Assembly: GCA_036171555.1 (NCBI GenBank)
Contig: JAVHRH010000069.1
Location: 1 to 29,385, forward strand
Length of the DNA stretch: 29,385 nt
DNA from: Parcubacteria group bacterium
GTDB taxonomy: Bacteria > Patescibacteriota > Minisyncoccia > Minisyncoccales > JAVHRH01
Reading direction: 5' to 3'
Shown: piece after piece, positions 1 through 29,385 of the stretch
How the letters are laid out: each line of letters begins with the position of its first letter
How positions within the stretch are numbered: position 1 is the first letter of the stretch
The notes under the pieces: model-generated
Database searches by the model: none
Seen by the model: the letters and a program-made list of their open reading frames with translations, nothing else
Told to the model about the DNA's origin: nothing
Translations under genes and position numbers: made by a program

Positions 1-295
1 GGGAAGAAAAAATATAACCAAGTGGAATTAAATTGGCAACGTACATGCCCGCCACCAAAAAATGAAAATCATCTCTTTCACCGTGGTTTTTATCCAAATA
101 TTTGGCGATAAAAGGCTGAATAATTGATTTTGTCAGCCAATAGGCGGTCGCCACAAACCCCACCATTTCCAAATTGCCGCCCTGGATTTGTTTGGTTAAA
201 AAAATGGCGAAAATGGGACCGATTAATCCCCAACCGGACTGCAACAGGAAGTCAGACATGATCAAGGTTTTAATGACTTTATTGATGTTAACCAT
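1..295 (-). CDS. MFS-type transporter, N-terminal part (runs off the window)
   Basis: Manual translation from ATG at 295: MVNINKVIKTLIMSDFLLQSGWGLIGPIFAIFLTKQIQGGNLEMVGFVATAYWLTKSIIQPFIAKYLDKNHGERDDFHFLVAGMYVANLIPLGYIFSS. Alternating hydrophobic helices and an MFS-like loop 2-3 (QPFIAKYLDK). Not in the ORF track. Confidence 0.7.
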   Translation of the reverse strand, partial: MVNINKVIKTLIMSDFLLQSGWGLIGPIFAIFLTKQIQGGNLEMVGFVATAYWLTKSIIQPFIAKYLDKNHGERDDFHFLVAGMYVANLIPLGYIFSS

Positions 296-296
296 A

Positions 297-353
297 TAGC
301 AAGCTTTCGCTACGCGAAAGCGCAGCTGGAAAAGAGGATTTATCCTCTTTGAC
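297..353 (+). repeat. Double-hairpin REP-like element, copy A1
   Basis: tagcaagctttcgc-tac-gcgaaagcgcagctggaaaagaggat-tt-atcctctttgac; near-identical copies at 1409-1465 (inverted) and 3640-3692. Confidence 0.85.
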
Positions 354-366
354 CGTTAATTATTAA

Positions 367-1380
367 TTATCTTTTTGGCGCAATTTTTTGAAAAAATTTT
401 TTAATATTGTCAGAAAAAATTTCAAAGCTCAATTTGATTAAGATGATAATGCCAACCAAAGAAATAACGATTTCGGCTCCTCTCAGAAGAAAACTGAAGG
501 TAACCCCAACCGCCGCTCCCAAACCAAAAGAACTAAAAACAAAAGCTTCGGCAACGTCTAAGCTGCCAAAACCAGCTGGCGTCGGAAAGCTATAAGCCAG
601 GTAAAGGAAAGACATCAAAGACAAAGCAATCAGAAGGCTGACTTGATGCGTTAAGAAAAACATCAGCAGCCAGCAGCGGAAAAAGATTAAAAAATATCTT
701 AAAAAGGCTATGCCTAATCCTTGCCACATGGTTTTTTTCTTAAATTCAAAAAAAGTAAAAATTTCCCTTTCAATCTCCTGAGTTATATGGCCGTCTTTTA
801 TTTCTTTGCCGAAAAAACGCCAAATTAGCTTAAAAATGCTCTCTTTTCGGAACGATTTAAAATAGAAAACAAATAAGCCTAAACTCAAGGCGCCAATAAT
901 AACGGCGGCAGCTAAAGCCACCTGGCGAGGCAAAGTGTGGTTTAGAAGAAGAAAGGACAGGAAACCGCCGATTAGAAAGAACCAAGCCACACTGGCACTG
1001 AGCATTTTTTCAATGATAACGGCAGCACAATTTTTCCCCCAAGGAATATTAGTCTTTTTATGCAAAGCATACGTTCTAAAACCCTCGCCGCCAAAAATAG
1101 CGGTGGGGGTCAGTAAATAGGTGATGGCGTTGCTGGAAAAAACAATTCTTAATAAGGTTTTTTTAGAATAATCACTCCCTTGAGAATGCAAAACAAATTG
1201 CCACTTCCAAAGACCAACTAACCAAATTATAAGAGTAACGAGAAGAATAATTAAACTTTCCTGACCTGAAAAACTAAAGATAATTTTTTTTACCTGTTCC
1301 CAACCAACCAGATTCAAAACCCACACAAACATGCCTATACCGACTAGAAAAGAAAGCAGAAAAAATAAAATCTTTTTCAT
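367..1380 (-). CDS. Lysylphosphatidylglycerol-synthase TM / flippase-like membrane protein (UPF0104 type)
   Basis: 337 aa polytopic protein with RW-like LWKW, TP..GGEG.R and P.PAGFG..E motifs typical of the family. Confidence 0.75.
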   Translation of the reverse strand: MKKILFFLLSFLVGIGMFVWVLNLVGWEQVKKIIFSFSGQESLIILLVTLIIWLVGLWKWQFVLHSQGSDYSKKTLLRIVFSSNAITYLLTPTAIFGGEGFRTYALHKKTNIPWGKNCAAVIIEKMLSASVAWFFLIGGFLSFLLLNHTLPRQVALAAAVIIGALSLGLFVFYFKSFRKESIFKLIWRFFGKEIKDGHITQEIEREIFTFFEFKKKTMWQGLGIAFLRYFLIFFRCWLLMFFLTHQVSLLIALSLMSFLYLAYSFPTPAGFGSLDVAEAFVFSSFGLGAAVGVTFSFLLRGAEIVISLVGIIILIKLSFEIFSDNIKKFFQKIAPKR

Positions 1381-1386
1381 GATTAT

Positions 1387-2202
1387 TTAGTGGGTATTAA
1401 CATAATTAGTCAAAGAGGATAAATCCTCTTTTCCATCTGCGCTTTTGCTACGCGAAAGCTTGCTATCTAAAAAAGAAACGATTACTGAGCTGATTTTAGG
1501 CGAATTCCAGGAATAGTCATGGCCATTAATTTGAAAAACTTGTGAAAAAGAAATGTTTTGTTCGTTTAATTTAGCCCAAAACCATTTAAAAGGTGCTGCT
1601 AACGCGGTCGAGAGCAACGGTTTGACGTTCCCCTCAACCAGACTGTCTTTACCGTTATTATTCAGCTGCAGAATATTGTTTGATTTAAAATTATCCGCCC
1701 AAAATGGCGTACCGGCAGTTATCGCGTAAACCGAATTTTGCACTTTAAAAGAAAGCTTTCGGTATGTTTCGCTAACAAAATCACCGCCATTAGAAAGACC
1801 GGCTAAAATTATTTTTTTATCAGGGAAATTTTTGTTTAAAGCTTCGATTTTAGCGGCCAAGTCTTGAGAGGAATTCGAAAAAGAATTAAAGAATTCTTTC
1901 GCTCCGCTAATTTTTCCCAATAAATTTTCTCTGGTCCTTTGATAAGGCAAAACTATAGAATTATATCCTAATTGATTAAGGGTTTGTTGAATACCCTCAA
2001 CCACCGGAGCAAAATCTTTGGCTTTGTCCAGGGGCGTATTTCCCCAGCCGCCGGAATTAAAAATAATAATGACATCTTTATTCTGAACGGATTGGCTAAT
2101 TTCCGGCAATTGAAAATTATCCGGCAAAACGATGGGCCCGAAAAGAATTAATAAACCGGCTGATAAGGCTGAAAATAAAATTAAGTATTTTAATTTTTGC
2201 AT
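1387..2202 (-). CDS. Membrane-anchored alpha/beta-hydrolase-fold protein
   Basis: N-terminal hydrophobic helix, G-x-S-x-G elbow (ILAGLSNGG), later candidate Asp (KDSL) and His (GHDY). ATG 2202 preferred over TTG 2211. The last ~25 codons derive from repeat A2. Confidence 0.55.
   Translation of the reverse strand: MQKLKYLILFSALSAGLLILFGPIVLPDNFQLPEISQSVQNKDVIIIFNSGGWGNTPLDKAKDFAPVVEGIQQTLNQLGYNSIVLPYQRTRENLLGKISGAKEFFNSFSNSSQDLAAKIEALNKNFPDKKIILAGLSNGGDFVSETYRKLSFKVQNSVYAITAGTPFWADNFKSNNILQLNNNGKDSLVEGNVKPLLSTALAAPFKWFWAKLNEQNISFSQVFQINGHDYSWNSPKISSVIVSFLDSKLSRSKSADGKEDLSSLTNYVNTH
1409..1465 (-). repeat. Double-hairpin REP-like element, copy A2 (inside the CDS 3' end)
   Basis: Minus strand reads tagcaagctttcgc-gta-gcaaaagcgcagatggaaaagaggatttatcctctttgac, matching A1. 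Confidence 0.85.
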
Positions 2203-2819
2203 TCTTGACAAAATATTTTTTCAACGGTTCTGATAAAATCAAGCAGAACCGGATCGTCAATAATTTCTTTTATCCATCTCATCCAAAGCCGATGTTGAAT
2301 TTTCCCATACTTTTTCCAGTATTCCAAACCTTGCAAAAGATTTTCAGCCTTATCAGCTTGTTTCACGTACCTACCTTCTTTTGTCAGGCCATTTTCAAAA
2401 TCCAGCCAGAGATTTTTAATTTCGGCTTTTAAATCGGCGGGTAATTTTTTGATAAGCTTGTTTAAAGAATGTGATTCTAATTTAAACTTATCTTTTTGTT
2501 TTTTAATTTTTAAAGATGGAGTAAATTTCGGCCAATTTTGTAAAACTTCCATCATTTTCTTTTTGTTTTTAGGCAATAAAGGATCGTAAGGCGTCAAATC
2601 CGGGGCATAAACTTCGCATAAATCATGGACTAAAGCTAATTTAATCACTCTTTCCAGGCTCATTTTTCTTTTTCTGGCCAATAACCAAGCTAAAATCGCC
2701 ATTCTGAAAATATGTTCGGCCGTACTTTCCGGATTTTTAATTTGGTGAACCACCCAGCCTCTTCTGAATTTTCTCTTCAGTTTGCCTATTTCAATTAAAA
2801 AATTAAGGATTTCCTCCAT
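2190..2819 (-). CDS. HD-domain phosphohydrolase (YfbR/HDDC2-like 5'-deoxynucleotidase family)
   Basis: RRGW, ES.AEH.FR, ALVHDLCE and QADK motifs. Start placed at MEEIL (2819) because the track's extension runs through a terminator. Confidence 0.85.
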   Translation of the reverse strand: MEEILNFLIEIGKLKRKFRRGWVVHQIKNPESTAEHIFRMAILAWLLARKRKMSLERVIKLALVHDLCEVYAPDLTPYDPLLPKNKKKMMEVLQNWPKFTPSLKIKKQKDKFKLESHSLNKLIKKLPADLKAEIKNLWLDFENGLTKEGRYVKQADKAENLLQGLEYWKKYGKIQHRLWMRWIKEIIDDPVLLDFIRTVEKIFCQECKN

Positions 2820-2847
2820 CGACTTTACTTTATCATCTATCTGGTCA

Positions 2848-2878
2848 ACAAAAAAGAGGGGCAAAACGCCCCTCTTTT
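2848..2878 (-). terminator. Intrinsic terminator after greA
   Basis: Minus strand: aaaagaggggc-gtttt-gcccctctttt followed by more T residues. Confidence 0.75.
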
Positions 2879-2896
2879 AGCTATTAAAATGCCGTT

Positions 2897-3370
2897 CTAG
2901 CTAGAATTGTATCTTATTTTCTTTATCTTGTAAGCTGTCTGGATGGGAGAAGAAACAATAACTTTATCGCCCGCCCGATGGCCCAGCAAAGCTTTGCCTA
3001 CCGGCGATTCATTGGAAATCTTACCGACCGAAGGATTGGCCTCCAGAGAACCGACTAAGGTGAATTCATCGTTCTGACCGTCAACTTCCACCGAAACCGT
3101 CGCCCCCAGATTAATGGTATTTTGTCTTTCCTTGTTGGGGCTTTTGATAATTTCAGCATTTTTCAAAGTATTCTCCAATTCGGCCAATCTTATTTCCAAA
3201 AAGCTCAAATCTTCCTGAAAAGCCAAGTATTCGGGATTCAAATCTTCTGAATGTAAAAGCTTCGGAGATTCTCCTTTGGTTTTAGCGAGCTTTAGCTCTT
3301 TCAGATCGCGATATTCCCGTTTTAACCTTTCTAATCCTTCTTTAGTTAAATAAAACTTTTTTTCCTCCAT
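2897..3370 (-). CDS. greA: GreA/GreB-family transcription factor with a divergent coiled-coil tip
   Basis: LT.EG...L N-terminus and C-terminal LVGS.EANP...ISNESPVGKALLG...G signature. The tip reads HSEDLNPEY instead of GDLxENAEY. Confidence 0.85.
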   Translation of the reverse strand: MEEKKFYLTKEGLERLKREYRDLKELKLAKTKGESPKLLHSEDLNPEYLAFQEDLSFLEIRLAELENTLKNAEIIKSPNKERQNTINLGATVSVEVDGQNDEFTLVGSLEANPSVGKISNESPVGKALLGHRAGDKVIVSSPIQTAYKIKKIRYNSS

Positions 3371-3377
3371 GTTTTTT

Positions 3378-3402
3378 ATAAAATCCCCTGTAGCGAGGGG
3401 AC
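3378..3402 (-). terminator. Terminator-like hairpin just upstream of the greA start
   Basis: Minus strand: gtcccct-cgctac-aggggattttat, ending about 8 nt before the ATG. Confidence 0.4.
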
Positions 3403-3605
3403 TTATAGTTTTTAATTAGTGTGGCTATAAATCCTCTCAGCAAATCATTTTACCAAAAGTCAAAACCAAAATGGCGTAAGACCATTTAGCAAGATGAGGA
3501 TTATTTCTGATTTTTTCTTTACTGGTTATTATCATGTTTTAGTTTAGAAAATTAAGTAAGATGTCTTTTTTTCTTTGTTTTCTAAAGTTTCTTTCCGTAT
3601 AATCC

Positions 3606-3634
3606 ATATTAGACAAACCATGAAAGGTTGTCAA
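3606..3634 (-). promoter_or_regulatory. Sigma70-type promoter ahead of the greA leader
   Basis: TTGACA (3634-3629), 17 nt, TAATAT (3611-3606). Confidence 0.55.
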
Positions 3635-3639
3635 GTACC

Positions 3640-3714
3640 AAGCTTTCGCTACGCGAAAGCGCAGGTGGAAAAGAAGATTTATCTTCTTTGACTGCCGAAC
3701 TCCGCTACGCGGAG
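3640..3714 (+). repeat. Double-hairpin element copy A3 plus an extra ctccgc-tac-gcggag hairpin
   Basis: 3640-3692 matches A1, with a compensatory G-C to A-T pair in stem 2 (aaagaAgat..atcTtcttt). Third hairpin at 3700-3714. Confidence 0.85.
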
Positions 3715-3731
3715 CAAGCCGAAAAATAGAG

Positions 3732-4613
3732 TTACACTATCGGCGGATTCCAACCCTTAGGCGTTAGAGGCAATTCCCCGACTGAAACATCAATATGTTT
3801 TACGCCAGATTCTAATCTTATTTCTTTGGCGATGAAATTTTCAATGCTTTCCAAATTAGGCGTAACAATGCTGACTAATAAATTATATCTCCCAGAAATT
3901 TTTACTAAATGATAAACCAAAGGAGATTTTTCAAATTTTTCGATAAGTTGATTAATTGTTTTATTGTCTGCTTCAATTTCAATGTGGGCACTGACTGAAT
4001 ATACTTTTCCCATATTTAACAACCCTTGAATTTTCAAAACTCCGTCTGCTATCAATCTTTCTACACGATTTTTAATGCCGACGGGGCTTAGCCCTGTTCC
4101 TTTGGCAATTTCCACAAATGATTCTCTACCATCTTTGGAAAGAGCCTGAATAATCTTTAAATCCAATCCATCTAGTCTCTCTAAACTCCAAGGCGCATAA
4201 GCAGAATATCCTTCAACAGAAAAATCAGCTAAACCTGTTCTATCGCACAAAACAGCAAATTTTATATCTTTTATTTTTAATCTTTCTTTTTTAGCCCTCA
4301 TCGCCTCCATGGCTCTTTTATAGCTTTTGCCAGAAATTATATCATTATCAACCAACAATATTTTTCTTCCCCTAATCTTTTCCTCTGCCAACATCTTTCC
4401 GTTATCGTCCATCTGGACAAAAATAATATTTTTATTTTTGTGGCTTAACCACTGATAAAGACCTAGACCATAAATGTAGCCATCGTCTCCCAAACCAACA
4501 ATAGCTCCCTTGTCTTTTTTAAAATATTGGACAACGCTTTTGCCGATACCATCGATAAATTTTTGAATTGGCGGAAGATTATAGAGAATATTTTTCGGCA
4601 TATTTTTTAACAT
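3732..4613 (-). CDS. Lrp/AsnC transcriptional regulator with an N-terminal phosphoribosyltransferase-like domain
   Basis: Residues ~1-135 carry a PRPP-loop-like motif (KILLVDNDIISGKS). Residues ~147-293 carry an AsnC HTH (LDGLDLKIIQALSKDGRESFVEIAK..GLS..GIKNRVERL) and a RAM domain (ISGRYNLL). The start may be 4601. Confidence 0.75.
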   Translation of the reverse strand: MLKNMPKNILYNLPPIQKFIDGIGKSVVQYFKKDKGAIVGLGDDGYIYGLGLYQWLSHKNKNIIFVQMDDNGKMLAEEKIRGRKILLVDNDIISGKSYKRAMEAMRAKKERLKIKDIKFAVLCDRTGLADFSVEGYSAYAPWSLERLDGLDLKIIQALSKDGRESFVEIAKGTGLSPVGIKNRVERLIADGVLKIQGLLNMGKVYSVSAHIEIEADNKTINQLIEKFEKSPLVYHLVKISGRYNLLVSIVTPNLESIENFIAKEIRLESGVKHIDVSVGELPLTPKGWNPPIV

Positions 4614-5466
4614 AATATTTTATTAATTGATCTTTAATTTCAGGATTAGCAACCGCAATCAATAAATCAACTTTATCATGCTGCCTCCCGGGAATAAATT
4701 CGTAATCTTTATAATTGCCGTCGGAATCAACGCTAATCACCGAGCAACCGGCACATTTTGCCATCGGAAAACCGGGATCGATTTCCGAACGGGGTTCATC
4801 AAACATTACATAAGCATCAATTAAGCCCGAAGCCAAATAAGCATAAATAAATGAACCGCCCTGTGGATAAAGCAGAGATTTAGAATGCAGATTTTTTAAT
4901 AAATCTCCGAAAATATCCAAGAATTTAGAAGAGTATTGAGAGCTCATTACATAAGAGGCTAAAACAATGGGTTCAGTTATTTTTTTTCTAGATGAGGAAA
5001 AAATTTTCTTCTTCCCATTATTTTTCATATCTAATAGATAGTTTTCACCATTATTCATAATGTAAAATTTTTCATTCAAAATGTCAGCAATTCCAGTGGC
5101 AATTGGTCTTCTTTCTTTGTCATAAAAACTCAGAGCAGTGTACCAATTCTGTTCAAATCCCCTTAAAAAAAGAACTGAACCGTCAAAAGGGTCAATTGAA
5201 CCATAAATTTCAGGATTTTCTCCGCCAGTTTTAATATCTCTACCGTCCGGCTCGGAAAAAATAGTTGCTTTTAATTTGTATTTTTTAACGAGTTTTTCCG
5301 CAATTTCCTCTCCTATTCTATCAATTCCGATTTCAATATCTTCCGGCCGATTTATCACCTCACCCAAAATCTCCCGGCCCTGGCCGGCCGCAGCTCTTTT
5401 CTTGACTTCTTCTGTAGTCAAAGTTAAATAATCAATGAGTAATTTTTTAATTTTTTCCTTGTCCAT
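4579..5466 (-). CDS. Inositol monophosphatase/FBPase-family phosphatase (candidate HisN-type histidinol-phosphate phosphatase)
   Basis: Metal motifs FSE and IDPFDGS, C-terminal EIDPG; lies directly downstream of hisC. Confidence 0.75.
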   Translation of the reverse strand: MDKEKIKKLLIDYLTLTTEEVKKRAAAGQGREILGEVINRPEDIEIGIDRIGEEIAEKLVKKYKLKATIFSEPDGRDIKTGGENPEIYGSIDPFDGSVLFLRGFEQNWYTALSFYDKERRPIATGIADILNEKFYIMNNGENYLLDMKNNGKKKIFSSSRKKITEPIVLASYVMSSQYSSKFLDIFGDLLKNLHSKSLLYPQGGSFIYAYLASGLIDAYVMFDEPRSEIDPGFPMAKCAGCSVISVDSDGNYKDYEFIPGRQHDKVDLLIAVANPEIKDQLIKYYVKKYAEKYSL

Positions 5467-5486
5467 GACTTTTAATTTACACCCAA

Positions 5487-6557
5487 TTAAACCACGCTGT
5501 CAAGCATCTCGCCAAGCGCTTTAATAAGAGATCCTGTATCTTTAAGAGTGCCGATGCTGATTCTAACTGCATCTTGCCCGTCAGCGGCCGATTTGGGCCT
5601 GACCAAAATACCTTTCTCTTTCAATCTTTCTATCAATTCTTTGGGATTGGGAACTTTCAGGAGTAAGTAATTAGCTGCGCTCGGATAAAAGAAAATCCCT
5701 TTTTCTCTCAAAAAATTCTCTAGTTTAGGCTTAGATTCCTCCATAACCTCCTTAATATAAGCTTCCATATATGGAATATCAGCCAAGGCAGACAGAATGC
5801 CGATTTTGGCGAACATATTAACGTCATAAGGTCCTCTGATTTTCAGCAATTCCTGGATATTTTTTCCATTAGAAATGACATAACCCGCCCGGCTCGCCAC
5901 CAACCCAAAAGCTTTGGCGAAAGTCCTTAAAATATAAAGGTTGTCGTATCTTTCTATTAAACCCTTGGCCGTGATTTTAGCGAATTCAAAATAAGCCTCG
6001 TCGTGCAAAACAGCTATATCTTTTTCTTTCGCCTTAATTAAGATTTTTTCAATATCTTCGATGGAAATCGCACTGCCTAAAGGATTATTGGGATTGCAAA
6101 GAATAATCAATTTTACCTTTGGGTCTTCAATTAAATTAATAATTTCGGCCAAAGGCAGTTCTCCCTGTTCATTGTATCGCGGCTCTAAAATTTCGGCTCC
6201 TTGAATGCCGGCTGATTGATAGTGCATGGCAAAAGCCGGAAAAGGAATAATAACTTTATCCCCTTCGCCTAAATAAGCACGGCAGACAAGATCAATTCCC
6301 TGGTCGCCGCCATTAGTCACCATAGCTTCGTCCGCTTTTACTCCGGCATATTCGGCAATCTTTGCCTCCAAATCACCGTATTCCGGATAAACCTGTAATC
6401 TGTCTAGGTCAACAAACTTTCTCAAGGCCTCTTTGACTTTGAGGCTGGCCGGAGTCGTCCTCTCGTTGAAATCTAAAAGTAAATAATCTTTAGAACCGCG
6501 CCCTTCGAGGGGCGGTTTGTAATGACCCATTTTTTTGATTCTGTCTTTGATTGCCAT
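5487..6557 (-). CDS. hisC: Histidinol-phosphate aminotransferase
   Basis: Class I/II PLP motifs NE, TNGGDQGI, CNPNNPLG, DEAY, RTFAKAFGL..RAGY (PLP Lys), ANY, RISIG; adjacent to hisB. Confidence 0.85.
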   Translation of the reverse strand: MAIKDRIKKMGHYKPPLEGRGSKDYLLLDFNERTTPASLKVKEALRKFVDLDRLQVYPEYGDLEAKIAEYAGVKADEAMVTNGGDQGIDLVCRAYLGEGDKVIIPFPAFAMHYQSAGIQGAEILEPRYNEQGELPLAEIINLIEDPKVKLIILCNPNNPLGSAISIEDIEKILIKAKEKDIAVLHDEAYFEFAKITAKGLIERYDNLYILRTFAKAFGLVASRAGYVISNGKNIQELLKIRGPYDVNMFAKIGILSALADIPYMEAYIKEVMEESKPKLENFLREKGIFFYPSAANYLLLKVPNPKELIERLKEKGILVRPKSAADGQDAVRISIGTLKDTGSLIKALGEMLDSVV

Positions 6558-6561
6558 TTTT

Positions 6562-7152
6562 TTAAATTAAACCTTTAGTGCTTGGTAATTCTTGTAAAAT
6601 TCTTTTTTCTTTTGAACAGGCCATTTTCATGGCTTTACCGAAAGCCTTAAAGAGCGATTCGGCTTTATGGTGCTCATTTTCTCCGTATAAAATTCTGACG
6701 TGCAGGGTTGCTTCGGCATGCCTGACAAAACCCCAAAAAAATTCCTTAATTAAGTCCGAATATAAATCGCCAATTTTTTCTTTTTTGAACTGACAATCAA
6801 AATTTAAAAATGTCCTGCCGGAGATATCTGCCGACACTACCGAAAGCGCCTCATCTAAGGGAAAAACAAAATAACCGGACCGATTAATTCCTCTATTGTC
6901 GCCAAGGGCTTCTTTAAAAGCTTCGCCAAGACAAATACCAATATCTTCTACTAAATGATGCTGGTCAATTTCAATATCACCCTTAGCTTTAATCGTTAAA
7001 TTAAATAGTCCGTGTTTGGCAAAATTATTCAAAAGATGATCCAAAAAAGGAATGGAAGTGGAAATGTTTGCCTTGCCCGTTCCATCGATATTTAATTCTA
7101 TTTTTATATTGGTTTCTTTGGTTTTCCTTTGAAATAACGTTTTTCTTGACAT
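6562..7152 (-). CDS. hisB: Imidazoleglycerol-phosphate dehydratase (monofunctional)
   Basis: RKTKET, PFLDH, two HHxxE motifs (DQHHLVED, NEHHKAE), PLDEAL and terminal PSTKG. ATG 7152 follows an extended -10 box. Confidence 0.95.
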   Translation of the reverse strand: MSRKTLFQRKTKETNIKIELNIDGTGKANISTSIPFLDHLLNNFAKHGLFNLTIKAKGDIEIDQHHLVEDIGICLGEAFKEALGDNRGINRSGYFVFPLDEALSVVSADISGRTFLNFDCQFKKEKIGDLYSDLIKEFFWGFVRHAEATLHVRILYGENEHHKAESLFKAFGKAMKMACSKEKRILQELPSTKGLI

Positions 7153-7159
7153 ATGTGTT

Positions 7160-7195
7160 ATTTTATCATTATTTGACAAAAATTCAAATAATGAT
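7160..7195. promoter_or_regulatory. Divergent promoter region with a perfect 12-7-12 palindrome
   Basis: ATCATTATTTGA-caaaaat-TCAAATAATGAT (7165-7195). It overlaps the hisB extended -10 TGaTAAAAT (7168-7160, minus) and a TTGACA at 7173-7178 (plus). Confidence 0.6.
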
Positions 7196-7233
7196 GTATT
7201 GTAAAATATGTTCTTTATAGGGAGGTATTAATA

Positions 7234-8031
7234 ATGGAGAAAAAAATTCAGGCTATCTTGGTGGATATCGATGACTGTCTGCTGCCGACTGATGGCTACC
7301 CGTACATAGGCTACTTTCAGGGTCTGCAAATAATCGCCGGGTATGTGAAAAAAGCAAATGAAGGAAGATTTCCCAAAATAAGTTTTTGCACGGGACGGGA
7401 CAGGAATTACGTCGAAGCGGTTGCTTTCTCTGTCGGCCGACCCAATTCCTGGTCGGTAATTGAAAGCGGCATTGCTCTTTTCAACCCGACAACCAAAGAA
7501 CTAGTTTTAAATCCCGCCTTGACCCCAAAAGTCAAAGATGCGTTCGAAATCATTCGACAAGAAAGATTGCCGGGGATTCTCAACAGATTCACAGGACTAT
7601 TTGATTACCCAGGCAATATGATCAACATAGCCCTGGAACGCAAATTCGGGATAGATACTCCGATTGAACAGTGCTATGCCGCAGTCAGGGAAGAACTCCA
7701 AGACCTAGAAAGCCAAGGATTAGTGACTATCCGCCACAGCCGGATTGCCGTGGATATCAGTCCTCAGGGAATCGATAAGGCTTCGGGCATACGATTTCTG
7801 TCTGAAAAGACCGGAGTGCGCCCCAGCCAAATGCTGGGCATCGGAGATTCAAAAGGAGATTTCCCGATGTTAAATCTGGTCGGCTATGTCGGCTGTCCCG
7901 ATAACGCTAGCAAGGAATGCAAAGAGTTGGTCAGAAAGCGGCAAGGTCATCCTTCTCGCGCCGAATATGCTAAAGGCGTAGAAGACGTCATTAATCACTT
8001 CCGAATACATCATCTCATCGATGAGGGCTAA
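7234..8031 (+). CDS. HAD-superfamily hydrolase, subfamily IIB (Cof/SPP-like)
   Basis: Motif I VDIDDCL, motif II CTGR, motif III DKASG, motif IV GDSKGDFPML; SD AGGGAGGT at 7219-7226. Confidence 0.88.
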   Translation: MEKKIQAILVDIDDCLLPTDGYPYIGYFQGLQIIAGYVKKANEGRFPKISFCTGRDRNYVEAVAFSVGRPNSWSVIESGIALFNPTTKELVLNPALTPKVKDAFEIIRQERLPGILNRFTGLFDYPGNMINIALERKFGIDTPIEQCYAAVREELQDLESQGLVTIRHSRIAVDISPQGIDKASGIRFLSEKTGVRPSQMLGIGDSKGDFPMLNLVGYVGCPDNASKECKELVRKRQGHPSRAEYAKGVEDVINHFRIHHLIDEG

Positions 8032-9022
8032 TCCGCTCCAGCCCTCTTTTTTTTATAAGTTTATAAAGAAATTCAATTCCTTCGGTTCTTTTTAAAACAT
8101 AATCTTTAAAGTATTTTTTTCCTTTTGGATTACTCACCGAAAAATAACGAAGCAGGCCCCACCATACTTGCATAACTGGAACCGCTATCGCCAACCAATA
8201 AATTTGATTTCTGTCAAAACACTGATTGTATACTTCATCAACGACTTTTAGAAACTTATCGTACAGAGTTTTATCGACCGGTGGATTGCGAAAAACGTTA
8301 TCGGCAAAAAAATAGCCCAAATCGTATAAAATTCCTCCCCTTTCGTTCATTCCGGCATATTCAAAATCTAACAGATATAACTTGCCATCATTCCCAACGA
8401 TAATGTTTTGGAAAAGAAAATCATTATGCGCCGGAACTCCTTTTTTAAGAATAGTAATTTTATTCTTAACTTCTTTCTCAATCTTTTTCAAATTTAAAAT
8501 AGTTTTTATATCTATAAATTTAGGTATGGCATGTCTTTCAACGGCAACTCTATATTTAGCAAGCTCATCACGAAAAACATCATATTCATTAACAAAACAG
8601 ACGTCGCTCGTATGAAAAATATTAAATAATTTCGCTAATTTTTCCTGATATCTCTTTGTTTTAAAAAGAGACAAGTCAAATAACTTTCCTTCAATATATT
8701 CGGCCAGCATTGTGCCGTCAGGCAGGTTAAAAGTTTCGCGGCTCTTTGGATTCAGAATATTTTTATTATTCAAAATATACAAATAATATCTTGGCAAAAT
8801 CTGCTTTAATTTTTTGTTCCTGTTTAAAGCTAAAATGTTTTTCCCTTCAATTTTCCTGTTGATAACAGCTGTTTCCCAGGGCAAACGAACAAAAAATTTC
8901 TTGTTTTCATGTTGAACAATATAATTCCTGTTCGTCTGTCCGCCGGCCTTGGTAATTTTAATATTTTCCGGCCGCCAGTCCTTATTCAGACGAGAAATCA
9001 ATTGAATATCTTTTTTAATCAT
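8015..9022 (-). CDS. Choline/ethanolamine/thiamine-kinase-family (APH-like) phosphotransferase
   Basis: GGQTNRNY loop, Brenner motif HNDFLFQNI and LLDFEYAG motif; start overlaps the hisD stop. Confidence 0.85.
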   Translation of the reverse strand: MIKKDIQLISRLNKDWRPENIKITKAGGQTNRNYIVQHENKKFFVRLPWETAVINRKIEGKNILALNRNKKLKQILPRYYLYILNNKNILNPKSRETFNLPDGTMLAEYIEGKLFDLSLFKTKRYQEKLAKLFNIFHTSDVCFVNEYDVFRDELAKYRVAVERHAIPKFIDIKTILNLKKIEKEVKNKITILKKGVPAHNDFLFQNIIVGNDGKLYLLDFEYAGMNERGGILYDLGYFFADNVFRNPPVDKTLYDKFLKVVDEVYNQCFDRNQIYWLAIAVPVMQVWWGLLRYFSVSNPKGKKYFKDYVLKRTEGIEFLYKLIKKRGLERISPHR

Positions 9023-10205
9023 TACATTTGAACCTTATTTCAACAGATTTTTTGTGGGCGTCTAATCCTTCCATCTCAGCAAATTTTGAAGCAACTTTAG
9101 CTAGTTTTTTAGCACCCTTTTTATTTATATATTGGTATGTTGGTATTTTAACAAAATCTTTCACTGATAATCCACCAGTATATCTAGCCGTTTTGTTGGT
9201 AGGGAGAACATGGTTTGTTCCTGAACAATAATCGCCAAAAGCTACGGCTGAATAATCGCCGAGAAAAAGAGAACCATAATTCTCAAATTGGTTAAGGTAA
9301 CTTTTTGCATTTTTAACCTGAACTGACAAGTGCTCCGGAGCTATTTTATTGGCGATTTTAATCGCCTCCGCTAAATTTTTAACTAAGATTGTCTTTTTAT
9401 TTTTGAACGCCCTTTTGATTATATTTTTCGTTACCAGTTTTTCGATTTGAAGTTTTAATTCATTATTTACTTTTTTGATTAAATCTTTAGAGTCGGTAAC
9501 AAAAAATATTTTTGTCATCACGTCGTGTTCGGCCTGACCTAAGAGATCGGCGGCGATGAATTTGGGATTAGCATATTTATCAGCCACTAATAAAATTTCA
9601 GTCGGACCGGCTAAAAGATCGATCCCGCAATCCCCGAAAATTTCCTTTTTAGCCGTAGTAACGTAGATATTTCCAGGTCCGACAATTTTATCTACTTTTG
9701 GCACAGTTTTAGTTCCGTAGGCCATGGCCGCTACGGCCTGAACGCCACCAATATTAAAAATTGAATCGGCTCCAGCTAAATCGGCTGCGACTATTGTCGT
9801 TGGTCTTATTTTCGGCGAACAAACAATAATTTTTTTTACGCCCGCCACTATAGCTGGAACGATGCACATCAAAGAAGTCGAGGGTAATGGATATCTGCCC
9901 CCTGGAACATAAACTCCTATTTTTTCGATCGGAATAATTTTCTGCCCAATCGTTATTCCATTCTTTGTATATTCAAAATCTTTAAAATTCCGGAATTGAG
10001 CCATGGCAAACTCCTTGATATTTTTAGCTGCAACTTTTATTGTCTTAACGGTTTCTTTATCCACCATTTTATAAGCCATGGCTATTTCTTTTCTGCTCAC
10101 TCTAAAATTATTCAATTTAATCTTATCGAAAACCTCCGTATATTTTCTGACGGCTTTATCTCCGTTTTTCTTCACATCTTCAATTATATTTTTTACTGTT
10201 CCCAT
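9015..10205 (-). CDS. hisD: Histidinol dehydrogenase
   Basis: YVPGG, GGVQAVAAMAYG, KIVGPGN, GID..AGPTE, QAEHD (Zn ligands), APEHL (catalytic), GDY.SGTNHVLPT and EGLDAH. Confidence 0.9.
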   Translation of the reverse strand: MGTVKNIIEDVKKNGDKAVRKYTEVFDKIKLNNFRVSRKEIAMAYKMVDKETVKTIKVAAKNIKEFAMAQFRNFKDFEYTKNGITIGQKIIPIEKIGVYVPGGRYPLPSTSLMCIVPAIVAGVKKIIVCSPKIRPTTIVAADLAGADSIFNIGGVQAVAAMAYGTKTVPKVDKIVGPGNIYVTTAKKEIFGDCGIDLLAGPTEILLVADKYANPKFIAADLLGQAEHDVMTKIFFVTDSKDLIKKVNNELKLQIEKLVTKNIIKRAFKNKKTILVKNLAEAIKIANKIAPEHLSVQVKNAKSYLNQFENYGSLFLGDYSAVAFGDYCSGTNHVLPTNKTARYTGGLSVKDFVKIPTYQYINKKGAKKLAKVASKFAEMEGLDAHKKSVEIRFKCND

Positions 10206-10278
10206 GTTCTTAAATTGCCCTATTTAAAATCTATCATTTTGTCTTAATTCTGTAAAAGTTTTAAAATAAGATATTGCT

Positions 10279-11100
10279 ATGGAAATTATTTTGGCGAAAA
10301 ATATCGGATTTTGCTCTGGAGTCAAAAGGGCGGTTTTGATAGCTGAAAAAGCATTAAAAGAAGATAAAAAACCTATCCAGTTTTTGGGCGGTTTGGTTCA
10401 TAATGAAAAAGTAATTGAAAAATTCAGAAAAAAAGGCGTCAAATTTATTAAAACATTAAAAGAGGCCAAGCCCGGCACTTTGATTATTCAAGCTCACGGT
10501 ATCGCTCCTTTTTCCAAAAAAATAAACAAAAATATAGTCATCAGAGACGCCACTTGTCCTTTGGTTAAAAAAGCCCAATTAATTGCCAGATCTTTATACC
10601 AACAAGGATTTCAAGTAATTATTATCGGCGACAAAAAACACTCGGAAACCAAAGGAATCAAAGGTTATACTGATAATACGGCTCTAATCGTGGAAAACGA
10701 AAAAATAGCGGCAAAACTACCTAATTTTAAAAAAATCGGCGTTATCTCCCAAACTACGCAAGACTTAAAAAACGTTGAAAAAGTTTTGAATGTTTTGCAA
10801 AAAAAGGCAAAAGAAATAAAATTTATCAATACTCTCTGTCCGGAAACGCAGAACCGCCAGAAAAAATTAAACTTGCTTTTAAAAAAAACAGATGCTATTT
10901 TAGTAATTGGTTCAAAAAAATCGGCCAATACCGGCCGTCTGGTTAAAATCAGTGAAAATGCCGGTAAAGCCGCCTGGTCAATCAATTCCTTATCAGAGCT
11001 AAAGAAAATCAATTTAAAAAATATTTCTAATCTGGGAGTGATTTCCGGAACATCAGCCCCAAATTGGCTGATAAAAAAGATCGTTGACAAAATAAGGTGA
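10279..11100 (+). CDS. ispH: 4-hydroxy-3-methylbut-2-enyl diphosphate reductase (IspH/LytB)
   Basis: Three cluster cysteines (GFCSGV, DATCPLV, NTLCPET), plus HN, HG, H.E, QTT, S..SANT and GTSAP motifs. Confidence 0.92.
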   Translation: MEIILAKNIGFCSGVKRAVLIAEKALKEDKKPIQFLGGLVHNEKVIEKFRKKGVKFIKTLKEAKPGTLIIQAHGIAPFSKKINKNIVIRDATCPLVKKAQLIARSLYQQGFQVIIIGDKKHSETKGIKGYTDNTALIVENEKIAAKLPNFKKIGVISQTTQDLKNVEKVLNVLQKKAKEIKFINTLCPETQNRQKKLNLLLKKTDAILVIGSKKSANTGRLVKISENAGKAAWSINSLSELKKINLKNISNLGVISGTSAPNWLIKKIVDKIR

Positions 11101-11114
11101 TGGAGGAAGGTATT

Positions 11115-11345
11115 ATGTTAAGTTTTAACCAACTACCCCCCGACTGGAGGAAAAATTCCCATTCACTTGGAAAAGATCGATCGGCCGAGCTAAGAAAGTT
11201 ATTTCCCCACCCACCCATAATAATAACCACTGGCTGCGGCGACAATGATTACGAAATCATTGACGAAAACGGGAAAGCCTTTGGGACGAATGAACGGCTC
11301 CAAGGACAGTTACTCGACCTGGAATTTTCCTCAAGCAGAAGATAA
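11115..11345 (+). CDS. Small hypothetical protein (~76 aa)
   Basis: GGAGG at 11102-11106 precedes ATG 11115, and a terminator follows. No motif recognised. Confidence 0.5.
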   Translation: MLSFNQLPPDWRKNSHSLGKDRSAELRKLFPHPPIIITTGCGDNDYEIIDENGKAFGTNERLQGQLLDLEFSSSRR

Positions 11346-11357
11346 TCTGCTTCACTC

Positions 11358-11392
11358 GCCCGTCTCTTAACCAAAAGGGAGACGGGCTTTTT
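11358..11392 (+). terminator. Intrinsic terminator
   Basis: gcccgtctct...gggagacgggc followed by TTTTT, between convergent genes. Confidence 0.8.
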
Positions 11393-11398
11393 AAATAC

Positions 11399-12676
11399 TC
11401 AAAACAAAGTCTTTTGTTGATTTACTTCTTTTTTCTCTCCTTGGGGGAAAATTCTGATTTTACCAAAAACGCCGTCATAACCCGGCTCTTTGGAAACCTT
11501 TCCTTCTCTGACCCTGATAATGCCTTCGGCTATTTCCGGCCGAGTTACGGTAGCCAAATCCGATCGGGAAACATCAAGCAGAATGTTAAATTCCGAACCG
11601 AATTTTTCAATTAAAATTTTATATTCTTTTTCTACTTCTTTAGTGCCAACTCCCAGATTTAAAACATCAGCGATAATCTCGGCTAAAGGAACTAAACTTT
11701 TGAAAGGTATGGTATTTTGAGGCGCAAAACCTTCTGGCCTGTCAGCCAATTCTTCGACTCGATTCAAGACACCGACGGTTAAGGGCCGGCCGCAAACCGG
11801 GCAAATACCGTTGTATTTTTTCGTTTCTTGGGGCGACAACTTAACATTGCAAACGCGATGGCCGTCAAAATGATATTTGCCTTCTTCGGGAAAGAATTCG
11901 ATGGTATAAAGAAATTTTCCCGCCCCGTTAGAAATTTGATTTCTAACGGGGTAAAGATTTTTTCCTCTGATTACATTAATAATTCCTAAGTAAGACAATT
12001 CCGTATCAAAAACATTAGCTTCCCGGCCGATTTTTTGCGGCGAATGAGCATCTGAATTGCTTATTAAGGTAACCTTGTCCAGGGCAGACAATCGCCAATT
12101 CATAGAGGGGTCAGAAGAAAGTCCCGTTTCAATGGCATAAATATATTTGGCATATTCGTCAAAACATTCTTCAATCGAATCAAAGCCTGATTTGGAACCG
12201 AAAATAGCAAACCAAGGCGTCCAAGCGTGCGCCGGCACCACTAAGCAATCGGGGGAAGCGTTCAAAACGATTTTAGCTAATTCTTTAGCGTCCAAACCCA
12301 AAATCGGCCGGCCGTCTGATCTTAAATTGCCGATCCAACCCAACTGCGCATTGATTTTCTCTACTATTTCGAAAGAGGGCGCAAAAATAATAATATGAAC
12401 TTTCCTAACCTTTCCTCCCTTCGTATAGATGCAACTGATTTCCGTGGTCAGAATAAAACGGGTGCCACCATCTTGCTTTAACTTAAATAGACCCGACTCA
12501 GCCGGTATCAGTTTTTCTTTTAAATTGGCAAACCATTCAGGATGAGTGAAATCGCCTGTGCCCAAAACTTTAATGCCTTTGATTTTGGCCCATTTATCCA
12601 AACTTTCCAAATCCATATCGTGGCTGGTTGCCCGAGAATATTTACTATGGATATGAAAGTCGGCTATGAATTCCAT
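11399..12676 (-). CDS. Endonuclease Q-family protein (PHP domain plus Zn ribbon)
   Basis: ADFHIHSKYSRATS, GTGDFTHP, PAHAWTPW, ETGLSSD, SNSDAHS, GKYHFDGHR.C, CPVCG and PGYDGVFG motifs. Start set at MEFIAD. Confidence 0.85.
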   Translation of the reverse strand: MEFIADFHIHSKYSRATSHDMDLESLDKWAKIKGIKVLGTGDFTHPEWFANLKEKLIPAESGLFKLKQDGGTRFILTTEISCIYTKGGKVRKVHIIIFAPSFEIVEKINAQLGWIGNLRSDGRPILGLDAKELAKIVLNASPDCLVVPAHAWTPWFAIFGSKSGFDSIEECFDEYAKYIYAIETGLSSDPSMNWRLSALDKVTLISNSDAHSPQKIGREANVFDTELSYLGIINVIRGKNLYPVRNQISNGAGKFLYTIEFFPEEGKYHFDGHRVCNVKLSPQETKKYNGICPVCGRPLTVGVLNRVEELADRPEGFAPQNTIPFKSLVPLAEIIADVLNLGVGTKEVEKEYKILIEKFGSEFNILLDVSRSDLATVTRPEIAEGIIRVREGKVSKEPGYDGVFGKIRIFPQGEKKEVNQQKTLF

Positions 12677-13827
12677 AAGGGTAATTGAGAGATGGCTCCC
12701 AAAACAAAAATAATCATTAAAAAATACAATAGCCAACCGGGTATTTTCAAGCTATATTCCGGCAGCCTGTCGCCCAAGGTTTTGGCCTTTTTGAAAATCA
12801 AAATAATAATTATTCCTTCAATAACACCGACGAAGGCGCCGATAAAACCAATGATGTTAATAAAGCTGCGCAAACCTAACAGATAGAGGAGGAAGGGAAA
12901 ACCTGTCGCAATTAAAAAAGACATTTCCCCAGGAAATTTCAAGTCGTGAATAAAGGTATTCATCAGATAAAGACCCAAAACCAGGAAAGAATCGGCCAGG
13001 GTGATAACGCCGGCTAAAACTCCTAAAAGAACCAGCTTTTGGCCTAAAACGGACAGTAAACCGGAGAAAAGATCGGGTGAAATATTTTTACCGGAAATCC
13101 CAATCAGAATAAAGGAAAAACAAAGATAAAAAGCAATGACAATGATTGCCGATAAAATGATTATCTTTTTTATTTCTTTTTTCTCGGCTGAACTTTTAAG
13201 GAGATCATTAATCTCGGGCAAAGCCGACCAGCCCACCAAAGAAAAGAGGATAACTCCGTAAGGCAAAAGAACGTTGGCTGAACTTAAAAACGCAAAATTT
13301 GAAAAGTCTAGTTGAGGCAGGCCGAACCAAAGAATCAGAAAGATGGCGGCAAAAAAGAGGACATTGGTAAAAATTTCGGCCGGGGCAATTATTTTTAGCC
13401 CTCTCCAGATGAAATAAGACAAAACTAGCCAAAAAATAAAAACGAACCAAAAAGATGATGGCGAACCGATTGACGGAAAGACGGCGGAAAATAAAATTTT
13501 CAGAAAATCACCTCCCAGAATGATATAGGCTAAAAGGCTGCCGACTACCCCGAAGAGAACCGAAAAAACAGCTAAAATTTCGCCGGGTTTACCCAGATAT
13601 TTTTTAGCGAAACCGGGCAAGCGATATTTTTCATTGGTTCTCAAAATTATTTCGCCAAAAAATAAGTGAATCAAAGTGACGGCTGCTCCCAATATCAAGA
13701 GATAAAAAAAGCCGGGGATAATCCCGCTTCTGTCGATGACGTAAGGCAAACCGAAGATGCCAGCCCCTATAGTTGTCCCAAGCAAAACCGAAAGAGAGAG
13801 AAAAAAACGTTTGTTGCTGAGAAACAT
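12664..13827 (-). CDS. Aromatic amino acid permease family transporter (Trp/Tyr permease / AAAP-like)
   Basis: GTTIGAGIFGLPY motif, about 11 hydrophobic helices, PYGVILFS. Confidence 0.8.
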   Translation of the reverse strand: MFLSNKRFFLSLSVLLGTTIGAGIFGLPYVIDRSGIIPGFFYLLILGAAVTLIHLFFGEIILRTNEKYRLPGFAKKYLGKPGEILAVFSVLFGVVGSLLAYIILGGDFLKILFSAVFPSIGSPSSFWFVFIFWLVLSYFIWRGLKIIAPAEIFTNVLFFAAIFLILWFGLPQLDFSNFAFLSSANVLLPYGVILFSLVGWSALPEINDLLKSSAEKKEIKKIIILSAIIVIAFYLCFSFILIGISGKNISPDLFSGLLSVLGQKLVLLGVLAGVITLADSFLVLGLYLMNTFIHDLKFPGEMSFLIATGFPFLLYLLGLRSFINIIGFIGAFVGVIEGIIIILIFKKAKTLGDRLPEYSLKIPGWLLYFLMIIFVLGAISQLPLWNS

Positions 13828-13828
13828 C

Positions 13829-14259
13829 TCATTTTTTGAATAATTTTTCTTCCACTAATCCAAACCCTGAAAAAATTAAAATAGTCAGCAATGTTCCCAA
13901 GATAGCTAAAAAGTAAAAACCGGCGCCGGCAGCCAGGCCGATAGCGGCCGTAGCCCAAAGGCCAGCGGCTGTCGTGATTCCGACAGTGCCGGTTGGCTGA
14001 CGGAAAATCACTCCGGCGCCAATAAAACCGATACCGATAGCTATGGCCGAAATAATACTAAACGGATCGAAATTAAAATTTGTCCTGATGCTAAATAAAT
14101 CAATAAACTCAAAAGCGATAACAACAAAAAGACAACTGCCCAACGCCACTAAACTATAAGTTTGCAGGCCGGCTTCTTTCCTTTATATTCTCTTTCGCAG
14201 CCAATTAAGCCTCCCAAAATTACAGCCAAAACCAGCTGAGAAATAATTTGCAAATCCAT
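13829..14259 (-). pseudogene. MgtC/SapB-family protein split by a -1 frameshift
   Basis: Frame 1 from ATG 14259: MDLQIISQLVLAVILGGLIGCEREYKG. A -1 shift at 14176-14181 continues KEAGLQTYSLVALGSCLF...IGFIGAGVI..GITTAAGLWATAAIGLAAG. The span is 431 nt, one short of 144 codons. Confidence 0.8.
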
Positions 14260-14268
14260 AAATAATTT

Positions 14269-14541
14269 TTAAAGTTTAAAAACGCGGTAACCCTCGTGAA
14301 CTTTTTGGCCAACTTTTAAGCCGACCGAATTGCCCTTTTTGGCTTCTTGGAGTTTTTCGTGCTCCATTTCCATCGACTCAACTGTTTGGTTGAAATCGGT
14401 TTCGCCGCCGATAAATCTGATGGTGTCCCCGACTTTCAACTTATCGGTTAATTTAATCACGGCTACGCTGATATTGCCGAAGAAATGAGTGACTTGACCA
14501 ATTAATTTTCCTTCTTCAGCCTCTGATTTTTTTTCTGCCAT
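14269..14541 (-). CDS. Small beta-barrel protein, 'translation elongation factor-like' (EF-Tu domain II / U32 C-terminal-like)
   Basis: IG.VTHFF..ISVAVI.L...LKVGDTI..IG and ESME.EH....EAKKG..VGLKV patterns. Confidence 0.65.
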   Translation of the reverse strand: MAEKKSEAEEGKLIGQVTHFFGNISVAVIKLTDKLKVGDTIRFIGGETDFNQTVESMEMEHEKLQEAKKGNSVGLKVGQKVHEGYRVFKL

Positions 14542-14579
14542 AAATAATAAAAATTAATGTTTACCTAGAACGACCTTTA

Positions 14580-14635
14580 CTCAAAGAGGACTTCGTCCTC
14601 TTTTCGATCTGCGCCGCGCCTAACGCGGCTTGCTA
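14580..14635 (-). repeat. Double-hairpin element, diverged copy A4 (contains the stop codon of the upstream gene)
   Basis: Minus strand: tagcaag-ccgcg-ttagg-cgcgg-cgcagatcgaaaagaggac-gaa-gtcctctttgag. Flanks and linker match A1-A3; the hairpin contents differ. Confidence 0.7.
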
Positions 14636-15201
14636 ATTAATTTTTTTTCTTTTTTGATCCGCTCAATAAGTTTCCTGACTAAAATTTTCGGGTCTTTTTC
14701 ATAAATTATCTTGTTGACGCCGCGGTAAGGAACCGTAATAATCTGTTTAATTTTATCGGCCGTACCGCCCGTTCCCTCCAAAACGCCAATCGGTTTTTGT
14801 ATTTCAAAAGCCGTGGCAAATTCATGCAAAGTACCAATACGGCCGCAGATAATAATAACGCCGTCGGCGGATTTTGTCATAATAATGTTTCTTCCGGGAT
14901 AATCGGCGCCGGTATAAATCATCACATCAAAAGGCTCTAACGGCAATTTATAGGTTTCCAAATGCGCTTTTTCCGAAGCAGCCGGCGAGAAGCCGATATT
15001 AAAACCATTTTCTTCTTCGCAACCCAAAGCCGCCAAATATGGGACTCCCGTCGTGGCACCAGTCACCAAGTTGCACTTTTGCCGAGCTATCTCCCGGCCA
15101 ACTTCTTTAGCAATTTCTTCAATGCCATTACAGCAGTGACCGATATCAGCGGCTCCTGAAACCACGATTTCGAATTTTTCTTTTTTAGCGTGATTCTCCA
15201 T
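14620..15201 (-). CDS. LOG/SLOG-family (Rossmann-like, TIGR00725-type) nucleotide-binding protein
   Basis: VVSGAA, LVTGATTGVP, GFSP, RNII...ADGVIII.GRIGTLHEF..A, KPIGVL.GTGG motifs. Confidence 0.8.
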   Translation of the reverse strand: MENHAKKEKFEIVVSGAADIGHCCNGIEEIAKEVGREIARQKCNLVTGATTGVPYLAALGCEEENGFNIGFSPAASEKAHLETYKLPLEPFDVMIYTGADYPGRNIIMTKSADGVIIICGRIGTLHEFATAFEIQKPIGVLEGTGGTADKIKQIITVPYRGVNKIIYEKDPKILVRKLIERIKKEKKLISKPR

Positions 15202-15244
15202 GATAAATTTATTTTAGCATAAGTTGTCAAAGAAGATAAATCTC

Positions 15245-15316
15245 TTAGGCGATGAAGTTTACCCCTTCGGGTTTGCCTTCATCTTCACCTTCGTTTTCGC
15301 TTCGCGAAAACTCGGT
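15245..15316 (-). repeat. Double-hairpin element, copy B1
   Basis: Minus strand: ccgag-ttttcgc-gaa-gcgaaaa-cgaaggtgaa-gatgaaggcaaaccc-gaa-ggggtaaacttcatc-gcctaa. Bases 15250-15284 are the exact reverse complement of 20254-20288. Confidence 0.85.
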
Positions 15317-15320
15317 AATT

Positions 15321-15351
15321 AAAAAACTCCTGCTAAAAACAGAAGTTTTTT
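15321..15351 (-). terminator. Intrinsic terminator
   Basis: Minus strand: aaaaaacttctg-tttttag-caggagtttttt (one G-U pair in the minus-strand RNA). Confidence 0.65.
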
Positions 15352-15353
15352 AA

Positions 15354-15479
15354 TGAGGGAGAATAGTTTCTAATAAAATCGACATTTAATCTAAATCCAG
15401 ATGGACATTGCTGGGCAGCTGCTTGAGTCTCCTTTATCAAAAACCATTTGTCCTAGAGCATTAAGCTCGCACCCCCTCA
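15354..15479 (-). ncRNA. Candidate structured non-coding RNA of unknown class
   Basis: Lies between a consensus promoter and a terminator. The 5' UGAGGGGG pairs with the 3' CUCCCUCA, with internal helices GGACA/UGUCC and UUAAU/AUUAA. The only ORFs with an ATG start are 18 aa or shorter. Confidence 0.45.
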
Positions 15480-15484
15480 ATAAA

Positions 15485-15513
15485 AGTTTAATCAAACTGA
15501 TACTTTTTGTCAA
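15485..15513 (-). promoter_or_regulatory. Sigma70-type promoter
   Basis: TTGACA (15513-15508), 17 nt, TAAACT (15490-15485). Confidence 0.65.
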
Positions 15514-15545
15514 ATCTTATCTTTTCCCCAATTTATCCACAAAGG

Positions 15546-15620
15546 TGGTGCCCCTACTCTGAGTCGAACAGAGATTTCAACCTCCGGAGGGTCGCGCTTT
15601 ATCCATTAAGCTATAGGGGC
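15546..15620 (-). tRNA. tRNA-Arg(CCG), CCA encoded
   Basis: GCCCCTA/TAGGGGC acceptor stem, D arm, CGACC-CTCCGGA-GGTTG anticodon arm, CTCTG-TTCGACT-CAGAG T arm, ACCA end; 75 nt. Confidence 0.97.
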
Positions 15621-15625
15621 GAAAT

Positions 15626-16327
15626 TTATTTTCCCGCTACAATATAAATATTAGTTCTCGGATCTTTTCCCTCGCGCCAAACTTCTTTTATTTTGAATCC
15701 GGCTTCTTTGGTTAAACTTACAATTTTTTCTTTGGTAAAACAATGGAAATATCTTTGGACAACAACTTTTCCTTTATCATTTTTCCAGGGGACAAAAACA
15801 TCAAAAAAATCAAACTTTGTCTTGCCTAATAGTTTTAAAAAAGCGTATTTCAAAAAAAGCTTCCAACCTTCTTTTCTTTTCCAAAAATCCCAAACCCTTA
15901 ACATCAATATGCCTCCCGGCCGCAAAACCCTTTTCGCTTCTTTCAAATATCGAATTTGGAAATCTTTCGAAGGAATATTATGTAAAACGGAAATGCTATA
16001 AACCTTATCGAAAAAATTATCGGGAAATGGTAGATTTAAAGCATCGGCTATTTCAAACTTAGCTTCGGGATAACTTTTTTTGGCGATACCAATCAATTCT
16101 TCAGACGAATCTATCCCGAAATAATCTACTTTTTTATCTTTCAAAACGCTGAAAAATCGACCGCTGGCACAACCCGAATCTAAAATTTTATCGCTTTCTT
16201 TGGCGTAATCAGCTAATAATTTGATGTCTTCAGGGATAAAAGACCTTGTTCTGGTATAGTCTTTGGCGGTTAAATTATAATTTCTTCTGGTTTCTTCTAA
16301 CAGATATTTAGCGTAATTTATATCCAT
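15626..16327 (-). CDS. Class I SAM-dependent methyltransferase, Trm9/ALKBH8-like
   Basis: ILDSGCASGR (motif I), GIDSS, ADALNLPF, SISVLHN, DVFVPW and RYFHCF. Start set at MDINY (16327); the track's longer start lies antisense inside elp3. Confidence 0.8.
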   Translation of the reverse strand: MDINYAKYLLEETRRNYNLTAKDYTRTRSFIPEDIKLLADYAKESDKILDSGCASGRFFSVLKDKKVDYFGIDSSEELIGIAKKSYPEAKFEIADALNLPFPDNFFDKVYSISVLHNIPSKDFQIRYLKEAKRVLRPGGILMLRVWDFWKRKEGWKLFLKYAFLKLLGKTKFDFFDVFVPWKNDKGKVVVQRYFHCFTKEKIVSLTKEAGFKIKEVWREGKDPRTNIYIVAGK

Positions 16328-17870
16328 GAATGTCTTAGAAAAAGCAATTTTAGATTTAATCAAAACGAAAATTAAAGATTCCGATGGTTTGGCTTTGGCT
16401 AAAAGGAAAATGGCCAAAAAATATCGAACACAGTGTCCCTCCAATATCTCTCTACTCAAAATCTACCATGAATTAGCCAAAAAAGGAAAAATTAAAAAAT
16501 CGCTTAATTTTGAATCGCTTTTGAAAACAAGGCCGATCCGTTCGCTTTCCGGCATTGTCAATATCTCGGCTCTAACCAAACCTTATCCTTGCCCGGGGAA
16601 ATGTTTATACTGTCCGATTGAAAGGGGCATTCCCAAAAGTTATGTTTCCGGTGAACCGGCCGTGGAAAGAGCTAAAAAATTAAACTTTGATCCTTATTTG
16701 CAAACCAAAAAAAGAATTGAAATGCTGGAATCGGAAGGCCATCCGACAGATAAAATAGAGCTGAGAATTATCGGCGGCACTTGGAGTTATTATCCCGAAG
16801 CTTACCAAGAATGGTTTATAAAAAAATGCTTTGAGGCTTGCAACGAAAAAGCCGGCCAAACCCTGAAAGATGATCAAAAATTTAACGAGAGAGCAAAACA
16901 TCGAATGGTTGGCTTATCTGTTGAAACCAGGCCTGATTTTATCAATAAAAAAGAACTCGAACATTTGAGAGAATTGGGAGTCACCATGGTAGAATTGGGC
17001 GTTCAATCGATTTATGACGATATCTTGAAAAAGAACCTCAGGGGCCATGGCGTTAAAGAAACAATTTTGGCCACTAAACTGTTAAAAGATGCCGGGTTCA
17101 AGGTTTTGTATCAGATGATGCCAAATTTATTGGGCTCCAGTTTAAAAAAAGACGAAAAAATGTTCGAGGAATTATTCAAAAATCCCGCTTTTCAGCCGGA
17201 TTTGCTGAAAATTTATCCCTGCGCCTTATTAAAAACAGCTCAATTGTATCGCTCTTGGCAAAAGAAAAAATACCGGCCTTATACGGAAAAACAACTGATA
17301 AAACTGGTTGAAACGATTAAAAAGAAAATTCCTTACTATGTCAGAATCCAAAGGATCACCAGAGATATTCCTTCCAAAACTATTGTGTCAGGCCCGGCTA
17401 AAATTTCCAACCTGCGCCAAATTTTGCTTGAAGATATGGAAAAAAATAAATGGCACTGCCACTGTATCAGATGCCGAGAGATAAAAGAAAATTACGACCC
17501 GAAGGAAAAAATTTATCTTTTCAGAGAAAACTATTTGGCCTCAGACGGTCAGGAGATATTTTTAAGTTTTGAAAATAAAACCAGGTCAAAACTTTATAGT
17601 CTGCTTAGGTTGCGTCTTGCTTCCGACCGTCTAGCTGTCATCCGTGAACTCCACACTTACGGTCAACAATTATCAATTGGTCGAGGTTCGACCTCGACCA
17701 ATTCACCGCAGCATAAAGGATTGGGTAAAAAACTGATAAAAGAAGCCGAAAAAATTGCCAAAAAAGAATTTAAGATAAAAAAAATCAGCGTTATTTCCGG
17801 CGTCGGCGTCAGGGATTATTTCAGGCAACTGGGCTATAAATTAGAGAATACTTATATGGTAAAAAGTTAA
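16326..17870 (+). CDS. elp3: Elp3-family radical SAM/GNAT tRNA uridine(34) acetyltransferase
   Basis: CPGKCLYC cluster motif, GGTW, ETRPD, ELGVQS, RGHG, MPNL, PDLLKIYP, RITRDIP, CHCIRCRE, RELHTYG, QHKGLG and GVGVRDYF. Confidence 0.92.
   Translation: MNVLEKAILDLIKTKIKDSDGLALAKRKMAKKYRTQCPSNISLLKIYHELAKKGKIKKSLNFESLLKTRPIRSLSGIVNISALTKPYPCPGKCLYCPIERGIPKSYVSGEPAVERAKKLNFDPYLQTKKRIEMLESEGHPTDKIELRIIGGTWSYYPEAYQEWFIKKCFEACNEKAGQTLKDDQKFNERAKHRMVGLSVETRPDFINKKELEHLRELGVTMVELGVQSIYDDILKKNLRGHGVKETILATKLLKDAGFKVLYQMMPNLLGSSLKKDEKMFEELFKNPAFQPDLLKIYPCALLKTAQLYRSWQKKKYRPYTEKQLIKLVETIKKKIPYYVRIQRITRDIPSKTIVSGPAKISNLRQILLEDMEKNKWHCHCIRCREIKENYDPKEKIYLFRENYLASDGQEIFLSFENKTRSKLYSLLRLRLASDRLAVIRELHTYGQQLSIGRGSTSTNSPQHKGLGKKLIKEAEKIAKKEFKIKKISVISGVGVRDYFRQLGYKLENTYMVKS
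17675..17703. repeat. Perfect 13-3-13 palindrome inside elp3
   Basis: aattggtcgaggt-tcg-acctcgaccaatt, encoding part of SIGRGSTSTNS between RELHTYG and QHKGLG. Confidence 0.8.
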
Positions 17871-18991
17871 GCAGTTAGCTTTTGCAATCTCGCTTGAGCT
17901 TCGGTCTTTTCTTTAAGAGAAACGAGGCTCTTTTTTATTCCTCGCTCTATCACGGCTAAAGTTTTGTCATAAGTTACCCGGTCAACGAAATAAGGGGTGC
18001 CGTCTTTGCCTCCCACGGAAAAAGTGTATCTCGCCGGATCTTCATAAGAAGGTTTGGCACCATAAATTATCTCCGCTACCAAAGACAAAGCCCGGATGGT
18101 CTTAGGGCCGACGCCTTTTAATGACAGCATGTTTTCGAAATCCGGCGGTTTTTGGCTATTGACGGAAAAAATAGTTTTAGCCAATCTTTTCAAATCAAAT
18201 TTTTCGGTTAGGACTTTGTGCCAATGAAACTCTCGGTTTGGCAGAAACATCTGGGTCAGATTTTTTTCTCTTTTGGTTTGGATCAAGTTCATGTCATCAA
18301 TAAACTTGTTCGGCTCGTCTATAACTAAATCCAAAGAAACGTCTTTATTCTCGCGGCTGATTTTAGCCGTTAAATTTAAGGGAGATTCTTTCACTTGAGC
18401 CGCAATGCCCGCATGCGGTTCTTCGATGAAATCCGGTCCATTGCTTTTTTCTTTCATAATTGTTGATAGCCAGTGATAACGCCGGGCGGTCTGATTGTTA
18501 ATATTCATGCCTTGCTGGATAACCGCCCATTGGCCGGACTTGGTAAAGAGAAAATTATGCTGATAAATCTGATAGCCGGATTGGATTAGACTTGAGTCAA
18601 CTTTGGCCGCCATTTTGGAAGCATAAATCAATTTTGGCGCGAAAGACAACTGCCGGGAAACGCCGTAAGCTTCGATTTCCATTGGAGTCGCCCTCGCTTC
18701 TTTTTTGCCACCACAAACAAAAAGACCTAACCGGTCCTGAAGTTCAAAAAGGCCTGCTTTTAACGCCCCCAGCGTCGTTACGGTTAATCCTGAAGAATTC
18801 CAGTCAAAACCCATAACGCAACCCAAAGATTGAAACCAAACCGGGTCGGCCAATCTTTTTAGAAATTCTTCCGGCCCGAATTCTTCAACAATCGCGATGG
18901 CAATACCGCGACCCAATCTTTTCATTCTTTCAAAAAGCCAATGCGGGCATTTACCGTAATCAAGAGGAACCGTGGCAATACCTGTCCTCAT
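17867..18991 (-). CDS. DUF763-family protein
   Basis: G.A..PL..GKCP.WLF.RM, DP.WFQSLGCVMGFDWNSSGLT, QQGM, ARRYHW, GVGPKTIRAL.LVAE and DPARYTF..GGKDG.P motifs. Confidence 0.85.
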   Translation of the reverse strand: MRTGIATVPLDYGKCPHWLFERMKRLGRGIAIAIVEEFGPEEFLKRLADPVWFQSLGCVMGFDWNSSGLTVTTLGALKAGLFELQDRLGLFVCGGKKEARATPMEIEAYGVSRQLSFAPKLIYASKMAAKVDSSLIQSGYQIYQHNFLFTKSGQWAVIQQGMNINNQTARRYHWLSTIMKEKSNGPDFIEEPHAGIAAQVKESPLNLTAKISRENKDVSLDLVIDEPNKFIDDMNLIQTKREKNLTQMFLPNREFHWHKVLTEKFDLKRLAKTIFSVNSQKPPDFENMLSLKGVGPKTIRALSLVAEIIYGAKPSYEDPARYTFSVGGKDGTPYFVDRVTYDKTLAVIERGIKKSLVSLKEKTEAQARLQKLTA

Positions 18992-20220
18992 ATACCGAGT
19001 TTTAATTTCTTAAACTCTTCCCTGACGATGGCGCGGTCATCCCAAGGAATTTTTTGGCCATGAGCCAGCATCAGCCAGGGCTCGCAACCCTTGCCGGTAA
19101 TGATAACCGTGTCGCCAGGTTCGGCTAATGTTATGGCTTTTTTAATTGCTTCTTTTCTGTCTAAAATTTTAATTACGGGAGATTTGGCCTTAACTATGCC
19201 GGCTTCAATTTGATTAAGAATTTGAAACGGCTCTTCATCGTAAGGGTCTTCGTTGGTCAGAATGATTTTGTCGCAATAATTAGCTGCTATTTTGCCCATT
19301 TCAGGCCTTTTCCATTTATCTCTGCCGCCGCCAGCCGAACCTAAAACACAAATTAATTTAGGCTTTAGGCCATAGGCTTCAGGCGTTAGGTTGTTTAGTG
19401 TTTGGTAAACTTTTTCCAACGCATCGGGAATATGAGCATAGTCAACAATTACCTTGAATGGCTTTTCTACTACGGTTTCCATTCTGCCCGGAATTCCTGC
19501 CGTTTTTTCGATTGCTTTTCGGCAAATTTCTAAACTGATTCCTTGTGATAACCCGACGCCGATGGCCGCCAAAGCGTTATAAATATTAAACTCGCCCGGC
19601 AATTGAAGCTGAAGTTTAATATTTTTATTATTAATGTCGCCTTGGCTCAATCCGTAAGTAATTTTTTTCCTGGCTGGAAATTGCAGGAAATATTTCGCAT
19701 TTTCATCTTCAACGTTAATGATGTGGATGTTTTTTGTGACCGAGAAAAGCTTGCCTTTGGCTTTTTTGTAGTTTTCAAAACTGCCATGCCTCTCAATGTG
19801 CTCAGCCGACAAATTGGTAAAAACCGCGGCATTAAAACGGATGAATTCGTGACGGTGCTGCGAAATCCCTTCCGAAGTCACTTCTAAAACCATATACTGA
19901 CAACCTTGGTTTAGAGCTTGACGAAAAAATTTTTGGATCTGAAAACGACCGGGCATCGTCATTTTCAAAAGATTCGGTTTTTCCTTGTTGTTTATTTTAA
20001 AGCGAATGGAGGATAAAGAGGCGACCTTGAAACCGGCTGCTTGGAAAATGCGATGACAAAAATCAACTACGGTTGACTTGCCTTTGGTGCCGGTCACGCC
20101 GATAACTACCAAGTTTCTGGAAGGAAAACGGTAAATAACCGCTCCCAGAAAAGCTAATCCTAAATGGTAAAAATCCAGTAAAAACGGCGGAATGAATTTT
20201 TTAATAAAATCTTTTATCAC
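18988..20220 (-). CDS. murE: Mur ligase, MurE-type
   Basis: GVTGTKGKST P-loop, LEVTSE, FTNLS.EH, NALAA, GRME, VDYAH, GGGRD..KR..MG, EDPYDE, GKG.E; GTG start. Confidence 0.8.
   Translation of the reverse strand: MIKDFIKKFIPPFLLDFYHLGLAFLGAVIYRFPSRNLVVIGVTGTKGKSTVVDFCHRIFQAAGFKVASLSSIRFKINNKEKPNLLKMTMPGRFQIQKFFRQALNQGCQYMVLEVTSEGISQHRHEFIRFNAAVFTNLSAEHIERHGSFENYKKAKGKLFSVTKNIHIINVEDENAKYFLQFPARKKITYGLSQGDINNKNIKLQLQLPGEFNIYNALAAIGVGLSQGISLEICRKAIEKTAGIPGRMETVVEKPFKVIVDYAHIPDALEKVYQTLNNLTPEAYGLKPKLICVLGSAGGGRDKWKRPEMGKIAANYCDKIILTNEDPYDEEPFQILNQIEAGIVKAKSPVIKILDRKEAIKKAITLAEPGDTVIITGKGCEPWLMLAHGQKIPWDDRAIVREEFKKLKLGI
19358..19392. repeat. Degenerate 7-bp tandem array inside murE
   Basis: ttaggct-ttaggcc-ataggct-tcaggcg-ttaggtt. 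Confidence 0.7.
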
Positions 20221-20253
20221 GAAGATAATTATTTTTTAATAATTATCGAGTAG

Positions 20254-20288
20254 AGATGAAGGCAAACCCGAAGGGGTAAACTTCATCG
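20254..20288 (+). repeat. Hairpin element B2
   Basis: agatgaaggcaaacccgaaggggtaaacttcatcg; exact 35-bp reverse complement of 15250-15284. Confidence 0.9.
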
Positions 20289-20393
20289 ATCACAAAAATA
20301 ATTAAGGAATCCTTCTTCGACTTATTCTATTTTAACGCAGCTTGAAAAAGTAGCAAATTTAAGTTAAAAATAATAGTTAACTCAATCATCTCG

Positions 20394-22358
20394 ATGGCAA
20401 AATTTCACTTAGTATCAAAATTCCATCCTACGGGCGATCAGCCGAAAGCAATAAGGAAATTGGTTCAAAATCTGAAAGCCGGGGTAAAAAACCAGGTGCT
20501 TTTAGGAGTGACGGGCTCGGGCAAAACTTTTACCATGGCTAAAGTCATTGAAAAAATTCAAAAGCCGGTTTTAGTCATCTCCCCAAATAAAACTTTGGCG
20601 GCTCAATTGTATCAGGAGTTCAAGGACTTTTTCCCGCAAAACGCAGTCCATTATTTCGTTTCTTATTATGATTATTATCAGCCTGAAGCTTATATCCCCC
20701 AGACCGACACTTATATTGAGAAAGATGCCAAAATCAACGAAACTCTCGACAGATTGCGGCACAGCGCTACCCAAGACCTGCTGACAAGAAAGGACGTGAT
20801 TGTCGTGGCTTCAGTTTCCTGTATTTACAACATCGGCTCGCCGGAAAACTACCAAAAAATTTCTTTAGAGATAAAAAAAGGACAAAAAATAAAAAGAAAA
20901 GATTTTCTGATTCATTTGGCGGCTTTACAGTATCAAAGAAACGACATTGAATTTAAACCCGGAGTTTACCGCGTCAGGGGCAACAATATAGATATCTATC
21001 TGATAACCGGAGAGAAAATCTTGAGGATTGAATTTTTGGAAGATGAAATTGATAAAATCTCAATTGCCAAACCAGATTTTGATTCTAAATTCAACGTTCT
21101 AAATTCAACCTTCAAATTGTATCCGGCTCACTTTTGGCTAAGCCCCCAGGAAAAATTAGGACTGGCTATCGAAAATATAAAGCTGGAGTTGCAAGAACAA
21201 TTAGAAATTTTACGCCAACAGAAAAAATCAGTTGAGAACCAACGACTGAGACAAAGAACCAATTTTGATTTGGAGATGCTGACTGAAACCGGCTTTTGCC
21301 ATGGCATTGAAAATTATTCCCGGCATTTAGAATTCAGAAAACCGGGACAGGCGCCTTATGCTTTAATTGATTATTTTCCCGGCGATTTTTTAGCTTTTAT
21401 CGATGAATCACATATAACTTTATCTCAAATAAGGGCTATGGCCGTTCAAGACAAAATCAGAAAGAAAACTTTAATCGAATATGGCTTTCGCTTGCCCTCA
21501 GCTGTTGATAACCGACCCTTAACTTTTAAAGAGTTTGAAAAAAAGATAAATCAAGTTGTTTATGTTTCGGCTACTCCTTCGGAAGAAGAAAAAAAGAAAT
21601 CAGGAAAGAAGCATATTATTGAGCAATTAATCAGGCCGACGGGACTTTTGGAACCAGCCATAGAAATCAGACCAACTAAAAATCAGATTAAAGATTTGAT
21701 GGCGGAAATTAAAAAAAGAGCTGAAATTAAGCAAAGAACTTTAGTTTTAGCCTTAACCAAAAGACTGGCCGAAGCAGTGGCTGATTATTTGACTGAAAAT
21801 GGCCTCAAAGCACGCTGGCTGCATGCTGAAATAAAAACCCTGGAAAGACCGCAGATTTTAAAATATTTTCGAGAAGGCAAATATGATGTTTTGGTCGGAA
21901 TTAATCTTTTAAGAGAGGGCATTGATTTGCCTGAAGTTTCTTTGGTCGCGATCCTGGATGCCGACAAGGAAGGGTTTTTGAGGTCGGAAACGACGCTCAT
22001 CCAAACTATGGGCCGAGCGGCCCGGCACTTGGAAGGCAGAATTATTCTTTACGCCGATAAAACTACCCGCTCAATCTCAGCTGCTATCGCTGAGATAGAC
22101 AGAAGAAGAAAAATTCAGCTGGCTTACAACAAAAGATACAAAATTCAACCCAAACCGATCGTCAAAGAGATAAAAGAATGGCTTTTTTCAAAAAAAGAAG
22201 AAGTAAATGCTGAATTCGGTTTGGTTAATGATGTAAAAATATTGGAAAAAGAAATGAAAACGGCCAGCCAAAACCTTAATTTTGAAAGAGCGGCGGAAAT
22301 CAGGGACTTGATCCTTCGACTCCGCTCAGGATCAACCCTGAGAAAGCCGAAGGGTTGA
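20394..22358 (+). CDS. uvrB: Excinuclease ABC subunit B
   Basis: PTGDQP, LLGVTGSGKTFT, SYYDYYQPEAY, GIENYSRHL, DESH, SATP, RPTGLL, GINLLREGID, QTMGRAAR and C-terminal FERAAEIRD. Confidence 0.98.
   Translation: MAKFHLVSKFHPTGDQPKAIRKLVQNLKAGVKNQVLLGVTGSGKTFTMAKVIEKIQKPVLVISPNKTLAAQLYQEFKDFFPQNAVHYFVSYYDYYQPEAYIPQTDTYIEKDAKINETLDRLRHSATQDLLTRKDVIVVASVSCIYNIGSPENYQKISLEIKKGQKIKRKDFLIHLAALQYQRNDIEFKPGVYRVRGNNIDIYLITGEKILRIEFLEDEIDKISIAKPDFDSKFNVLNSTFKLYPAHFWLSPQEKLGLAIENIKLELQEQLEILRQQKKSVENQRLRQRTNFDLEMLTETGFCHGIENYSRHLEFRKPGQAPYALIDYFPGDFLAFIDESHITLSQIRAMAVQDKIRKKTLIEYGFRLPSAVDNRPLTFKEFEKKINQVVYVSATPSEEEKKKSGKKHIIEQLIRPTGLLEPAIEIRPTKNQIKDLMAEIKKRAEIKQRTLVLALTKRLAEAVADYLTENGLKARWLHAEIKTLERPQILKYFREGKYDVLVGINLLREGIDLPEVSLVAILDADKEGFLRSETTLIQTMGRAARHLEGRIILYADKTTRSISAAIAEIDRRRKIQLAYNKRYKIQPKPIVKEIKEWLFSKKEEVNAEFGLVNDVKILEKEMKTASQNLNFERAAEIRDLILRLRSGSTLRKPKG
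21082..21116. repeat. Degenerate 7-bp tandem array inside uvrB
   Basis: attctaa-attcaac-gttctaa-attcaac-cttcaaa. Confidence 0.6.
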
Positions 22359-22359
22359 T
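22312..22359 (+). repeat. REP-like inverted doublet forming the uvrB 3' end
   Basis: tccttcgactccgctcagg (22312-22330) and a degenerate inverted partner cctgagaaagccgaaggg (22337-22354); encodes LRLRSGSTLRKPKG*. Confidence 0.7.
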
Positions 22360-22390
22360 TAAAAAACTGAATTATGGTAAATAAAGATAT

Positions 22391-22657
22391 ATGCCTATTA
22401 CTAAGGCGGCGAAAAAAGCGCTGCGACAAAACAAAAGAAGAAGAATTAAAAATTTGCAGAAAGATAAAAAATTGAAAGATCTCTTAAAAGAGATCCGGAT
22501 TTTAATCGTTGAGAAAAAAATAGACGAGGCTAAAAAATTATTACCGCAGGTTTATAAGACCCTGGATAAGGCAGCGAAAACTAATCTGATTAAAAAGAAT
22601 ACGGCTACCAGAAAAAAATCAAGAATAGCCAAATTTTTGGCTAAATACTCGAAATAA
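22391..22657 (+). CDS. rpsT: 30S ribosomal protein S20
   Basis: MPITKAAKKALRQ..RR...N and DKAAK...IKKNTA.RKKSR motifs. Confidence 0.97.
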   Translation: MPITKAAKKALRQNKRRRIKNLQKDKKLKDLLKEIRILIVEKKIDEAKKLLPQVYKTLDKAAKTNLIKKNTATRKKSRIAKFLAKYSK

Positions 22658-23573
22658 ATAAATCTAAAGCCACTTCAGGATCAACCTTGCCCGTTTTGAT
22701 ATCAAGGTCTACCTCAAATAACTTTTGGTAGATTTTTTTTAATTCCAAAAAGGTAAATTTTGCGGCTAACTCATAACTTTTTCTAACCACAAAAGGATGC
22801 ATTTTAGTTTCTTTTAAAATAGCGTAATAAGGCCTGTTCTTTTCCATTAAGTCTTTGATGATTAATAAATTTCTCAACTGAAAATTAATCATGGAAAGTA
22901 AATATAAAACCGCTTCTCCTTTTTGCAGGTGATGATGAATTAAAGAAAGCGCTTGTTTTTTGTTTTTTTGCGCGATCATGCCGATTGTTTTAAAAATGTC
23001 GGTCTCGATAATCGGCTTGACTAAAAGTTTTATATCTTCAACCGCAATCGTTTCACCCTTTTTAAAGTCAGCCAATTTTTTAATTTCATTGGACAGTTGC
23101 CAAAGATCAGAACCTACATAGTCTAAAAGCAGATCCAATGCCTGAAGGTTAATTTTAACCTGTTGGTTAGCCAACTCTTTTTCCAGCCAATTTTCAAGCA
23201 ATCTTCCTTCTAAAACGGCGAATTCCTGCGATTTGGTTTTTTCTTTTAACAAATCGAGCAGTTTTTCCTTTTTGGGCGCATCTTCTTCATAGACGACAAG
23301 GAGGTCGGAGGAGTCAAGAAGTTTTTTATAATTTTCCAATAATTTTTCCTTAAAAAGCTTGTTGGCAAAGATATTTCGGATAACAATCATTTTTTTCTCA
23401 CCAAACATAGAAATCTGTTGCAATCCGTCAATTAAATCATTAAACGGCTCGCAGCTAGCGTCAAAATATTTTAAACTTAAACCTTCGGGATTGGTTTTTT
23501 TATATCCGTCAATCATCTCGTTTAATTTTTGCCGCGACCGGTAAGTATCCGGTCCATAAAGAAAAAACAGCAT
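22641..23573 (-). CDS. holA: DNA polymerase III delta subunit
   Basis: LYGPD.Y, SMFGEKK, G.DLWQL.NEI.KL, HPFVV.K and D..IKTG motifs. Confidence 0.9.
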   Translation of the reverse strand: MLFFLYGPDTYRSRQKLNEMIDGYKKTNPEGLSLKYFDASCEPFNDLIDGLQQISMFGEKKMIVIRNIFANKLFKEKLLENYKKLLDSSDLLVVYEEDAPKKEKLLDLLKEKTKSQEFAVLEGRLLENWLEKELANQQVKINLQALDLLLDYVGSDLWQLSNEIKKLADFKKGETIAVEDIKLLVKPIIETDIFKTIGMIAQKNKKQALSLIHHHLQKGEAVLYLLSMINFQLRNLLIIKDLMEKNRPYYAILKETKMHPFVVRKSYELAAKFTFLELKKIYQKLFEVDLDIKTGKVDPEVALDLFISSI

Positions 23574-23574
23574 A

Positions 23575-24306
23575 CTATAACTGACAATTAGGGCAAAAAT
23601 GCGCGCTTCTGCCGCCTATTTTCACCCTTTTAACCAGACCTTGGCAACGATAGCACTTTTCACCTTCTTTACCGTAAACTTTCAAATGTGAAAAATAACC
23701 GCCGGTCCGGCCATAGACATCGAGATAATCCTGAGAAGTCGTACCGCGTAACTTTATGGCTTTGGCCAATATTTTTTTTATATTAAGACAAATCTGCCTG
23801 ATCTCTTGTTTATCCAGAGAACTCGCCTTTCGCAACGGATTAATTTTAGCGGCAAACAAAATCTCGTCAGAATAAATATTGCCGATACCTGAAATTACTT
23901 TTTGATTCATTAATAATGACTTAATTTTGACTTTCGGATGTTTCTTCACCATGTCTTTGAAAGTTGACGGATCAACGTCCGGAGCTTCCGGCCCGAATTC
24001 TTTCTCTATCTTACTCGTATCTTTAACTCTTTTCCACCAGCCGAATTTTCGCACATCATTAAAAATTAAATTGGTACCATCGTTAAAATAAAAAACCCGG
24101 CGAGTGTGAGCCGAAGGTTTACCGTTAAAAATCAACTGGCCGGTTAATTTTAAATGGAATAATAAACTGCCGTCCTTCTTAAAATCGATGATTAGAAGCT
24201 TGGCTCTTCTTCTTACGCCCGTGATTAATTTTCCGTTTAATCTCTTGCCAACGATTTCTTGCGCCAGTTGTCGACGAATCGTTTCTACTTCCGGCAATTC
24301 AGGCAT
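23575..24306 (-). CDS. mutM: Formamidopyrimidine-DNA glycosylase
   Basis: MPELPEVET, RRAK, HLKLTG, D.RKFG, GIGNIYSDE and the C-terminal CYRC...CPNCQ zinc finger. Confidence 0.95.
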   Translation of the reverse strand: MPELPEVETIRRQLAQEIVGKRLNGKLITGVRRRAKLLIIDFKKDGSLLFHLKLTGQLIFNGKPSAHTRRVFYFNDGTNLIFNDVRKFGWWKRVKDTSKIEKEFGPEAPDVDPSTFKDMVKKHPKVKIKSLLMNQKVISGIGNIYSDEILFAAKINPLRKASSLDKQEIRQICLNIKKILAKAIKLRGTTSQDYLDVYGRTGGYFSHLKVYGKEGEKCYRCQGLVKRVKIGGRSAHFCPNCQL

Positions 24307-24676
24307 TGGTTTTGAGAATTGACTGAATTTTTTCGATTATTTCGCCCGGAGTAAAATGAGCCTTTATTAAATAATCATTAGCTCCTAATTTTAAACCTTT
24401 TTCAATATCTTCTTTCTGCCCAAGGTTGGAAAGAATAATGACGGGGATCGCGACTAAATTGGCCTCGGCTTTTATTCGAGATAAAACTTCGAAACCGTCA
24501 ATGCCGGGCAAGATTAAATCAAGCAAAATTATATCAGGTTTTTCTTCTTTGGCTTTCTTGACCCCTTCTTCGCCGTCAATGGCCTGAACGACATTATATC
24601 CCTCCTTAACCAGCTTTTGGCTGATTAATTCCCTTAAAAATTTGTCGTCCTCAACAACAAGAATAGTTTGCGGCAT
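24299..24676 (-). CDS. Stand-alone response regulator receiver
   Basis: VVEDD, ILLDLILP (phospho-Asp), LSN, YLIK; no output domain. Confidence 0.92.
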   Translation of the reverse strand: MPQTILVVEDDKFLRELISQKLVKEGYNVVQAIDGEEGVKKAKEEKPDIILLDLILPGIDGFEVLSRIKAEANLVAIPVIILSNLGQKEDIEKGLKLGANDYLIKAHFTPGEIIEKIQSILKTNA

Positions 24677-24681
24677 AAATT

Positions 24682-25053
24682 TTATTTACCTATCTGCTTA
24701 ATAACTTTAACGAGAACTTCTTGCGGCTCAAAGTTAGTTTTAATCAACCAATCCCTGGCTCCCAATTTTTGGGCCTGGCTGATTTCAACGGGCTGGCCGG
24801 AATTAGAAACAATCACAATGGGAATTTTTTTCAGCTCGTTATCTTTTTGGACCTCCTGCATCACTCCAAATCCGTCGATTTTGGGCATAACGATATCCAG
24901 CAAAATAAGATCGGGCCTTATCTCTCGGATTAATTTTAGACCTTCTTCGCCGTCTCGGGCAACCGAAACGTCATAACCTTCCTGGCTTAATTTTTTCTGG
25001 AGCAAATTAAGAAGAATTTCTTCGTCCTCGACTATTAGAATCTTTTTAGCCAT
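24682..25053 (-). CDS. Stand-alone response regulator receiver
   Basis: IVEDE, ILLDIVMP, VSN, WLIK; no output domain. Confidence 0.92.
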   Translation of the reverse strand: MAKKILIVEDEEILLNLLQKKLSQEGYDVSVARDGEEGLKLIREIRPDLILLDIVMPKIDGFGVMQEVQKDNELKKIPIVIVSNSGQPVEISQAQKLGARDWLIKTNFEPQEVLVKVIKQIGK

Positions 25054-25131
25054 ACTTTATTATATCAAATTTTATTAACTAATTAAAACTCCTCGAACTC
25101 CCGACTCACAAGGAGGGAGAGAGAAGAATTA

Positions 25132-26736
25132 TTAAAACTCTTTTAAGAATTCTTCGAACTCTTTACCCACCGACAGAGTAAAATAAAAAGTCGCTCCCTC
25201 GTTTTCTTTCGATTCGAACCAAACTTTGCCGCCATGCGCTTCAATAATATTTTTACAAATGAATAAGCCGAGACCGGAGCCCTCGGTATCCATTCTGACC
25301 ACGTTGGCTCCCCGAAAAAATTTAGTAAAAACTCGGGGTTGCTGATCCAAGGGAATGCCGACTCCGCTGTCTTTAACTGAAAATTCAATTTCTTTGCTTT
25401 CTTCCAGATATCTCAAGAAAATATTAATTTTACCGCCGGCTGGAGTATACTTCATGGCGTTGTCTATAAAGTTCTGGATGACTAACCTGATTTTTTCAAC
25501 ATCAACCGCGATTTTGGGCATTTTATCGCCAGCCTTTTTAAATTCTATTTTCAAATTTCTTTTGGCGGCTTCATCTTTGCTGGAGTTAACGACGAAGTGA
25601 ACGAGATCAGCCAAATCAGTCAAAACGGTCCGATAAATATATTTCCCCTCTTCGATGCGAGTTATGTCCAAAAGATCGTTAATCAGAGCAATCATCCTTT
25701 CATTGCTCTGGTAACTCTTTTCTAAAATTTCTCGCTGCTCCTTATTTATTTCTCCCAAATCACCGTCTAAAAGCATTCTTAGAGTCCATTTGATGGCGGC
25801 CAAAGGAGTACGCAGCTGGTGAGCCGACAAAGAAACGAATTCGGTTTTAATTTTTTCCACCGTTTTCTCCCGGGTAATATCATGCAAAATTACCAAGACG
25901 CCAAACTCCTTGCCCTGGTTTGACATCGAAATTGTCGATATTTCTAAAGTCAAATCTTTTCTGATTTCCAATTCTTTTCTAAAAATTCCCCGGATTTCTT
26001 TTTTTAAAAGATTGGTTAAAAGAGCTAATTCCGTTATCTCGGTTATTTCTGAAACTGACCTGCCGACAATCCGGTTAATCGGAACATTAAAAAACTTTCC
26101 GATTTGAGGGTTGGCTAAAGAAATTCGGCTGTTTTCGTCAAGAACCAATAAGCCATCTGAGAAATTGGCGATAATCGTTAAGGTTTTATTTTTTTCTTCC
26201 TCGGCTTTTTTGCGTTCATTCTCCACGTCCTCCAAAATATTCATTAAGGCCTTCCGGGAATTATCCAGTTGCTGCGTTCTAGTTCTCACTCTTTTTTCCA
26301 ATTCTTCGTGCGTTTTTTTTGTCTCGGTAATATCGGCGATGGCCAGAAAGTATCCGATAAATTTTCCTGCCACGTCTTTTCTTGTCGAAACAGAAACAGC
26401 CACGGGAATTTGTTTGTTACTCTTAGAGACGACGCTTAATTCTTCGTTCTTAATTCCGCCCTCCTTTTGCGTTTTTTTAAGCAAACCGTCTATTCCTTTT
26501 TTTTCTGAAAAAATTTTTTCTAAAGGTTCTCCGGTTATTTCTATCGCGCTATAACCGGTTAAGTTTTGCAAAGCCTGATTTATATCGATAATAATTTTTG
26601 GGGGATTAACGGTACAAATTGCCAAAGGCAAAAAAGAAGTAAATTCTTTTATATACCTCTCCAAGTCTTCTAAATCTTCCTCCACCCTGCGAAGCTTTAT
26701 CCCGGTGGTTTCTTTTTCAGAATTAAATTTATTCAT
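25132..26736 (-). CDS. Cytoplasmic PAS-PAS sensor histidine kinase
   Basis: Two PAS-like segments separated by a coiled coil; H-box SAHQLRTPL, N-box DNAMKYT, D.G.GI, F-box and GSGLGL. No hydrophobic TM helix. Confidence 0.92.
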   Translation of the reverse strand: MNKFNSEKETTGIKLRRVEEDLEDLERYIKEFTSFLPLAICTVNPPKIIIDINQALQNLTGYSAIEITGEPLEKIFSEKKGIDGLLKKTQKEGGIKNEELSVVSKSNKQIPVAVSVSTRKDVAGKFIGYFLAIADITETKKTHEELEKRVRTRTQQLDNSRKALMNILEDVENERKKAEEEKNKTLTIIANFSDGLLVLDENSRISLANPQIGKFFNVPINRIVGRSVSEITEITELALLTNLLKKEIRGIFRKELEIRKDLTLEISTISMSNQGKEFGVLVILHDITREKTVEKIKTEFVSLSAHQLRTPLAAIKWTLRMLLDGDLGEINKEQREILEKSYQSNERMIALINDLLDITRIEEGKYIYRTVLTDLADLVHFVVNSSKDEAAKRNLKIEFKKAGDKMPKIAVDVEKIRLVIQNFIDNAMKYTPAGGKINIFLRYLEESKEIEFSVKDSGVGIPLDQQPRVFTKFFRGANVVRMDTEGSGLGLFICKNIIEAHGGKVWFESKENEGATFYFTLSVGKEFEEFLKEF

Positions 26737-26739
26737 GTT

Positions 26740-27345
26740 TTACTCCCAAGTCACGACGAATTCGTGATAAGGATCTCCTCTAAACACGCATTTTGTTTCT
26801 TTTACCTTATTATTCTTGGTGTTTTTCAATAAATACTGGCTTATTCTGATGAAATAACCGCCCAAATAAACGCACAAAATGGGGTGGACTTTAAAATTTT
26901 TAAGACGGACCAGGAAATATTTGTCTTTCAAGGAATAGCCGGGAGTTTCCAACTGTCCGGTTGTATAATGTTTCACCCAATATTTTGGACTTTCGTCATA
27001 GGTCATCCGAATAGTTGAAAAATATTTTAAAAACATTTTCACTATAAAGGAATACTTGGGTGCCGCATTACCCATATCTTCTATTTCCTTATCACCCCAA
27101 TCAAATACTTTTTTAATGGCCAAAAGAGAAATTGCCCTTAGGCCTAAGGGATACCAGCCGGTGGCTTTAATGTTTTCGTAATCAACGGGACAACCGATCT
27201 TTTTTAATTCTTCTTTCACTTTTAATAATCCTTCCTTTCCTTTTTTATTCTGGACATATTCGGCATCGGTTTGGAAAACAACTCCTCTGGCCTCTCCGGG
27301 AGTTCCCATTAATTTTTTTATTTCTTCTTTAGCAAAATCTTCCAC
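26740..27345 (-). CDS. Hypothetical protein with a possible V4R/H-NOX-like ligand-binding fold
   Basis: WYPLG, conserved-looking Cys (ILCVYLGGYF) and C-terminal ETKCVFRGDPYHEFVVTW, which resembles the V4R end motif E..C...G...C/H.F; GTG start. Confidence 0.5.
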   Translation of the reverse strand: MEDFAKEEIKKLMGTPGEARGVVFQTDAEYVQNKKGKEGLLKVKEELKKIGCPVDYENIKATGWYPLGLRAISLLAIKKVFDWGDKEIEDMGNAAPKYSFIVKMFLKYFSTIRMTYDESPKYWVKHYTTGQLETPGYSLKDKYFLVRLKNFKVHPILCVYLGGYFIRISQYLLKNTKNNKVKETKCVFRGDPYHEFVVTWE

Positions 27346-27359
27346 AAGTTAAGAGCTGT

Positions 27360-27689
27360 TTACTGATTATTTTGTTGATTTTTTTTAAGGTTTTTTATTT
27401 CTTCTTTTAATTCAATCATCTTCAACTCTCGGCCTACGGCCAGCTTATTAAACTTTTCCAGTTCTTTTATTTTTTCTTGAAGTTCCCGGGTCCTTGCCTG
27501 CACTTCGTTTTCTAAATTATCAGCCAGGCTTTCAAGCTCTCTGGTTCTGGCTTTAATTCTTATGGCCAAAACTGATTCCATTTCTTCGCGATCTTCGGCT
27601 GTTTTTTTCAGCTTTTTTTGGTAGAAAATAATCAGAAAAAACAAAATCAACCCCAGCAAAATATTAAAAGAGAAAGAAAGATAAGACAT
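27360..27689 (-). CDS. Small single-TM coiled-coil protein resembling a sensor-kinase linker
   Basis: N-terminal hydrophobic helix, then repeated RTREL and ELEKFNKLAVGRELKMIELK coiled coil. Confidence 0.65.
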   Translation of the reverse strand: MSYLSFSFNILLGLILFFLIIFYQKKLKKTAEDREEMESVLAIRIKARTRELESLADNLENEVQARTRELQEKIKELEKFNKLAVGRELKMIELKEEIKNLKKNQQNNQ

Positions 27690-27703
27690 GTTGTTTTAAT
27701 ATT

Positions 27704-28648
27704 TTACCATAATTTTAAGTTCTCTCGAACTGCTTCTTTTTTTTCTTCGTTTAAACGGCCGATTAAACTGTGAAATTCAAACTCTTGCAGCTTTTTAATA
27801 ACTTCGGCTTTATCATAATCGCCGAAAACGCATTGTTTTAAACTGAATTCAACCGGCGTATTTTTTTCGATTTGAGCCAATTCGCGGGAAAAAAAAGCCT
27901 GGTCTTTATATTTTAATAAAGTTTCTTTTAATTTGGGGCTGATTTCTTTGGCTTCAGCGGATTTATCTTTTATTCCTTGGTATAAGTTTTCCAAAGTGCC
28001 AAAACTTAAAAGTAATTTGGTGGCTGTTTTTTCTCCTATCCCCGTAACCCCCGGAATATTGTCGGAAGGATCGCCTCGCAAAGCTTTAAAGTCCAGGAGC
28101 TGCCCGACTTTTAATCCTTGAAATTTTTCCTCAACCGCCTTTTCGTCATACAAGACAATGTCTTTGACCCCTTTTCTCAAGGCAAAAACCTTAGTTTGAG
28201 GATTGACCAATTGGAACGAGTCCTGGTCTCCGCTCAAAATAATCGTTTCAATCTTAGGAAAAACCTGTTTTTTGGGAGCTAATCTGGCGATGGTGCCGAT
28301 AATATCATCCGCTTCAAACCCTTCTTTTTCAAAAATAGCCACGCCAAAAGCTGTCAATATTTCTTTAACCAGGGGAATCTGTTGATATAATCCAGGGGGA
28401 GCCGGCGGACGCTTCGCCTTGTAATCTTTGAATTTTTTGTGGCGGAAGGTTGGCTTCGGGCAGTCAAAGGCGGCCGCAATATAATTGGGTTGGAAATCTT
28501 TAATCGCTTTTAAAAAAACCAGCAAGAAACCGTAGACTGCATTGACCAATTCGCCTTTTTTAGTCGTTAAGGGCGGCAAAGCATGAAAAGCCCGGTGGAT
28601 AACCGAATTAGAATCGATGATGATAAGACGTTTTTTATCTTGAACCAT
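27704..28648 (-). CDS. Stand-alone 5'-3' exonuclease (PolA N-terminal domain)
   Basis: IDSNS..HRAFHA, NAVYGF, AFD, TFRH, YKA.R, EADD..GT, SGD.D and GDPSDNIPGV.GIGEKTA; no polymerase domain. Confidence 0.92.
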   Translation of the reverse strand: MVQDKKRLIIIDSNSVIHRAFHALPPLTTKKGELVNAVYGFLLVFLKAIKDFQPNYIAAAFDCPKPTFRHKKFKDYKAKRPPAPPGLYQQIPLVKEILTAFGVAIFEKEGFEADDIIGTIARLAPKKQVFPKIETIILSGDQDSFQLVNPQTKVFALRKGVKDIVLYDEKAVEEKFQGLKVGQLLDFKALRGDPSDNIPGVTGIGEKTATKLLLSFGTLENLYQGIKDKSAEAKEISPKLKETLLKYKDQAFFSRELAQIEKNTPVEFSLKQCVFGDYDKAEVIKKLQEFEFHSLIGRLNEEKKEAVRENLKLW

Positions 28649-29093
28649 AATTTATCTTAATTTTTCTGACGCTTTGATTGATAAAATCAAAAGATATCCG
28701 GATGACATTTTTCGGTAAAATACTTTTTATTTTATCCGCCCATTCTAAAGCCACGATGTTCTGCGGATTAGAAATAATTTCTCTAAAGCCCAACTCTAAA
28801 ATCTCTTTTGGCTTTCCAATTCGATAGCAATCAAAATGATAAAAGTTTTGGAATTTGGTATTTGGTATTCGGAATTTTTTCATCAGAACAAATGTCGGGC
28901 TGGTTATTTTTTCTTTAATTCCCAACCCCTTGGCAAATCCCTGTAAAAAGGTTGTTTTGCCTCCACCCAAATCACCTTTTAGCCCCAAAACAAAAGCACC
29001 CGTCTTTTTTTTAGTCATCACAATTTCCTTGGCCAAAATCTCGCCCAATTTCTTGGTTTGTTTGGGACTATGGGTTAAATAAATAAGCTGCAT
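28635..29093 (-). CDS. tsaE: tRNA threonylcarbamoyladenosine biosynthesis ATPase
   Basis: GDLGGGKTT, TSPTF, HFDCYR and EWA motifs. Start set at MQLIY; the track's extension is repeat C. Confidence 0.93.
   Translation of the reverse strand: MQLIYLTHSPKQTKKLGEILAKEIVMTKKKTGAFVLGLKGDLGGGKTTFLQGFAKGLGIKEKITSPTFVLMKKFRIPNTKFQNFYHFDCYRIGKPKEILELGFREIISNPQNIVALEWADKIKSILPKNVIRISFDFINQSVRKIKINYGSR
28845..28879. repeat. Degenerate 7-bp tandem array inside tsaE
   Basis: gttttgg-aatttgg-tatttgg-tattcgg-aattttt. Confidence 0.65.
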
Positions 29094-29101
29094 GGATGTT
29101 T

Positions 29102-29175
29102 TTAGGCGAAGAGGGATACGACCCTCTTCTTCAGCTTCGTCCCGACAATGTCGGGCGAAGCTCGTTGACTTCATC
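29102..29175 (-). repeat. Double-hairpin element, copy C
   Basis: Minus strand: gatgaagtcaacgagcttcg-cccgacattgtcggg-acgaagctgaagaagaggg-tcgtat-ccctcttcgcctaa. The linker and 3' end match B1 and A. Confidence 0.75.
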
Positions 29176-29220
29176 ACAACTTTAAGCTAAATTGAATTAA
29201 TTACTTTATTCTAACCTGCT

Positions 29221-29385
29221 ATGGAAGATATTTCAAAAAAAATTACCGAGGAATTAGTTGTTTCCAAAGAAAAAAACGCGCTTTTGCAAAAGAAAATAAA
29301 AAATATCATTGATTTGCAAAAAGCGATTAAAAGTAATTTAGCCGGAAATTTGTCGGACCTAATGGAAATTATTTTTGGCGGCGCG
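29221..29385 (+). CDS. Partial ORF of unknown function (runs off the window)
   Basis: ATG at 29221, open for 55 codons: MEDISKKITEELVVSKEKNALLQKKIKNIIDLQKAIKSNLAGNLSDLMEIIFGGA. Confidence 0.55.
   Translation, partial: MEDISKKITEELVVSKEKNALLQKKIKNIIDLQKAIKSNLAGNLSDLMEIIFGGA

Follow-up and report, generated by a model that had tools for sequence, protein, structure and literature searches.

A dispersed two-hairpin repeat family behaves as mobile DNA in Nealsonbacteria-like CPR bacteria

CPR bacteria have genomes that are among the smallest and most compact of all cells and are usually considered poor in mobile DNA. The 29,385-nt contig analysed here (the window; Parcubacteria group bacterium, JAVHRH010000069.1) carries seven hairpin-forming places that a first-pass annotation had read as a dispersed mobile family. 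The locus raises the question whether these sequences are copies of one repeat, whether this repeat moves, and by which means. A covariance model (R1) of the family was scanned against the window, its own genome and relatives. All seven places are genuine copies or pieces of one family, as judged by sequence, R1 and a repeat search, with R1 E-values of 1e-18 to 3e-6 for six window copies. The copies and modules in the window are the following:

298-353, plus strand: copy A1, element proper A6 to C66; R1 match 293-356, 80.8 bits
1409-1464, minus strand: copy A2, sense, upstream of the LPG synthase gene; R1 match 1406-1469, 79.9 bits
3637-3692, plus strand: copy A3, between an AsnC-like gene and the GreA promoter; R1 match 3632-3695, 78.3 bits
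3693-3720, strand not assigned: extra lone hairpin-1-like module that abuts A3, TCCGC TAC GCGGA with flanks
14580-14634, minus strand: copy A4, hairpin 1 rich in G+C, hairpin 2 with a C-GAA-G loop; R1 match 14577-14639, 64.7 bits
15224-15316, minus strand: composite copy B; R1 match 15245-15321, 55.2 bits; nhmmer match 15224-15322
20254-20288, plus strand: lone B-type hairpin-2 module, 100% complementary to 15250-15284 in the repeat search
29105-29162, minus strand: divergent copy C, sense, 17 nt upstream of the likely TsaE start; R1 match 29102-29167, 34.7 bits

Copy A1 is antisense to its flanking minus-strand genes and occupies the spacer from the LPG-synthase stop (367) to the MFS start codon (295), so that 2 nt separate its end from the MFS ATG; in the relatives L117, L118 and L119 the two genes overlap or are 2 nt apart. 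ORF 1387-2211, which lies upstream, continues through A2, and this gives it an extra tail of ~27 residues in the ORF list when set against L167 (2650-2756). At the A3 site copies with quite different hairpin-1 stems are present in L167 and L169, and the lone module beside A3, a weak minus-strand nhmmer match, is found in L169 too. The stop codon of a LOG-family gene (14620-14622) falls inside the hairpin-1 loop of A4. In copy B a longer GAAGATGAAGG...CTTCATCGCC hairpin stands in place of hairpin 2, of which a partial remnant is left at 15224-15244, and the module at 20254-20288 repeats, inverted and without mismatch, the inner hairpin of the 15245-15321 copy. Copy C is spanned by a long ORF call (28635-29177), with the Pfam TsaE match starting at residue 36.

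Each element is made up of two adjoining hairpins, the first closed by a 3-bp helix (P0) and a conserved 2x3 internal loop, the second following directly and resting on a G-C or C-G pair over a tandem G.A/A.G mismatch. The scaffold described earlier agrees with both sequence and R1, and P0 is added to it as a third helix. Elements are 56-61 nt long (~45 nt in mini forms, where hairpin 1 reads GC-GTTA-GC or GC-GCTA-GC) and begin with A-[C/G/T]-C-R-A-G, the base two positions ahead being seldom G. The stems had been said to vary yet stay paired, and the alignments bear this out: in 42 copies 92% of cells were paired, against 78% after shuffling and 41-51% with slid partners, and double changes were found in 16 of 20 pairs; in 93 copies from two genomes the values were 95% and 75% shuffled. 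Covariation is strong in all three helices and extends to two positions without Watson-Crick pairs. In the 93-copy set the internal-loop position shows G:A 72, A:C 9 and A:A 7 times, and the tandem mismatch G.A 42, A.C 34 and A.A 12 times, next to an A.G that is present in 89 of the 93 copies.

In total R1 yielded 133 matches in the window's own genome (G000; 578 kb, Nealsonbacteria-like), ~130 copies amounting to 1.4% of its DNA, and 51-78 copies in each of four relatives of the same order. The same scan gave zero copies in 29 other relatives of the order and zero in 150 genomes spread over the class; the complete related genome G031 had no family match, and the hairpin-2 pattern had no match in the viral contigs searched. 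Within a single order of Nealsonbacteria-like CPR bacteria, several lineages have seen the family multiply independently of one another. The copies lie mostly outside genes (85 of 111 nhmmer matches outside called ORFs).

In comparisons of filled with empty sites the family behaves as mobile DNA. At orthologous gene junctions of G000 and the complete genome G030, copies in common amount to 0/19 and 1/21, and where one genome has a copy, the junction in relatives is free of the element and its genes lie tightly together or overlap. Filled and empty sites were also found among L166-L169, at 80-87% DNA identity. What an insertion adds is precisely the two-hairpin unit, and the target site is not duplicated, as in L167, where the boundaries (slashes) read GTTT/AGCAAG...CTTCGAC/TTAA and the empty site of L168 reads GTTTTTAA. 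Boundaries and target were derived from four or five such comparisons, each ambiguous by ~1 nt, and place the insertion point three bases 3' of a native T-Y-A. Upstream of 93 copies a T is found at -6 in 90, a pyrimidine at -5 in 92 and an A at -4 in 74 cases; the corresponding counts in independent metagenome copies are 101, 109 and 74 out of 110. The complete T-Y-A at -6 to -4 precedes 65-79% of copies (65% in the metagenome copies), against a background of 4%. The 3' end of the element, T-Y-G-M-C-T, is similar to its own target; a pairing between the T-C-A flank and the 3' T-G-A was rejected, as the two do not covary. Close copies form head-to-tail arrays, one base apart, and all 21 pairs less than 130 nt apart are on the same strand. 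A few inverted neighbouring copies exist as well, for example in L117. Owing to these presence/absence differences at orthologous sites and to the many copies, the family is mobile DNA, as first proposed, and not a set of convergent terminators.

Which strand folds is indicated by several asymmetries. C-GNA-G is the prevailing loop in both hairpins, and on the plus strand we counted ~50 loops of the C-GNA-G or C-AAA-G type and ~5 of the reverse type, as well as 31 G.A/A.G against 3 C.T/T.C in paired columns. The plus strand folds more stably in 80 of 93 copies with RNA parameters and in 87 of 93 with DNA parameters, while G.T versus A.C mismatches favour it weakly (34 vs 23, p = 0.18). The asymmetry of loops and stability is consistent with the GNA mini-hairpins in single-stranded DNA that had been stressed before. 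These loop types hint that the folded form is the DNA strand, from which we infer that single-stranded DNA, and not RNA, is the active form.

On balance we lean towards a non-autonomous two-hairpin mobile DNA element that is structure-dependent and REP/IS200-like, for which no mobilising enzyme was found. Its plus strand would be recognised as folded single-stranded DNA by a nuclease or transferase acting in trans, which may cut and join this strand beside the target, as is the case for IS200/IS605 ends or REPs. The transposase had been assumed to lie merely outside the window, whereas searches of the genome as assembled found no known one. The five element-rich genomes followed in these searches include G000, G018, G026, G030 and G039. 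No Y1_Tnp (PF01797) match was obtained in G000, G018 and G039, i.e. three of the five, all searched as assembled and partly as incomplete drafts. TnpB was found in G026 only, Y2_Tnp gave no match in the five genomes and likewise none in control genomes, and DDE_Tnp_1 and IS110 gave no match in any of the five. A single weak, sub-threshold rve match occurred in G000; together with the lack of a duplication, these results led us to reject a TIR-type MITE moved by a DDE enzyme. Reverse transcriptase was rejected because its occurrence is uncorrelated with the element. No searched known transposase family occurs in all element-rich genomes. A subtractive proteome comparison (ORFs of G000 with a homologue in G030 and none in element-free G031) left 55 candidates, and the 30 of these run through Pfam were mostly housekeeping genes. 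PIF1 helicase, a LAGLIDADG-like 232-aa family and DUF763 were discarded, as none tracks the element across 41 genomes. Genes flanked by inverted copies are ordinary genes or an uncharacterised CPR protein. It is conceivable, if doubtful, that the mover belongs to a type of enzyme for which no link with transposition has been made so far, either an uncharacterised CPR protein or a core enzyme of replication, repair or recombination, which would recognise the two-hairpin single strand and T-Y-A-N3. If true, the family would represent a new class of minimal, hairpin-only mobile DNA that needs no transposase gene of its own to colonise highly reduced genomes.

The mechanism initially suggested had been that of REPs and REPINs, with a RAYT (Y1 HUH transposase) as the mobilising enzyme. 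In its favour, the copies are numerous, mostly extragenic, hairpin-forming and structure-selected, and Y1_Tnp is present in this order, including the element-rich G026 and the complete, element-rich G030. The gene might have been lost from drafts when short repeat-flanked contigs were dropped in binning, because assemblies break exactly at element copies and an element-flanked gene could be removed in this way. However, Y1 genes are carried by 4 of 7 element-rich genomes and by 18 of 34 others (41 genomes, Fisher p = 1), and G018, whose marker genes indicate 100% completeness, yielded none. A Y1/RAYT gene between elements, the usual arrangement of a RAYT gene and its REPs and one suggested earlier as a check, was not seen: no copy lies within ~1.5 kb of six Y1 genes (one of them in G026), the nearest copies to the G030 gene are ~6 kb off, and the 3 of 120 element-bearing metagenome contigs with a Y1 gene never have it adjoining the element. 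The GTAG/CGTC head is absent too, and copies close together are arranged as direct tandems rather than as inverted doublets. We consider a RAYT mechanism unlikely.

The gene context could also be taken as a sign of function in RNA, with the element serving as intercistronic mRNA stabiliser, processing site or translation coupler and its spread being secondary. Most copies are located between co-directional genes, often spanning the whole spacer from stop to start, and their orientation relative to transcription is uneven (68 vs 31, p = 2.6e-4). Hairpin 2 resembles the stem of the GreA intrinsic terminator, and the rarity of Shine-Dalgarno-like cores (12% of genes of the genome) makes unusual initiation contexts conceivable; hairpin 2 as a Shine-Dalgarno device was dropped in view of this 12% and of a spacing of ~45 nt. 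Yet both orientations are common, at most copies the mRNA would contain the complement, which folds less stably and has C.U mismatches and pyrimidine loops, and no gene pair needs the element, since occupied junctions are element-free in relatives. The copies have no U-tracts and match no curated RNA family (Rfam 15 at gathering score gave tRNA-Arg alone in the window). In about one copy in five an ATG lies exactly 2 nt downstream (17 of 18 of those adjoining a start codon), and this exact spacing is accounted for by the T-C-A target. An RNA-level role as the primary one appears quite improbable to us. For a mobile single-stranded DNA element, start codons would be natural targets, because ATGA reads TCAT on the other strand, and insertions there may be tolerated by selection; this could explain both the copies 2 nt upstream of ATG and the predominance of copies antisense to genes.

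That the hairpins are unrelated terminators that converged, with no repeat family behind them, has practically no chance: hairpin 2 does have a purine-rich 5' arm and a pyrimidine-rich 3' arm like local intrinsic terminators, but the unpaired linker and internal-loop bases are conserved, window copies are 86-93% identical, stems covary, the 133 R1 matches reach down to E = 1e-18 with zero in 29 related genomes, no copy in the window was called by a scan for intrinsic terminators, in which a T-run comes straight after a G+C-rich hairpin, and many copies are located directly upstream of start codons.

A 60-nt element thus accounts for 1.4% of a 0.58 Mb genome, lies inside operons, alters gene ends and sits 2 nt from start codons. 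The ~500 copies collected overall, with rich covariation including non-canonical pairs, form a natural data set for structure-dependent nucleic-acid recognition, and the family supplies a testable target rule and a route to the enzyme via phylogenetic profiling. The repeats also break up short-read assemblies and account for contig breaks and spurious ORF extensions in Nealsonbacteria-like MAGs.

Among known systems, BOX, ERIC and Correia repeats are modular, hairpin-forming and dispersed, often lie within operons and can alter gene ends. Our family has the modular, hairpin-forming and dispersed character in common with them; they are 100-150 nt or longer, and Correia elements have terminal inverted repeats and a TA duplication. 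To our knowledge BOX and ERIC have no cognate transposase, and we know of no element of these types with a two-hairpin core or a T-Y-A target. Integron attC sites are recombination sites recognised as folded single-stranded hairpins, in which structure and a few unpaired bases are conserved and the stem sequence is free, as in our family. They form one-directional cassette arrays beside an integrase gene and have RYYYAAC/GTTRRRY cores, whereas our copies are dispersed in both orientations without such cores, and the rich genomes hold one or two tyrosine-recombinase-family genes each, with none found in G026.

REP/REPIN-RAYT systems (PMC3116915, PMC2817692, PMC3733652) likewise consist of short, abundant, mostly extragenic palindromes with compensatory stem changes, which are non-autonomous and presumed to be recognised as folded single strands. 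In REPs and REPINs one end of the palindrome bears a conserved tetranucleotide, GTAG or CGTC (PMC3733652). Here this head is missing, and in place of a single REP or of two in inverted orientation the unit consists of two different adjoining hairpins. Neighbouring copies form direct tandems, there is an evident T-Y-A-N3 target, no RAYT gene was found that is flanked by the element or occurs together with it, and the host is a CPR genome of 0.5-0.6 Mb.

With the ends of IS200/IS605 elements and their miniature derivatives (IS608: PMC3201880, PMC5934647, PMC5027513) the family has in common a hairpin at each end, a single structured strand, and insertion 3' of a short specific target that is kept on the left flank without duplication. 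In contrast to these, nothing lies between the two hairpins, the whole element measuring 56-61 nt, and TnpA was not found in three of five rich genomes. The cleavage sites of IS608 are some distance from its hairpins, while in our element the target is displaced by 3 nt and directly adjoins the first helix. IS200/IS605 elements favour the lagging-strand template in their orientation (PMC5027513); in G030, a complete genome, the plus strand of the element shows no such preference, being in the lagging-strand template in 26 and in the leading in 33 cases (p = 0.43). Finally, d(GCGNAGC) and d(GCGNNAGC) are known DNA mini-hairpin motifs (PMC13037366, PMC3201870), and both the GC-GNNA-GC mini form of hairpin 1 and the C-GNA-G loops match them; those are structural motifs, whereas the two-hairpin family is a genetic element.

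Each of the places listed in the first-pass annotation as a double hairpin proved on inspection of the sequence to be a copy, or a piece of a copy, of one element, and the window copies are mutually 86-93% alike across 57-58 nt. A common plan was obtained from an alignment of 42 copies of the draft genome G000, of which the window is contig C69, read on the better-folding (plus) strand. In this alignment hairpin 1 (at most 8 bp, loop of 3-4 nt) is closed by a 3-bp helix, P0, which occurs as ACC/GGT, AGC/GCT, AGT/ACT, ATC/GAT or AAC/GTT, and an internal loop reads R-A on its 5' side and G-M-A on its 3' side. Hairpin 2 follows directly 3' of hairpin 1, with a 5' arm rich in purines, a 3' arm rich in pyrimidines, an invariant AAGA/TCTT core and, at its base, a G-C or C-G pair over a tandem G.A/A.G mismatch. 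Pairing is present in 92% of cells in the 42 copies, compared to 78% after shuffling and 41-51% with slid partners, and 16 of 20 pairs show two-sided changes; in 93 copies from two genomes the values are 95% against 75% shuffled, and 371 cells are doubly changed. Covariation extends to two non-canonical positions, one in the internal loop (G:A 72, A:C 9, A:A 7 of the 93 copies) and one in the tandem mismatch (G.A 42, A.C 34, A.A 12), where the adjoining A.G is found in 89 of 93 copies.

The element family carries a strong structural constraint, and it is asymmetric between the strands. Loops on the plus strand, given with their closing pair, are mostly C-GAA-G, C-GCA-G, C-GTA-G or C-AAA-G (roughly 50, versus about 5 of the reverse type), and mismatches in paired columns are G.A or A.G in 31 cases versus C.T or T.C in 3. 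In folding predictions the complement of the plus strand comes out less stable in 80 of 93 copies (RNA parameters) or 87 of 93 (DNA parameters), and G.T and A.C counts (34 vs 23) point in the same direction without being significant (p = 0.18). In its minimal forms hairpin 1 is reduced to GC-GTTA-GC or GC-GCTA-GC. Mini-hairpins of the type GCGNNAGC/GCGNAGC are extraordinarily stable as DNA (PMC13037366, PMC3201870), and the shrunken hairpin 1 corresponds to these motifs, which hints at DNA as the folded form but does not prove it.

A covariance model of the element (R1), as proposed in the first-pass annotation, matched 133 times in G000, a draft of 578,492 bases in 77 contigs (39.8% G+C, 94% complete); this equals one copy per 4.3 kb or about 1.4% of the DNA. 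Among 40 genomes of the same order, each from a different family, 11 contained matches (G018 78, G030 77, G026 66, G039 51, G006 16, G037 12 and five more with 1-6), the other 29 had none, and no match outside the order was found in 150 genomes sampled across the class. The family is therefore real, abundant and restricted to the order. Exact matches to the element core were found in more than 120 metagenome contigs from groundwater and sediment and in none of the viral contigs searched, and the literature searched contains no description of such repeats in Patescibacteria, Parcubacteria or Nealsonbacteria. Public MAGs with exact core matches are labelled Candidatus Nealsonbacteria, Candidatus Paceibacterota and Saccharibacteria (the latter label is probably wrong), and judging from these labels the host is a Nealsonbacteria-like member of the Candidate Phyla Radiation. 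In G000 a Shine-Dalgarno-like core precedes only about 12% of ORFs and A-rich leaders are found instead, so that translation initiation is probably mostly SD-independent.

The comparison of empty and filled orthologous sites suggested in the same annotation revealed presence/absence differences at two distances. Between G000 and the complete, element-rich genome G030 (median orthologue identity 59%) we considered occupied junctions for which the orthologues of both flanking genes are neighbours in the other genome; 0 of 19 were occupied in both (G000 to G030) and 1 of 21 in the reverse direction, the empty junctions being mostly -24 to +59 nt in length. In three relatives LPG synthase and MFS transporter, between which window copy A1 is located, overlap or are 2 nt apart, and the MFS N-terminus can be aligned with that of the relative L117, so the ATG located 2 nt from A1 is the true start. 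Direct comparisons were made with closer relatives (loci L166-L169, 80-87% DNA identity).

State of orthologous sites in the window and its closer relatives
GreA-HD hydrolase spacer: window empty; L167 with a plus-orientation mini copy; L168 with a copy in opposite orientation at another point; L169 with three copies
Site immediately 5' of the GreA start: window and L168 empty; L167 and L169 filled at the same point, with unrelated hairpin-1 stems
LPG synthase 3' end: L166 with a copy within the 3' end of the gene; window empty
A3 site: copies in three relatives with entirely different stems; flanks about 85% identical

The element is accordingly gained and lost at orthologous sites, and the presence of copies with different stems at the same site, together with the filled/empty differences, suggests hot spots that repeatedly receive insertions or have their copies replaced.

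The boundaries follow from L167, filled as GTTT|AGCAAG...CTTCGAC|TTAA, and L168, empty as GTTTTTAA. The number of T's is equal in both, therefore the insert is exactly the two-hairpin unit from A6, the first P0 base, to C66, the closing C of hairpin 2, without duplication; other filled/empty pairs agree to about 1 nt. The bases 5' of the insert belong to the native flank, yet are conserved among copies.

Conservation of the flank before A6 (G000 and G030 copies; independent metagenome copies)
Position -6, T: 90 of 93; 101 of 110
Position -5, pyrimidine: 92 of 93; 109 of 110
Position -4, A: 74 of 93; 74 of 110

T-Y-A is present at -6 to -4 in 65% of the metagenome copies against a background of 4%, so that the point of entry is three bases 3' of T-Y-A, with a preferred target T-Y-A-N3 that is not duplicated. 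The 3' end of the element plus one base (T-Y-G-M-C-T) resembles this target. All 21 copy pairs less than 130 nt apart share a strand and repeat at intervals of roughly the element length plus one base, as would arise if new copies inserted next to a resident one. Two metagenome contigs (L210:7-162 and L212:10085-10179) also carry two or three copies head to tail with a 61-nt period.

The genes near the window copies are ordinary (LPG synthase, MFS transporter, GreA, HD hydrolase, a LOG-family gene, TsaE, tRNA-Arg). Most copies lie between co-directional genes, and there the plus strand is usually antisense to the genes (G000, 48 of 66; G030, 20 of 33; both genomes together 68 vs 31, p = 2.6e-4). 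A long ORF starts on the opposite strand within 12 nt of 18 out of 90 copies, and in 17 of these exactly 2 nt separate the ATG from the element, because the target TCAT reads ATGA, a start codon followed by A, on the other strand. A compact genome has few targets that can take up an insertion and leave the gene intact, and start codons belong to these, which is offered as a reason for the antisense bias. Judged by GC skew, the complete genome G030 has its origin near 295 kb and its terminus near 630/0 kb, in agreement with gene orientation, and its copies show no replication-strand bias (26 on the lagging-strand and 33 on the leading-strand template, p = 0.43).

None of the window copies qualifies as an intrinsic terminator. 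An intrinsic terminator of GreA is located at 2853-2882 (minus strand; AAAAGAGGGGC, loop, GCCCCTCTTTTTT) and at the same site in L167 and L168, with the purine-arm/pyrimidine-arm design of hairpin 2; in both relatives it is followed by ...CTCGGTAAATGA, the opposite strand of which, TCATTT-ACCGAG, is like the target and 5' end of an old copy. Either terminators descend from decayed copies, or hairpin 2 descends from a terminator. A near-consensus promoter (TTGACA-17 nt-TAATAT, 3606-3634, minus strand), kept in L167 and L168, lies next to the 5' flank of A3; its -35 box, on the opposite strand, includes the T-C-A target of that copy.

Copies provide genes with stop codons and C-terminal tails. 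ORF 1387-2211 (minus strand) stays open across copy A2, which lengthens its C-terminus by about 27 residues; its L167 orthologue is called with 251 aa and ends at the start of the L167 copy, the called end (2702) lying on a T-A-G made up of the flank T and the first two element bases (judged from the R1 match starting at 2696). The LOG-family gene has its stop codon in the hairpin 1 loop of A4, and in L166 LPG synthase terminates within a copy. Logan contigs of four groundwater runs start and stop exactly in the copies at 297-353, 1409-1465, 3636-3692 and 15245-15321. Assembly fragmentation in this organism is caused in large part by the family.

Mobilisation by a RAYT/Y1 transposase, as the first-pass annotation had supposed, was not borne out. 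Y1_Tnp (PF01797) is present in 22 of 41 genomes of the order, 4 of 7 element-rich and 18 of 34 others, and was not found in G000, G018 and G039. For any single genome the absence of this or another enzyme gene is weak evidence, as genes flanked by repeats can be missing from drafts and public contigs end at element copies. No element was found near the six Y1 genes examined, and the Y1 genes on 3 of 120 element-bearing metagenome contigs never adjoin one. Among the five rich genomes (G000, G018, G030, G026, G039) TnpB is present only in G026, DDE_Tnp_1 and IS110 were not found, rve gave one weak sub-threshold match in G000, and Y2_Tnp had no match, the control genomes being likewise without one. 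One or two tyrosine recombinase genes (Phage_integrase family) occur in four of the five, with none found in G026, and the distribution of reverse transcriptase does not track the element. Subtracting the proteome of the complete, element-free genome G031 from the ORFs shared by G000 and G030 left 55, of which the 30 scanned with Pfam are mostly housekeeping genes. The distribution in the order was traced for PIF1 helicase, a LAGLIDADG-like family and DUF763, and none of them tracks the element. G031 has no tblastn match to DnaK, DnaJ, GrpE, ComEC and ComM-like proteins of G000, all of which have homologues in G030.

G000 also encodes a family of about 232 aa in three copies (contigs C38:6229-6927, C70:2794-3450 and C32:2360-2917), which lacks a Pfam match and is grouped by a protein atlas with HTH and LAGLIDADG homing endonucleases. 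Of 41 genomes of the order 17 contain it, and two further LAGLIDADG ORFs are on C38. Two large serine recombinases (C6:971-2629 and C68:12155-13723) have a homologue in G030 and none in G031. The one scanned contains Resolvase, Recombinase and zinc-ribbon domains, the second is a paralogue by a shared BLAST match, and they may mark integrated elements.

We infer that the plus strand is recognised as folded single-stranded DNA by a trans-acting enzyme, which would cut it and join it next to the target. The geometry is like that of IS200/IS605 ends, in that the target lies in the left flank, both ends carry a hairpin and duplication is absent (PMC3201880, PMC5934647), and the population behaviour is like that of REPs. 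Against membership in these families, no cognate Y1 gene was found, there is no lagging-strand bias and no GTAG/CGTC head, and doublets are tandem, not inverted as in REP/REPIN. For these reasons we file the element as a new REP/IS200-like variant, with a putative enzyme acting in trans.

Follow-up and report, generated by a model that had tools for sequence, protein, structure and literature searches.

Histidine synthesis ends in four reactions that are carried out by the dehydratase of canonical hisB (IGPD), HisC, a histidinol-phosphate phosphatase, which is of HisN type in actinobacteria and plants, and HisD. In E. coli, HisB is bifunctional, with a HAD histidinol-phosphatase fused to IGPD. 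Enteric early his mutants grow on histidinol via HisD. The window, i.e., the whole 29,385-nt stretch analyzed here, contains intact-motif members for the same four reactions, packed in operons together with a kinase, a second phosphatase and a regulator. The groundwater ultra-small bacterium that carries this block probably does not build histidine de novo but completes it from intermediates that it scavenges.

The block extends from position 3732 to 10205. An earlier note had described it as seven genes; the ORF positions and family assignments agree with that description, and all seven ORFs look catalytically intact. The features are as follows.

3732..4613, minus strand: regulator (PRT-like::AsnC), last gene of the IGPD operon, from Pfam domain matches
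4579..5466, minus strand: IMPase-family phosphatase, from an Inositol_P match and the metal motif
5487..6557, minus strand: HisC, histidinol-phosphate aminotransferase, from TIGR01141 and PDB sequence matches
6562..7179, minus strand: IGPD (HisB dehydratase), from PF00475 and NF002111
7153..7233, no strand: divergent promoter region of the IGPD operon and the HAD gene, from sequence and a conserved TTGTCAA box
7234..8031, plus strand: HAD-IIB (Cof/SPP-like) phosphatase, from Hydrolase_3, TIGR01484 and four HAD motifs
8015..9022, minus strand: choline/ethanolamine-kinase/APH-fold kinase, from a Choline_kinase match
9015..10205, minus strand: HisD, histidinol dehydrogenase, from TIGR00069
10206..10278, no strand: deletion junction, from gene order in the relative L012

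An 8-nt overlap joins the end of hisD to the start of the kinase gene, and the two genes are translationally coupled. The IGPD, HisC, IMPase and regulator genes are tightly packed (a 4-nt gap, a 20-nt gap and a 35-nt overlap), and the HAD gene is convergent with the kinase gene, their 3′ ends sharing 17 nt. The layout is no assembly chimera, since Logan contigs obtained independently in four groundwater runs cover the block and read through the hisD-ispH-endoQ junctions with 0–3 differences.

IGPD scores 206 bits against PF00475 and 267 bits against NF002111 (cut-off 231), has both Mn motifs intact (DQHHxxED and ENEHHKAE) and is 80–85% identical to its orthologues; its translation probably starts with the ATG at 7152. 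HisC falls below the TIGR01141 cut-off (259.6 vs. 276.55 bits); its top 11 PDB sequence matches are all histidinol-phosphate aminotransferases, and the PLP lysine and the NPNNP, DEAY and VRISIG motifs line up. HisD scores 519.5 bits against TIGR00069 (cut-off 243.8), its QAEH, APEHL, GDYxSGTNH and AH motifs line up with HisD proteins in the PDB, and it is 73–76% identical to the HisDs of L012, L013 and L032.

Two phosphatases accompany these enzymes. The IMPase-family protein matches Inositol_P at 33.7 bits and has the DPxDG[ST] metal motif as DPFDGS; its score against the HisN profile TIGR02067 is only 21.9 bits, far under the equivalog cut-off of 275. Its gene and that of HisC are kept or lost jointly across cluster variants. 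Judged from motif and gene context, it is a candidate HisN-type histidinol-phosphate phosphatase. The HAD-IIB phosphatase matches Hydrolase_3 at 49.9 bits and TIGR01484 at 42.6 bits (cut-off 41.8), with HAD motifs I–IV all found. The HAD gene holds the same position in most of the 36 related loci described below, a GpsA-like gene replacing it in 4, and in Wildermuthbacteria-type variants HAD and IGPD are co-transcribed neighbors.

In the regulator, a PRT-like domain of PRPP/phosphoribosyl-binding type stands at the N-terminus (Pribosyltran, 24.9 bits, slightly below the cut-off), fused to an Lrp/AsnC HTH (HTH_AsnC, 42.8 bits) and a RAM ligand domain (AsnC_trans_reg, 35.7 bits). In the AF2 model the N-domain is Rossmann-like, and Foldseek matches Lrp/AsnC proteins across the C-terminal half. 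The fusion is kept in 18 aligned orthologues, in which the loop VDNDIITGK is invariant and of which 13 match Pribosyltran; we found no earlier description of it. In 14 loci a TTGTCAA box precedes the IGPD ATG by 20–35 nt. A generic promoter scan gave nothing above chance.

The kinase matches Choline_kinase at 58.2 bits. Its AF2 model (pLDDT 88.7) has LicA, the S. pneumoniae choline kinase (4r7b), as best Foldseek match (TM 0.70/0.80). The family is sharply bounded: a search of 1.84 billion representatives gave 16 clusters at E ≤ 1e-30, and no HAD fusion of roughly 786 aa is present in the best 150 profile matches. It includes a natural HisD::kinase fusion, P0123. Mapped on LicA, the pocket retains the catalytic Asp/Asn/Asp, the box Tyr, the acidic cation partner and a Trp pair. 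The kinase is most closely related to amino-alcohol kinases, among them LicC-LicA-type fusions. We regard the kinase as a his-operon-specific enzyme with imidazoleglycerol and histidinol as candidate substrates. Imidazoleglycerol would suit the logic of the pathway, and histidinol the chemistry of the family; given those nearest relatives, histidinol is the better fit. A candidate histidinol kinase would oppose the phosphatase and leave IGPD without a substrate. The searchable literature records neither an imidazoleglycerol kinase nor a histidinol kinase, and imidazoleglycerol is not known as an environmental nutrient; both points count against salvage.

The kinase-HAD-IGPD-HisC-IMPase-regulator cluster recurs in 36 other species-level Patescibacteria genomes, with the same linkage of kinase and HAD genes to his genes as in the window. 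IGPD is present in 33 of these 36 kinase-bearing genomes; in a sample of 400 genomes of the phylum it occurs in 10, all of them larger genomes (1.0–2.1 Mb) that lack the kinase. At several loci an IGPD of 31–41% identity replaces the window type and still adjoins the kinase. Counting against salvage, the cluster has no linked transporter in the relatives, the sole candidate being a Trp/Tyr-permease-family gene two genes away.

In two relatives, L012 and L013, hisAF-hisI-hisG-hisG-hisD precede the cluster, with the kinase between hisD and the HAD and IGPD genes. Since these early genes stand ahead of the same cluster, the block is a 5′-truncated copy of a complete his operon specific to one Patescibacteria (Paceibacteria-type) lineage, with the kinase already aboard. 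The earlier note had taken the kinase, phosphatases and regulator for additions to a late-steps module; the same genes are already inside the complete operon. Between ispH and hisD, L012 has a Prs-like gene, rtcA and hisAF-hisI-hisG-hisG, and the window has 73 bp. Elsewhere the junctions differ: rtcA adjoins the kinase in L004, L010, L036, L038 and L042, ispH adjoins hisD in the window and the kinase in L030, and endoQ adjoins the kinase in others. It follows that truncation was repeated and always spared the kinase onward. That is, the early genes were deleted several times with different end points, and in 30 of the 36 genomes hisD went too.

The genome of the window measures 578 kb in 77 contigs and is about 94.5% complete. 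The earlier note saw no early his gene in the window, which holds and extends to the whole assembly: HisG, HisA/F, HisI, HisE and HisH were not found in it, and tblastn with a relative's early-gene proteins detected no remnants. HisRS is encoded, so histidine is needed. As far as a 94%-complete genome permits, de novo synthesis is thus excluded. Ordinary de novo synthesis from early genes in the unassembled 5% is suggested by the 77 contigs and the incompleteness, but we consider it very improbable indeed: the early genes of relatives sit directly upstream of hisD, where the window has the bridged 73-bp junction with ispH; in 34 of the 36 relatives, too, HisG and HisA/F are both missing; and no remnants were seen.

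Truncation may also mean decay. The late genes could be a relic of the de novo operon, not yet lost and doing no useful work in a pathway. Relatives show all kinds of partial sets, as ongoing reductive decay would give: lone hisF-like genes in G453 and G455, hisI-hisG without hisA/F in L054, the kinase alone in L029 and L062, and kinase-IMPase-regulator in L061. However, the seven genes of the window are all intact, and the retained genes are under purifying selection, evolving as slowly as flanking housekeeping genes. With synonymous sites saturated (pS 0.63–0.95), dN is 0.09–0.21 for IGPD, HisC, IMPase (0.15–0.21 against relatives) and the regulator, vs. 0.16–0.25 for GreA and EndoQ, and the figures are the same for hisD-less and hisD-bearing loci. 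In addition, the genes are mostly retained in a clade of 12 hisD-less members in the kinase tree, the independent deletions each end at the kinase, and genomes of 0.3–0.9 Mb seldom keep 5 kb of useless genes. We therefore think a relic rather unlikely.

hisD is the unusual part of the block, as the 30 relatives without HisD retain the genes from kinase to regulator and, HisD being missing, have no known enzyme to end the pathway in histidine. The real product could instead be histidinol, histidinol phosphate or a derivative, with hisD an optional add-on; a histidinol-derived product was the second option of the earlier note. Strong constraint on IGPD, HisC and IMPase in a set where HisD is mostly absent is in favor of this, as are the descent of the kinase from LicA-type kinases, whose products go to cytidylyltransferases, and a cytidylyltransferase-like/APS-kinase-like gene within the cluster of L003. 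Nevertheless, the HisD of the window is intact and coupled to the kinase, and HisD has joined the cluster in at least four layouts and one fusion. It lies upstream of the kinase in the window, L012, L013 and L032; L017 has hisD-IGPD-kinase-HAD; in L058 it lies between HisC and the IMPase gene; and L060 has hisD-kinase-IMPase-regulator. Such repeated joining points to oxidation of histidinol to histidine where possible. The cluster has no conserved transferase, and a source of IGP would still be required. A product other than histidine is, in our view, unlikely.

Variants also separate the kinase from IGPD. The kinase occurs without IGPD in L018/G450, L059, L060 and L061, and IGPD without the kinase in L054, so that no single substrate assignment suits all variants. 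Either gene can thus go while the other remains, and the kinase, perhaps with the HAD protein, might be an ATP-driven substitute or backup for IGPD that phosphorylates a hydroxyl for subsequent elimination of the phosphate. G450/L018 keeps kinase-HAD-HisC-IMPase-regulator with IGPD absent from the genome, in L059 a HisD::kinase fusion adjoins a 41-aa IGPD remnant followed by HisC, and L054 has IGPD-HisC-IMPase-regulator without the kinase. Yet co-occurrence in 33 of 36 genomes, with both genes constrained, is no one-for-one alternation; the kinase has the fold and pocket of amino-alcohol kinases that act on primary alcohols; and the source of IGP is left unexplained. We find the substitution improbable. 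Similarly doubtful is a kinase outside the pathway, either a regulatory or protein kinase working with the regulator or an unrelated amino-alcohol kinase, the late enzymes using host IGP directly. Protein kinases do occur among APH/ChoK-fold kinases, no other pair persists through the variants as well as kinase and regulator, and in L029 and L062 the kinase stands amid unrelated genes. On the other side, the kinase is coupled to hisD and once fused to it, is confined to his contexts in the 36 genomes, and co-occurs with IGPD far above background.

We favor a salvage module that acts on outside intermediates and consists of a truncated operon with its dedicated kinase and regulator, and we give it about an even chance of being right. 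The salvage reading of the earlier note staked itself on the lack of an early his operon elsewhere in the genome and on linkage of kinase and HAD genes to his genes in other genomes; it survives on both counts and remains the best reading, its "added" genes being the part that was wrong. The deletion between ispH and hisD removed hisAF-hisI-hisG-hisG. As the cell cannot make IGP, the module would be limited to intermediates taken up from outside, most likely from host or neighboring cells. IGPD would convert IGP to imidazole-acetol phosphate, HisC would convert this to histidinol phosphate, the IMPase-like phosphatase would release histidinol, with the HAD-IIB protein as second or alternative phosphatase, and HisD would yield histidine. 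Of the encoded enzymes, only the kinase could make a pathway intermediate out of an imidazole compound that is imported unphosphorylated. It may make IGP from imidazoleglycerol, supplying the substrate of IGPD, or histidinol phosphate from histidinol (metabolic trapping), which is closest to the known chemistry of the family. One kinase taking several imidazolyl-propanols would reconcile both options.

How does the locus compare with known systems? Unlike canonical late his genes, those of the window stand in a genome without any early genes and share their operon with an additional kinase, another phosphatase and a regulator of their own. As in E. coli HisB, a HAD protein is paired with IGPD, but it is a member of subfamily IIB, not of the HisB-N type, and is separate, divergently transcribed and found alongside the IMPase-like phosphatase. 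LicA and the eukaryotic choline/ethanolamine kinases are the best match to the kinase (E 4e-12; LicA, PDB 4r77/4r7b), which shares with LicA the catalytic Asp, the Mg-binding Asn and Asp, the box Tyr and the acidic cation partner. In contrast, identity is only ~21%, the spacing of the Trp pair differs, the family is found only in Patescibacteria his clusters, and neither lic genes nor a cytidylyltransferase accompany it as conserved neighbors. The regulator has the complete AsnC HTH and RAM module of the Lrp/AsnC feast-famine regulators. With the PRT-fold sensors PurR and PyrR of B. subtilis it has in common a loop of the PRT type for phosphoribosyl binding (weak matches to PyrR and Pribosyltran); unlike theirs, this PRPP loop has D-N as its acidic pair. 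Enteric histidinol use is the nearest parallel in logic, as a late enzyme there gives histidine from an external intermediate in a cell unable to make IGP, as proposed here. The enteric route needs HisD only, whereas the window also keeps IGPD, HisC, phosphatases and the kinase, which points to entry further upstream or to trapping by phosphorylation.

The seven open reading frames that the earlier note placed at 3732–10205 stand, and their identities come from profile searches. In what follows, IGP is imidazoleglycerol phosphate and IGPD is the HisB dehydratase.

9015–10205, minus strand: HisD (TIGR00069, 519.5 bits; cut-off 243.8)
8015–9022, minus strand: kinase of the choline/ethanolamine-kinase/APH fold (PF01633, 58.2 bits; cut-off 29)
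7234–8031, plus strand: predicted HAD-IIB phosphatase (TIGR01484, 42.6 bits, cut-off 41.8; Hydrolase_3, 49.9 bits)
6562–7179, minus strand: IGPD (PF00475, 206 bits, cut-off 27; NF002111, 267 bits, cut-off 231)
5487–6557, minus strand: HisC (TIGR01141, 259.6 bits, below the cut-off of 276.55)
4579–5466, minus strand: IMPase-superfamily protein (Inositol_P, 33.7 bits; HisN model TIGR02067, 21.9 bits)
3732–4613, minus strand: regulator, with a PRT-like domain of about 145 aa followed by a complete Lrp/AsnC module

The block has three transcription units. The first is hisD-kinase, with an 8 nt overlap; the second is the HAD gene alone, convergent with the kinase and divergent from IGPD; the third is IGPD-HisC-IMPase-regulator, with gaps of 4 and 20 nt and an overlap of 35 nt. 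Comparison with orthologues points to the ATG at 7152 as the likely IGPD start. In four metagenome runs on groundwater, Logan contigs span the block and its flanking junctions with 0–3 differences; the runs containing the window sequence are groundwater DNA runs only, with no RNA run among them.

Catalytic motifs are intact in all enzymes of the block. IGPD belongs to PF00475, and its Mn-binding motifs, DQHHLVED and ENEHHKAE, are kept in orthologues. HisD is a family member in which the Zn and catalytic residues (QAEH, EH of APEHL, GDY...NH, AH) align to 6an0/1k75, and it scores 318 bits to HisD proper vs 255–268 bits to sulfopropanediol dehydrogenase paralogues. HisC falls narrowly below its equivalog cut-off, as does the HisC of locus L012 (270.2 bits), which lies in a full his operon. 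In an alignment to 8bj1 the PLP lysine, the phosphate-binding arginines and the NPNNP, DEAY and VR[IV]S[IV]G motifs are matched, and the best 11 PDB matches are all HisC. The IMPase-like protein is far below the HisN equivalog cut-off of 275 bits and is a member of the IMPase superfamily only, with a DPFDGS motif; it is HisN-like in role by context only. The HAD protein carries motifs I–IV (DIDD, T of FCTGR, K of IDKASG, GDSKGD) and falls within subfamily IIB by motifs and profile.

The genome containing the window comprises 578 kb in 77 contigs, the window being contig 69, and is 94.5% complete with 3.2% contamination. Profiles for HisG, HisA/F, HisI, HisE and HisH (PF01634, PF00977, PF01502, PF01503 and TIGR01855) had zero matches in it; all 14 control genomes gave a match. 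A tblastn search of the genome with a relative's HisAF, HisI and HisG proteins found no remnants of these genes. The genome has one HisRS gene and no HisZ-like paralogue. Thus, the lack of early his genes that had been noticed in the window holds for the whole genome at 94.5% completeness, with both profile and tblastn searches empty. The companion claim, that the block does not serve de novo synthesis, also holds at that completeness, as HisG, HisE/I, HisA and HisF(/H) were not found. It follows that a genome that cannot make IGP restricts the module to intermediates from outside.

The kinase family is small. Close homologues number 229 in a collection of 5.8 billion proteins, nearly all labelled Patescibacteria, and the kinase profile picks out just 16 of 1.84 billion cluster representatives at E ≤ 1e-30, below which scores fall sharply to generic choline-kinase-like proteins. 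A search of the ESM Atlas returned generic APH/ChoK clusters only. The kinase is absent from all 400 sampled genomes of the phylum. A family this rare escapes random sampling, and orthologues were instead collected with a pattern scan in which a single genome stood for each species; 36 genomes had one. Gene order was read from tblastn of the window proteins onto the loci of these genomes and from the gene tables of three metagenome contigs. The commonest order is [EndoQ or RtcA]-kinase-HAD (opposite strand)-IGPD-HisC-IMPase-like-regulator-GreA-(HD protein). Linkage of the kinase and HAD genes to his genes, on which the earlier note had made its reading depend, is kept in most loci. Genome-wide, the 36 genomes hold IGPD in 33 cases, HisD in six plus one fragment, strong HisA/F matches in four and HisG in three; among 40 genomes of the window's own taxonomic order, only one other carries HisD. 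In the phylum sample, IGPD is found in 10 of 400 genomes, all of 1.0–2.1 Mb and none with the kinase; five loci were retrieved from these genomes, and in three IGPD adjoins HisC-like or HisA/F genes. A separate observation is a protein of 414–423 aa with two IGPD-like repeats (L055:8605-9846 in G455:C19; also G172:C1 and G303:C13), whose gene in L055 is flanked by a HisF-like gene and two aminotransferases of class I/II.

A candidate third phosphatase at 11399–12736 (minus strand; 'PHP-like / MJ0043_C') was rejected, as the gene encodes Endonuclease Q (PDB 5zb8/7k30, E 2e-55). EndoQ-type genes of 415–445 aa stand beside the kinase in most relatives. endoQ is a DNA-repair gene outside the module, and its adjacency is inherited synteny with no functional tie; the same is true of GreA and the HD-domain gene. 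The adjacency of EndoQ and GreA indicates that the region was inherited vertically. Endonuclease Q is mainly archaeal, and this homologue is bacterial; in the precomputed domain table of the public collection it appears only as 'MJ0043_C', a name under which the literature search ('MJ0043') returned nothing relevant.

Where the cluster came from can be read from G444 (Ca. Paceibacter normanii SCGC AAA255-P19, locus L012) and G445 (L013), the only two genomes among the 36 with a full operon. There, hisD-kinase directly follows the early genes, which are a HisA-HisF fusion, HisI and a pair of HisG genes of the long form; upstream, in divergent orientation, are a Prs-like gene, rtcA, ispH and ispG. 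This makes the kinase, the regulator and both phosphatases native to a lineage-specific his operon. The earlier note had read them as additions to a late-steps module; they were already part of the complete operon, and the note's interpretation is supported only in part. In L012 the early genes occupy 5230–8776, the fusion being 490 aa long. No HisE or HisH was found in that genome, so hydrolysis of PR-ATP and ammonia supply must run differently there.

In the window, 73 bp separate ispH from hisD, which is the L012 layout minus the Prs-like gene, rtcA, hisAF, hisI and both hisG genes. Other relatives have other junctions: rtcA/kinase in L004/L009, L010, L036, L038 and L042, ispH/kinase in L030, and endoQ/kinase in many more genomes. 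In the kinase tree the hisD-less L008 is sister to the window (support 95/88), the two group with the hisD-less L004/L011 (100/99), and the neighbouring group includes the full-operon L012 and L013 and the hisD-less L010. Together, the tree and the differing junctions indicate that the 5′ end was truncated several times, with the kinase and everything downstream spared each time. The isoprenoid genes alongside offer a side observation: L012 carries ispG and ispH together, and the window genome has IspH at 10279–11100 (plus strand) and no IspG by tblastn of its 578 kb with a relative's protein, leaving the final MEP-pathway step on its own. Bin G469 holds two cluster versions, each ending in GreA: L038, with kinase and GpsA, and L054, which runs hisI-hisG-IGPD-HisC-IMPase-regulator and lacks the kinase, the HAD gene and hisD. 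Two strains are probably mixed in this bin.

Selection acts on the genes that remain. Comparing the window with six hisD-less and two full-operon relatives gave dN values of 0.09–0.12 for IGPD, the best-conserved gene of the cluster, 0.15–0.21 for HisC and for the IMPase-like gene, and 0.11–0.21 for the regulator, against 0.18–0.19 for EndoQ and 0.16–0.25 for GreA. Because synonymous sites are saturated (pS 0.63–0.95), dN/dS was dropped and dN was judged against these flanking housekeeping genes only. The kinase (0.23–0.46) and the HAD gene (0.28–0.62) evolve faster, yet are constrained, and hisD-less and hisD-bearing loci show no difference in dN. This constraint argues against the cluster being a mere relic.

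The kinase belongs to the choline/ethanolamine kinase family (PF01633) and carries the motifs HNDFLFQN and DFEY. Its AF2 model has a pLDDT of 88.7, and the best 26 Foldseek matches are all choline/ethanolamine kinases, with LicA and eukaryotic members among the best. Residues were mapped from the LicA paper (PMC4364537) with a HMMER alignment. Asp176, Asn181, Asp194 and Glu196 of LicA correspond to D201, N206, D219 and E221; Tyr197 of the LicA box corresponds to Y222, and the cation partner Glu213 to D241. The kinase also has a Trp pair, W287 and W288, both invariant. By this mapping, the pocket appears suited to a cationic amine or azolium beside a primary alcohol. For choline or ethanolamine as a candidate substrate, the residues that bind the cation in LicA are kept; the gene context is his, not lic. 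Ordinary members of the choline-kinase family form the nearest outgroups, and several of them carry a fused LicC-like nucleotidyltransferase.

The gene context ties the kinase to two his enzymes in particular. Kinase and IGPD occur together in 33 of the 36 genomes, and in several loci IGPD has been swapped for a version of 31–41% identity on the other strand that still adjoins the kinase. There is a low probability that the kinase-fold gene substitutes for IGPD: this co-occurrence argues against strict replacement, although rare variants with kinase and no IGPD (L018/G450, L059, L060/L061) or IGPD and no kinase (L054) keep the idea alive. HisD joins the cluster in at least five layouts. It is upstream of the kinase in the window, L012, L013 and L032; L017 reads hisD-IGPD-kinase-HAD (IA type), L060 reads hisD-kinase-IMPase-regulator, and L058 has a HisD of 41% identity between HisC and the IMPase gene. 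In L059, a Logan contig, the two enzymes are joined in P0123, a natural HisD::kinase fusion of 759 aa (L059:2538-4817) with a Peptidase_C26/GATase gene 5′ and, 3′, a 41-aa C-terminal IGPD remnant followed by the start of HisC. Prediction of a HisD-kinase complex scored 0.00, which weighs neither for nor against an association.

The kinase would be the only enzyme able to put a dephosphorylated intermediate back into the pathway. One option is conversion of imidazoleglycerol to IGP, the sole assignment that would feed IGPD and link every window enzyme. Phosphorylation of histidinol to histidinol phosphate would be the smallest chemical step away from an ethanolamine kinase and fits both the HisD::kinase fusion and the hisD-kinase-IMPase variant; it would, however, work against the phosphatase and leave IGPD idle. 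The two options would be compatible if the kinase took several imidazolyl-propanols. Our tentative proposal, which we consider possible rather than probable, is an imidazoleglycerol or broader imidazolyl-propanol kinase that opens the first known salvage entry at IGP, by which ultra-small symbionts would remake histidine, or only histidinol after loss of hisD, using dephosphorylated pathway intermediates that their hosts leak. Both the salvage role and the substrate are what we infer from these data. The searched literature held no mention of an imidazoleglycerol or histidinol kinase and nothing linking IGPD or histidinol to Patescibacteria.

Some loci sit awkwardly with these assignments. The variants lacking IGPD and the one lacking the kinase do not fit, and in the 30 of 36 relatives without HisD the pathway should stop at histidinol, which the assignments leave unexplained. 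A paralogue resembling GpsA, the NAD-dependent glycerol-3-phosphate dehydrogenase, belongs to the cluster in four loci, precisely those without the HAD-IIB gene (L003:1840-2832, L024:11041-12060, L030:11057-12049, L038:11663-12652). These paralogues are 51–55% identical between loci, and one of the four genomes encodes another GpsA outside the cluster. Chemically, imidazole-acetol phosphate is DHAP with a substituent, and IGP is glycerol-3-phosphate with one; by this likeness the paralogue could act on either. No transporter is conserved with the cluster across relatives. In the window, a permease of the Trp/Tyr-permease/Aa_trans family (12664–13827, minus strand) adjoins endoQ, two genes from the cluster, and in L005 and L006, too, a gene of this family stands a few genes upstream of the cluster; an importer of aromatic or imidazole compounds is a possible role for the window permease.

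The regulator is a member of the Lrp/AsnC family (PF13404, 42.8 bits; PF01037, 35.7 bits), and its C-terminal half matches AsnC, Lrp and FFRP structures in Foldseek (E down to 1.6e-11). With the whole model the Lrp half dominates the matches, leaving the N-terminal domain without a separate one. Against Pribosyltran (PF00156) the protein scores 24.9 bits, under the cut-off of 26.3, and 13 of 18 orthologues match this profile (best E 2.9e-7). Each of the 18 orthologues aligned has the PRT-like::AsnC fusion, and its loop VDNDIITGK is invariant. In the regulator loop VDNDIISGKS the SGxS part is kept, and the acidic pair of the PRPP loop is D-N. A catalytic role of the PRT-like domain is unlikely; we infer a sensor role, the regulator responding to an amino acid and to a ligand of phosphoribosyl or other phosphorylated type. 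A TTGTCAA box, 20–35 nt upstream of the IGPD start and kept in 14 loci (window region 7153–7233), is probably the -35 element of the IGPD-HisC-IMPase-regulator operon, and its placement suggests that the leader is very short or absent. A generic promoter and terminator scan gave counts equal to those of shuffled controls.

The kinase persists after loss of the early genes, and usually of hisD too, which points to an activity as yet unassigned. If the proposal is true, it adds a new enzyme activity, in a conserved and sharply bounded kinase family confined to the his operons of ultra-small bacteria, and a new route by which genome-reduced symbionts cover an amino-acid need from host metabolites. 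The relatives form a truncation series, from full operon to hisD onward, to kinase onward, to smaller sets, through which the reductive evolution of pathways in CPR bacteria can be analysed directly. To our knowledge, textbook histidine biosynthesis includes no kinase and no salvage entry except histidinol. The block is a variant of this known pathway, with a pathway-specific kinase family not characterised before.

What the first reader, a model, noticed from the sequence alone, without database searches (positions are those of the whole stretch)
3732..4613. PRTase-like domain fused in front of an Lrp/AsnC regulator
Seen: an N-terminal alpha/beta domain with ILLVDNDIISGKS (canonical PRPP loop hhhhDDxxxTGxT, here D-N), followed by an AsnC HTH and a RAM domain. 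Established: PurR and PyrR of Bacillus reuse PRT folds as PRPP/nucleotide sensors, RAM domains bind amino acids, and His synthesis consumes PRPP and ATP. Inference: a dual-input regulator reading PRPP or purine nucleotide plus histidine. I do not recognise this domain order.
Basis: partly seen in the sequence, partly recalled or inferred. Interest (0 to 1): 0.62.

Follow-up and report, generated by a model that had tools for sequence, protein, structure and literature searches.

The report
PyrR-like sensor domain on Lrp regulator
A tiny-genome bacterium (Patescibacteria) has a DNA-binding Lrp/AsnC regulator with a stripped-down phosphoribosyltransferase-like domain on its front end; the gene sits at the end of its histidine genes and probably lets the cell read a phosphoribosyl metabolite as well as an amino acid, a build not described before but made of familiar parts.

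Summary
Window 3732-4613 (minus strand) encodes a 293-aa protein with three parts: a ~140-aa N-terminal domain, an AsnC-type HTH and a RAM domain.

The N-terminal domain is a minimal type-I PRT fold:
- AF2 gives pLDDT 90.7.
- The best structural match is PyrR (Z 13.9), followed by HGPRTs.
- The PRPP-loop remnant VDNDIISGKS is conserved.
- The flexible catalytic loop, the hood and the catalytic Asp position are missing.

So it is probably a sensor, not an enzyme.

The family is rare and lineage-restricted. It occurs in 46 of 401 genomes of the order and was not found in the rest of the class sample. It forms one AlphaFold-DB fold cluster, and no paper was found.

It is linked to his genes. It is the last gene of a his cluster, and relatives carry the full hisF/A-hisG-hisD-hisB-hisC operon. 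Of 34 genomes with IGPD, 28 carry it, against 18 of 367 without.

In four genomes a HisG-like domain replaces the mini-PRT domain at the same locus.

The ligands (PRPP or a nucleotide; histidine) and the operator are untested. This genome itself lacks hisG, hisA/F and hisI, and 18 genomes keep the regulator without IGPD.

The scan had already noted this architecture on other genomes. Verdict: a new variant of a known kind (PurR, PyrR and GfcR logic), of moderate interest.

The parts
3732..4613 (-). Whole gene: mini-PRT + AsnC HTH + RAM regulator, 293 aa (a second Met at codon 5 is also conserved in relatives)
4194..4613 (-). N-terminal minimal type-I PRT-like (PyrR/HGPRT-like) domain, residues 1-~140; core strands at 36-41, 63-68, 84-92, 116-124, 131-135
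4323..4361 (-). PRPP-loop remnant ILLVDNDIISGKS (residues 85-97). In 38 family members D89 is kept in 34, N90 in 34, D91 in 35, T/S94 in 37, G95 in 38 and K96 in 36
4032..4175 (-). AsnC-type winged HTH, residues 147-194
   Evidence: PF13404 42.8 bits, PF13412 42.1 bits
3780..3983 (-). RAM (Lrp/AsnC ligand-binding) domain, residues 211-278
   Evidence: PF01037 35.7 bits
4579..5466 (-). IMPase-family gene (candidate histidinol-phosphate phosphatase) whose end overlaps the regulator's start by 35 nt. It lies immediately upstream in 24 of 40 related genomes
5487..6557 (-). HisC-type aminotransferase (TIGR01141 259.6 bits, just under the 276.55 cut-off)
6562..7179 (-). hisB (IGPD only). The likely true start is the ATG at 7152, judged from alignment with relatives
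7149..7211 (.). 63-bp dyad (perfect 12-bp arms ATCATTATTTGA-7-TCAAATAATGAT) filling the hisB/HAD divergent promoter region. It is a candidate operator in this genome only and is not conserved in relatives
8015..10205 (-). hisD (9015-10205) and the coupled choline-kinase-family gene (8015-9022), the upstream half of the local his block
2897..3370 (-). greA, the conserved downstream neighbour (39 of 41 related loci), separated by a 361-nt spacer

Best explanation
The gene encodes a one-component transcription factor with two ligand-reading modules.

The C-terminal 150 residues are a complete Lrp/AsnC unit: a wHTH for DNA binding and a RAM domain for an amino acid. By context the amino acid is most likely histidine (inferred).

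The N-terminal 140 residues are a pared-down, PyrR/HGPRT-like type-I phosphoribosyltransferase core. It keeps the phosphate/ribose-binding loops (G45; D89-N90-D91; T/S94-G95-K96; D124-R125; D130-F131). It has lost the flexible catalytic loop, the hood and the catalytic-base position. It most likely no longer catalyses and instead binds a phosphoribosyl compound as a second signal. PRPP is the first candidate and a nucleoside 5'-phosphate such as AMP the second.

The protein is made from the last, translationally coupled gene of a his cluster. It probably controls that cluster and itself. Because it survives in relatives that have lost the his genes, it probably has at least one further target.

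Shown here: the domain folds, the pattern of residue conservation, rarity, his linkage, and alternation with a HisG-like domain at the same locus.

Inferred: non-catalysis, ligand identities, targets, and whether it represses or activates.
For: - Domains and folds.
- Lost loop and hood: in the HMM alignment PyrR has 16 extra residues between strand 2 and the PRPP strand and about 40 residues after the DR motif, where this family has about 15. VIA aligns model residues 12-136 to PyrR residues 19-168.
- Conserved ligand-loop positions across 38 members down to 44% identity. The position matching the HGPRT catalytic Asp is I/V (motif comparison from established HGPRT knowledge).
- The same mini-PRT domain is fused to HTH_17, to TrmB-HTH and to a receiver domain in other proteins, and only 70 clusters exist among 1.84 billion representatives.
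- his linkage: the full operon hisF/A-hisG_b-hisG_a-hisD-kinase-HAD-hisB-hisC-IMPase-regulator is present in G526. hisG x2 lies next to the 44%-identical P0122. Co-occurrence table: 28 both, 6 IGPD only, 18 regulator only, 349 neither.
- A HisG_b-like domain with a degenerate P-loop is joined to the same HTH-RAM at the same locus before greA in G457, G363, G628 and G693. Three of the four have no hisA/F, hisD or IGPD.
- PRPP synthetase is present in this genome.
- Precedents: the PRT domain of PurR binds PRPP and (p)ppGpp (PMC8789054), and the PRT domain of GfcR binds sugar phosphates (PMC10838023).
Against: - No ligand, DNA site or activity was measured.
- This genome has no hisG, hisA/F or hisI, so PRPP is not a substrate of its remaining his steps.
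- 18 of 46 regulator-bearing genomes have no IGPD.
- The PPi-loop equivalent is acidic (D43-D44-G45), where PyrR has K-T-R-G. The second acidic residue of the PRPP motif is Asn. Both could weaken Mg-PRPP binding.
- No operator shared between loci was found; the dyad at 7149-7211 is not conserved.
- The HisG-Lrp form may be a deletion scar rather than a functional equivalent.
Confidence: 0.55

Rival explanations
1. The N-terminal domain senses a pathway phosphate ester rather than PRPP or a nucleotide. Candidates are imidazoleglycerol-P, imidazole-acetol-P and histidinol-P. The local late-step his genes would then be induced by their substrate, in the way the PRT domain of GfcR was retuned to sugar phosphates.
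For: - This genome and many relatives keep only the late steps plus a kinase, so a substrate signal would make sense.
- The regulator is translationally coupled to the IMPase-family phosphatase.
- The acidic D43-D44 loop and the conserved D124, D130, F131 and Y136 could suit an imidazole/amine group better than Mg-pyrophosphate.
- GfcR is a precedent (PMC10838023).
Against: - The ribose-binding D89 and the phosphate loop T/S-G-K are kept exactly as in nucleotide-binding PRTs.
- Replacement by a HisG-like domain points to a phosphoribosyl or adenine-nucleotide ligand.
- The regulator persists where no his enzyme is left.
Confidence: 0.17
2. The N-terminal domain is still an enzyme: a small salvage phosphoribosyltransferase moonlighting on a regulator, as PyrR keeps UPRTase activity.
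For: - PyrR is the closest fold and is bifunctional (NCBIfam name).
- Very small PRTs exist, such as P. horikoshii 1vdm at 153 aa (Z 12.8).
- D89, G95 and K96 are conserved.
Against: - The flexible loop is about 16 residues shorter than in PyrR and the hood is missing.
- The second acidic residue is Asn in 34 of 38 members, the last Thr of TGxT is G/A/S, and the catalytic-Asp position is I/V.
- The NCBIfam PyrR model scores 17.8 bits against a cut-off of 138.
- The genome has three other PRT-family genes over the Pfam cut-off.
Confidence: 0.1
3. The N-terminal domain binds no small molecule. It would be an oligomerisation or partner-docking module, for example for the co-translated IMPase-family protein. 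The protein would then be a general feast/famine Lrp whose his linkage is inherited synteny.
For: - Gene order around it (AA permease - unk445 - [his genes] - regulator - greA - HD) is conserved across the order whether or not his genes are present.
- The 29-35-nt overlap with the IMPase-family gene is conserved.
- Type-I PRTs are obligate dimers (established knowledge).
Against: - The conserved residues are the canonical ligand loops, not a surface patch.
- The phyletic association with IGPD is strong, with an odds ratio of about 90, though related genomes are not independent.
- The same domain is attached to several unrelated DNA-binding or receiver modules, the usual behaviour of sensor domains.
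Confidence: 0.12

Closest known systems
PyrR (Bacillus/Mycobacterium pyr operon regulator with UPRTase activity)
   Same: Closest by both sequence profile and structure: E 2.6e-10, TM 0.66-0.69, Z 13.9. It shares the ...VDxx..TGxx......DR... and ...AD[FY]... motifs. In both, a PRT fold is reused to read nucleotides for gene regulation.
   Different: PyrR is a stand-alone 180-aa protein that binds RNA and keeps a long flexible loop, a C-terminal extension and enzyme activity. Here the domain is 140 aa, lacks those parts and is fused to a DNA-binding Lrp module. The NCBIfam PyrR model scores far below its cut-off.
PurR of Bacillus subtilis and other Firmicutes
   Same: A DNA-binding regulator whose PRT-like domain is a non-catalytic effector pocket, with PRPP as inducer and (p)ppGpp as anti-inducer (PMC8789054).
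   Different: PurR has an N-terminal wHTH followed by a C-terminal full-size PRT domain, and no RAM domain. Its structural match is weaker (1o57, Z 8.9). No RelA/SpoT synthetase was found in this genome.
GfcR of Haloferax volcanii
   Same: A PRT-family protein turned into a transcription factor whose pocket binds phosphorylated metabolites (PMC10838023).
   Different: GfcR has an N-terminal HTH motif followed by the PRT domain. It regulates sugar catabolism and has no Lrp/RAM unit.
Classical Lrp/AsnC feast/famine regulators (PH0140, FL11/PH1519, LrpC, E. coli Lrp and AsnC)
   Same: The C-terminal 150 residues match them end to end in sequence (E 1.8e-14) and in fold (E 5e-11).
   Different: Classical members are about 150-aa two-domain proteins. 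None of the solved ones carries an extra N-terminal metabolite-binding domain.
HisG-like-Lrp fusions of Patescibacteria (earlier scan finding e1-2056196; here G457, G363, G628, G693)
   Same: The HTH-RAM module is 52-66% identical and sits at the same locus before greA. The Y-x-P-W linker is the same. The N-terminal module likewise derives from a PRPP-binding enzyme and has a degenerate phosphate loop.
   Different: Its N-terminal fold is HisG (type IV ATP-PRT), not type I. Three of the four genomes (G363, G628, G693) have no other his gene; in G457 hisD was not searched, no IGPD was found and hisA/F gave only weak hits. It was probably derived from the mini-PRT form by a deletion running from hisG_b into the regulator gene (inference).

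Membership tests
Lrp/AsnC (FFRP) transcription regulators | AsnC-type winged HTH | tested here: met
   PF13404 42.8 bits (cut-off 27) at residues 147-187; fold match to PH0140, FL11, AsnC and Lrp
Lrp/AsnC (FFRP) transcription regulators | C-terminal RAM (beta-alpha-beta-beta-alpha-beta) effector/oligomerisation domain | tested here: met
   PF01037 35.7 bits (cut-off 25) at residues 211-278; model strands and helices at 207-279; PDB sequence hits E 1.8e-14
Lrp/AsnC (FFRP) transcription regulators | Two-domain, ~150-aa build | tested here: not met
   293 aa, with an extra 140-aa N-terminal domain
Lrp/AsnC (FFRP) transcription regulators | Amino-acid-modulated DNA binding as a dimer or octamer | not testable with these tools
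   Needs EMSA and SEC with ligands
Type-I phosphoribosyltransferases (Pfam Pribosyltran) | Five-stranded alpha/beta PRT core fold | tested here: met
   AF2 pLDDT 90.7; Z 13.9-8 to 41 PRT-fold chains; Foldseek prob 1.00
Type-I phosphoribosyltransferases (Pfam Pribosyltran) | Family HMM score over the curated threshold | tested here: inconclusive
   24.9 bits in the whole protein, 26.8 bits for the domain alone, cut-off 26.3
Type-I phosphoribosyltransferases (Pfam Pribosyltran) | PRPP motif: two adjacent acidic residues, then x-x-x-T-G-x-T | tested here: not met
   The motif reads D89-N90 (Asn in 34 of 38 members) ... T/S94-G95-K96-[G/A/S]97. The first acid, TG and K are kept; the second acid and the last Thr are lost
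Type-I phosphoribosyltransferases (Pfam Pribosyltran) | Flexible catalytic loop and hood subdomain that close over base and PRPP | tested here: not met
   About 16 residues fewer than PyrR between strand 2 and strand 3, and only about 15 residues after the DR motif
Type-I phosphoribosyltransferases (Pfam Pribosyltran) | PRPP-dependent transferase activity | not testable with these tools
   Needs an enzyme assay
PyrR | Equivalog-level sequence similarity | tested here: not met
   NF003549 scores 17.8 bits against a cut-off of 138
PyrR | Binding of pyr-leader RNA | not tested
   No pyr attenuator was searched for. Rfam finds only a tRNA in the window
PurR/GfcR-type HTH-PRT regulators | Domain order: N-terminal HTH, C-terminal PRT | tested here: not met
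   The order here is PRT-HTH-RAM
PurR/GfcR-type HTH-PRT regulators | PRT pocket used as a non-catalytic effector site | not testable with these tools
   Inferred from the lost catalytic parts and conserved loops

The most novel reading that the evidence does not exclude
The regulator is a true two-input gate for a minimal cell. The mini-PRT domain would read PRPP or adenylate status and the RAM domain would read histidine. The same HTH-RAM chassis has twice been fitted with unrelated PRPP-binding enzyme folds (type-I PRT-like and HisG-like) as interchangeable sensors. These would be pseudoenzyme sensor domains swapped at one locus within single genera.
Probability: 0.3. Interest if true: 0.7.

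Novelty: new variant of a known kind. Interest (0 to 1): 0.55.

Why it matters
Patescibacteria have very few transcription factors and almost none has been studied. A regulator that combines a nucleotide/PRPP-type pocket with an amino-acid pocket would show how such cells tie the remains of an amino-acid pathway to precursor supply.

The compact 125-aa PRT core recurs on AsnC, HTH_17 and TrmB HTHs and on a receiver domain in CPR bacteria and DPANN-like archaea. It would be a new, portable sensor domain of the PurR/PyrR/GfcR kind.

The alternation with a HisG-like domain gives a natural experiment on how enzymes become sensors when a pathway collapses.

Tried and rejected
- Operator hunt. The 63-bp dyad at 7149-7211 is unique in the window but absent from 11 orthologous hisB/HAD spacers. 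TTGTCAA is conserved upstream of hisB in 9-10 of about 12 loci, but not upstream of the regulator, the IMPase-family gene or greA. It may simply be the -35 box. Upstream regions of the regulator's own transcription unit were too heterogeneous for a shared motif. The promoter and terminator scans were at chance level.
- RNA element in the 361-nt spacer before greA: Rfam found nothing there.
- (p)ppGpp as ligand: no RelA/SpoT synthetase domain in the genome.
- Literature: no paper on a PRT+AsnC or HisG+AsnC architecture in the held library. The 2007 survey of his gene fusions does not mention one.
- The N-terminal ~100 aa of the archaeal 240-aa mini-PRT proteins gave no clear HTH match.
- ESM Atlas feature search of the N-terminal domain pointed to small phage PRT-like proteins at 0.92. 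This is a lead only and was not followed.

Full report
**The object**

Window 3732-4613 on the minus strand is one 293-aa ORF. Pfam finds three things:
- an AsnC-type HTH at residues 147-187 (42.8 bits, cut-off 27);
- the Lrp/AsnC RAM domain at residues 211-278 (35.7 bits, cut-off 25);
- a Pribosyltran match at residues 71-126 that is just under threshold (24.9 bits against 26.3).

The N-terminal domain scanned alone scores 26.8 bits, and 38 of 50 family members match Pribosyltran.

**Fold of the N-terminal domain**

A profile of 50 N-terminal domains (alignment A2) hits solved PyrR proteins at E 2.6e-10 and HGXPRT at 5.5e-7. The match covers profile positions 6-120 of 135.

AlphaFold2 on the domain gives pLDDT 90.7 and pTM 0.85. 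In the full-length model, residues 11-130 have pLDDT 94-98.

Structural searches agree:
- Foldseek against the PDB ranks PyrR first, with TM by query 0.66-0.69 and rmsd 2.7-3.0 Å over about 133 columns. HGPRTs and the 153-aa P. horikoshii purine PRT follow.
- An exhaustive VIA-align search of 48,161 chains puts M. tuberculosis PyrR on top at Z 13.9. The next 40 rows are all type-I PRT-fold proteins. B. subtilis PurR scores Z 8.9.

So the first refutation criterion, "does not adopt a PRT fold", fails.

The C-terminal half matches Lrp/AsnC structures such as PH0140, FL11, AsnC and Lrp.

**What kind of PRT domain**

Compared with PyrR, the family lacks about 16 residues of the flexible loop between strand 2 and the PRPP strand. 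It ends about 15 residues after the DR motif, where PyrR has about 40 more (model residues 12-136 align to PyrR residues 19-168).

Across 38 Lrp-fused members, down to 44% identity, these positions are kept:
- G45 and Y48 (38 of 38 each);
- K84 (37 of 38);
- D89 (34), N90 (34) and D91 (35);
- T/S94 (37), G95 (38), K96 (36) and Y98 (37);
- K118 (38) and A120 (38);
- D124 (38) and R125 (37);
- A129 (37), D130 (37), F131 (38) and Y136 (38).

These are the canonical PPi-loop, PRPP-loop and base-side positions. Three departures stand out:
- the second acidic residue is systematically Asn;
- the last Thr of TGxT is G/A/S;
- the position matching the catalytic Asp of HGPRT is I/V, as it is Tyr in PyrR. 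This motif comparison rests on established knowledge of HGPRT and PyrR.

I read this as a ligand pocket kept under selection with the catalytic apparatus removed. This is an inference.

**How common, and where**

- A word-indexed search found 412 clusters at 90% identity. The best 120 were all 270-293 aa, at least 74% identical and AsnC+RAM positive. The sources' names for them were "Lrp/AsnC family regulator", "hypothetical protein" (Nealsonbacteria) or "Lrp regulator/HGPRT".
- An exhaustive HMMER search of 1.84 billion representatives with the N-terminal domain alone found only 70 clusters, 3 of them below E 1e-30.
- In GTDB species genomes, 46 of 401 sampled genomes of the same order carry the protein (38 of 246 genera). 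In a class-wide sample of 401 genomes, only G000 and one other genome of the same order gave strong matches.
- AlphaFold-DB fold clusters contain exactly one cluster with the three-domain build (A0A837IM07, unnamed). The ESM Atlas has two such clusters.
- No paper describing the architecture was found.

The scan itself had noted the same architecture on several other genomes, and a follow-up had treated the HisG-Lrp variant.

**The mini-PRT domain as a portable module**

Other members of the 70-cluster family carry the domain in different settings:
- after an HTH_17;
- before an HTH_17;
- behind a TrmB HTH plus DUF5919, in proteins named by their sources as Pacearchaeota or Aenigmarchaeota;
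- before a receiver domain;
- behind about 100 unassigned residues in 240-aa proteins that sit in archaeal contexts with TFIIB, histone and fibrillarin genes.

It is the usual behaviour of a sensor domain.

**Link to histidine genes**

In the window the gene ends a block: hisD, kinase, HAD (opposite strand), hisB, hisC, IMPase-family gene, regulator. It overlaps the IMPase-family gene by 35 nt.

I fetched ±8 kb around 40 orthologues and mapped the window's proteins onto them. The regulator always precedes greA (39 of 41 loci). It follows a variable set of his genes:
- G526 and G496 have hisG_b, hisG_a, hisD, kinase, HAD, hisB, hisC, IMPase-family gene, regulator.
- In G526, hisA and hisF lie directly upstream.
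- Others keep only hisB-hisC-IMPase, hisC-IMPase, IMPase alone, or nothing.
- A 44%-identical member (P0122) sits beside two divergent hisG genes.

Phyletic pattern in the same 401-genome order sample:

| | regulator present | regulator not found |
|---|---|---|
| IGPD present | 28 | 6 |
| IGPD not found | 18 | 349 |

That is 28 of 34 against 18 of 367, an odds ratio of about 90. Related genomes are not independent, so this overstates the significance.

The second refutation criterion, "common and unlinked to his genes", therefore also fails.

Two caveats remain:
- G000 itself has no hisG, hisA/F or hisI (the genome is 94% complete), so PRPP is not consumed by its remaining his steps.
- Eighteen genomes keep the regulator without IGPD. 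For example G591 has neither hisD nor IGPD.

**HisG-like replacement**

In G457, G363, G628 and G693 the gene before greA is a ~392-aa ORF. It consists of a HisG catalytic-type domain (PF01634, 87-94 bits) followed by the same AsnC HTH and RAM, which are 52-66% identical to the window's.

Details of the HisG part:
- It is closest to the divergent paralogue HisG_b.
- Its phosphate loop is degenerate: EFS[RK]xG[ND][IV]L, against DVTETGISL in HisG_a.
- The Y-x-P-W linker that ends the mini-PRT domain is retained in front of the HTH.

G363, G628 (a one-contig genome) and G693 have no hisA/F, hisD or IGPD.

The two forms alternate within genera. In g18, G477 and G515 have the mini-PRT form and G363 the HisG form. 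In g390, G543 and G591 have the mini-PRT form and G628 the HisG form.

In a tree of the HTH-RAM module, three HisG-Lrp rows group together (support 90/97). The fourth is unresolved, and a single origin is not excluded.

The simplest origin (inference) is a deletion from inside hisG_b to inside the regulator gene, in an operon ordered as in G526. This would remove the pathway and create the fusion in one event. That agrees with the earlier follow-up's reading.

Either way, the HTH-RAM chassis is kept with an N-terminal module derived from a PRPP-binding enzyme. This makes PRPP or an adenine nucleotide the leading ligand candidates. The genome has PRPP synthetase and no RelA/SpoT synthetase, which argues against (p)ppGpp.

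**Targets**

I could not define an operator.
- A 63-bp dyad with perfect 12-bp arms fills the hisB/HAD spacer (7149-7211). It overlaps promoter-like boxes in both directions. It is not conserved in 11 related spacers.
- TTGTCAA is conserved upstream of hisB but not elsewhere, and may be the -35 box.

**Verdict**

This is a real, conserved, lineage-restricted three-domain regulator. It is Lrp/AsnC by its C-terminal half, with a PyrR-like pseudo-PRTase sensor added at the N-terminus. It works like PurR, PyrR and GfcR in reusing a PRT pocket, but it is not a member of those families: the domain order, size and HMM thresholds are not met.

The dual-input reading is the best-supported mechanism (about 0.55). 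The ligands and targets remain to be measured.

Noticed in passing
window 7149-7211: A 63-bp dyad (arms 28 nt, 75% complementary; core ATCATTATTTGA-7-TCAAATAATGAT is perfect) spans the whole hisB/HAD divergent spacer. It interleaves promoter-like boxes for both genes. It is not conserved in 11 orthologous spacers.
   Followed up: partly
L105:7380-8558, L106:5559-6746, L107:7317-8492, L108:7998-9191: HisG_b-like domain + AsnC HTH + RAM fusions (~392 aa) sit at the same locus before greA. Three of the four genomes have no other his genes. They alternate with the mini-PRT form within genera g18 and g390. The Y-x-P-W linker of the mini-PRT form is retained.
   Followed up: yes
L074 (G526:C1:38331-55203) and L013:4238-5974: Two tandem hisG paralogues. 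HisG_a has a canonical P-loop (DVTETGISL). HisG_b has a degenerate one (EFSNTGYSL) and may be a regulatory pseudoenzyme subunit.
   Followed up: partly
window 4579-5466 and 24 related loci: The IMPase-family gene overlaps the regulator's start by 29-35 nt. The pair stays together even where hisB, hisC and hisD are elsewhere or absent (family f11, for example L081, L082, L084, L085). HisN equivalog similarity is very weak (21.9 bits against 275), so its substrate is open.
   Followed up: partly
window 3732-10205; genome G000: A late-steps-only his block (hisD, hisB, hisC-like, phosphatases, kinase) with no hisG, hisA/F or hisI found in a 94%-complete 578-kb genome. The kinase and HAD genes are regular members of the cluster even in relatives with the full operon.
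   Followed up: partly
window 3371-3731: The 361-nt spacer between the regulator and greA holds two hairpins just after the stop codon, a TTGACA-17-TAATAT box (3634-3606) and a 22-codon ORF. Rfam finds nothing there.
   Followed up: no
upstream of hisB in L070, L072, L074, L075, L078, L088, L090-L092: The heptamer TTGTCAA, usually preceded by a T-run, is conserved upstream of hisB in 9-10 of about 12 loci. The background rate is 0.34 per kb. It is either a -35 box or a half-site.
   Followed up: partly
L110:4001-4738, L112:4001-4729; P0153: The same mini-PRT domain occurs in about 240-aa proteins in archaeal contexts (TFIIB, histone, fibrillarin, diphthamide genes). It also occurs in a 593-aa TrmB-HTH/DUF5919 protein named by its sources as Pacearchaeota or Aenigmarchaeota.
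   Followed up: partly
window 11399-12736 (minus): A conserved 445-aa protein (precomputed Pfam MJ0043_C in relatives; weak PHP_C hit here) with an amino-acid permease next to it (12664-13827). The pair forms the fixed upstream neighbour of the his/regulator block across the order.
   Followed up: no

What the first reader, a model, noticed from the sequence alone, without database searches (positions are those of the whole stretch)
8015..9022. Choline-kinase-family gene coupled to hisD: candidate histidinol or imidazoleglycerol kinase
Seen: its start overlaps the hisD stop by 8 nt, and the HxD...N and DFEYA motifs are intact. Established: this family phosphorylates small amino-alcohols and hydroxyl groups (choline, ethanolamine, thiamine), and the canonical His pathway has no kinase step. 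Inference: it phosphorylates imidazoleglycerol to feed HisB, or histidinol to give Hol-P. Either would be an activity I do not recall being described.
Basis: inference. Interest (0 to 1): 0.68.

Follow-up and report, generated by a model that had tools for sequence, protein, structure and literature searches.

The report
Kinase built into histidine operon
A choline-kinase-like enzyme found only in one group of tiny uncultured (CPR) bacteria is a fixed part of their histidine gene cluster. It most likely re-phosphorylates scavenged imidazole glycerol, so that cells which lost the first half of the pathway can still run the second half; no such enzyme activity turned up in the papers I could search.

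Summary
ORF 8015-9022 (-) encodes a 335-aa choline/ethanolamine-kinase-fold protein with intact catalytic motifs, and its ATG overlaps the hisD stop by 8 nt.

It belongs to a small, sharply separated kinase family confined to one Patescibacteria order (Paceibacter, Wildermuth-, Nealsonbacteria). The ancestral setting is a special his operon: hisAF-hisI-hisG'-hisG-hisD-KINASE-(HAD phosphatase)-hisB-hisC-IMPase-like-regulator.

The window's genome is 578 kb and 94% complete. It has no hisG, hisI, hisE, hisA or hisF, but keeps hisD, the kinase, hisB, hisC, two phosphatases and the regulator.

- In the genomes sampled, IGP dehydratase occurs without IGP synthase only where this kinase is present (10 of 10). 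All 12 kinase-less IGPD genomes have HisA/F.
- At least five different upstream deletions all stop at the kinase or at hisD.
- One homologue is a HisD::kinase fusion.

Best reading (about 45%): an imidazole-glycerol kinase that feeds HisB. Rivals are a histidinol kinase, a kinase acting on IGP, and an unrelated amino-alcohol kinase carried along in the operon.

Unexplained: many relatives keep kinase-hisB-hisC under purifying selection but have no hisD.

This is comparative inference only; the substrate is untested. Earlier notes of this scan report other kinase-fold genes in CPR his operons.

The parts
8015..9022 (-). His-operon kinase (335 aa, P0001). It has a choline/ethanolamine-kinase fold and is the candidate imidazole-glycerol kinase.
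   Evidence: Pfam PF01633 58.2 bits. Nearest solved structure is LicA 4R77, E 4e-12. AF2 pLDDT 92.3 and Foldseek top hits LicA, EtnK and ChoK. Catalytic motifs are invariant in the family.
9015..10205 (-). hisD, histidinol dehydrogenase. Its stop overlaps the kinase start by 8 nt.
   Evidence: PF00815 530.7 bits and TIGR00069 519.5 bits. The same hisD-kinase junction is seen in G324, G372, G408 and G440.
7234..8031 (+). HAD-IIB phosphatase, convergent with the kinase; the 3' ends overlap by 17 nt. Candidate histidinol-phosphate phosphatase.
   Evidence: PF08282 49.9 bits and TIGR01484 42.6 bits. Motifs DIDDC and GDSKGD are present. A HAD gene sits in this slot in most relatives, but its sequence turns over fast.
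6562..7179 (-). hisB, monofunctional imidazoleglycerol-phosphate dehydratase.
   Evidence: PF00475 206.1 bits; NF002111 267 bits, above its cut-off of 231. Both HHxxE motifs and the R, R and STKG residues are conserved.
5487..6557 (-). hisC-like histidinol-phosphate aminotransferase.
   Evidence: PF00155 154.7 bits; TIGR01141 259.6 bits, just under its cut-off of 276.55. It is 70-78% identical to orthologues in four hisD-less relatives (G335, G387, G337, G401).
4579..5466 (-). Divergent IMPase-fold phosphatase (second candidate histidinol-phosphate phosphatase). It is not a HisN orthologue.
   Evidence: PF00459 33.7 bits; TIGR02067 HisN only 21.9 bits against a cut-off of 275. The DPFDGS metal motif is present. 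Weak PDB matches to inositol monophosphatases.
3732..4613 (-). Regulator: PRTase-like N-domain fused to an AsnC/Lrp HTH and a RAM ligand-binding domain. It is the last gene of the module.
   Evidence: HTH_AsnC 42.8 bits, AsnC_trans_reg 35.7 bits, Pribosyltran 24.9 bits, which is below its cut-off. It occupies this position in nearly all related loci.

Best explanation
The gene encodes a small-molecule kinase that is a fixed component of a lineage-specific 'K-type' histidine operon. Its most likely job is ATP-dependent phosphorylation of the primary hydroxyl of D-erythro-imidazole glycerol (IG), giving imidazole-glycerol phosphate (IGP).

In this genome the enzymes that normally make IGP (HisG, HisE/I, HisA, HisF) are gone. 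The kinase would therefore be the only source of substrate for HisB. The route would run: IG (scavenged) -> kinase -> IGP -> HisB -> imidazole-acetol-P -> HisC -> histidinol-P -> HAD or IMPase-like phosphatase -> histidinol -> HisD -> histidine.

In relatives that still have the whole operon, the same enzyme would recover IG lost through phosphatase side activity.

Shown: the fold, the intact catalytic residues, the operon membership, the gene losses and the co-occurrence pattern. Inferred: the substrate and the direction of flux.
For: **1. The upper pathway is missing.** The own genome (578 kb, 94.5% complete) has no match to HisA/F, HisG, PRA-CH or PRA-PH. It keeps orthodox hisB, hisC and hisD.

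**2. Phyletic rule.**
- In a 151-genome sample of the order, 16 genomes have IGPD.
- The 10 of these that lack a true HisA/F all carry the kinase.
- The 3 kinase-less IGPD genomes of the order and all 9 IGPD genomes of a 301-genome phylum sample have HisA/F.

**3. Ancestral context.** It is a full operon, hisAF-hisI-hisG'-hisG-hisD-K-(HAD)-hisB-hisC-IMP-REG, seen in G440 (Ca. Paceibacter normanii) and G372.

**4. Deletions stop at the kinase.** Relatives show at least five different upstream deletion boundaries: lytB|hisD, PRS|hisD, PRS|K, RTC|K and EndoQ|K. None removes the kinase.

**5. The kinase stays next to hisB** through rearrangements: K>HAD<hisB>, K>hisB<HAD< and hisD>hisB>K>. This holds in 31 of 34 loci with enough flank.

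**6. IGPD is needed beside the kinase.** In two close relatives, hisB in the same slot has been swapped for a 41%-identical version, while greA and EndoQ are 95-97% identical.

**7. Purifying selection.** K, hisB, hisC and the HAD all have dN/dS of 0.04-0.23 in lineages lacking the upper pathway; IMP has 0.06 in two pairs and REG 0.10 in one.

**8. The family is distinct.** It is separated from generic choline-kinase-like proteins by a stem of about 2 substitutions per site.

**9. No prior report found.** No paper in the searchable library mentions an imidazole-glycerol or histidinol kinase.
Against: - No biochemical test was done.
- The pocket keeps the features that bind a cationic amine in choline and ethanolamine kinases: T30, D201, Y222, an acidic residue at D241 that matches LicA Glu213, and W288. 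These suit an amino alcohol such as histidinol at least as well as IG.
- Three family members sit alone, away from any his gene. Two of their genomes have no IGPD or HisC. Yet they keep most family-conserved residues.
- Seven of 13 kinase-bearing genomes in the order sample have no hisD. The 'min' variant also lacks hisC. There the route cannot end in histidine.
- One relative (L038) has lost hisB but keeps the kinase.
- The kinase-bearing genomes are kin, so the co-occurrence counts are not independent.
- No environmental source or importer of IG is identified.
Confidence: 0.45

Rival explanations
1. Histidinol kinase, or a kinase for another dephosphorylated late intermediate such as imidazole acetol. 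It would phosphorylate histidinol to histidinol phosphate, for example to trap imported histidinol or to buffer it next to HisD.
For: - Histidinol is a substituted ethanolamine. The fold, the aromatic pocket and the acidic residue that pairs with the amine in LicA and ChoK are retained.
- hisD is directly upstream with overlapping stop and start in at least five families.
- P0123 is a HisD::kinase fusion.
- The paralogous K2 subclade sits next to hisD or the IMPase-like phosphatase.
Against: - Together with the cluster's phosphatases it would form a futile cycle.
- Histidinol needs only HisD to become histidine.
- It does not explain why hisB survives without IGP synthase only where the kinase is present.
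- It does not explain why the kinase stays with hisB in genomes lacking hisC and hisD.
- The fusion is seen on a single short contig, and one frameshift could create it from the 8-nt overlap.
Confidence: 0.15
2. A kinase that acts on IGP itself. It would phosphorylate a secondary hydroxyl to give a better leaving group, that is, an ATP-driven aid to or substitute for the dehydratase step. Earlier notes of this scan proposed this for other kinase-fold genes that stand in for hisB in CPR his operons.
For: - Earlier scan notes e1-5218671, e1-1320437 and e1-4069766 are leads only.
- L038 keeps K-HAD-hisC-IMP-REG with hisB deleted, and no IGPD is found in that genome.
- L013 has hisD-K-IMP-REG with no hisB or hisC in between.
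- R292 is conserved as a basic residue (Arg, or Lys in P0117) next to the WW pocket motif in the core family. It might bind a phosphate, and it is E, Q or K in the derived K2 subclade.
Against: - In this family the kinase and IGPD co-occur rather than alternate (31 of 34 loci).
- IGPD next to it is the most strongly constrained gene of the cluster (dN/dS 0.04-0.08). It is even replaced by another IGPD when lost.
- Without HisF there would be no IGP to act on.
- The kinases in the earlier notes share no detectable close similarity with this family.
Confidence: 0.1
3. An amino-alcohol kinase (choline, ethanolamine or a similar substrate) with a job unrelated to histidine. It would merely have been fixed inside the ancestral his operon and stays there for lack of its own promoter.
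For: - Its closest characterised relatives are choline and ethanolamine kinases.
- Lone family members exist in genomes without IGPD or HisC. One lies among YfhO/PTPS-related envelope glycosyltransferase-like membrane proteins.
- Those lone members keep most conserved residues.
- As the operon decays in different lineages, the kinase is among the last genes left.
Against: - 31 of 34 loci keep it beside hisB through inversions and reshuffling.
- A duplicated copy (K2) was again inserted inside the his cluster.
- A HisD fusion exists.
- The lone members sit on long derived branches nested inside the his-linked family, which fits later transfer and change of function.
- The own genome has no LicD.
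- It leaves orphan hisB-hisC without any substrate.
Confidence: 0.2

Closest known systems
LicA choline kinase of Streptococcus pneumoniae (PDB 4R77, 4R7B) and eukaryotic choline/ethanolamine kinases (PF01633)
   Same: - Protein-kinase-like fold (Foldseek TM 0.69-0.82).
- P-loop GGxTN with Thr30 matching LicA Thr29.
- Brenner motif with D201 matching Asp176 and N206 matching Asn181.
- D219, E221 and Y222 matching Asp194, Glu196 and Tyr197.
- An acidic residue (D241) at the position of Glu213.
   Different: - Only about 22% identity.
- A 3-residue insertion inside the choline-kinase motif (N-x6-Y-D instead of N-x3-W-D).
- A roughly 25-residue insertion at residues 71-100.
- A WW pair and a basic residue at 292 (Arg, or Lys in P0117) that are specific to the family.
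- Different genomic context: a his operon rather than a lic operon, and no LicD in the genome.
Salvage kinases that re-enter a biosynthetic pathway with a dephosphorylated intermediate (ThiM hydroxyethylthiazole kinase, ThiK thiamine kinase, homoserine kinase type II); named from general knowledge
   Same: Same logic: ATP-dependent phosphorylation of a scavenged alcohol, so that the remaining downstream enzymes can use it. ThiK and homoserine kinase II share the APH/ChoK fold (2PPQ is among the Foldseek hits; ThiK model TIGR02721 gives a weak hit).
   Different: No such kinase is described for the histidine pathway: no paper in the library mentions one. It is not a ThiK member, scoring 29.8 bits against a cut-off of 299.45.
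APH(3')-like ORF inside the Lactococcus lactis his operon (ymdC; Delorme et al. 1992, recalled from memory)
   Same: A kinase-fold gene of the same superfamily embedded in a histidine operon, with no known role.
   Different: It belongs to a different branch of the superfamily and a different phylum. I could only confirm that ymdC is annotated as kanamycin kinase. Its place in the operon is from memory and was not checked.
Kinase-fold genes reported by earlier notes of this scan as standing in for hisB in other CPR his operons (e1-5218671, e1-1320437, e1-4069766)
   Same: CPR bacteria, a his operon and an uncharacterised small-molecule kinase, sometimes paired or fused with a HAD phosphatase.
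   Different: There the kinase is said to alternate with IGPD; here the two co-occur. No close sequence similarity to this family was found. Those notes are unchecked AI leads.

Membership tests
Choline/ethanolamine kinase family (PF01633), APH / protein-kinase-like fold | Score above the Pfam gathering threshold | tested here: met
   58.2 bits against a cut-off of 29; APH 32.1 against 23.2.
Choline/ethanolamine kinase family (PF01633), APH / protein-kinase-like fold | ATP-binding P-loop and Brenner phosphotransferase motif (CS)HNDhxxxN | tested here: met
   GGQTNRN at residues 27-33 and (A)HNDFLFQN at 198-206. The HNDhxxxN core matches, but the residue before His is Ala in the window's protein (Thr or Ser in most relatives) rather than Cys or Ser. 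G28, T30, N31, H199, N200, D201 and N206 are invariant in 38 members. The motif definition comes from PMC4364537.
Choline/ethanolamine kinase family (PF01633), APH / protein-kinase-like fold | [quoted passage not shown] | tested here: inconclusive
   The sequence is L215-YL-L-D219-F-E221-Y222-AGM-N226, then six residues (not three) before Y233-D234, then x6-D241 (Asp, not Glu). The core is kept, but the spacing and the last residue differ.
Choline/ethanolamine kinase family (PF01633), APH / protein-kinase-like fold | Three-dimensional fold | tested here: met
   AF2 pLDDT 92.3 and pTM 0.88. Foldseek top hits are LicA 4R7B (E 1.4e-13), Plasmodium vivax ethanolamine kinase 2QG7 and human ChoK.
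Choline/ethanolamine kinase family (PF01633), APH / protein-kinase-like fold | Phosphorylates choline or ethanolamine | not testable with these tools
   Needs an enzyme assay.
lic phosphorylcholine decoration system (LicA with LicB, LicC, LicD) | Kinase encoded with, or in a genome that has, a LicD phosphocholine transferase | tested here: not met
   No LicD (PF04991) in the own genome. The neighbours are his genes.
Thiamine kinase ThiK (TIGR02721) and guanitoxin kinase GntI (NF041256) | Score above the NCBIfam equivalog cut-off | tested here: not met
   ThiK 29.8 against 299.45; GntI 62.7 against 357.
Histidine operon component (functional membership) | Conserved placement among his genes across lineages and rearrangements | tested here: met
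   hisB is adjacent in 31 of 34 loci. hisD is upstream with overlap in several families. It sits in the full operon in G440 and G372. A HisD fusion exists.
Histidine operon component (functional membership) | Acts on a histidine-pathway intermediate | not testable with these tools
   Inferred only from the phyletic pattern.

The most novel reading that the evidence does not exclude
The protein is an imidazole-glycerol kinase. It would open a salvage entry into the second half of histidine biosynthesis, an activity and a route that no paper I could search mentions. This would explain how ultra-small CPR bacteria can delete the six IGP-forming steps and still keep hisB.

The kinase-IGPD pair persists even where hisC and hisD are gone. 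That hints at a further, unknown use of imidazole-acetol (phosphate) or histidinol in these symbionts.
Probability: 0.4. Interest if true: 0.8.

Novelty: new variant of a known kind. Interest (0 to 1): 0.7.

Why it matters
The histidine pathway is a textbook case of an invariant, kinase-free route, and its dephosphorylated by-products such as imidazole glycerol are regarded as dead ends. A dedicated kinase that brings such a compound back would be a new enzyme activity. It would also be a new example of how genome-reduced symbionts live on their neighbours' leaked intermediates.

It would change how 'incomplete' amino-acid pathways in CPR genomes are scored in metabolic reconstructions. It may also give a second reading to the other kinase-fold genes that this scan has met in CPR his operons.

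The claim is directly testable with one purified protein, or with one complementation experiment in an E. coli his mutant.

Tried and rejected
- **Single HisF-like genes in same-order genomes without IGPD** (G053, G410, G427). I fetched them hoping for his operons in which a kinase replaces hisB. None of their neighbours matched any of my his-gene reference proteins by BLAST, so these are not his operons. Dropped.
- **The only phylum-sample hit outside the order** (G043, 26% identity). It is an ordinary choline-kinase-like gene next to glutamate dehydrogenase, not his-linked.
- **The conserved upstream PHP-domain gene.** I considered it as a PHP-type histidinol-phosphatase. It is an Endonuclease Q homologue (PDB 5ZB8, E 2e-55), so it is only a flanking gene.
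- **The 'hisH' next to the HisD::kinase fusion.** It is a Peptidase_C26-type amidotransferase, not HisH.
- **Promoter and terminator scan of 3300-10600.** It gave no more sites than shuffled sequence. Rfam found only a tRNA in the window, with no T-box or leader.
- **ESM Atlas.** It returned only generic APH and ChoK clusters.
- **Delorme 1999 paper on the L. lactis his operon.** It is not held, so that parallel rests on memory.
Full report
**Observation.**
- ORF 8015-9022 on the minus strand encodes a 335-aa protein, P0001.
- The ORF just upstream, 9015-10205 (-), is an orthodox histidinol dehydrogenase (PF00815 530.7 bits; TIGR00069 519.5 bits).
- On the minus strand the junction reads AAT GAT TAA with the kinase ATG inside it. 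The 8-nt overlap is therefore real.
- P0001 matches Pfam Choline_kinase (58.2 bits, cut-off 29) and APH.
- It carries GGQTNRN, HNDFLFQN and DFEYAG.
- The nearest solved protein by sequence is pneumococcal LicA (4R77, E 4e-12).
- An AlphaFold2 model built on 38 family members has pLDDT 92.3. Its best structural matches are LicA, Plasmodium ethanolamine kinase and human choline kinases.
- No NCBIfam equivalog is reached: GntI 62.7 of 357, ThiK 29.8 of 299.

**The surrounding genes.** The gene sits in a 6.5-kb block, in this order:
1. hisD (-)
2. the kinase (-)
3. a convergent HAD-IIB phosphatase (+)
4. hisB, a monofunctional IGPD (-)
5. hisC (-)
6. a very divergent IMPase-fold phosphatase with its DPFDGS metal motif (-)
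7. a regulator made of a PRTase-like domain fused to an AsnC/Lrp HTH and a RAM domain (-)

greA follows. The upstream PHP-domain gene is an Endonuclease Q homologue and is only a flank.

The whole genome is 578 kb in 77 contigs and 94.5% complete. It has no match to HisA/HisF, HisG, PRA-CH or PRA-PH. Only the IGP-to-histidine half of the pathway is encoded, together with a kinase.

**The family.**
- Sequence searches find about 230 relatives, all from Patescibacteria metagenomes.
- An exhaustive search of 1.8 billion cluster representatives finds only about 15 clusters below 1e-30. Scores then drop sharply to generic choline-kinase-like proteins at about 1e-15.
- On trees the family is monophyletic, with a stem of about 2 substitutions per site.
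- In an even sample of 301 genomes of the phylum, only the window's own genome has it.
- In 151 genomes of its order, 13 have it, spread over 10 GTDB families.
- Named members include Ca. Paceibacter normanii and Wildermuth-, Nealson- and Tagabacteria.

**Ancestral context.** Two genomes, G440 (Ca. Paceibacter normanii AAA255-P19) and G372, carry a full operon. Its order is hisA-hisF fusion, hisI, two tandem long-form hisG paralogues, hisD, kinase, (HAD on the other strand), hisB, hisC, IMPase-like, regulator, greA. A PRPP-synthetase-like gene, RTC and lytB lie divergently upstream.
- These K-type operons have no HisE and no HisH.
- Two (G343, G361) of the three kinase-less genomes of the same order that carry IGPD and HisA/F have HisE and an operon-linked HisH; the third (G437) has HisH-like genes beside its HisA/F genes but no HisE match.
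- hisD-linked kinases are scattered over the family tree. The hisD-kinase junction is therefore old, and hisD was lost repeatedly.

**Census of 39 species-level loci.**
- hisB lies within one or two genes of the kinase in 31 of the 34 loci with enough flank.
- The arrangements seen are K>HAD<hisB>hisC>IMP>REG>, K>hisB<HAD<REG> (the 'min' form of Wildermuthbacteria), hisD>hisB>K>HAD (here a HAD-IA, PF13419) and hisD>K>hisB<hisC>.
- The upstream deletion boundary differs between lineages: lytB|hisD in this window, PRS|hisD, PRS|K, RTC|K, EndoQ|K and lytB|K. The first half of the operon was therefore deleted several times independently, and the deletions always stop at hisD or at the kinase.
- A paralogous subclade (K2) sits between hisC and the IMPase-like gene, or directly after hisD.
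- One member of that subclade is a 759-aa HisD::kinase fusion with a full-length kinase domain. It is seen on one short contig only.

**Phyletic pattern.**
- In the order sample, 16 genomes have IGPD.
- Six of them have a genuine HisA/F (E below 1e-55). Three of those six carry the kinase and three do not.
- The other ten lack HisA/F, and all ten carry the kinase. One of them, G408, is ambiguous because its contig breaks inside hisG.
- In the phylum sample the nine other IGPD genomes all have HisA/F and none has the kinase.
- So in what was searched, IGPD without IGP synthase is seen only together with this kinase.
- These genomes are related, so the counts are not independent. The several distinct deletion boundaries argue for repeated events.

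**The truncated modules are alive.**
- Between pairs of relatives lacking the upper pathway, dN/dS is 0.06-0.23 for the kinase, 0.04-0.08 for hisB and 0.05-0.10 for hisC.
- For the HAD, dN/dS is 0.07-0.22. The IMPase-like gene gives 0.06 in two pairs (and 0.16 over a 54-codon fragment), and the regulator 0.10 in the one pair where it could be estimated.
- HisC in four hisD-less genomes (G335, G387, G337, G401) is 70-78% identical to the window's.
- All IGPD variants keep both HHxxE motifs, the two arginines and STKG.
- L039 and L041 are close kin (greA 97% and EndoQ 95% identical). Their hisB genes in the same slot are only 41% identical, so one IGPD was replaced by another beside the kinase.

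**Interpretation.** HisB has no known substrate other than IGP, and IGP has no known source other than HisF. The kinase is the only enzyme in the module that makes a phosphate ester.
- The simplest reading that gives every gene of this window a job is therefore an imidazole-glycerol kinase feeding HisB, followed by HisC, a phosphatase and HisD. I put this at about 45%.
Histidinol is a substituted ethanolamine. The LicA residues that hold the hydroxyl (Thr29, Asp176) and the cationic amine (Tyr197, Glu213, Trp) have counterparts T30, D201, Y222, D241 and W288. It also fits the HisD fusion.
- But histidinol kinase would be futile next to two phosphatases, and it leaves orphan hisB unexplained.
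- A third reading comes from earlier notes of this scan on other CPR operons: the kinase phosphorylates IGP to drive the dehydration. It is disfavoured here because kinase and IGPD co-occur and IGPD is the most constrained gene. L038, which has lost hisB but keeps the kinase, keeps this reading alive.
- A fourth reading is an unrelated amino-alcohol kinase carried along in the operon. Three lone family members support it: L049 among YfhO-like membrane proteins, L064 and L025. The genomes of L049 and L064 have no IGPD or HisC, and these members retain most conserved residues.
- Against the fourth reading, the lone members sit on long derived branches nested inside the his-linked family, and the own genome has no LicD.

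**What stays unexplained.**
- Seven of the 13 kinase genomes in the order sample, plus G446 and G447, have no hisD at all. G446, of the 'min' form, also has no hisC orthologue.
- There the kinase-IGPD route would end in histidinol or imidazole acetol, whose use is unknown.
- The module carries two phosphatases where one would do.
- The HAD slot turns over quickly: 33-35% identity where the kinase is 66-70% identical.
- The full K-type operons lack HisE.

**Novelty.**
- A full-text search found no paper mentioning an imidazole-glycerol or histidinol kinase. Searches on Patescibacteria and histidine found nothing relevant.
- From memory, the Lactococcus lactis his operon contains an APH(3')-like ORF (ymdC) of unknown role. 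I could confirm only its annotation as kanamycin kinase.
- The protein is a new, narrowly distributed subfamily of a known kinase fold. Its likely role, a kinase step entering the histidine pathway, is not described in any paper I could search.

**Verdict.** The substrate remains to be tested at the bench.

Noticed in passing
L018:11075-12885 (G440) and L019:9601-11362 (G372): Two tandem long-form HisG paralogues (HisG + HisG_C each, one much more divergent) lie in the K-type full his operons. These operons also lack HisE and HisH.
   Followed up: partly
L018:13149-14621; L019:5313-6782: hisA and hisF are fused into one protein of about 490 aa (two His_biosynth domains, 493-503 bits).
   Followed up: no
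L019:7114-9617: argG and argH (argininosuccinate synthase and lyase) are inserted between hisI and hisG inside the his operon of G372.
   Followed up: no
L039:9008-9706 versus L041:4524-5204: In two closely related Wildermuthbacteria the IGPD gene next to the kinase is only 41% identical, while flanking genes are 95-97% identical. This is replacement of one hisB by another in the same slot.
   Followed up: partly
L038:6310-6562: One Wildermuthbacteria genome keeps kinase-HAD-hisC-IMPase-regulator, but hisB is gone from its slot (a 253-nt gap). No IGPD was found in that 0.4-Mb assembly.
   Followed up: partly
window 3732-4613 (-): The regulator has a PRTase-like N-domain (loop ILLVDNDIISGKS) fused to an AsnC HTH and a RAM domain. 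It is conserved as the last gene of the module in nearly all relatives.
   Followed up: partly
window 11399-12736 (-); L010:5444-8041: The conserved upstream gene is an Endonuclease Q homologue (PDB 5ZB8, E 2e-55). In one relative it is 865 aa with a faint intein-splicing hit, so it may carry an intein.
   Followed up: partly
G401 (=G454) contig C19:24800-28800: This genome has a second his-like cluster with a 414-aa ORF holding two IGPD-like domains, two HisC-like genes and one HisA/F-like gene. This is in addition to the kinase-type cluster on contig C13.
   Followed up: no
window 15626-17870: A bacterial Elp3-like radical-SAM/GNAT protein is divergently paired with a class I methyltransferase, and their start codons interlock.
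   Followed up: no
L049:2940-14506: A lone kinase homologue in a Levyibacteriota genome is surrounded by four or five paralogous YfhO/PTPS-related polytopic membrane proteins (glycosyltransferase-like).
   Followed up: partly

Follow-up and report, generated by a model that had tools for sequence, protein, structure and literature searches.

Results

Overview

An elp3 gene and a gene for a Trm9-type methyltransferase (MT), lying head to head in a Patescibacteria (CPR) bacterium, probably constitute a wobble-uridine modification module of the archaeal and eukaryotic type. The pair is located in a 29,385-nt stretch of contig JAVHRH010000069.1 (the window; Table 1). The reading of two-fold and four-fold codon boxes depends on modification of the wobble uridine. 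The usual bacterial route to xm5U34 is MnmE/MnmG, whereas Elp3 and Trm9 are assigned to archaea and eukaryotes. The original prediction, made from the window alone, was of a compact two-gene wobble system in the style of eukaryotes and archaea. It gained support from the match of MT to Trm9, the linkage of its gene to elp3 and the failure to find mnmE and mnmG, with the activity itself being predicted. Bacteria carrying the pair probably decode using a "non-bacterial" tRNA modification.

Table 1. Features of the elp3–MT locus (positions in the window).
Feature	Position	Strand	Evidence
Trm9-type SAM-dependent methyltransferase (MT; 233 aa); predicted tRNA (carboxymethyluridine34-5-O)-methyltransferase	15626..16327	-	ORF, profiles, model, residues
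CATG common to both divergent start codons; zero intergenic DNA	16325..16328		Sequence; both starts backed by full-length homology
elp3 (514 aa; radical-SAM + acetyltransferase)	16326..17870	+	ORF, TIGR01211, solved-structure matches, motifs

Elp3

The Elp3 of the window is complete, as had been claimed: it scored 543.9 bits against TIGR01211 (curated cut-off 350) and covered model positions 5–520 of 522, the radical-SAM plus KAT architecture being present at full length. The FeS-cysteine motif CPGKCLYC starts at residue 89 and the acetyl-CoA motif QHKGLG at residue 462. Among solved structures, it matched M. infernus Elp3 (6iaz, E 3e-135) and Dehalococcoides Elp3 (5l7j, E 8e-109). Structural and biochemical work links archaeal, bacterial and eukaryotic Elp3 to the formation of cm5U34 (PMC6367351, PMC13315578). 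By family membership, the window enzyme would place cm5 on U34 of tRNAs.

Assignment of the methyltransferase

We placed the MT start at the ATG at 16327 rather than at the upstream TTG at 16459 because homologues of 233 aa cover 100% of the 233-aa form. All motifs listed in the original prediction beside Elp3 were found in the translation: YNLTAKDYTRTR, DSGCASG, ADALNLP, SISVLHN, DVFVPW, RYFHCF and the terminal IVAGK. The Pfam match was to Methyltransf_11 (E 9e-21). When MT alone was compared to the PDB with phmmer, the best match was Yarrowia Trm9 (5cm2_Z, E 1.3e-13). The MT family profile also ranked 5cm2 first, and by a wider margin (E 6.9e-30, 107 bits versus 87 for the runner-up), with an alignment spanning profile positions 25–228 of 235.

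Structure comparison gave the same result. A single-sequence AlphaFold model (pLDDT 39) was discarded, and an AF2 model built from a 45-row alignment (pLDDT 96.8) was used instead. In a Foldseek search against Swiss-Prot, ranks 1–9 were held by Trm9/ALKBH8 proteins aligned over residues 1–233 (S. pombe, yeast and plant Trm9, animal ALKBH8 and an unnamed microsporidian methyltransferase; TM by query 0.73–0.81), with MenG entries from rank 10. The top fold match in the PDB was again 5cm2. Among solved or reviewed proteins, those nearest to MT along its entire length, C-terminal beta-hairpin blocks included, are thus Trm9 proteins. The UbiE/MenG alignments took in only the Rossmann core; MT scored 46.1 against TIGR01934 (cut-off 158.35) and far below the respective cut-offs for all PRK00216 models. 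By PDB profile, Foldseek and NCBIfam scores alike, MT groups with Trm9/ALKBH8 and not with UbiE, in line with what had been proposed.

The PDB and Swiss-Prot comparisons support the assignment of MT as a Trm9 orthologue. The library search of representatives and the archaeal-profile search returned prokaryotic, mostly unnamed proteins only, and the tree is made up of prokaryotic sequences. This quick tree, rooted on one long outgroup branch and used descriptively, placed the CPR MT clade among archaeal sequences.

Substrate and catalytic residues

Mutagenesis of yeast Trm9 identified residues needed for tRNA binding or catalysis, including R29, H115, H116, W145, W168, R241 and N271, and the H116A mutant is inactive (PMC4678810). 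Six of these are kept in MT: R29, H115, W145, W168, R241 and N271 correspond to R28, H116, W146, W181, R192 and N226. Yeast Y18 corresponds to Y17, and the SAM-binding Asp (yeast D72) to D73. The mapped residues are at least 90% conserved in the family except W181 (W or F), and R28, D73, H116, W146, W181, R192 and N226 show little or no variation among bacterial and archaeal members. The SAM core is intact, with a DSGCASGR motif and D73, the latter invariant across the family.

Two positions differ. Yeast H116, the catalytic His, is replaced by Asn (N117) and yeast Y243 by Phe (F194). Among distant relatives, 133 of 144 have His at the H116 position, as does every member from archaea and Chloroflexota; among 120 close relatives of the window MT, 90 have Asn there. 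Both variants coexist among relatives 63–76% identical to it.

Genome context

Neither mnmE nor mnmG was found when we searched the window's genome (94% complete), a check that the original prediction had called for. A bacterial-type MnmA is present, as are eleven U34 tRNA genes. We know of no characterised Trm9 enzyme that does not need Trm112. A Trm112-like partner had also been considered from the outset, but none turned up: a search for Trm112 (PF03966) with a limit as loose as E <= 1 drew a blank in the same 94% complete genome, although the model has only 40 positions and a very divergent partner could escape it, and five relatives with a completeness rating of 100% had no match above the cut-off. 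The obligate partner of the Trm9 family was thus not detected, so that MT would have to work without the activator needed by eukaryotic and archaeal Trm9.

Co-occurrence and linkage

We measured co-occurrence in a sample of 401 Patescibacteria genomes, taking an MT match of 97 bits or more as strong; adjacency was counted by hand from coordinate tables. Elp3 was detected in 148 of the 401 genomes. According to a 2020 review, only one bacterial clade, Dehalococcoides, has Elp3 (PMC7663514); the spread in Patescibacteria is far wider than stated there. MnmG was detected in only 11 genomes, all without a true Elp3; the two never occurred together in the sample. Besides the window genome, 68 genomes had a strong MT match, and all 68 have Elp3 (base rate 148/401). 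In 66 of them, representing 32 GTDB families, one contig carries MT and elp3 no more than 3 kb apart, in divergent orientation every time. The pairing is far beyond chance, and the expected co-occurrence proved strict. About 40% of the Elp3-positive sampled genomes lack such an MT, and methylation after Elp3 is therefore not obligatory.

A contig scan was performed in a second collection with the narrower of two alignments (A2), as the broader (A1) was too diverse. The 5-kb flanks of 51 of 80 MT loci contained elp3, including loci from Chloroflexota, Fermentibacteria and one crenarchaeon. Ten genomes without an adjacent elp3 were tested, and all ten carry the gene elsewhere (three as below-cut-off or fragmented matches). 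One member, from Aggregatilineales, is fused to TrmB, the tRNA m7G46 methyltransferase. The pair is not a one-off, being widespread in Patescibacteria and present in Chloroflexota and archaea too. We found no paper describing a divergent pair of Elp3 and a Trm9-type MT.

Divergent arrangement and local DNA

The homology-guided spacing between the two starts had a median of 3 bp across 39 related loci, eight of which share the 2-base overlap seen in the window. The near lack of a spacer in this head-to-head layout suggests that expression of the two genes is coupled. Promoter and terminator scans gave counts no higher than in shuffled sequence. The DUF763 and Mur ligase genes beyond elp3 were considered as module parts and dropped, since they do not recur outside the closest relatives.

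The host is an ultra-small groundwater bacterium of the Patescibacteria. The sequencing runs that contain the locus sequence were groundwater-metagenome DNA runs only.

Discussion

Proposed function

Elp3, acting alone as it does in archaea, would draw on SAM and acetyl-CoA to carboxymethylate U34 of tRNAs at C5 (cm5U). MT would then bind SAM and methyl-esterify the carboxyl group of cm5U, yielding mcm5U34; homology, conserved residues and linkage point to this step. It would do so without Trm112, unlike every characterised Trm9. As MnmA is present, the end product may be a 2-thio form, and mcm5s2U34 could arise in tRNAs such as Lys(UUU) and Gln(UUG). The predicted product is thus mcm5U34 or mcm5s2U34, made without Trm112, and the module would stand in for MnmE/MnmG.

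A different activity of MT is the alternative that we take most seriously, although we consider it unlikely. The enzyme could descend from Trm9 and act otherwise next to Elp3, on another Elp3-dependent intermediate or another tRNA position, or it could have lost catalysis in the Asn-117 lineage and merely bind tRNA as a partner of Elp3. The Asn at the H116 position, in the window and in most close relatives, would fit such a change given the inactivity of yeast H116A, as would the failure to find Trm112, which known Trm9 enzymes need for SAM binding. In Haloferax volcanii, moreover, the cm5U intermediate was not seen and unknown derivatives exist (PMC6144793). Against this, the Asn lineage keeps all the other substrate residues without variation, and the SAM-binding motif and D73 are preserved, which argues for a functional active site under selection. 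Asn could also donate and accept the hydrogen bonds assigned to H116, and His and Asn variants coexist among the relatives 63–76% identical to the window MT.

It is very improbable that MT is a generic Methyltransf_11 enzyme for small molecules, UbiE/MenG-like or similar, merely placed beside elp3. Pfam and NCBIfam do yield nothing more specific than generic methyltransferase domains, relatives are named "UbiE" in some source annotations, and MenG entries stand close behind in the Foldseek ranking (E 1e-16). However, the UbiE/MenG models reached 46 bits where the cut-off is 158, and their alignments stop at about residue 145, short of the C-terminal Trm9 blocks (PW, RYxH, N). A strict and ancient linkage to elp3 across phyla cannot be chance, and the fusion of one member to TrmB also speaks against this reading. 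We give even less credence to Elp3 being a protein acetyltransferase, or having some other role, in a pair unrelated to tRNA. Elp3 was historically called a histone acetyltransferase, but current work ties the enzyme of archaea, bacteria and eukaryotes to cm5U34 (PMC6367351, PMC13315578). Its mutual exclusion with MnmG among the 401 genomes and the nature of its conserved partners, which are enzymes fit to work on a carboxyl group, also speak for a tRNA role.

Implications

The preferred reading, a wobble-uridine module, can be extended, and we put the extension forward tentatively. Patescibacteria and some Chloroflexota may make mcm5U34 and mcm5s2U34, known only from eukaryotes and archaea, by a hybrid route consisting of a stand-alone Elp3, a Trm112-free Trm9 and MnmA. 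The slot divergent from elp3 might then hold interchangeable enzymes tailoring the cm5U carboxyl group: a Trm9-type enzyme in most lineages and, in others, a glutaminase-less AsnB-like PP-loop ligase, which could be the long-missing enzyme amidating cm5U to ncm5U.

If the prediction is true, mcm5U would enter the bacterial modification repertoire, and a natural Trm112-free Trm9 would help to explain why the activator is needed elsewhere. The two genes would also offer a compact means of equipping E. coli with mcm5U. The finding would bear on how the CPR translation apparatus relates to that of archaea, given that the quick tree sets CPR MTs among archaeal ones. More than a third of the sampled Patescibacteria have Elp3, MnmG is rare among them, and most Elp3 carriers keep a linked Trm9 orthologue.

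Comparison with known systems

Dehalococcoides mccartyi Elp3 (PDB 5l7j) is likewise a stand-alone Elp3 in a bacterium. It is the only bacterial Elp3 assayed, and its activity was very weak (PMC7663514). The window Elp3 differs in being nearer to the archaeal M. infernus enzyme (455 versus 368 bits) and in retaining a longer basic N-terminus.

MnmE/MnmG (with MnmC) share with the pair the target atom, C5 of U34, and the partnership with 2-thiolation by MnmA, whereas the enzymes and the chemistry are unrelated.

The nearest structural neighbours, with the same fold, are yeast Trm9–Trm112 (S. cerevisiae; Y. lipolytica, 5cm2) and the MT domain of animal ALKBH8–TRMT112. They share with MT the N-terminal Y..TR helix, the HH loop and the W, PW, RYxH and N blocks around the SAM methyl group, as well as the upstream enzyme, Elp3. 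The Yarrowia Trm9 blocks in the alignments with MT, counterparts of the yeast motifs quoted in the original prediction, are TRYKPW, SIAVIHH, DVMVPW and RYYHLY. The differences are that the window MT is a stand-alone protein of 233 aa without the yeast insertion or the AlkB or RRM domains, that it carries Asn and Phe for H116 and Y243, that a Trm112 gene was not found in its genome, that its gene is paired divergently with elp3, and that its sequence identity to Swiss-Prot Trm9/ALKBH8 is only 17–24%.

The archaeal system resembles the pair in combining a prokaryotic stand-alone Elp3 with Trm9. Haloferax volcanii HVO_1032, a Trm9 working with Trm112, makes mcm5U, and elp3 and trm9 are clustered in Sulfolobus (PMC6144793). 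The archaeal enzyme needs Trm112 in vivo, and the window organism has a bacterial MnmA rather than thiolation of the Ncs6/Tuc1 type. The archaeal homologues share all key residues with the window MT, and one crenarchaeal copy overlaps elp3.

Genes at the elp3 locus

The window is contig C69 of a genome that comprises 578 kb in 77 contigs with a completeness rated at 94%, and the sequencing runs that contain it are all DNA runs from groundwater metagenomes. Relatives carry the source names Nealsonbacteria, Pacebacteria and Minisyncoccales, which assigns the genome to Patescibacteria (CPR). The full Elp3 proposed in the original prediction was confirmed by its open reading frame and by a score of 543.9 bits against NCBIfam TIGR01211 (cut-off 350; model positions 5–520 of 522). 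The protein possesses both the radical-SAM motif CPGKCLYC and the acetyl-CoA motif QHKGLG, and matched solved Elp3 structures from Methanocaldococcus infernus (E 3e-135), Dehalococcoides (E 8e-109) and eukaryotes. Every motif quoted earlier for the product of the neighboring, divergent methyltransferase (MT) gene was found in the translation. A longer MT reading frame with a TTG start, extending to 16459, was dropped because 233-aa homologues span the 233-aa protein end to end.

Features of the elp3 locus and of related loci (positions without a prefix are in the window; C70 is another contig of the same genome, and L-numbers are loci examined)
Feature	Location	Strand	Description
elp3	16326-17870	+	514 aa; TIGR01211
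MT gene	15626-16327	-	233-aa class I methyltransferase; Methyltransf_11 E 9e-21
CATG	16325-16328	both	ATG codons of MT and elp3 interlock
tRNA-Arg(CCG)	15546-15620	-	begins 5 nt past MT stop codon, same strand
SLOG cluster-4 / TIGR00725	14620-15201	-	two genes past MT
DUF763	17867-18991	-	394 bits; helix-hairpin-helix motif; converges on elp3
tRNA-Ile(UAU)	C70:3639-3713
AsnB-like	L007:1106-1921	-
AsnB-like	L022:5719-6534	+
AsnB-like	L010:3036-3824	-
AsnB-like	L004:2454-3305	-
SLOG cluster-4 / TIGR00725	L004:3277-3837	-	genome G013; between elp3 and AsnB-like gene
MT-TrmB fusion	L132:5001-6725	+	574 aa; Aggregatilineales (Chloroflexota); Trm9-like MT plus TrmB domain (PF02390, E 1.6e-40)

Intergenic DNA between MT and elp3 was nearly nil across relatives (loci L024–L063), a conserved arrangement. 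The median distance between the two starts was 3 bp in 39 loci from many families, eight of which shared the 2-base CATG overlap of the window; start codons in these loci were picked by homology with the window proteins as guide, a possible source of bias. Either the promoters must be located within the partner gene, or the transcripts must be leaderless.

Several other genes were observed at this locus. The tRNA-Arg(CCG) gene may be co-transcribed with MT; as it has C34, this tRNA is not a substrate. The stop codons of the DUF763 gene and elp3 overlap by 4 bases, and this neighbor recurred in the three closest loci only. The SLOG gene was found downstream of MT in eight of the closest loci (L064–L081), and its placement may reflect local synteny only.

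Identity of the methyltransferase

No NCBIfam model reached its cut-off against MT, and generic libraries returned just "methyltransferase". When the single sequence was compared to all PDB sequences, the top match was Trm9 of Yarrowia lipolytica (5cm2_Z, E 1.3e-13). This alignment extended through the DVxVPW and RYYH blocks at the C-terminus; for other methyltransferases it was limited to the Rossmann core. At E ≤ 1e-30, MT was matched by 271 cluster representatives (50% identity). A profile of 45 family members, drawn from 27 of the sampled genomes of the phylum and from such representatives, widened the lead of Trm9 (E 6.9e-30, 107 bits, profile positions 25–228 of 235; runner-up 87 bits). 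An AlphaFold model built with the same alignment (pLDDT 96.8) had 5cm2 as its best PDB fold match. Among 550,129 Swiss-Prot models, Foldseek placed only Trm9/ALKBH8 proteins or a microsporidian methyltransferase at ranks 1–9: Schizosaccharomyces pombe Trm9 (E 6e-20), the microsporidian protein, Saccharomyces cerevisiae Trm9, ALKBH8 of frog, mouse, human, macaque and cattle, and Arabidopsis Trm9. These alignments ran from residue 1, 2 or 14 through 233 with a TM-score by query of 0.73–0.81; demethylmenaquinone methyltransferases ranked after them (0.60–0.67). A UbiE/MenG identity is unlikely (46 bits against a cut-off of 158), and the proposed Trm9/ALKBH8-like assignment was supported. JGI automatic annotation names some family members "TRM9".

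In yeast Trm9, alanine mutants of R29, D72, H116, W145, W168, R241, Y243 and N271 abolished or strongly reduced activity, and the uracil ring and carboxyl group of cm5U were modelled as surrounded by Y18, R29, H115/H116, W145, R241 and N271 (Letoquart et al., PMC4678810). By alignment, the equivalents in MT are Y17, R28, D73, H116/N117, W146, W181, R192, F194 and N226. Across the 45 members, R28, W146 and R192 were invariant and Y17, D73, H116 and N226 were at least 90% conserved; archaeal and Chloroflexota members carry the same active-site residues. MT departs from yeast Trm9 twice, with Asn for H116 and Phe for Y243. The Asn is a lineage feature: close relatives (≥63% identical) had Asn in 90 of 120 cases and His in 29, and distant relatives had His in 133 of 144. 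It appears to be a tolerated substitution, since no other position of the site varies within the Asn lineage.

Linkage with elp3

Elp3 scored over cut-off in 148 of 401 genomes spread evenly over the phylum. MT matched 68 other genomes at ≥97 bits, and all 68 encoded Elp3, in keeping with the co-occurrence originally expected; these genomes are related and hence not independent, their spread across families (32 GTDB families) being wide. Adjacency was counted by hand from match tables. Both genes were on one contig ≤3 kb apart in 66 genomes (~400 bp or less in 60), divergent in every case, and on separate contigs in the two exceptions, G250 and G108. With ~21 weaker matches (52–82 bits) that also adjoin elp3 divergently, the pair was present in ~88 of ~150 Elp3-positive genomes.

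A second, independent collection, scanned with a narrower alignment, yielded 80 MT loci. The 5-kb flanks contained elp3 in 51, divergent in 47, including loci from Chloroflexota (Ca. Aquidulcis, Anaerolineales, Caldilineaceae) and Fermentibacteria and one from a crenarchaeon, where MT overlaps elp3 on the same strand. Several of the remaining 29 were truncated by contig ends, and whole-genome searches of 10 genomes lacking an adjacent elp3 detected Elp3 elsewhere in all 10 (seven over cut-off, three below it or in pieces). TrmB is the tRNA m7G46 methyltransferase, and the predicted MT-TrmB fusion points independently to tRNA as the substrate of MT.

Elp3-positive genomes without the Trm9-like MT often carried beside elp3 a ~270-aa glutaminase-less AsnB-type PP-loop enzyme (PF00733, SGGxDS; also at L144, L173, L181 and L182), which matches Escherichia coli AsnB in the synthetase half only. 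Small copies adjoined elp3 in 6/6 cases in the 401-genome sample and four more on metagenome contigs; some others, e.g., at L148, did not. This enzyme is a candidate for amidating cm5U to ncm5U. One CPR family, f35, has Elp3 but no Trm9-like MT, and there (loci L005, L006 and L016) the gene divergent from elp3 encodes an N-terminally extended nucleoside diphosphate kinase.

A quick maximum-likelihood tree was built from 106 sequences and, as its root is set by one long outgroup branch, is used descriptively only. In it, MT belonged to a CPR clade (54 rows, SH-aLRT 99) nested among archaeal sequences. This agrees with archaeal Elp3 being a closer match to the window Elp3 than the Dehalococcoides enzyme is. 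Another bacterial clade, comprising 16 rows from Chloroflexota, Fermentibacteria and a few CPR, lay elsewhere (support 100).

The proposed wobble uridine pathway

Neither MnmG (best score 16.5 bits, cut-off 525) nor MnmE (21.8 bits, cut-off 253) was found in the 94% complete genome. MnmG was present in 11 of the 401 genomes (10 over cut-off), none of which had a true Elp3. The Trm112-like partner (PF03966) looked for alongside was not found in this genome, even at E ≤ 1, and no match exceeded the cut-off in five relatives with completeness rated at 100%. MnmA was detected on contig C54 (388 bits, cut-off 237), and Aragorn predicted 46 tRNA genes, 11 with U34, including Lys(UUU), Gln(UUG), Arg(UCU), Gly(UCC) and Leu(UAA). 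On the most economical reading, Elp3 would form cm5U34, MT would convert it to mcm5U34, and MnmA would add s2 on some tRNAs.

Neither TilS nor another PP-loop ATP_bind_3 protein (PF01171) was found in the 94% complete genome; given this and the tRNA-Ile(UAU) gene, AUA is probably read by a U34 tRNA. The modification state of that U34, which may depend on Elp3, would be important for not reading AUG.

Comparison with known systems

A Sulfolobus elp3-trm9 cluster was pointed out in 2008, and Haloferax Trm9-Trm112 produces mcm5U (PMC6144793). A 2020 review placed Elp3 in one bacterial clade, Dehalococcoides, with no xcm5U derivative shown in bacteria (PMC7663514); a 2026 paper reports Elp3 in "numerous bacteria". 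In the full-text literature, we found no paper that describes a bacterial Trm9 or the presence of Elp3 in Patescibacteria. The reading of the locus as a eukaryote/archaea-style Elp3-Trm9 pair in a bacterium gained support from sequence, structure, active site and context, and we regard the predicted function as likely. MT is of the Trm9 type on these four counts, but no Trm112 partner was found and one catalytic residue is changed, and the system is therefore filed as an Elp3/Trm9 variant. It differs from the known Elp3/Trm9 pathway in being bacterial, presumably Trm112-independent and combined with MnmA.
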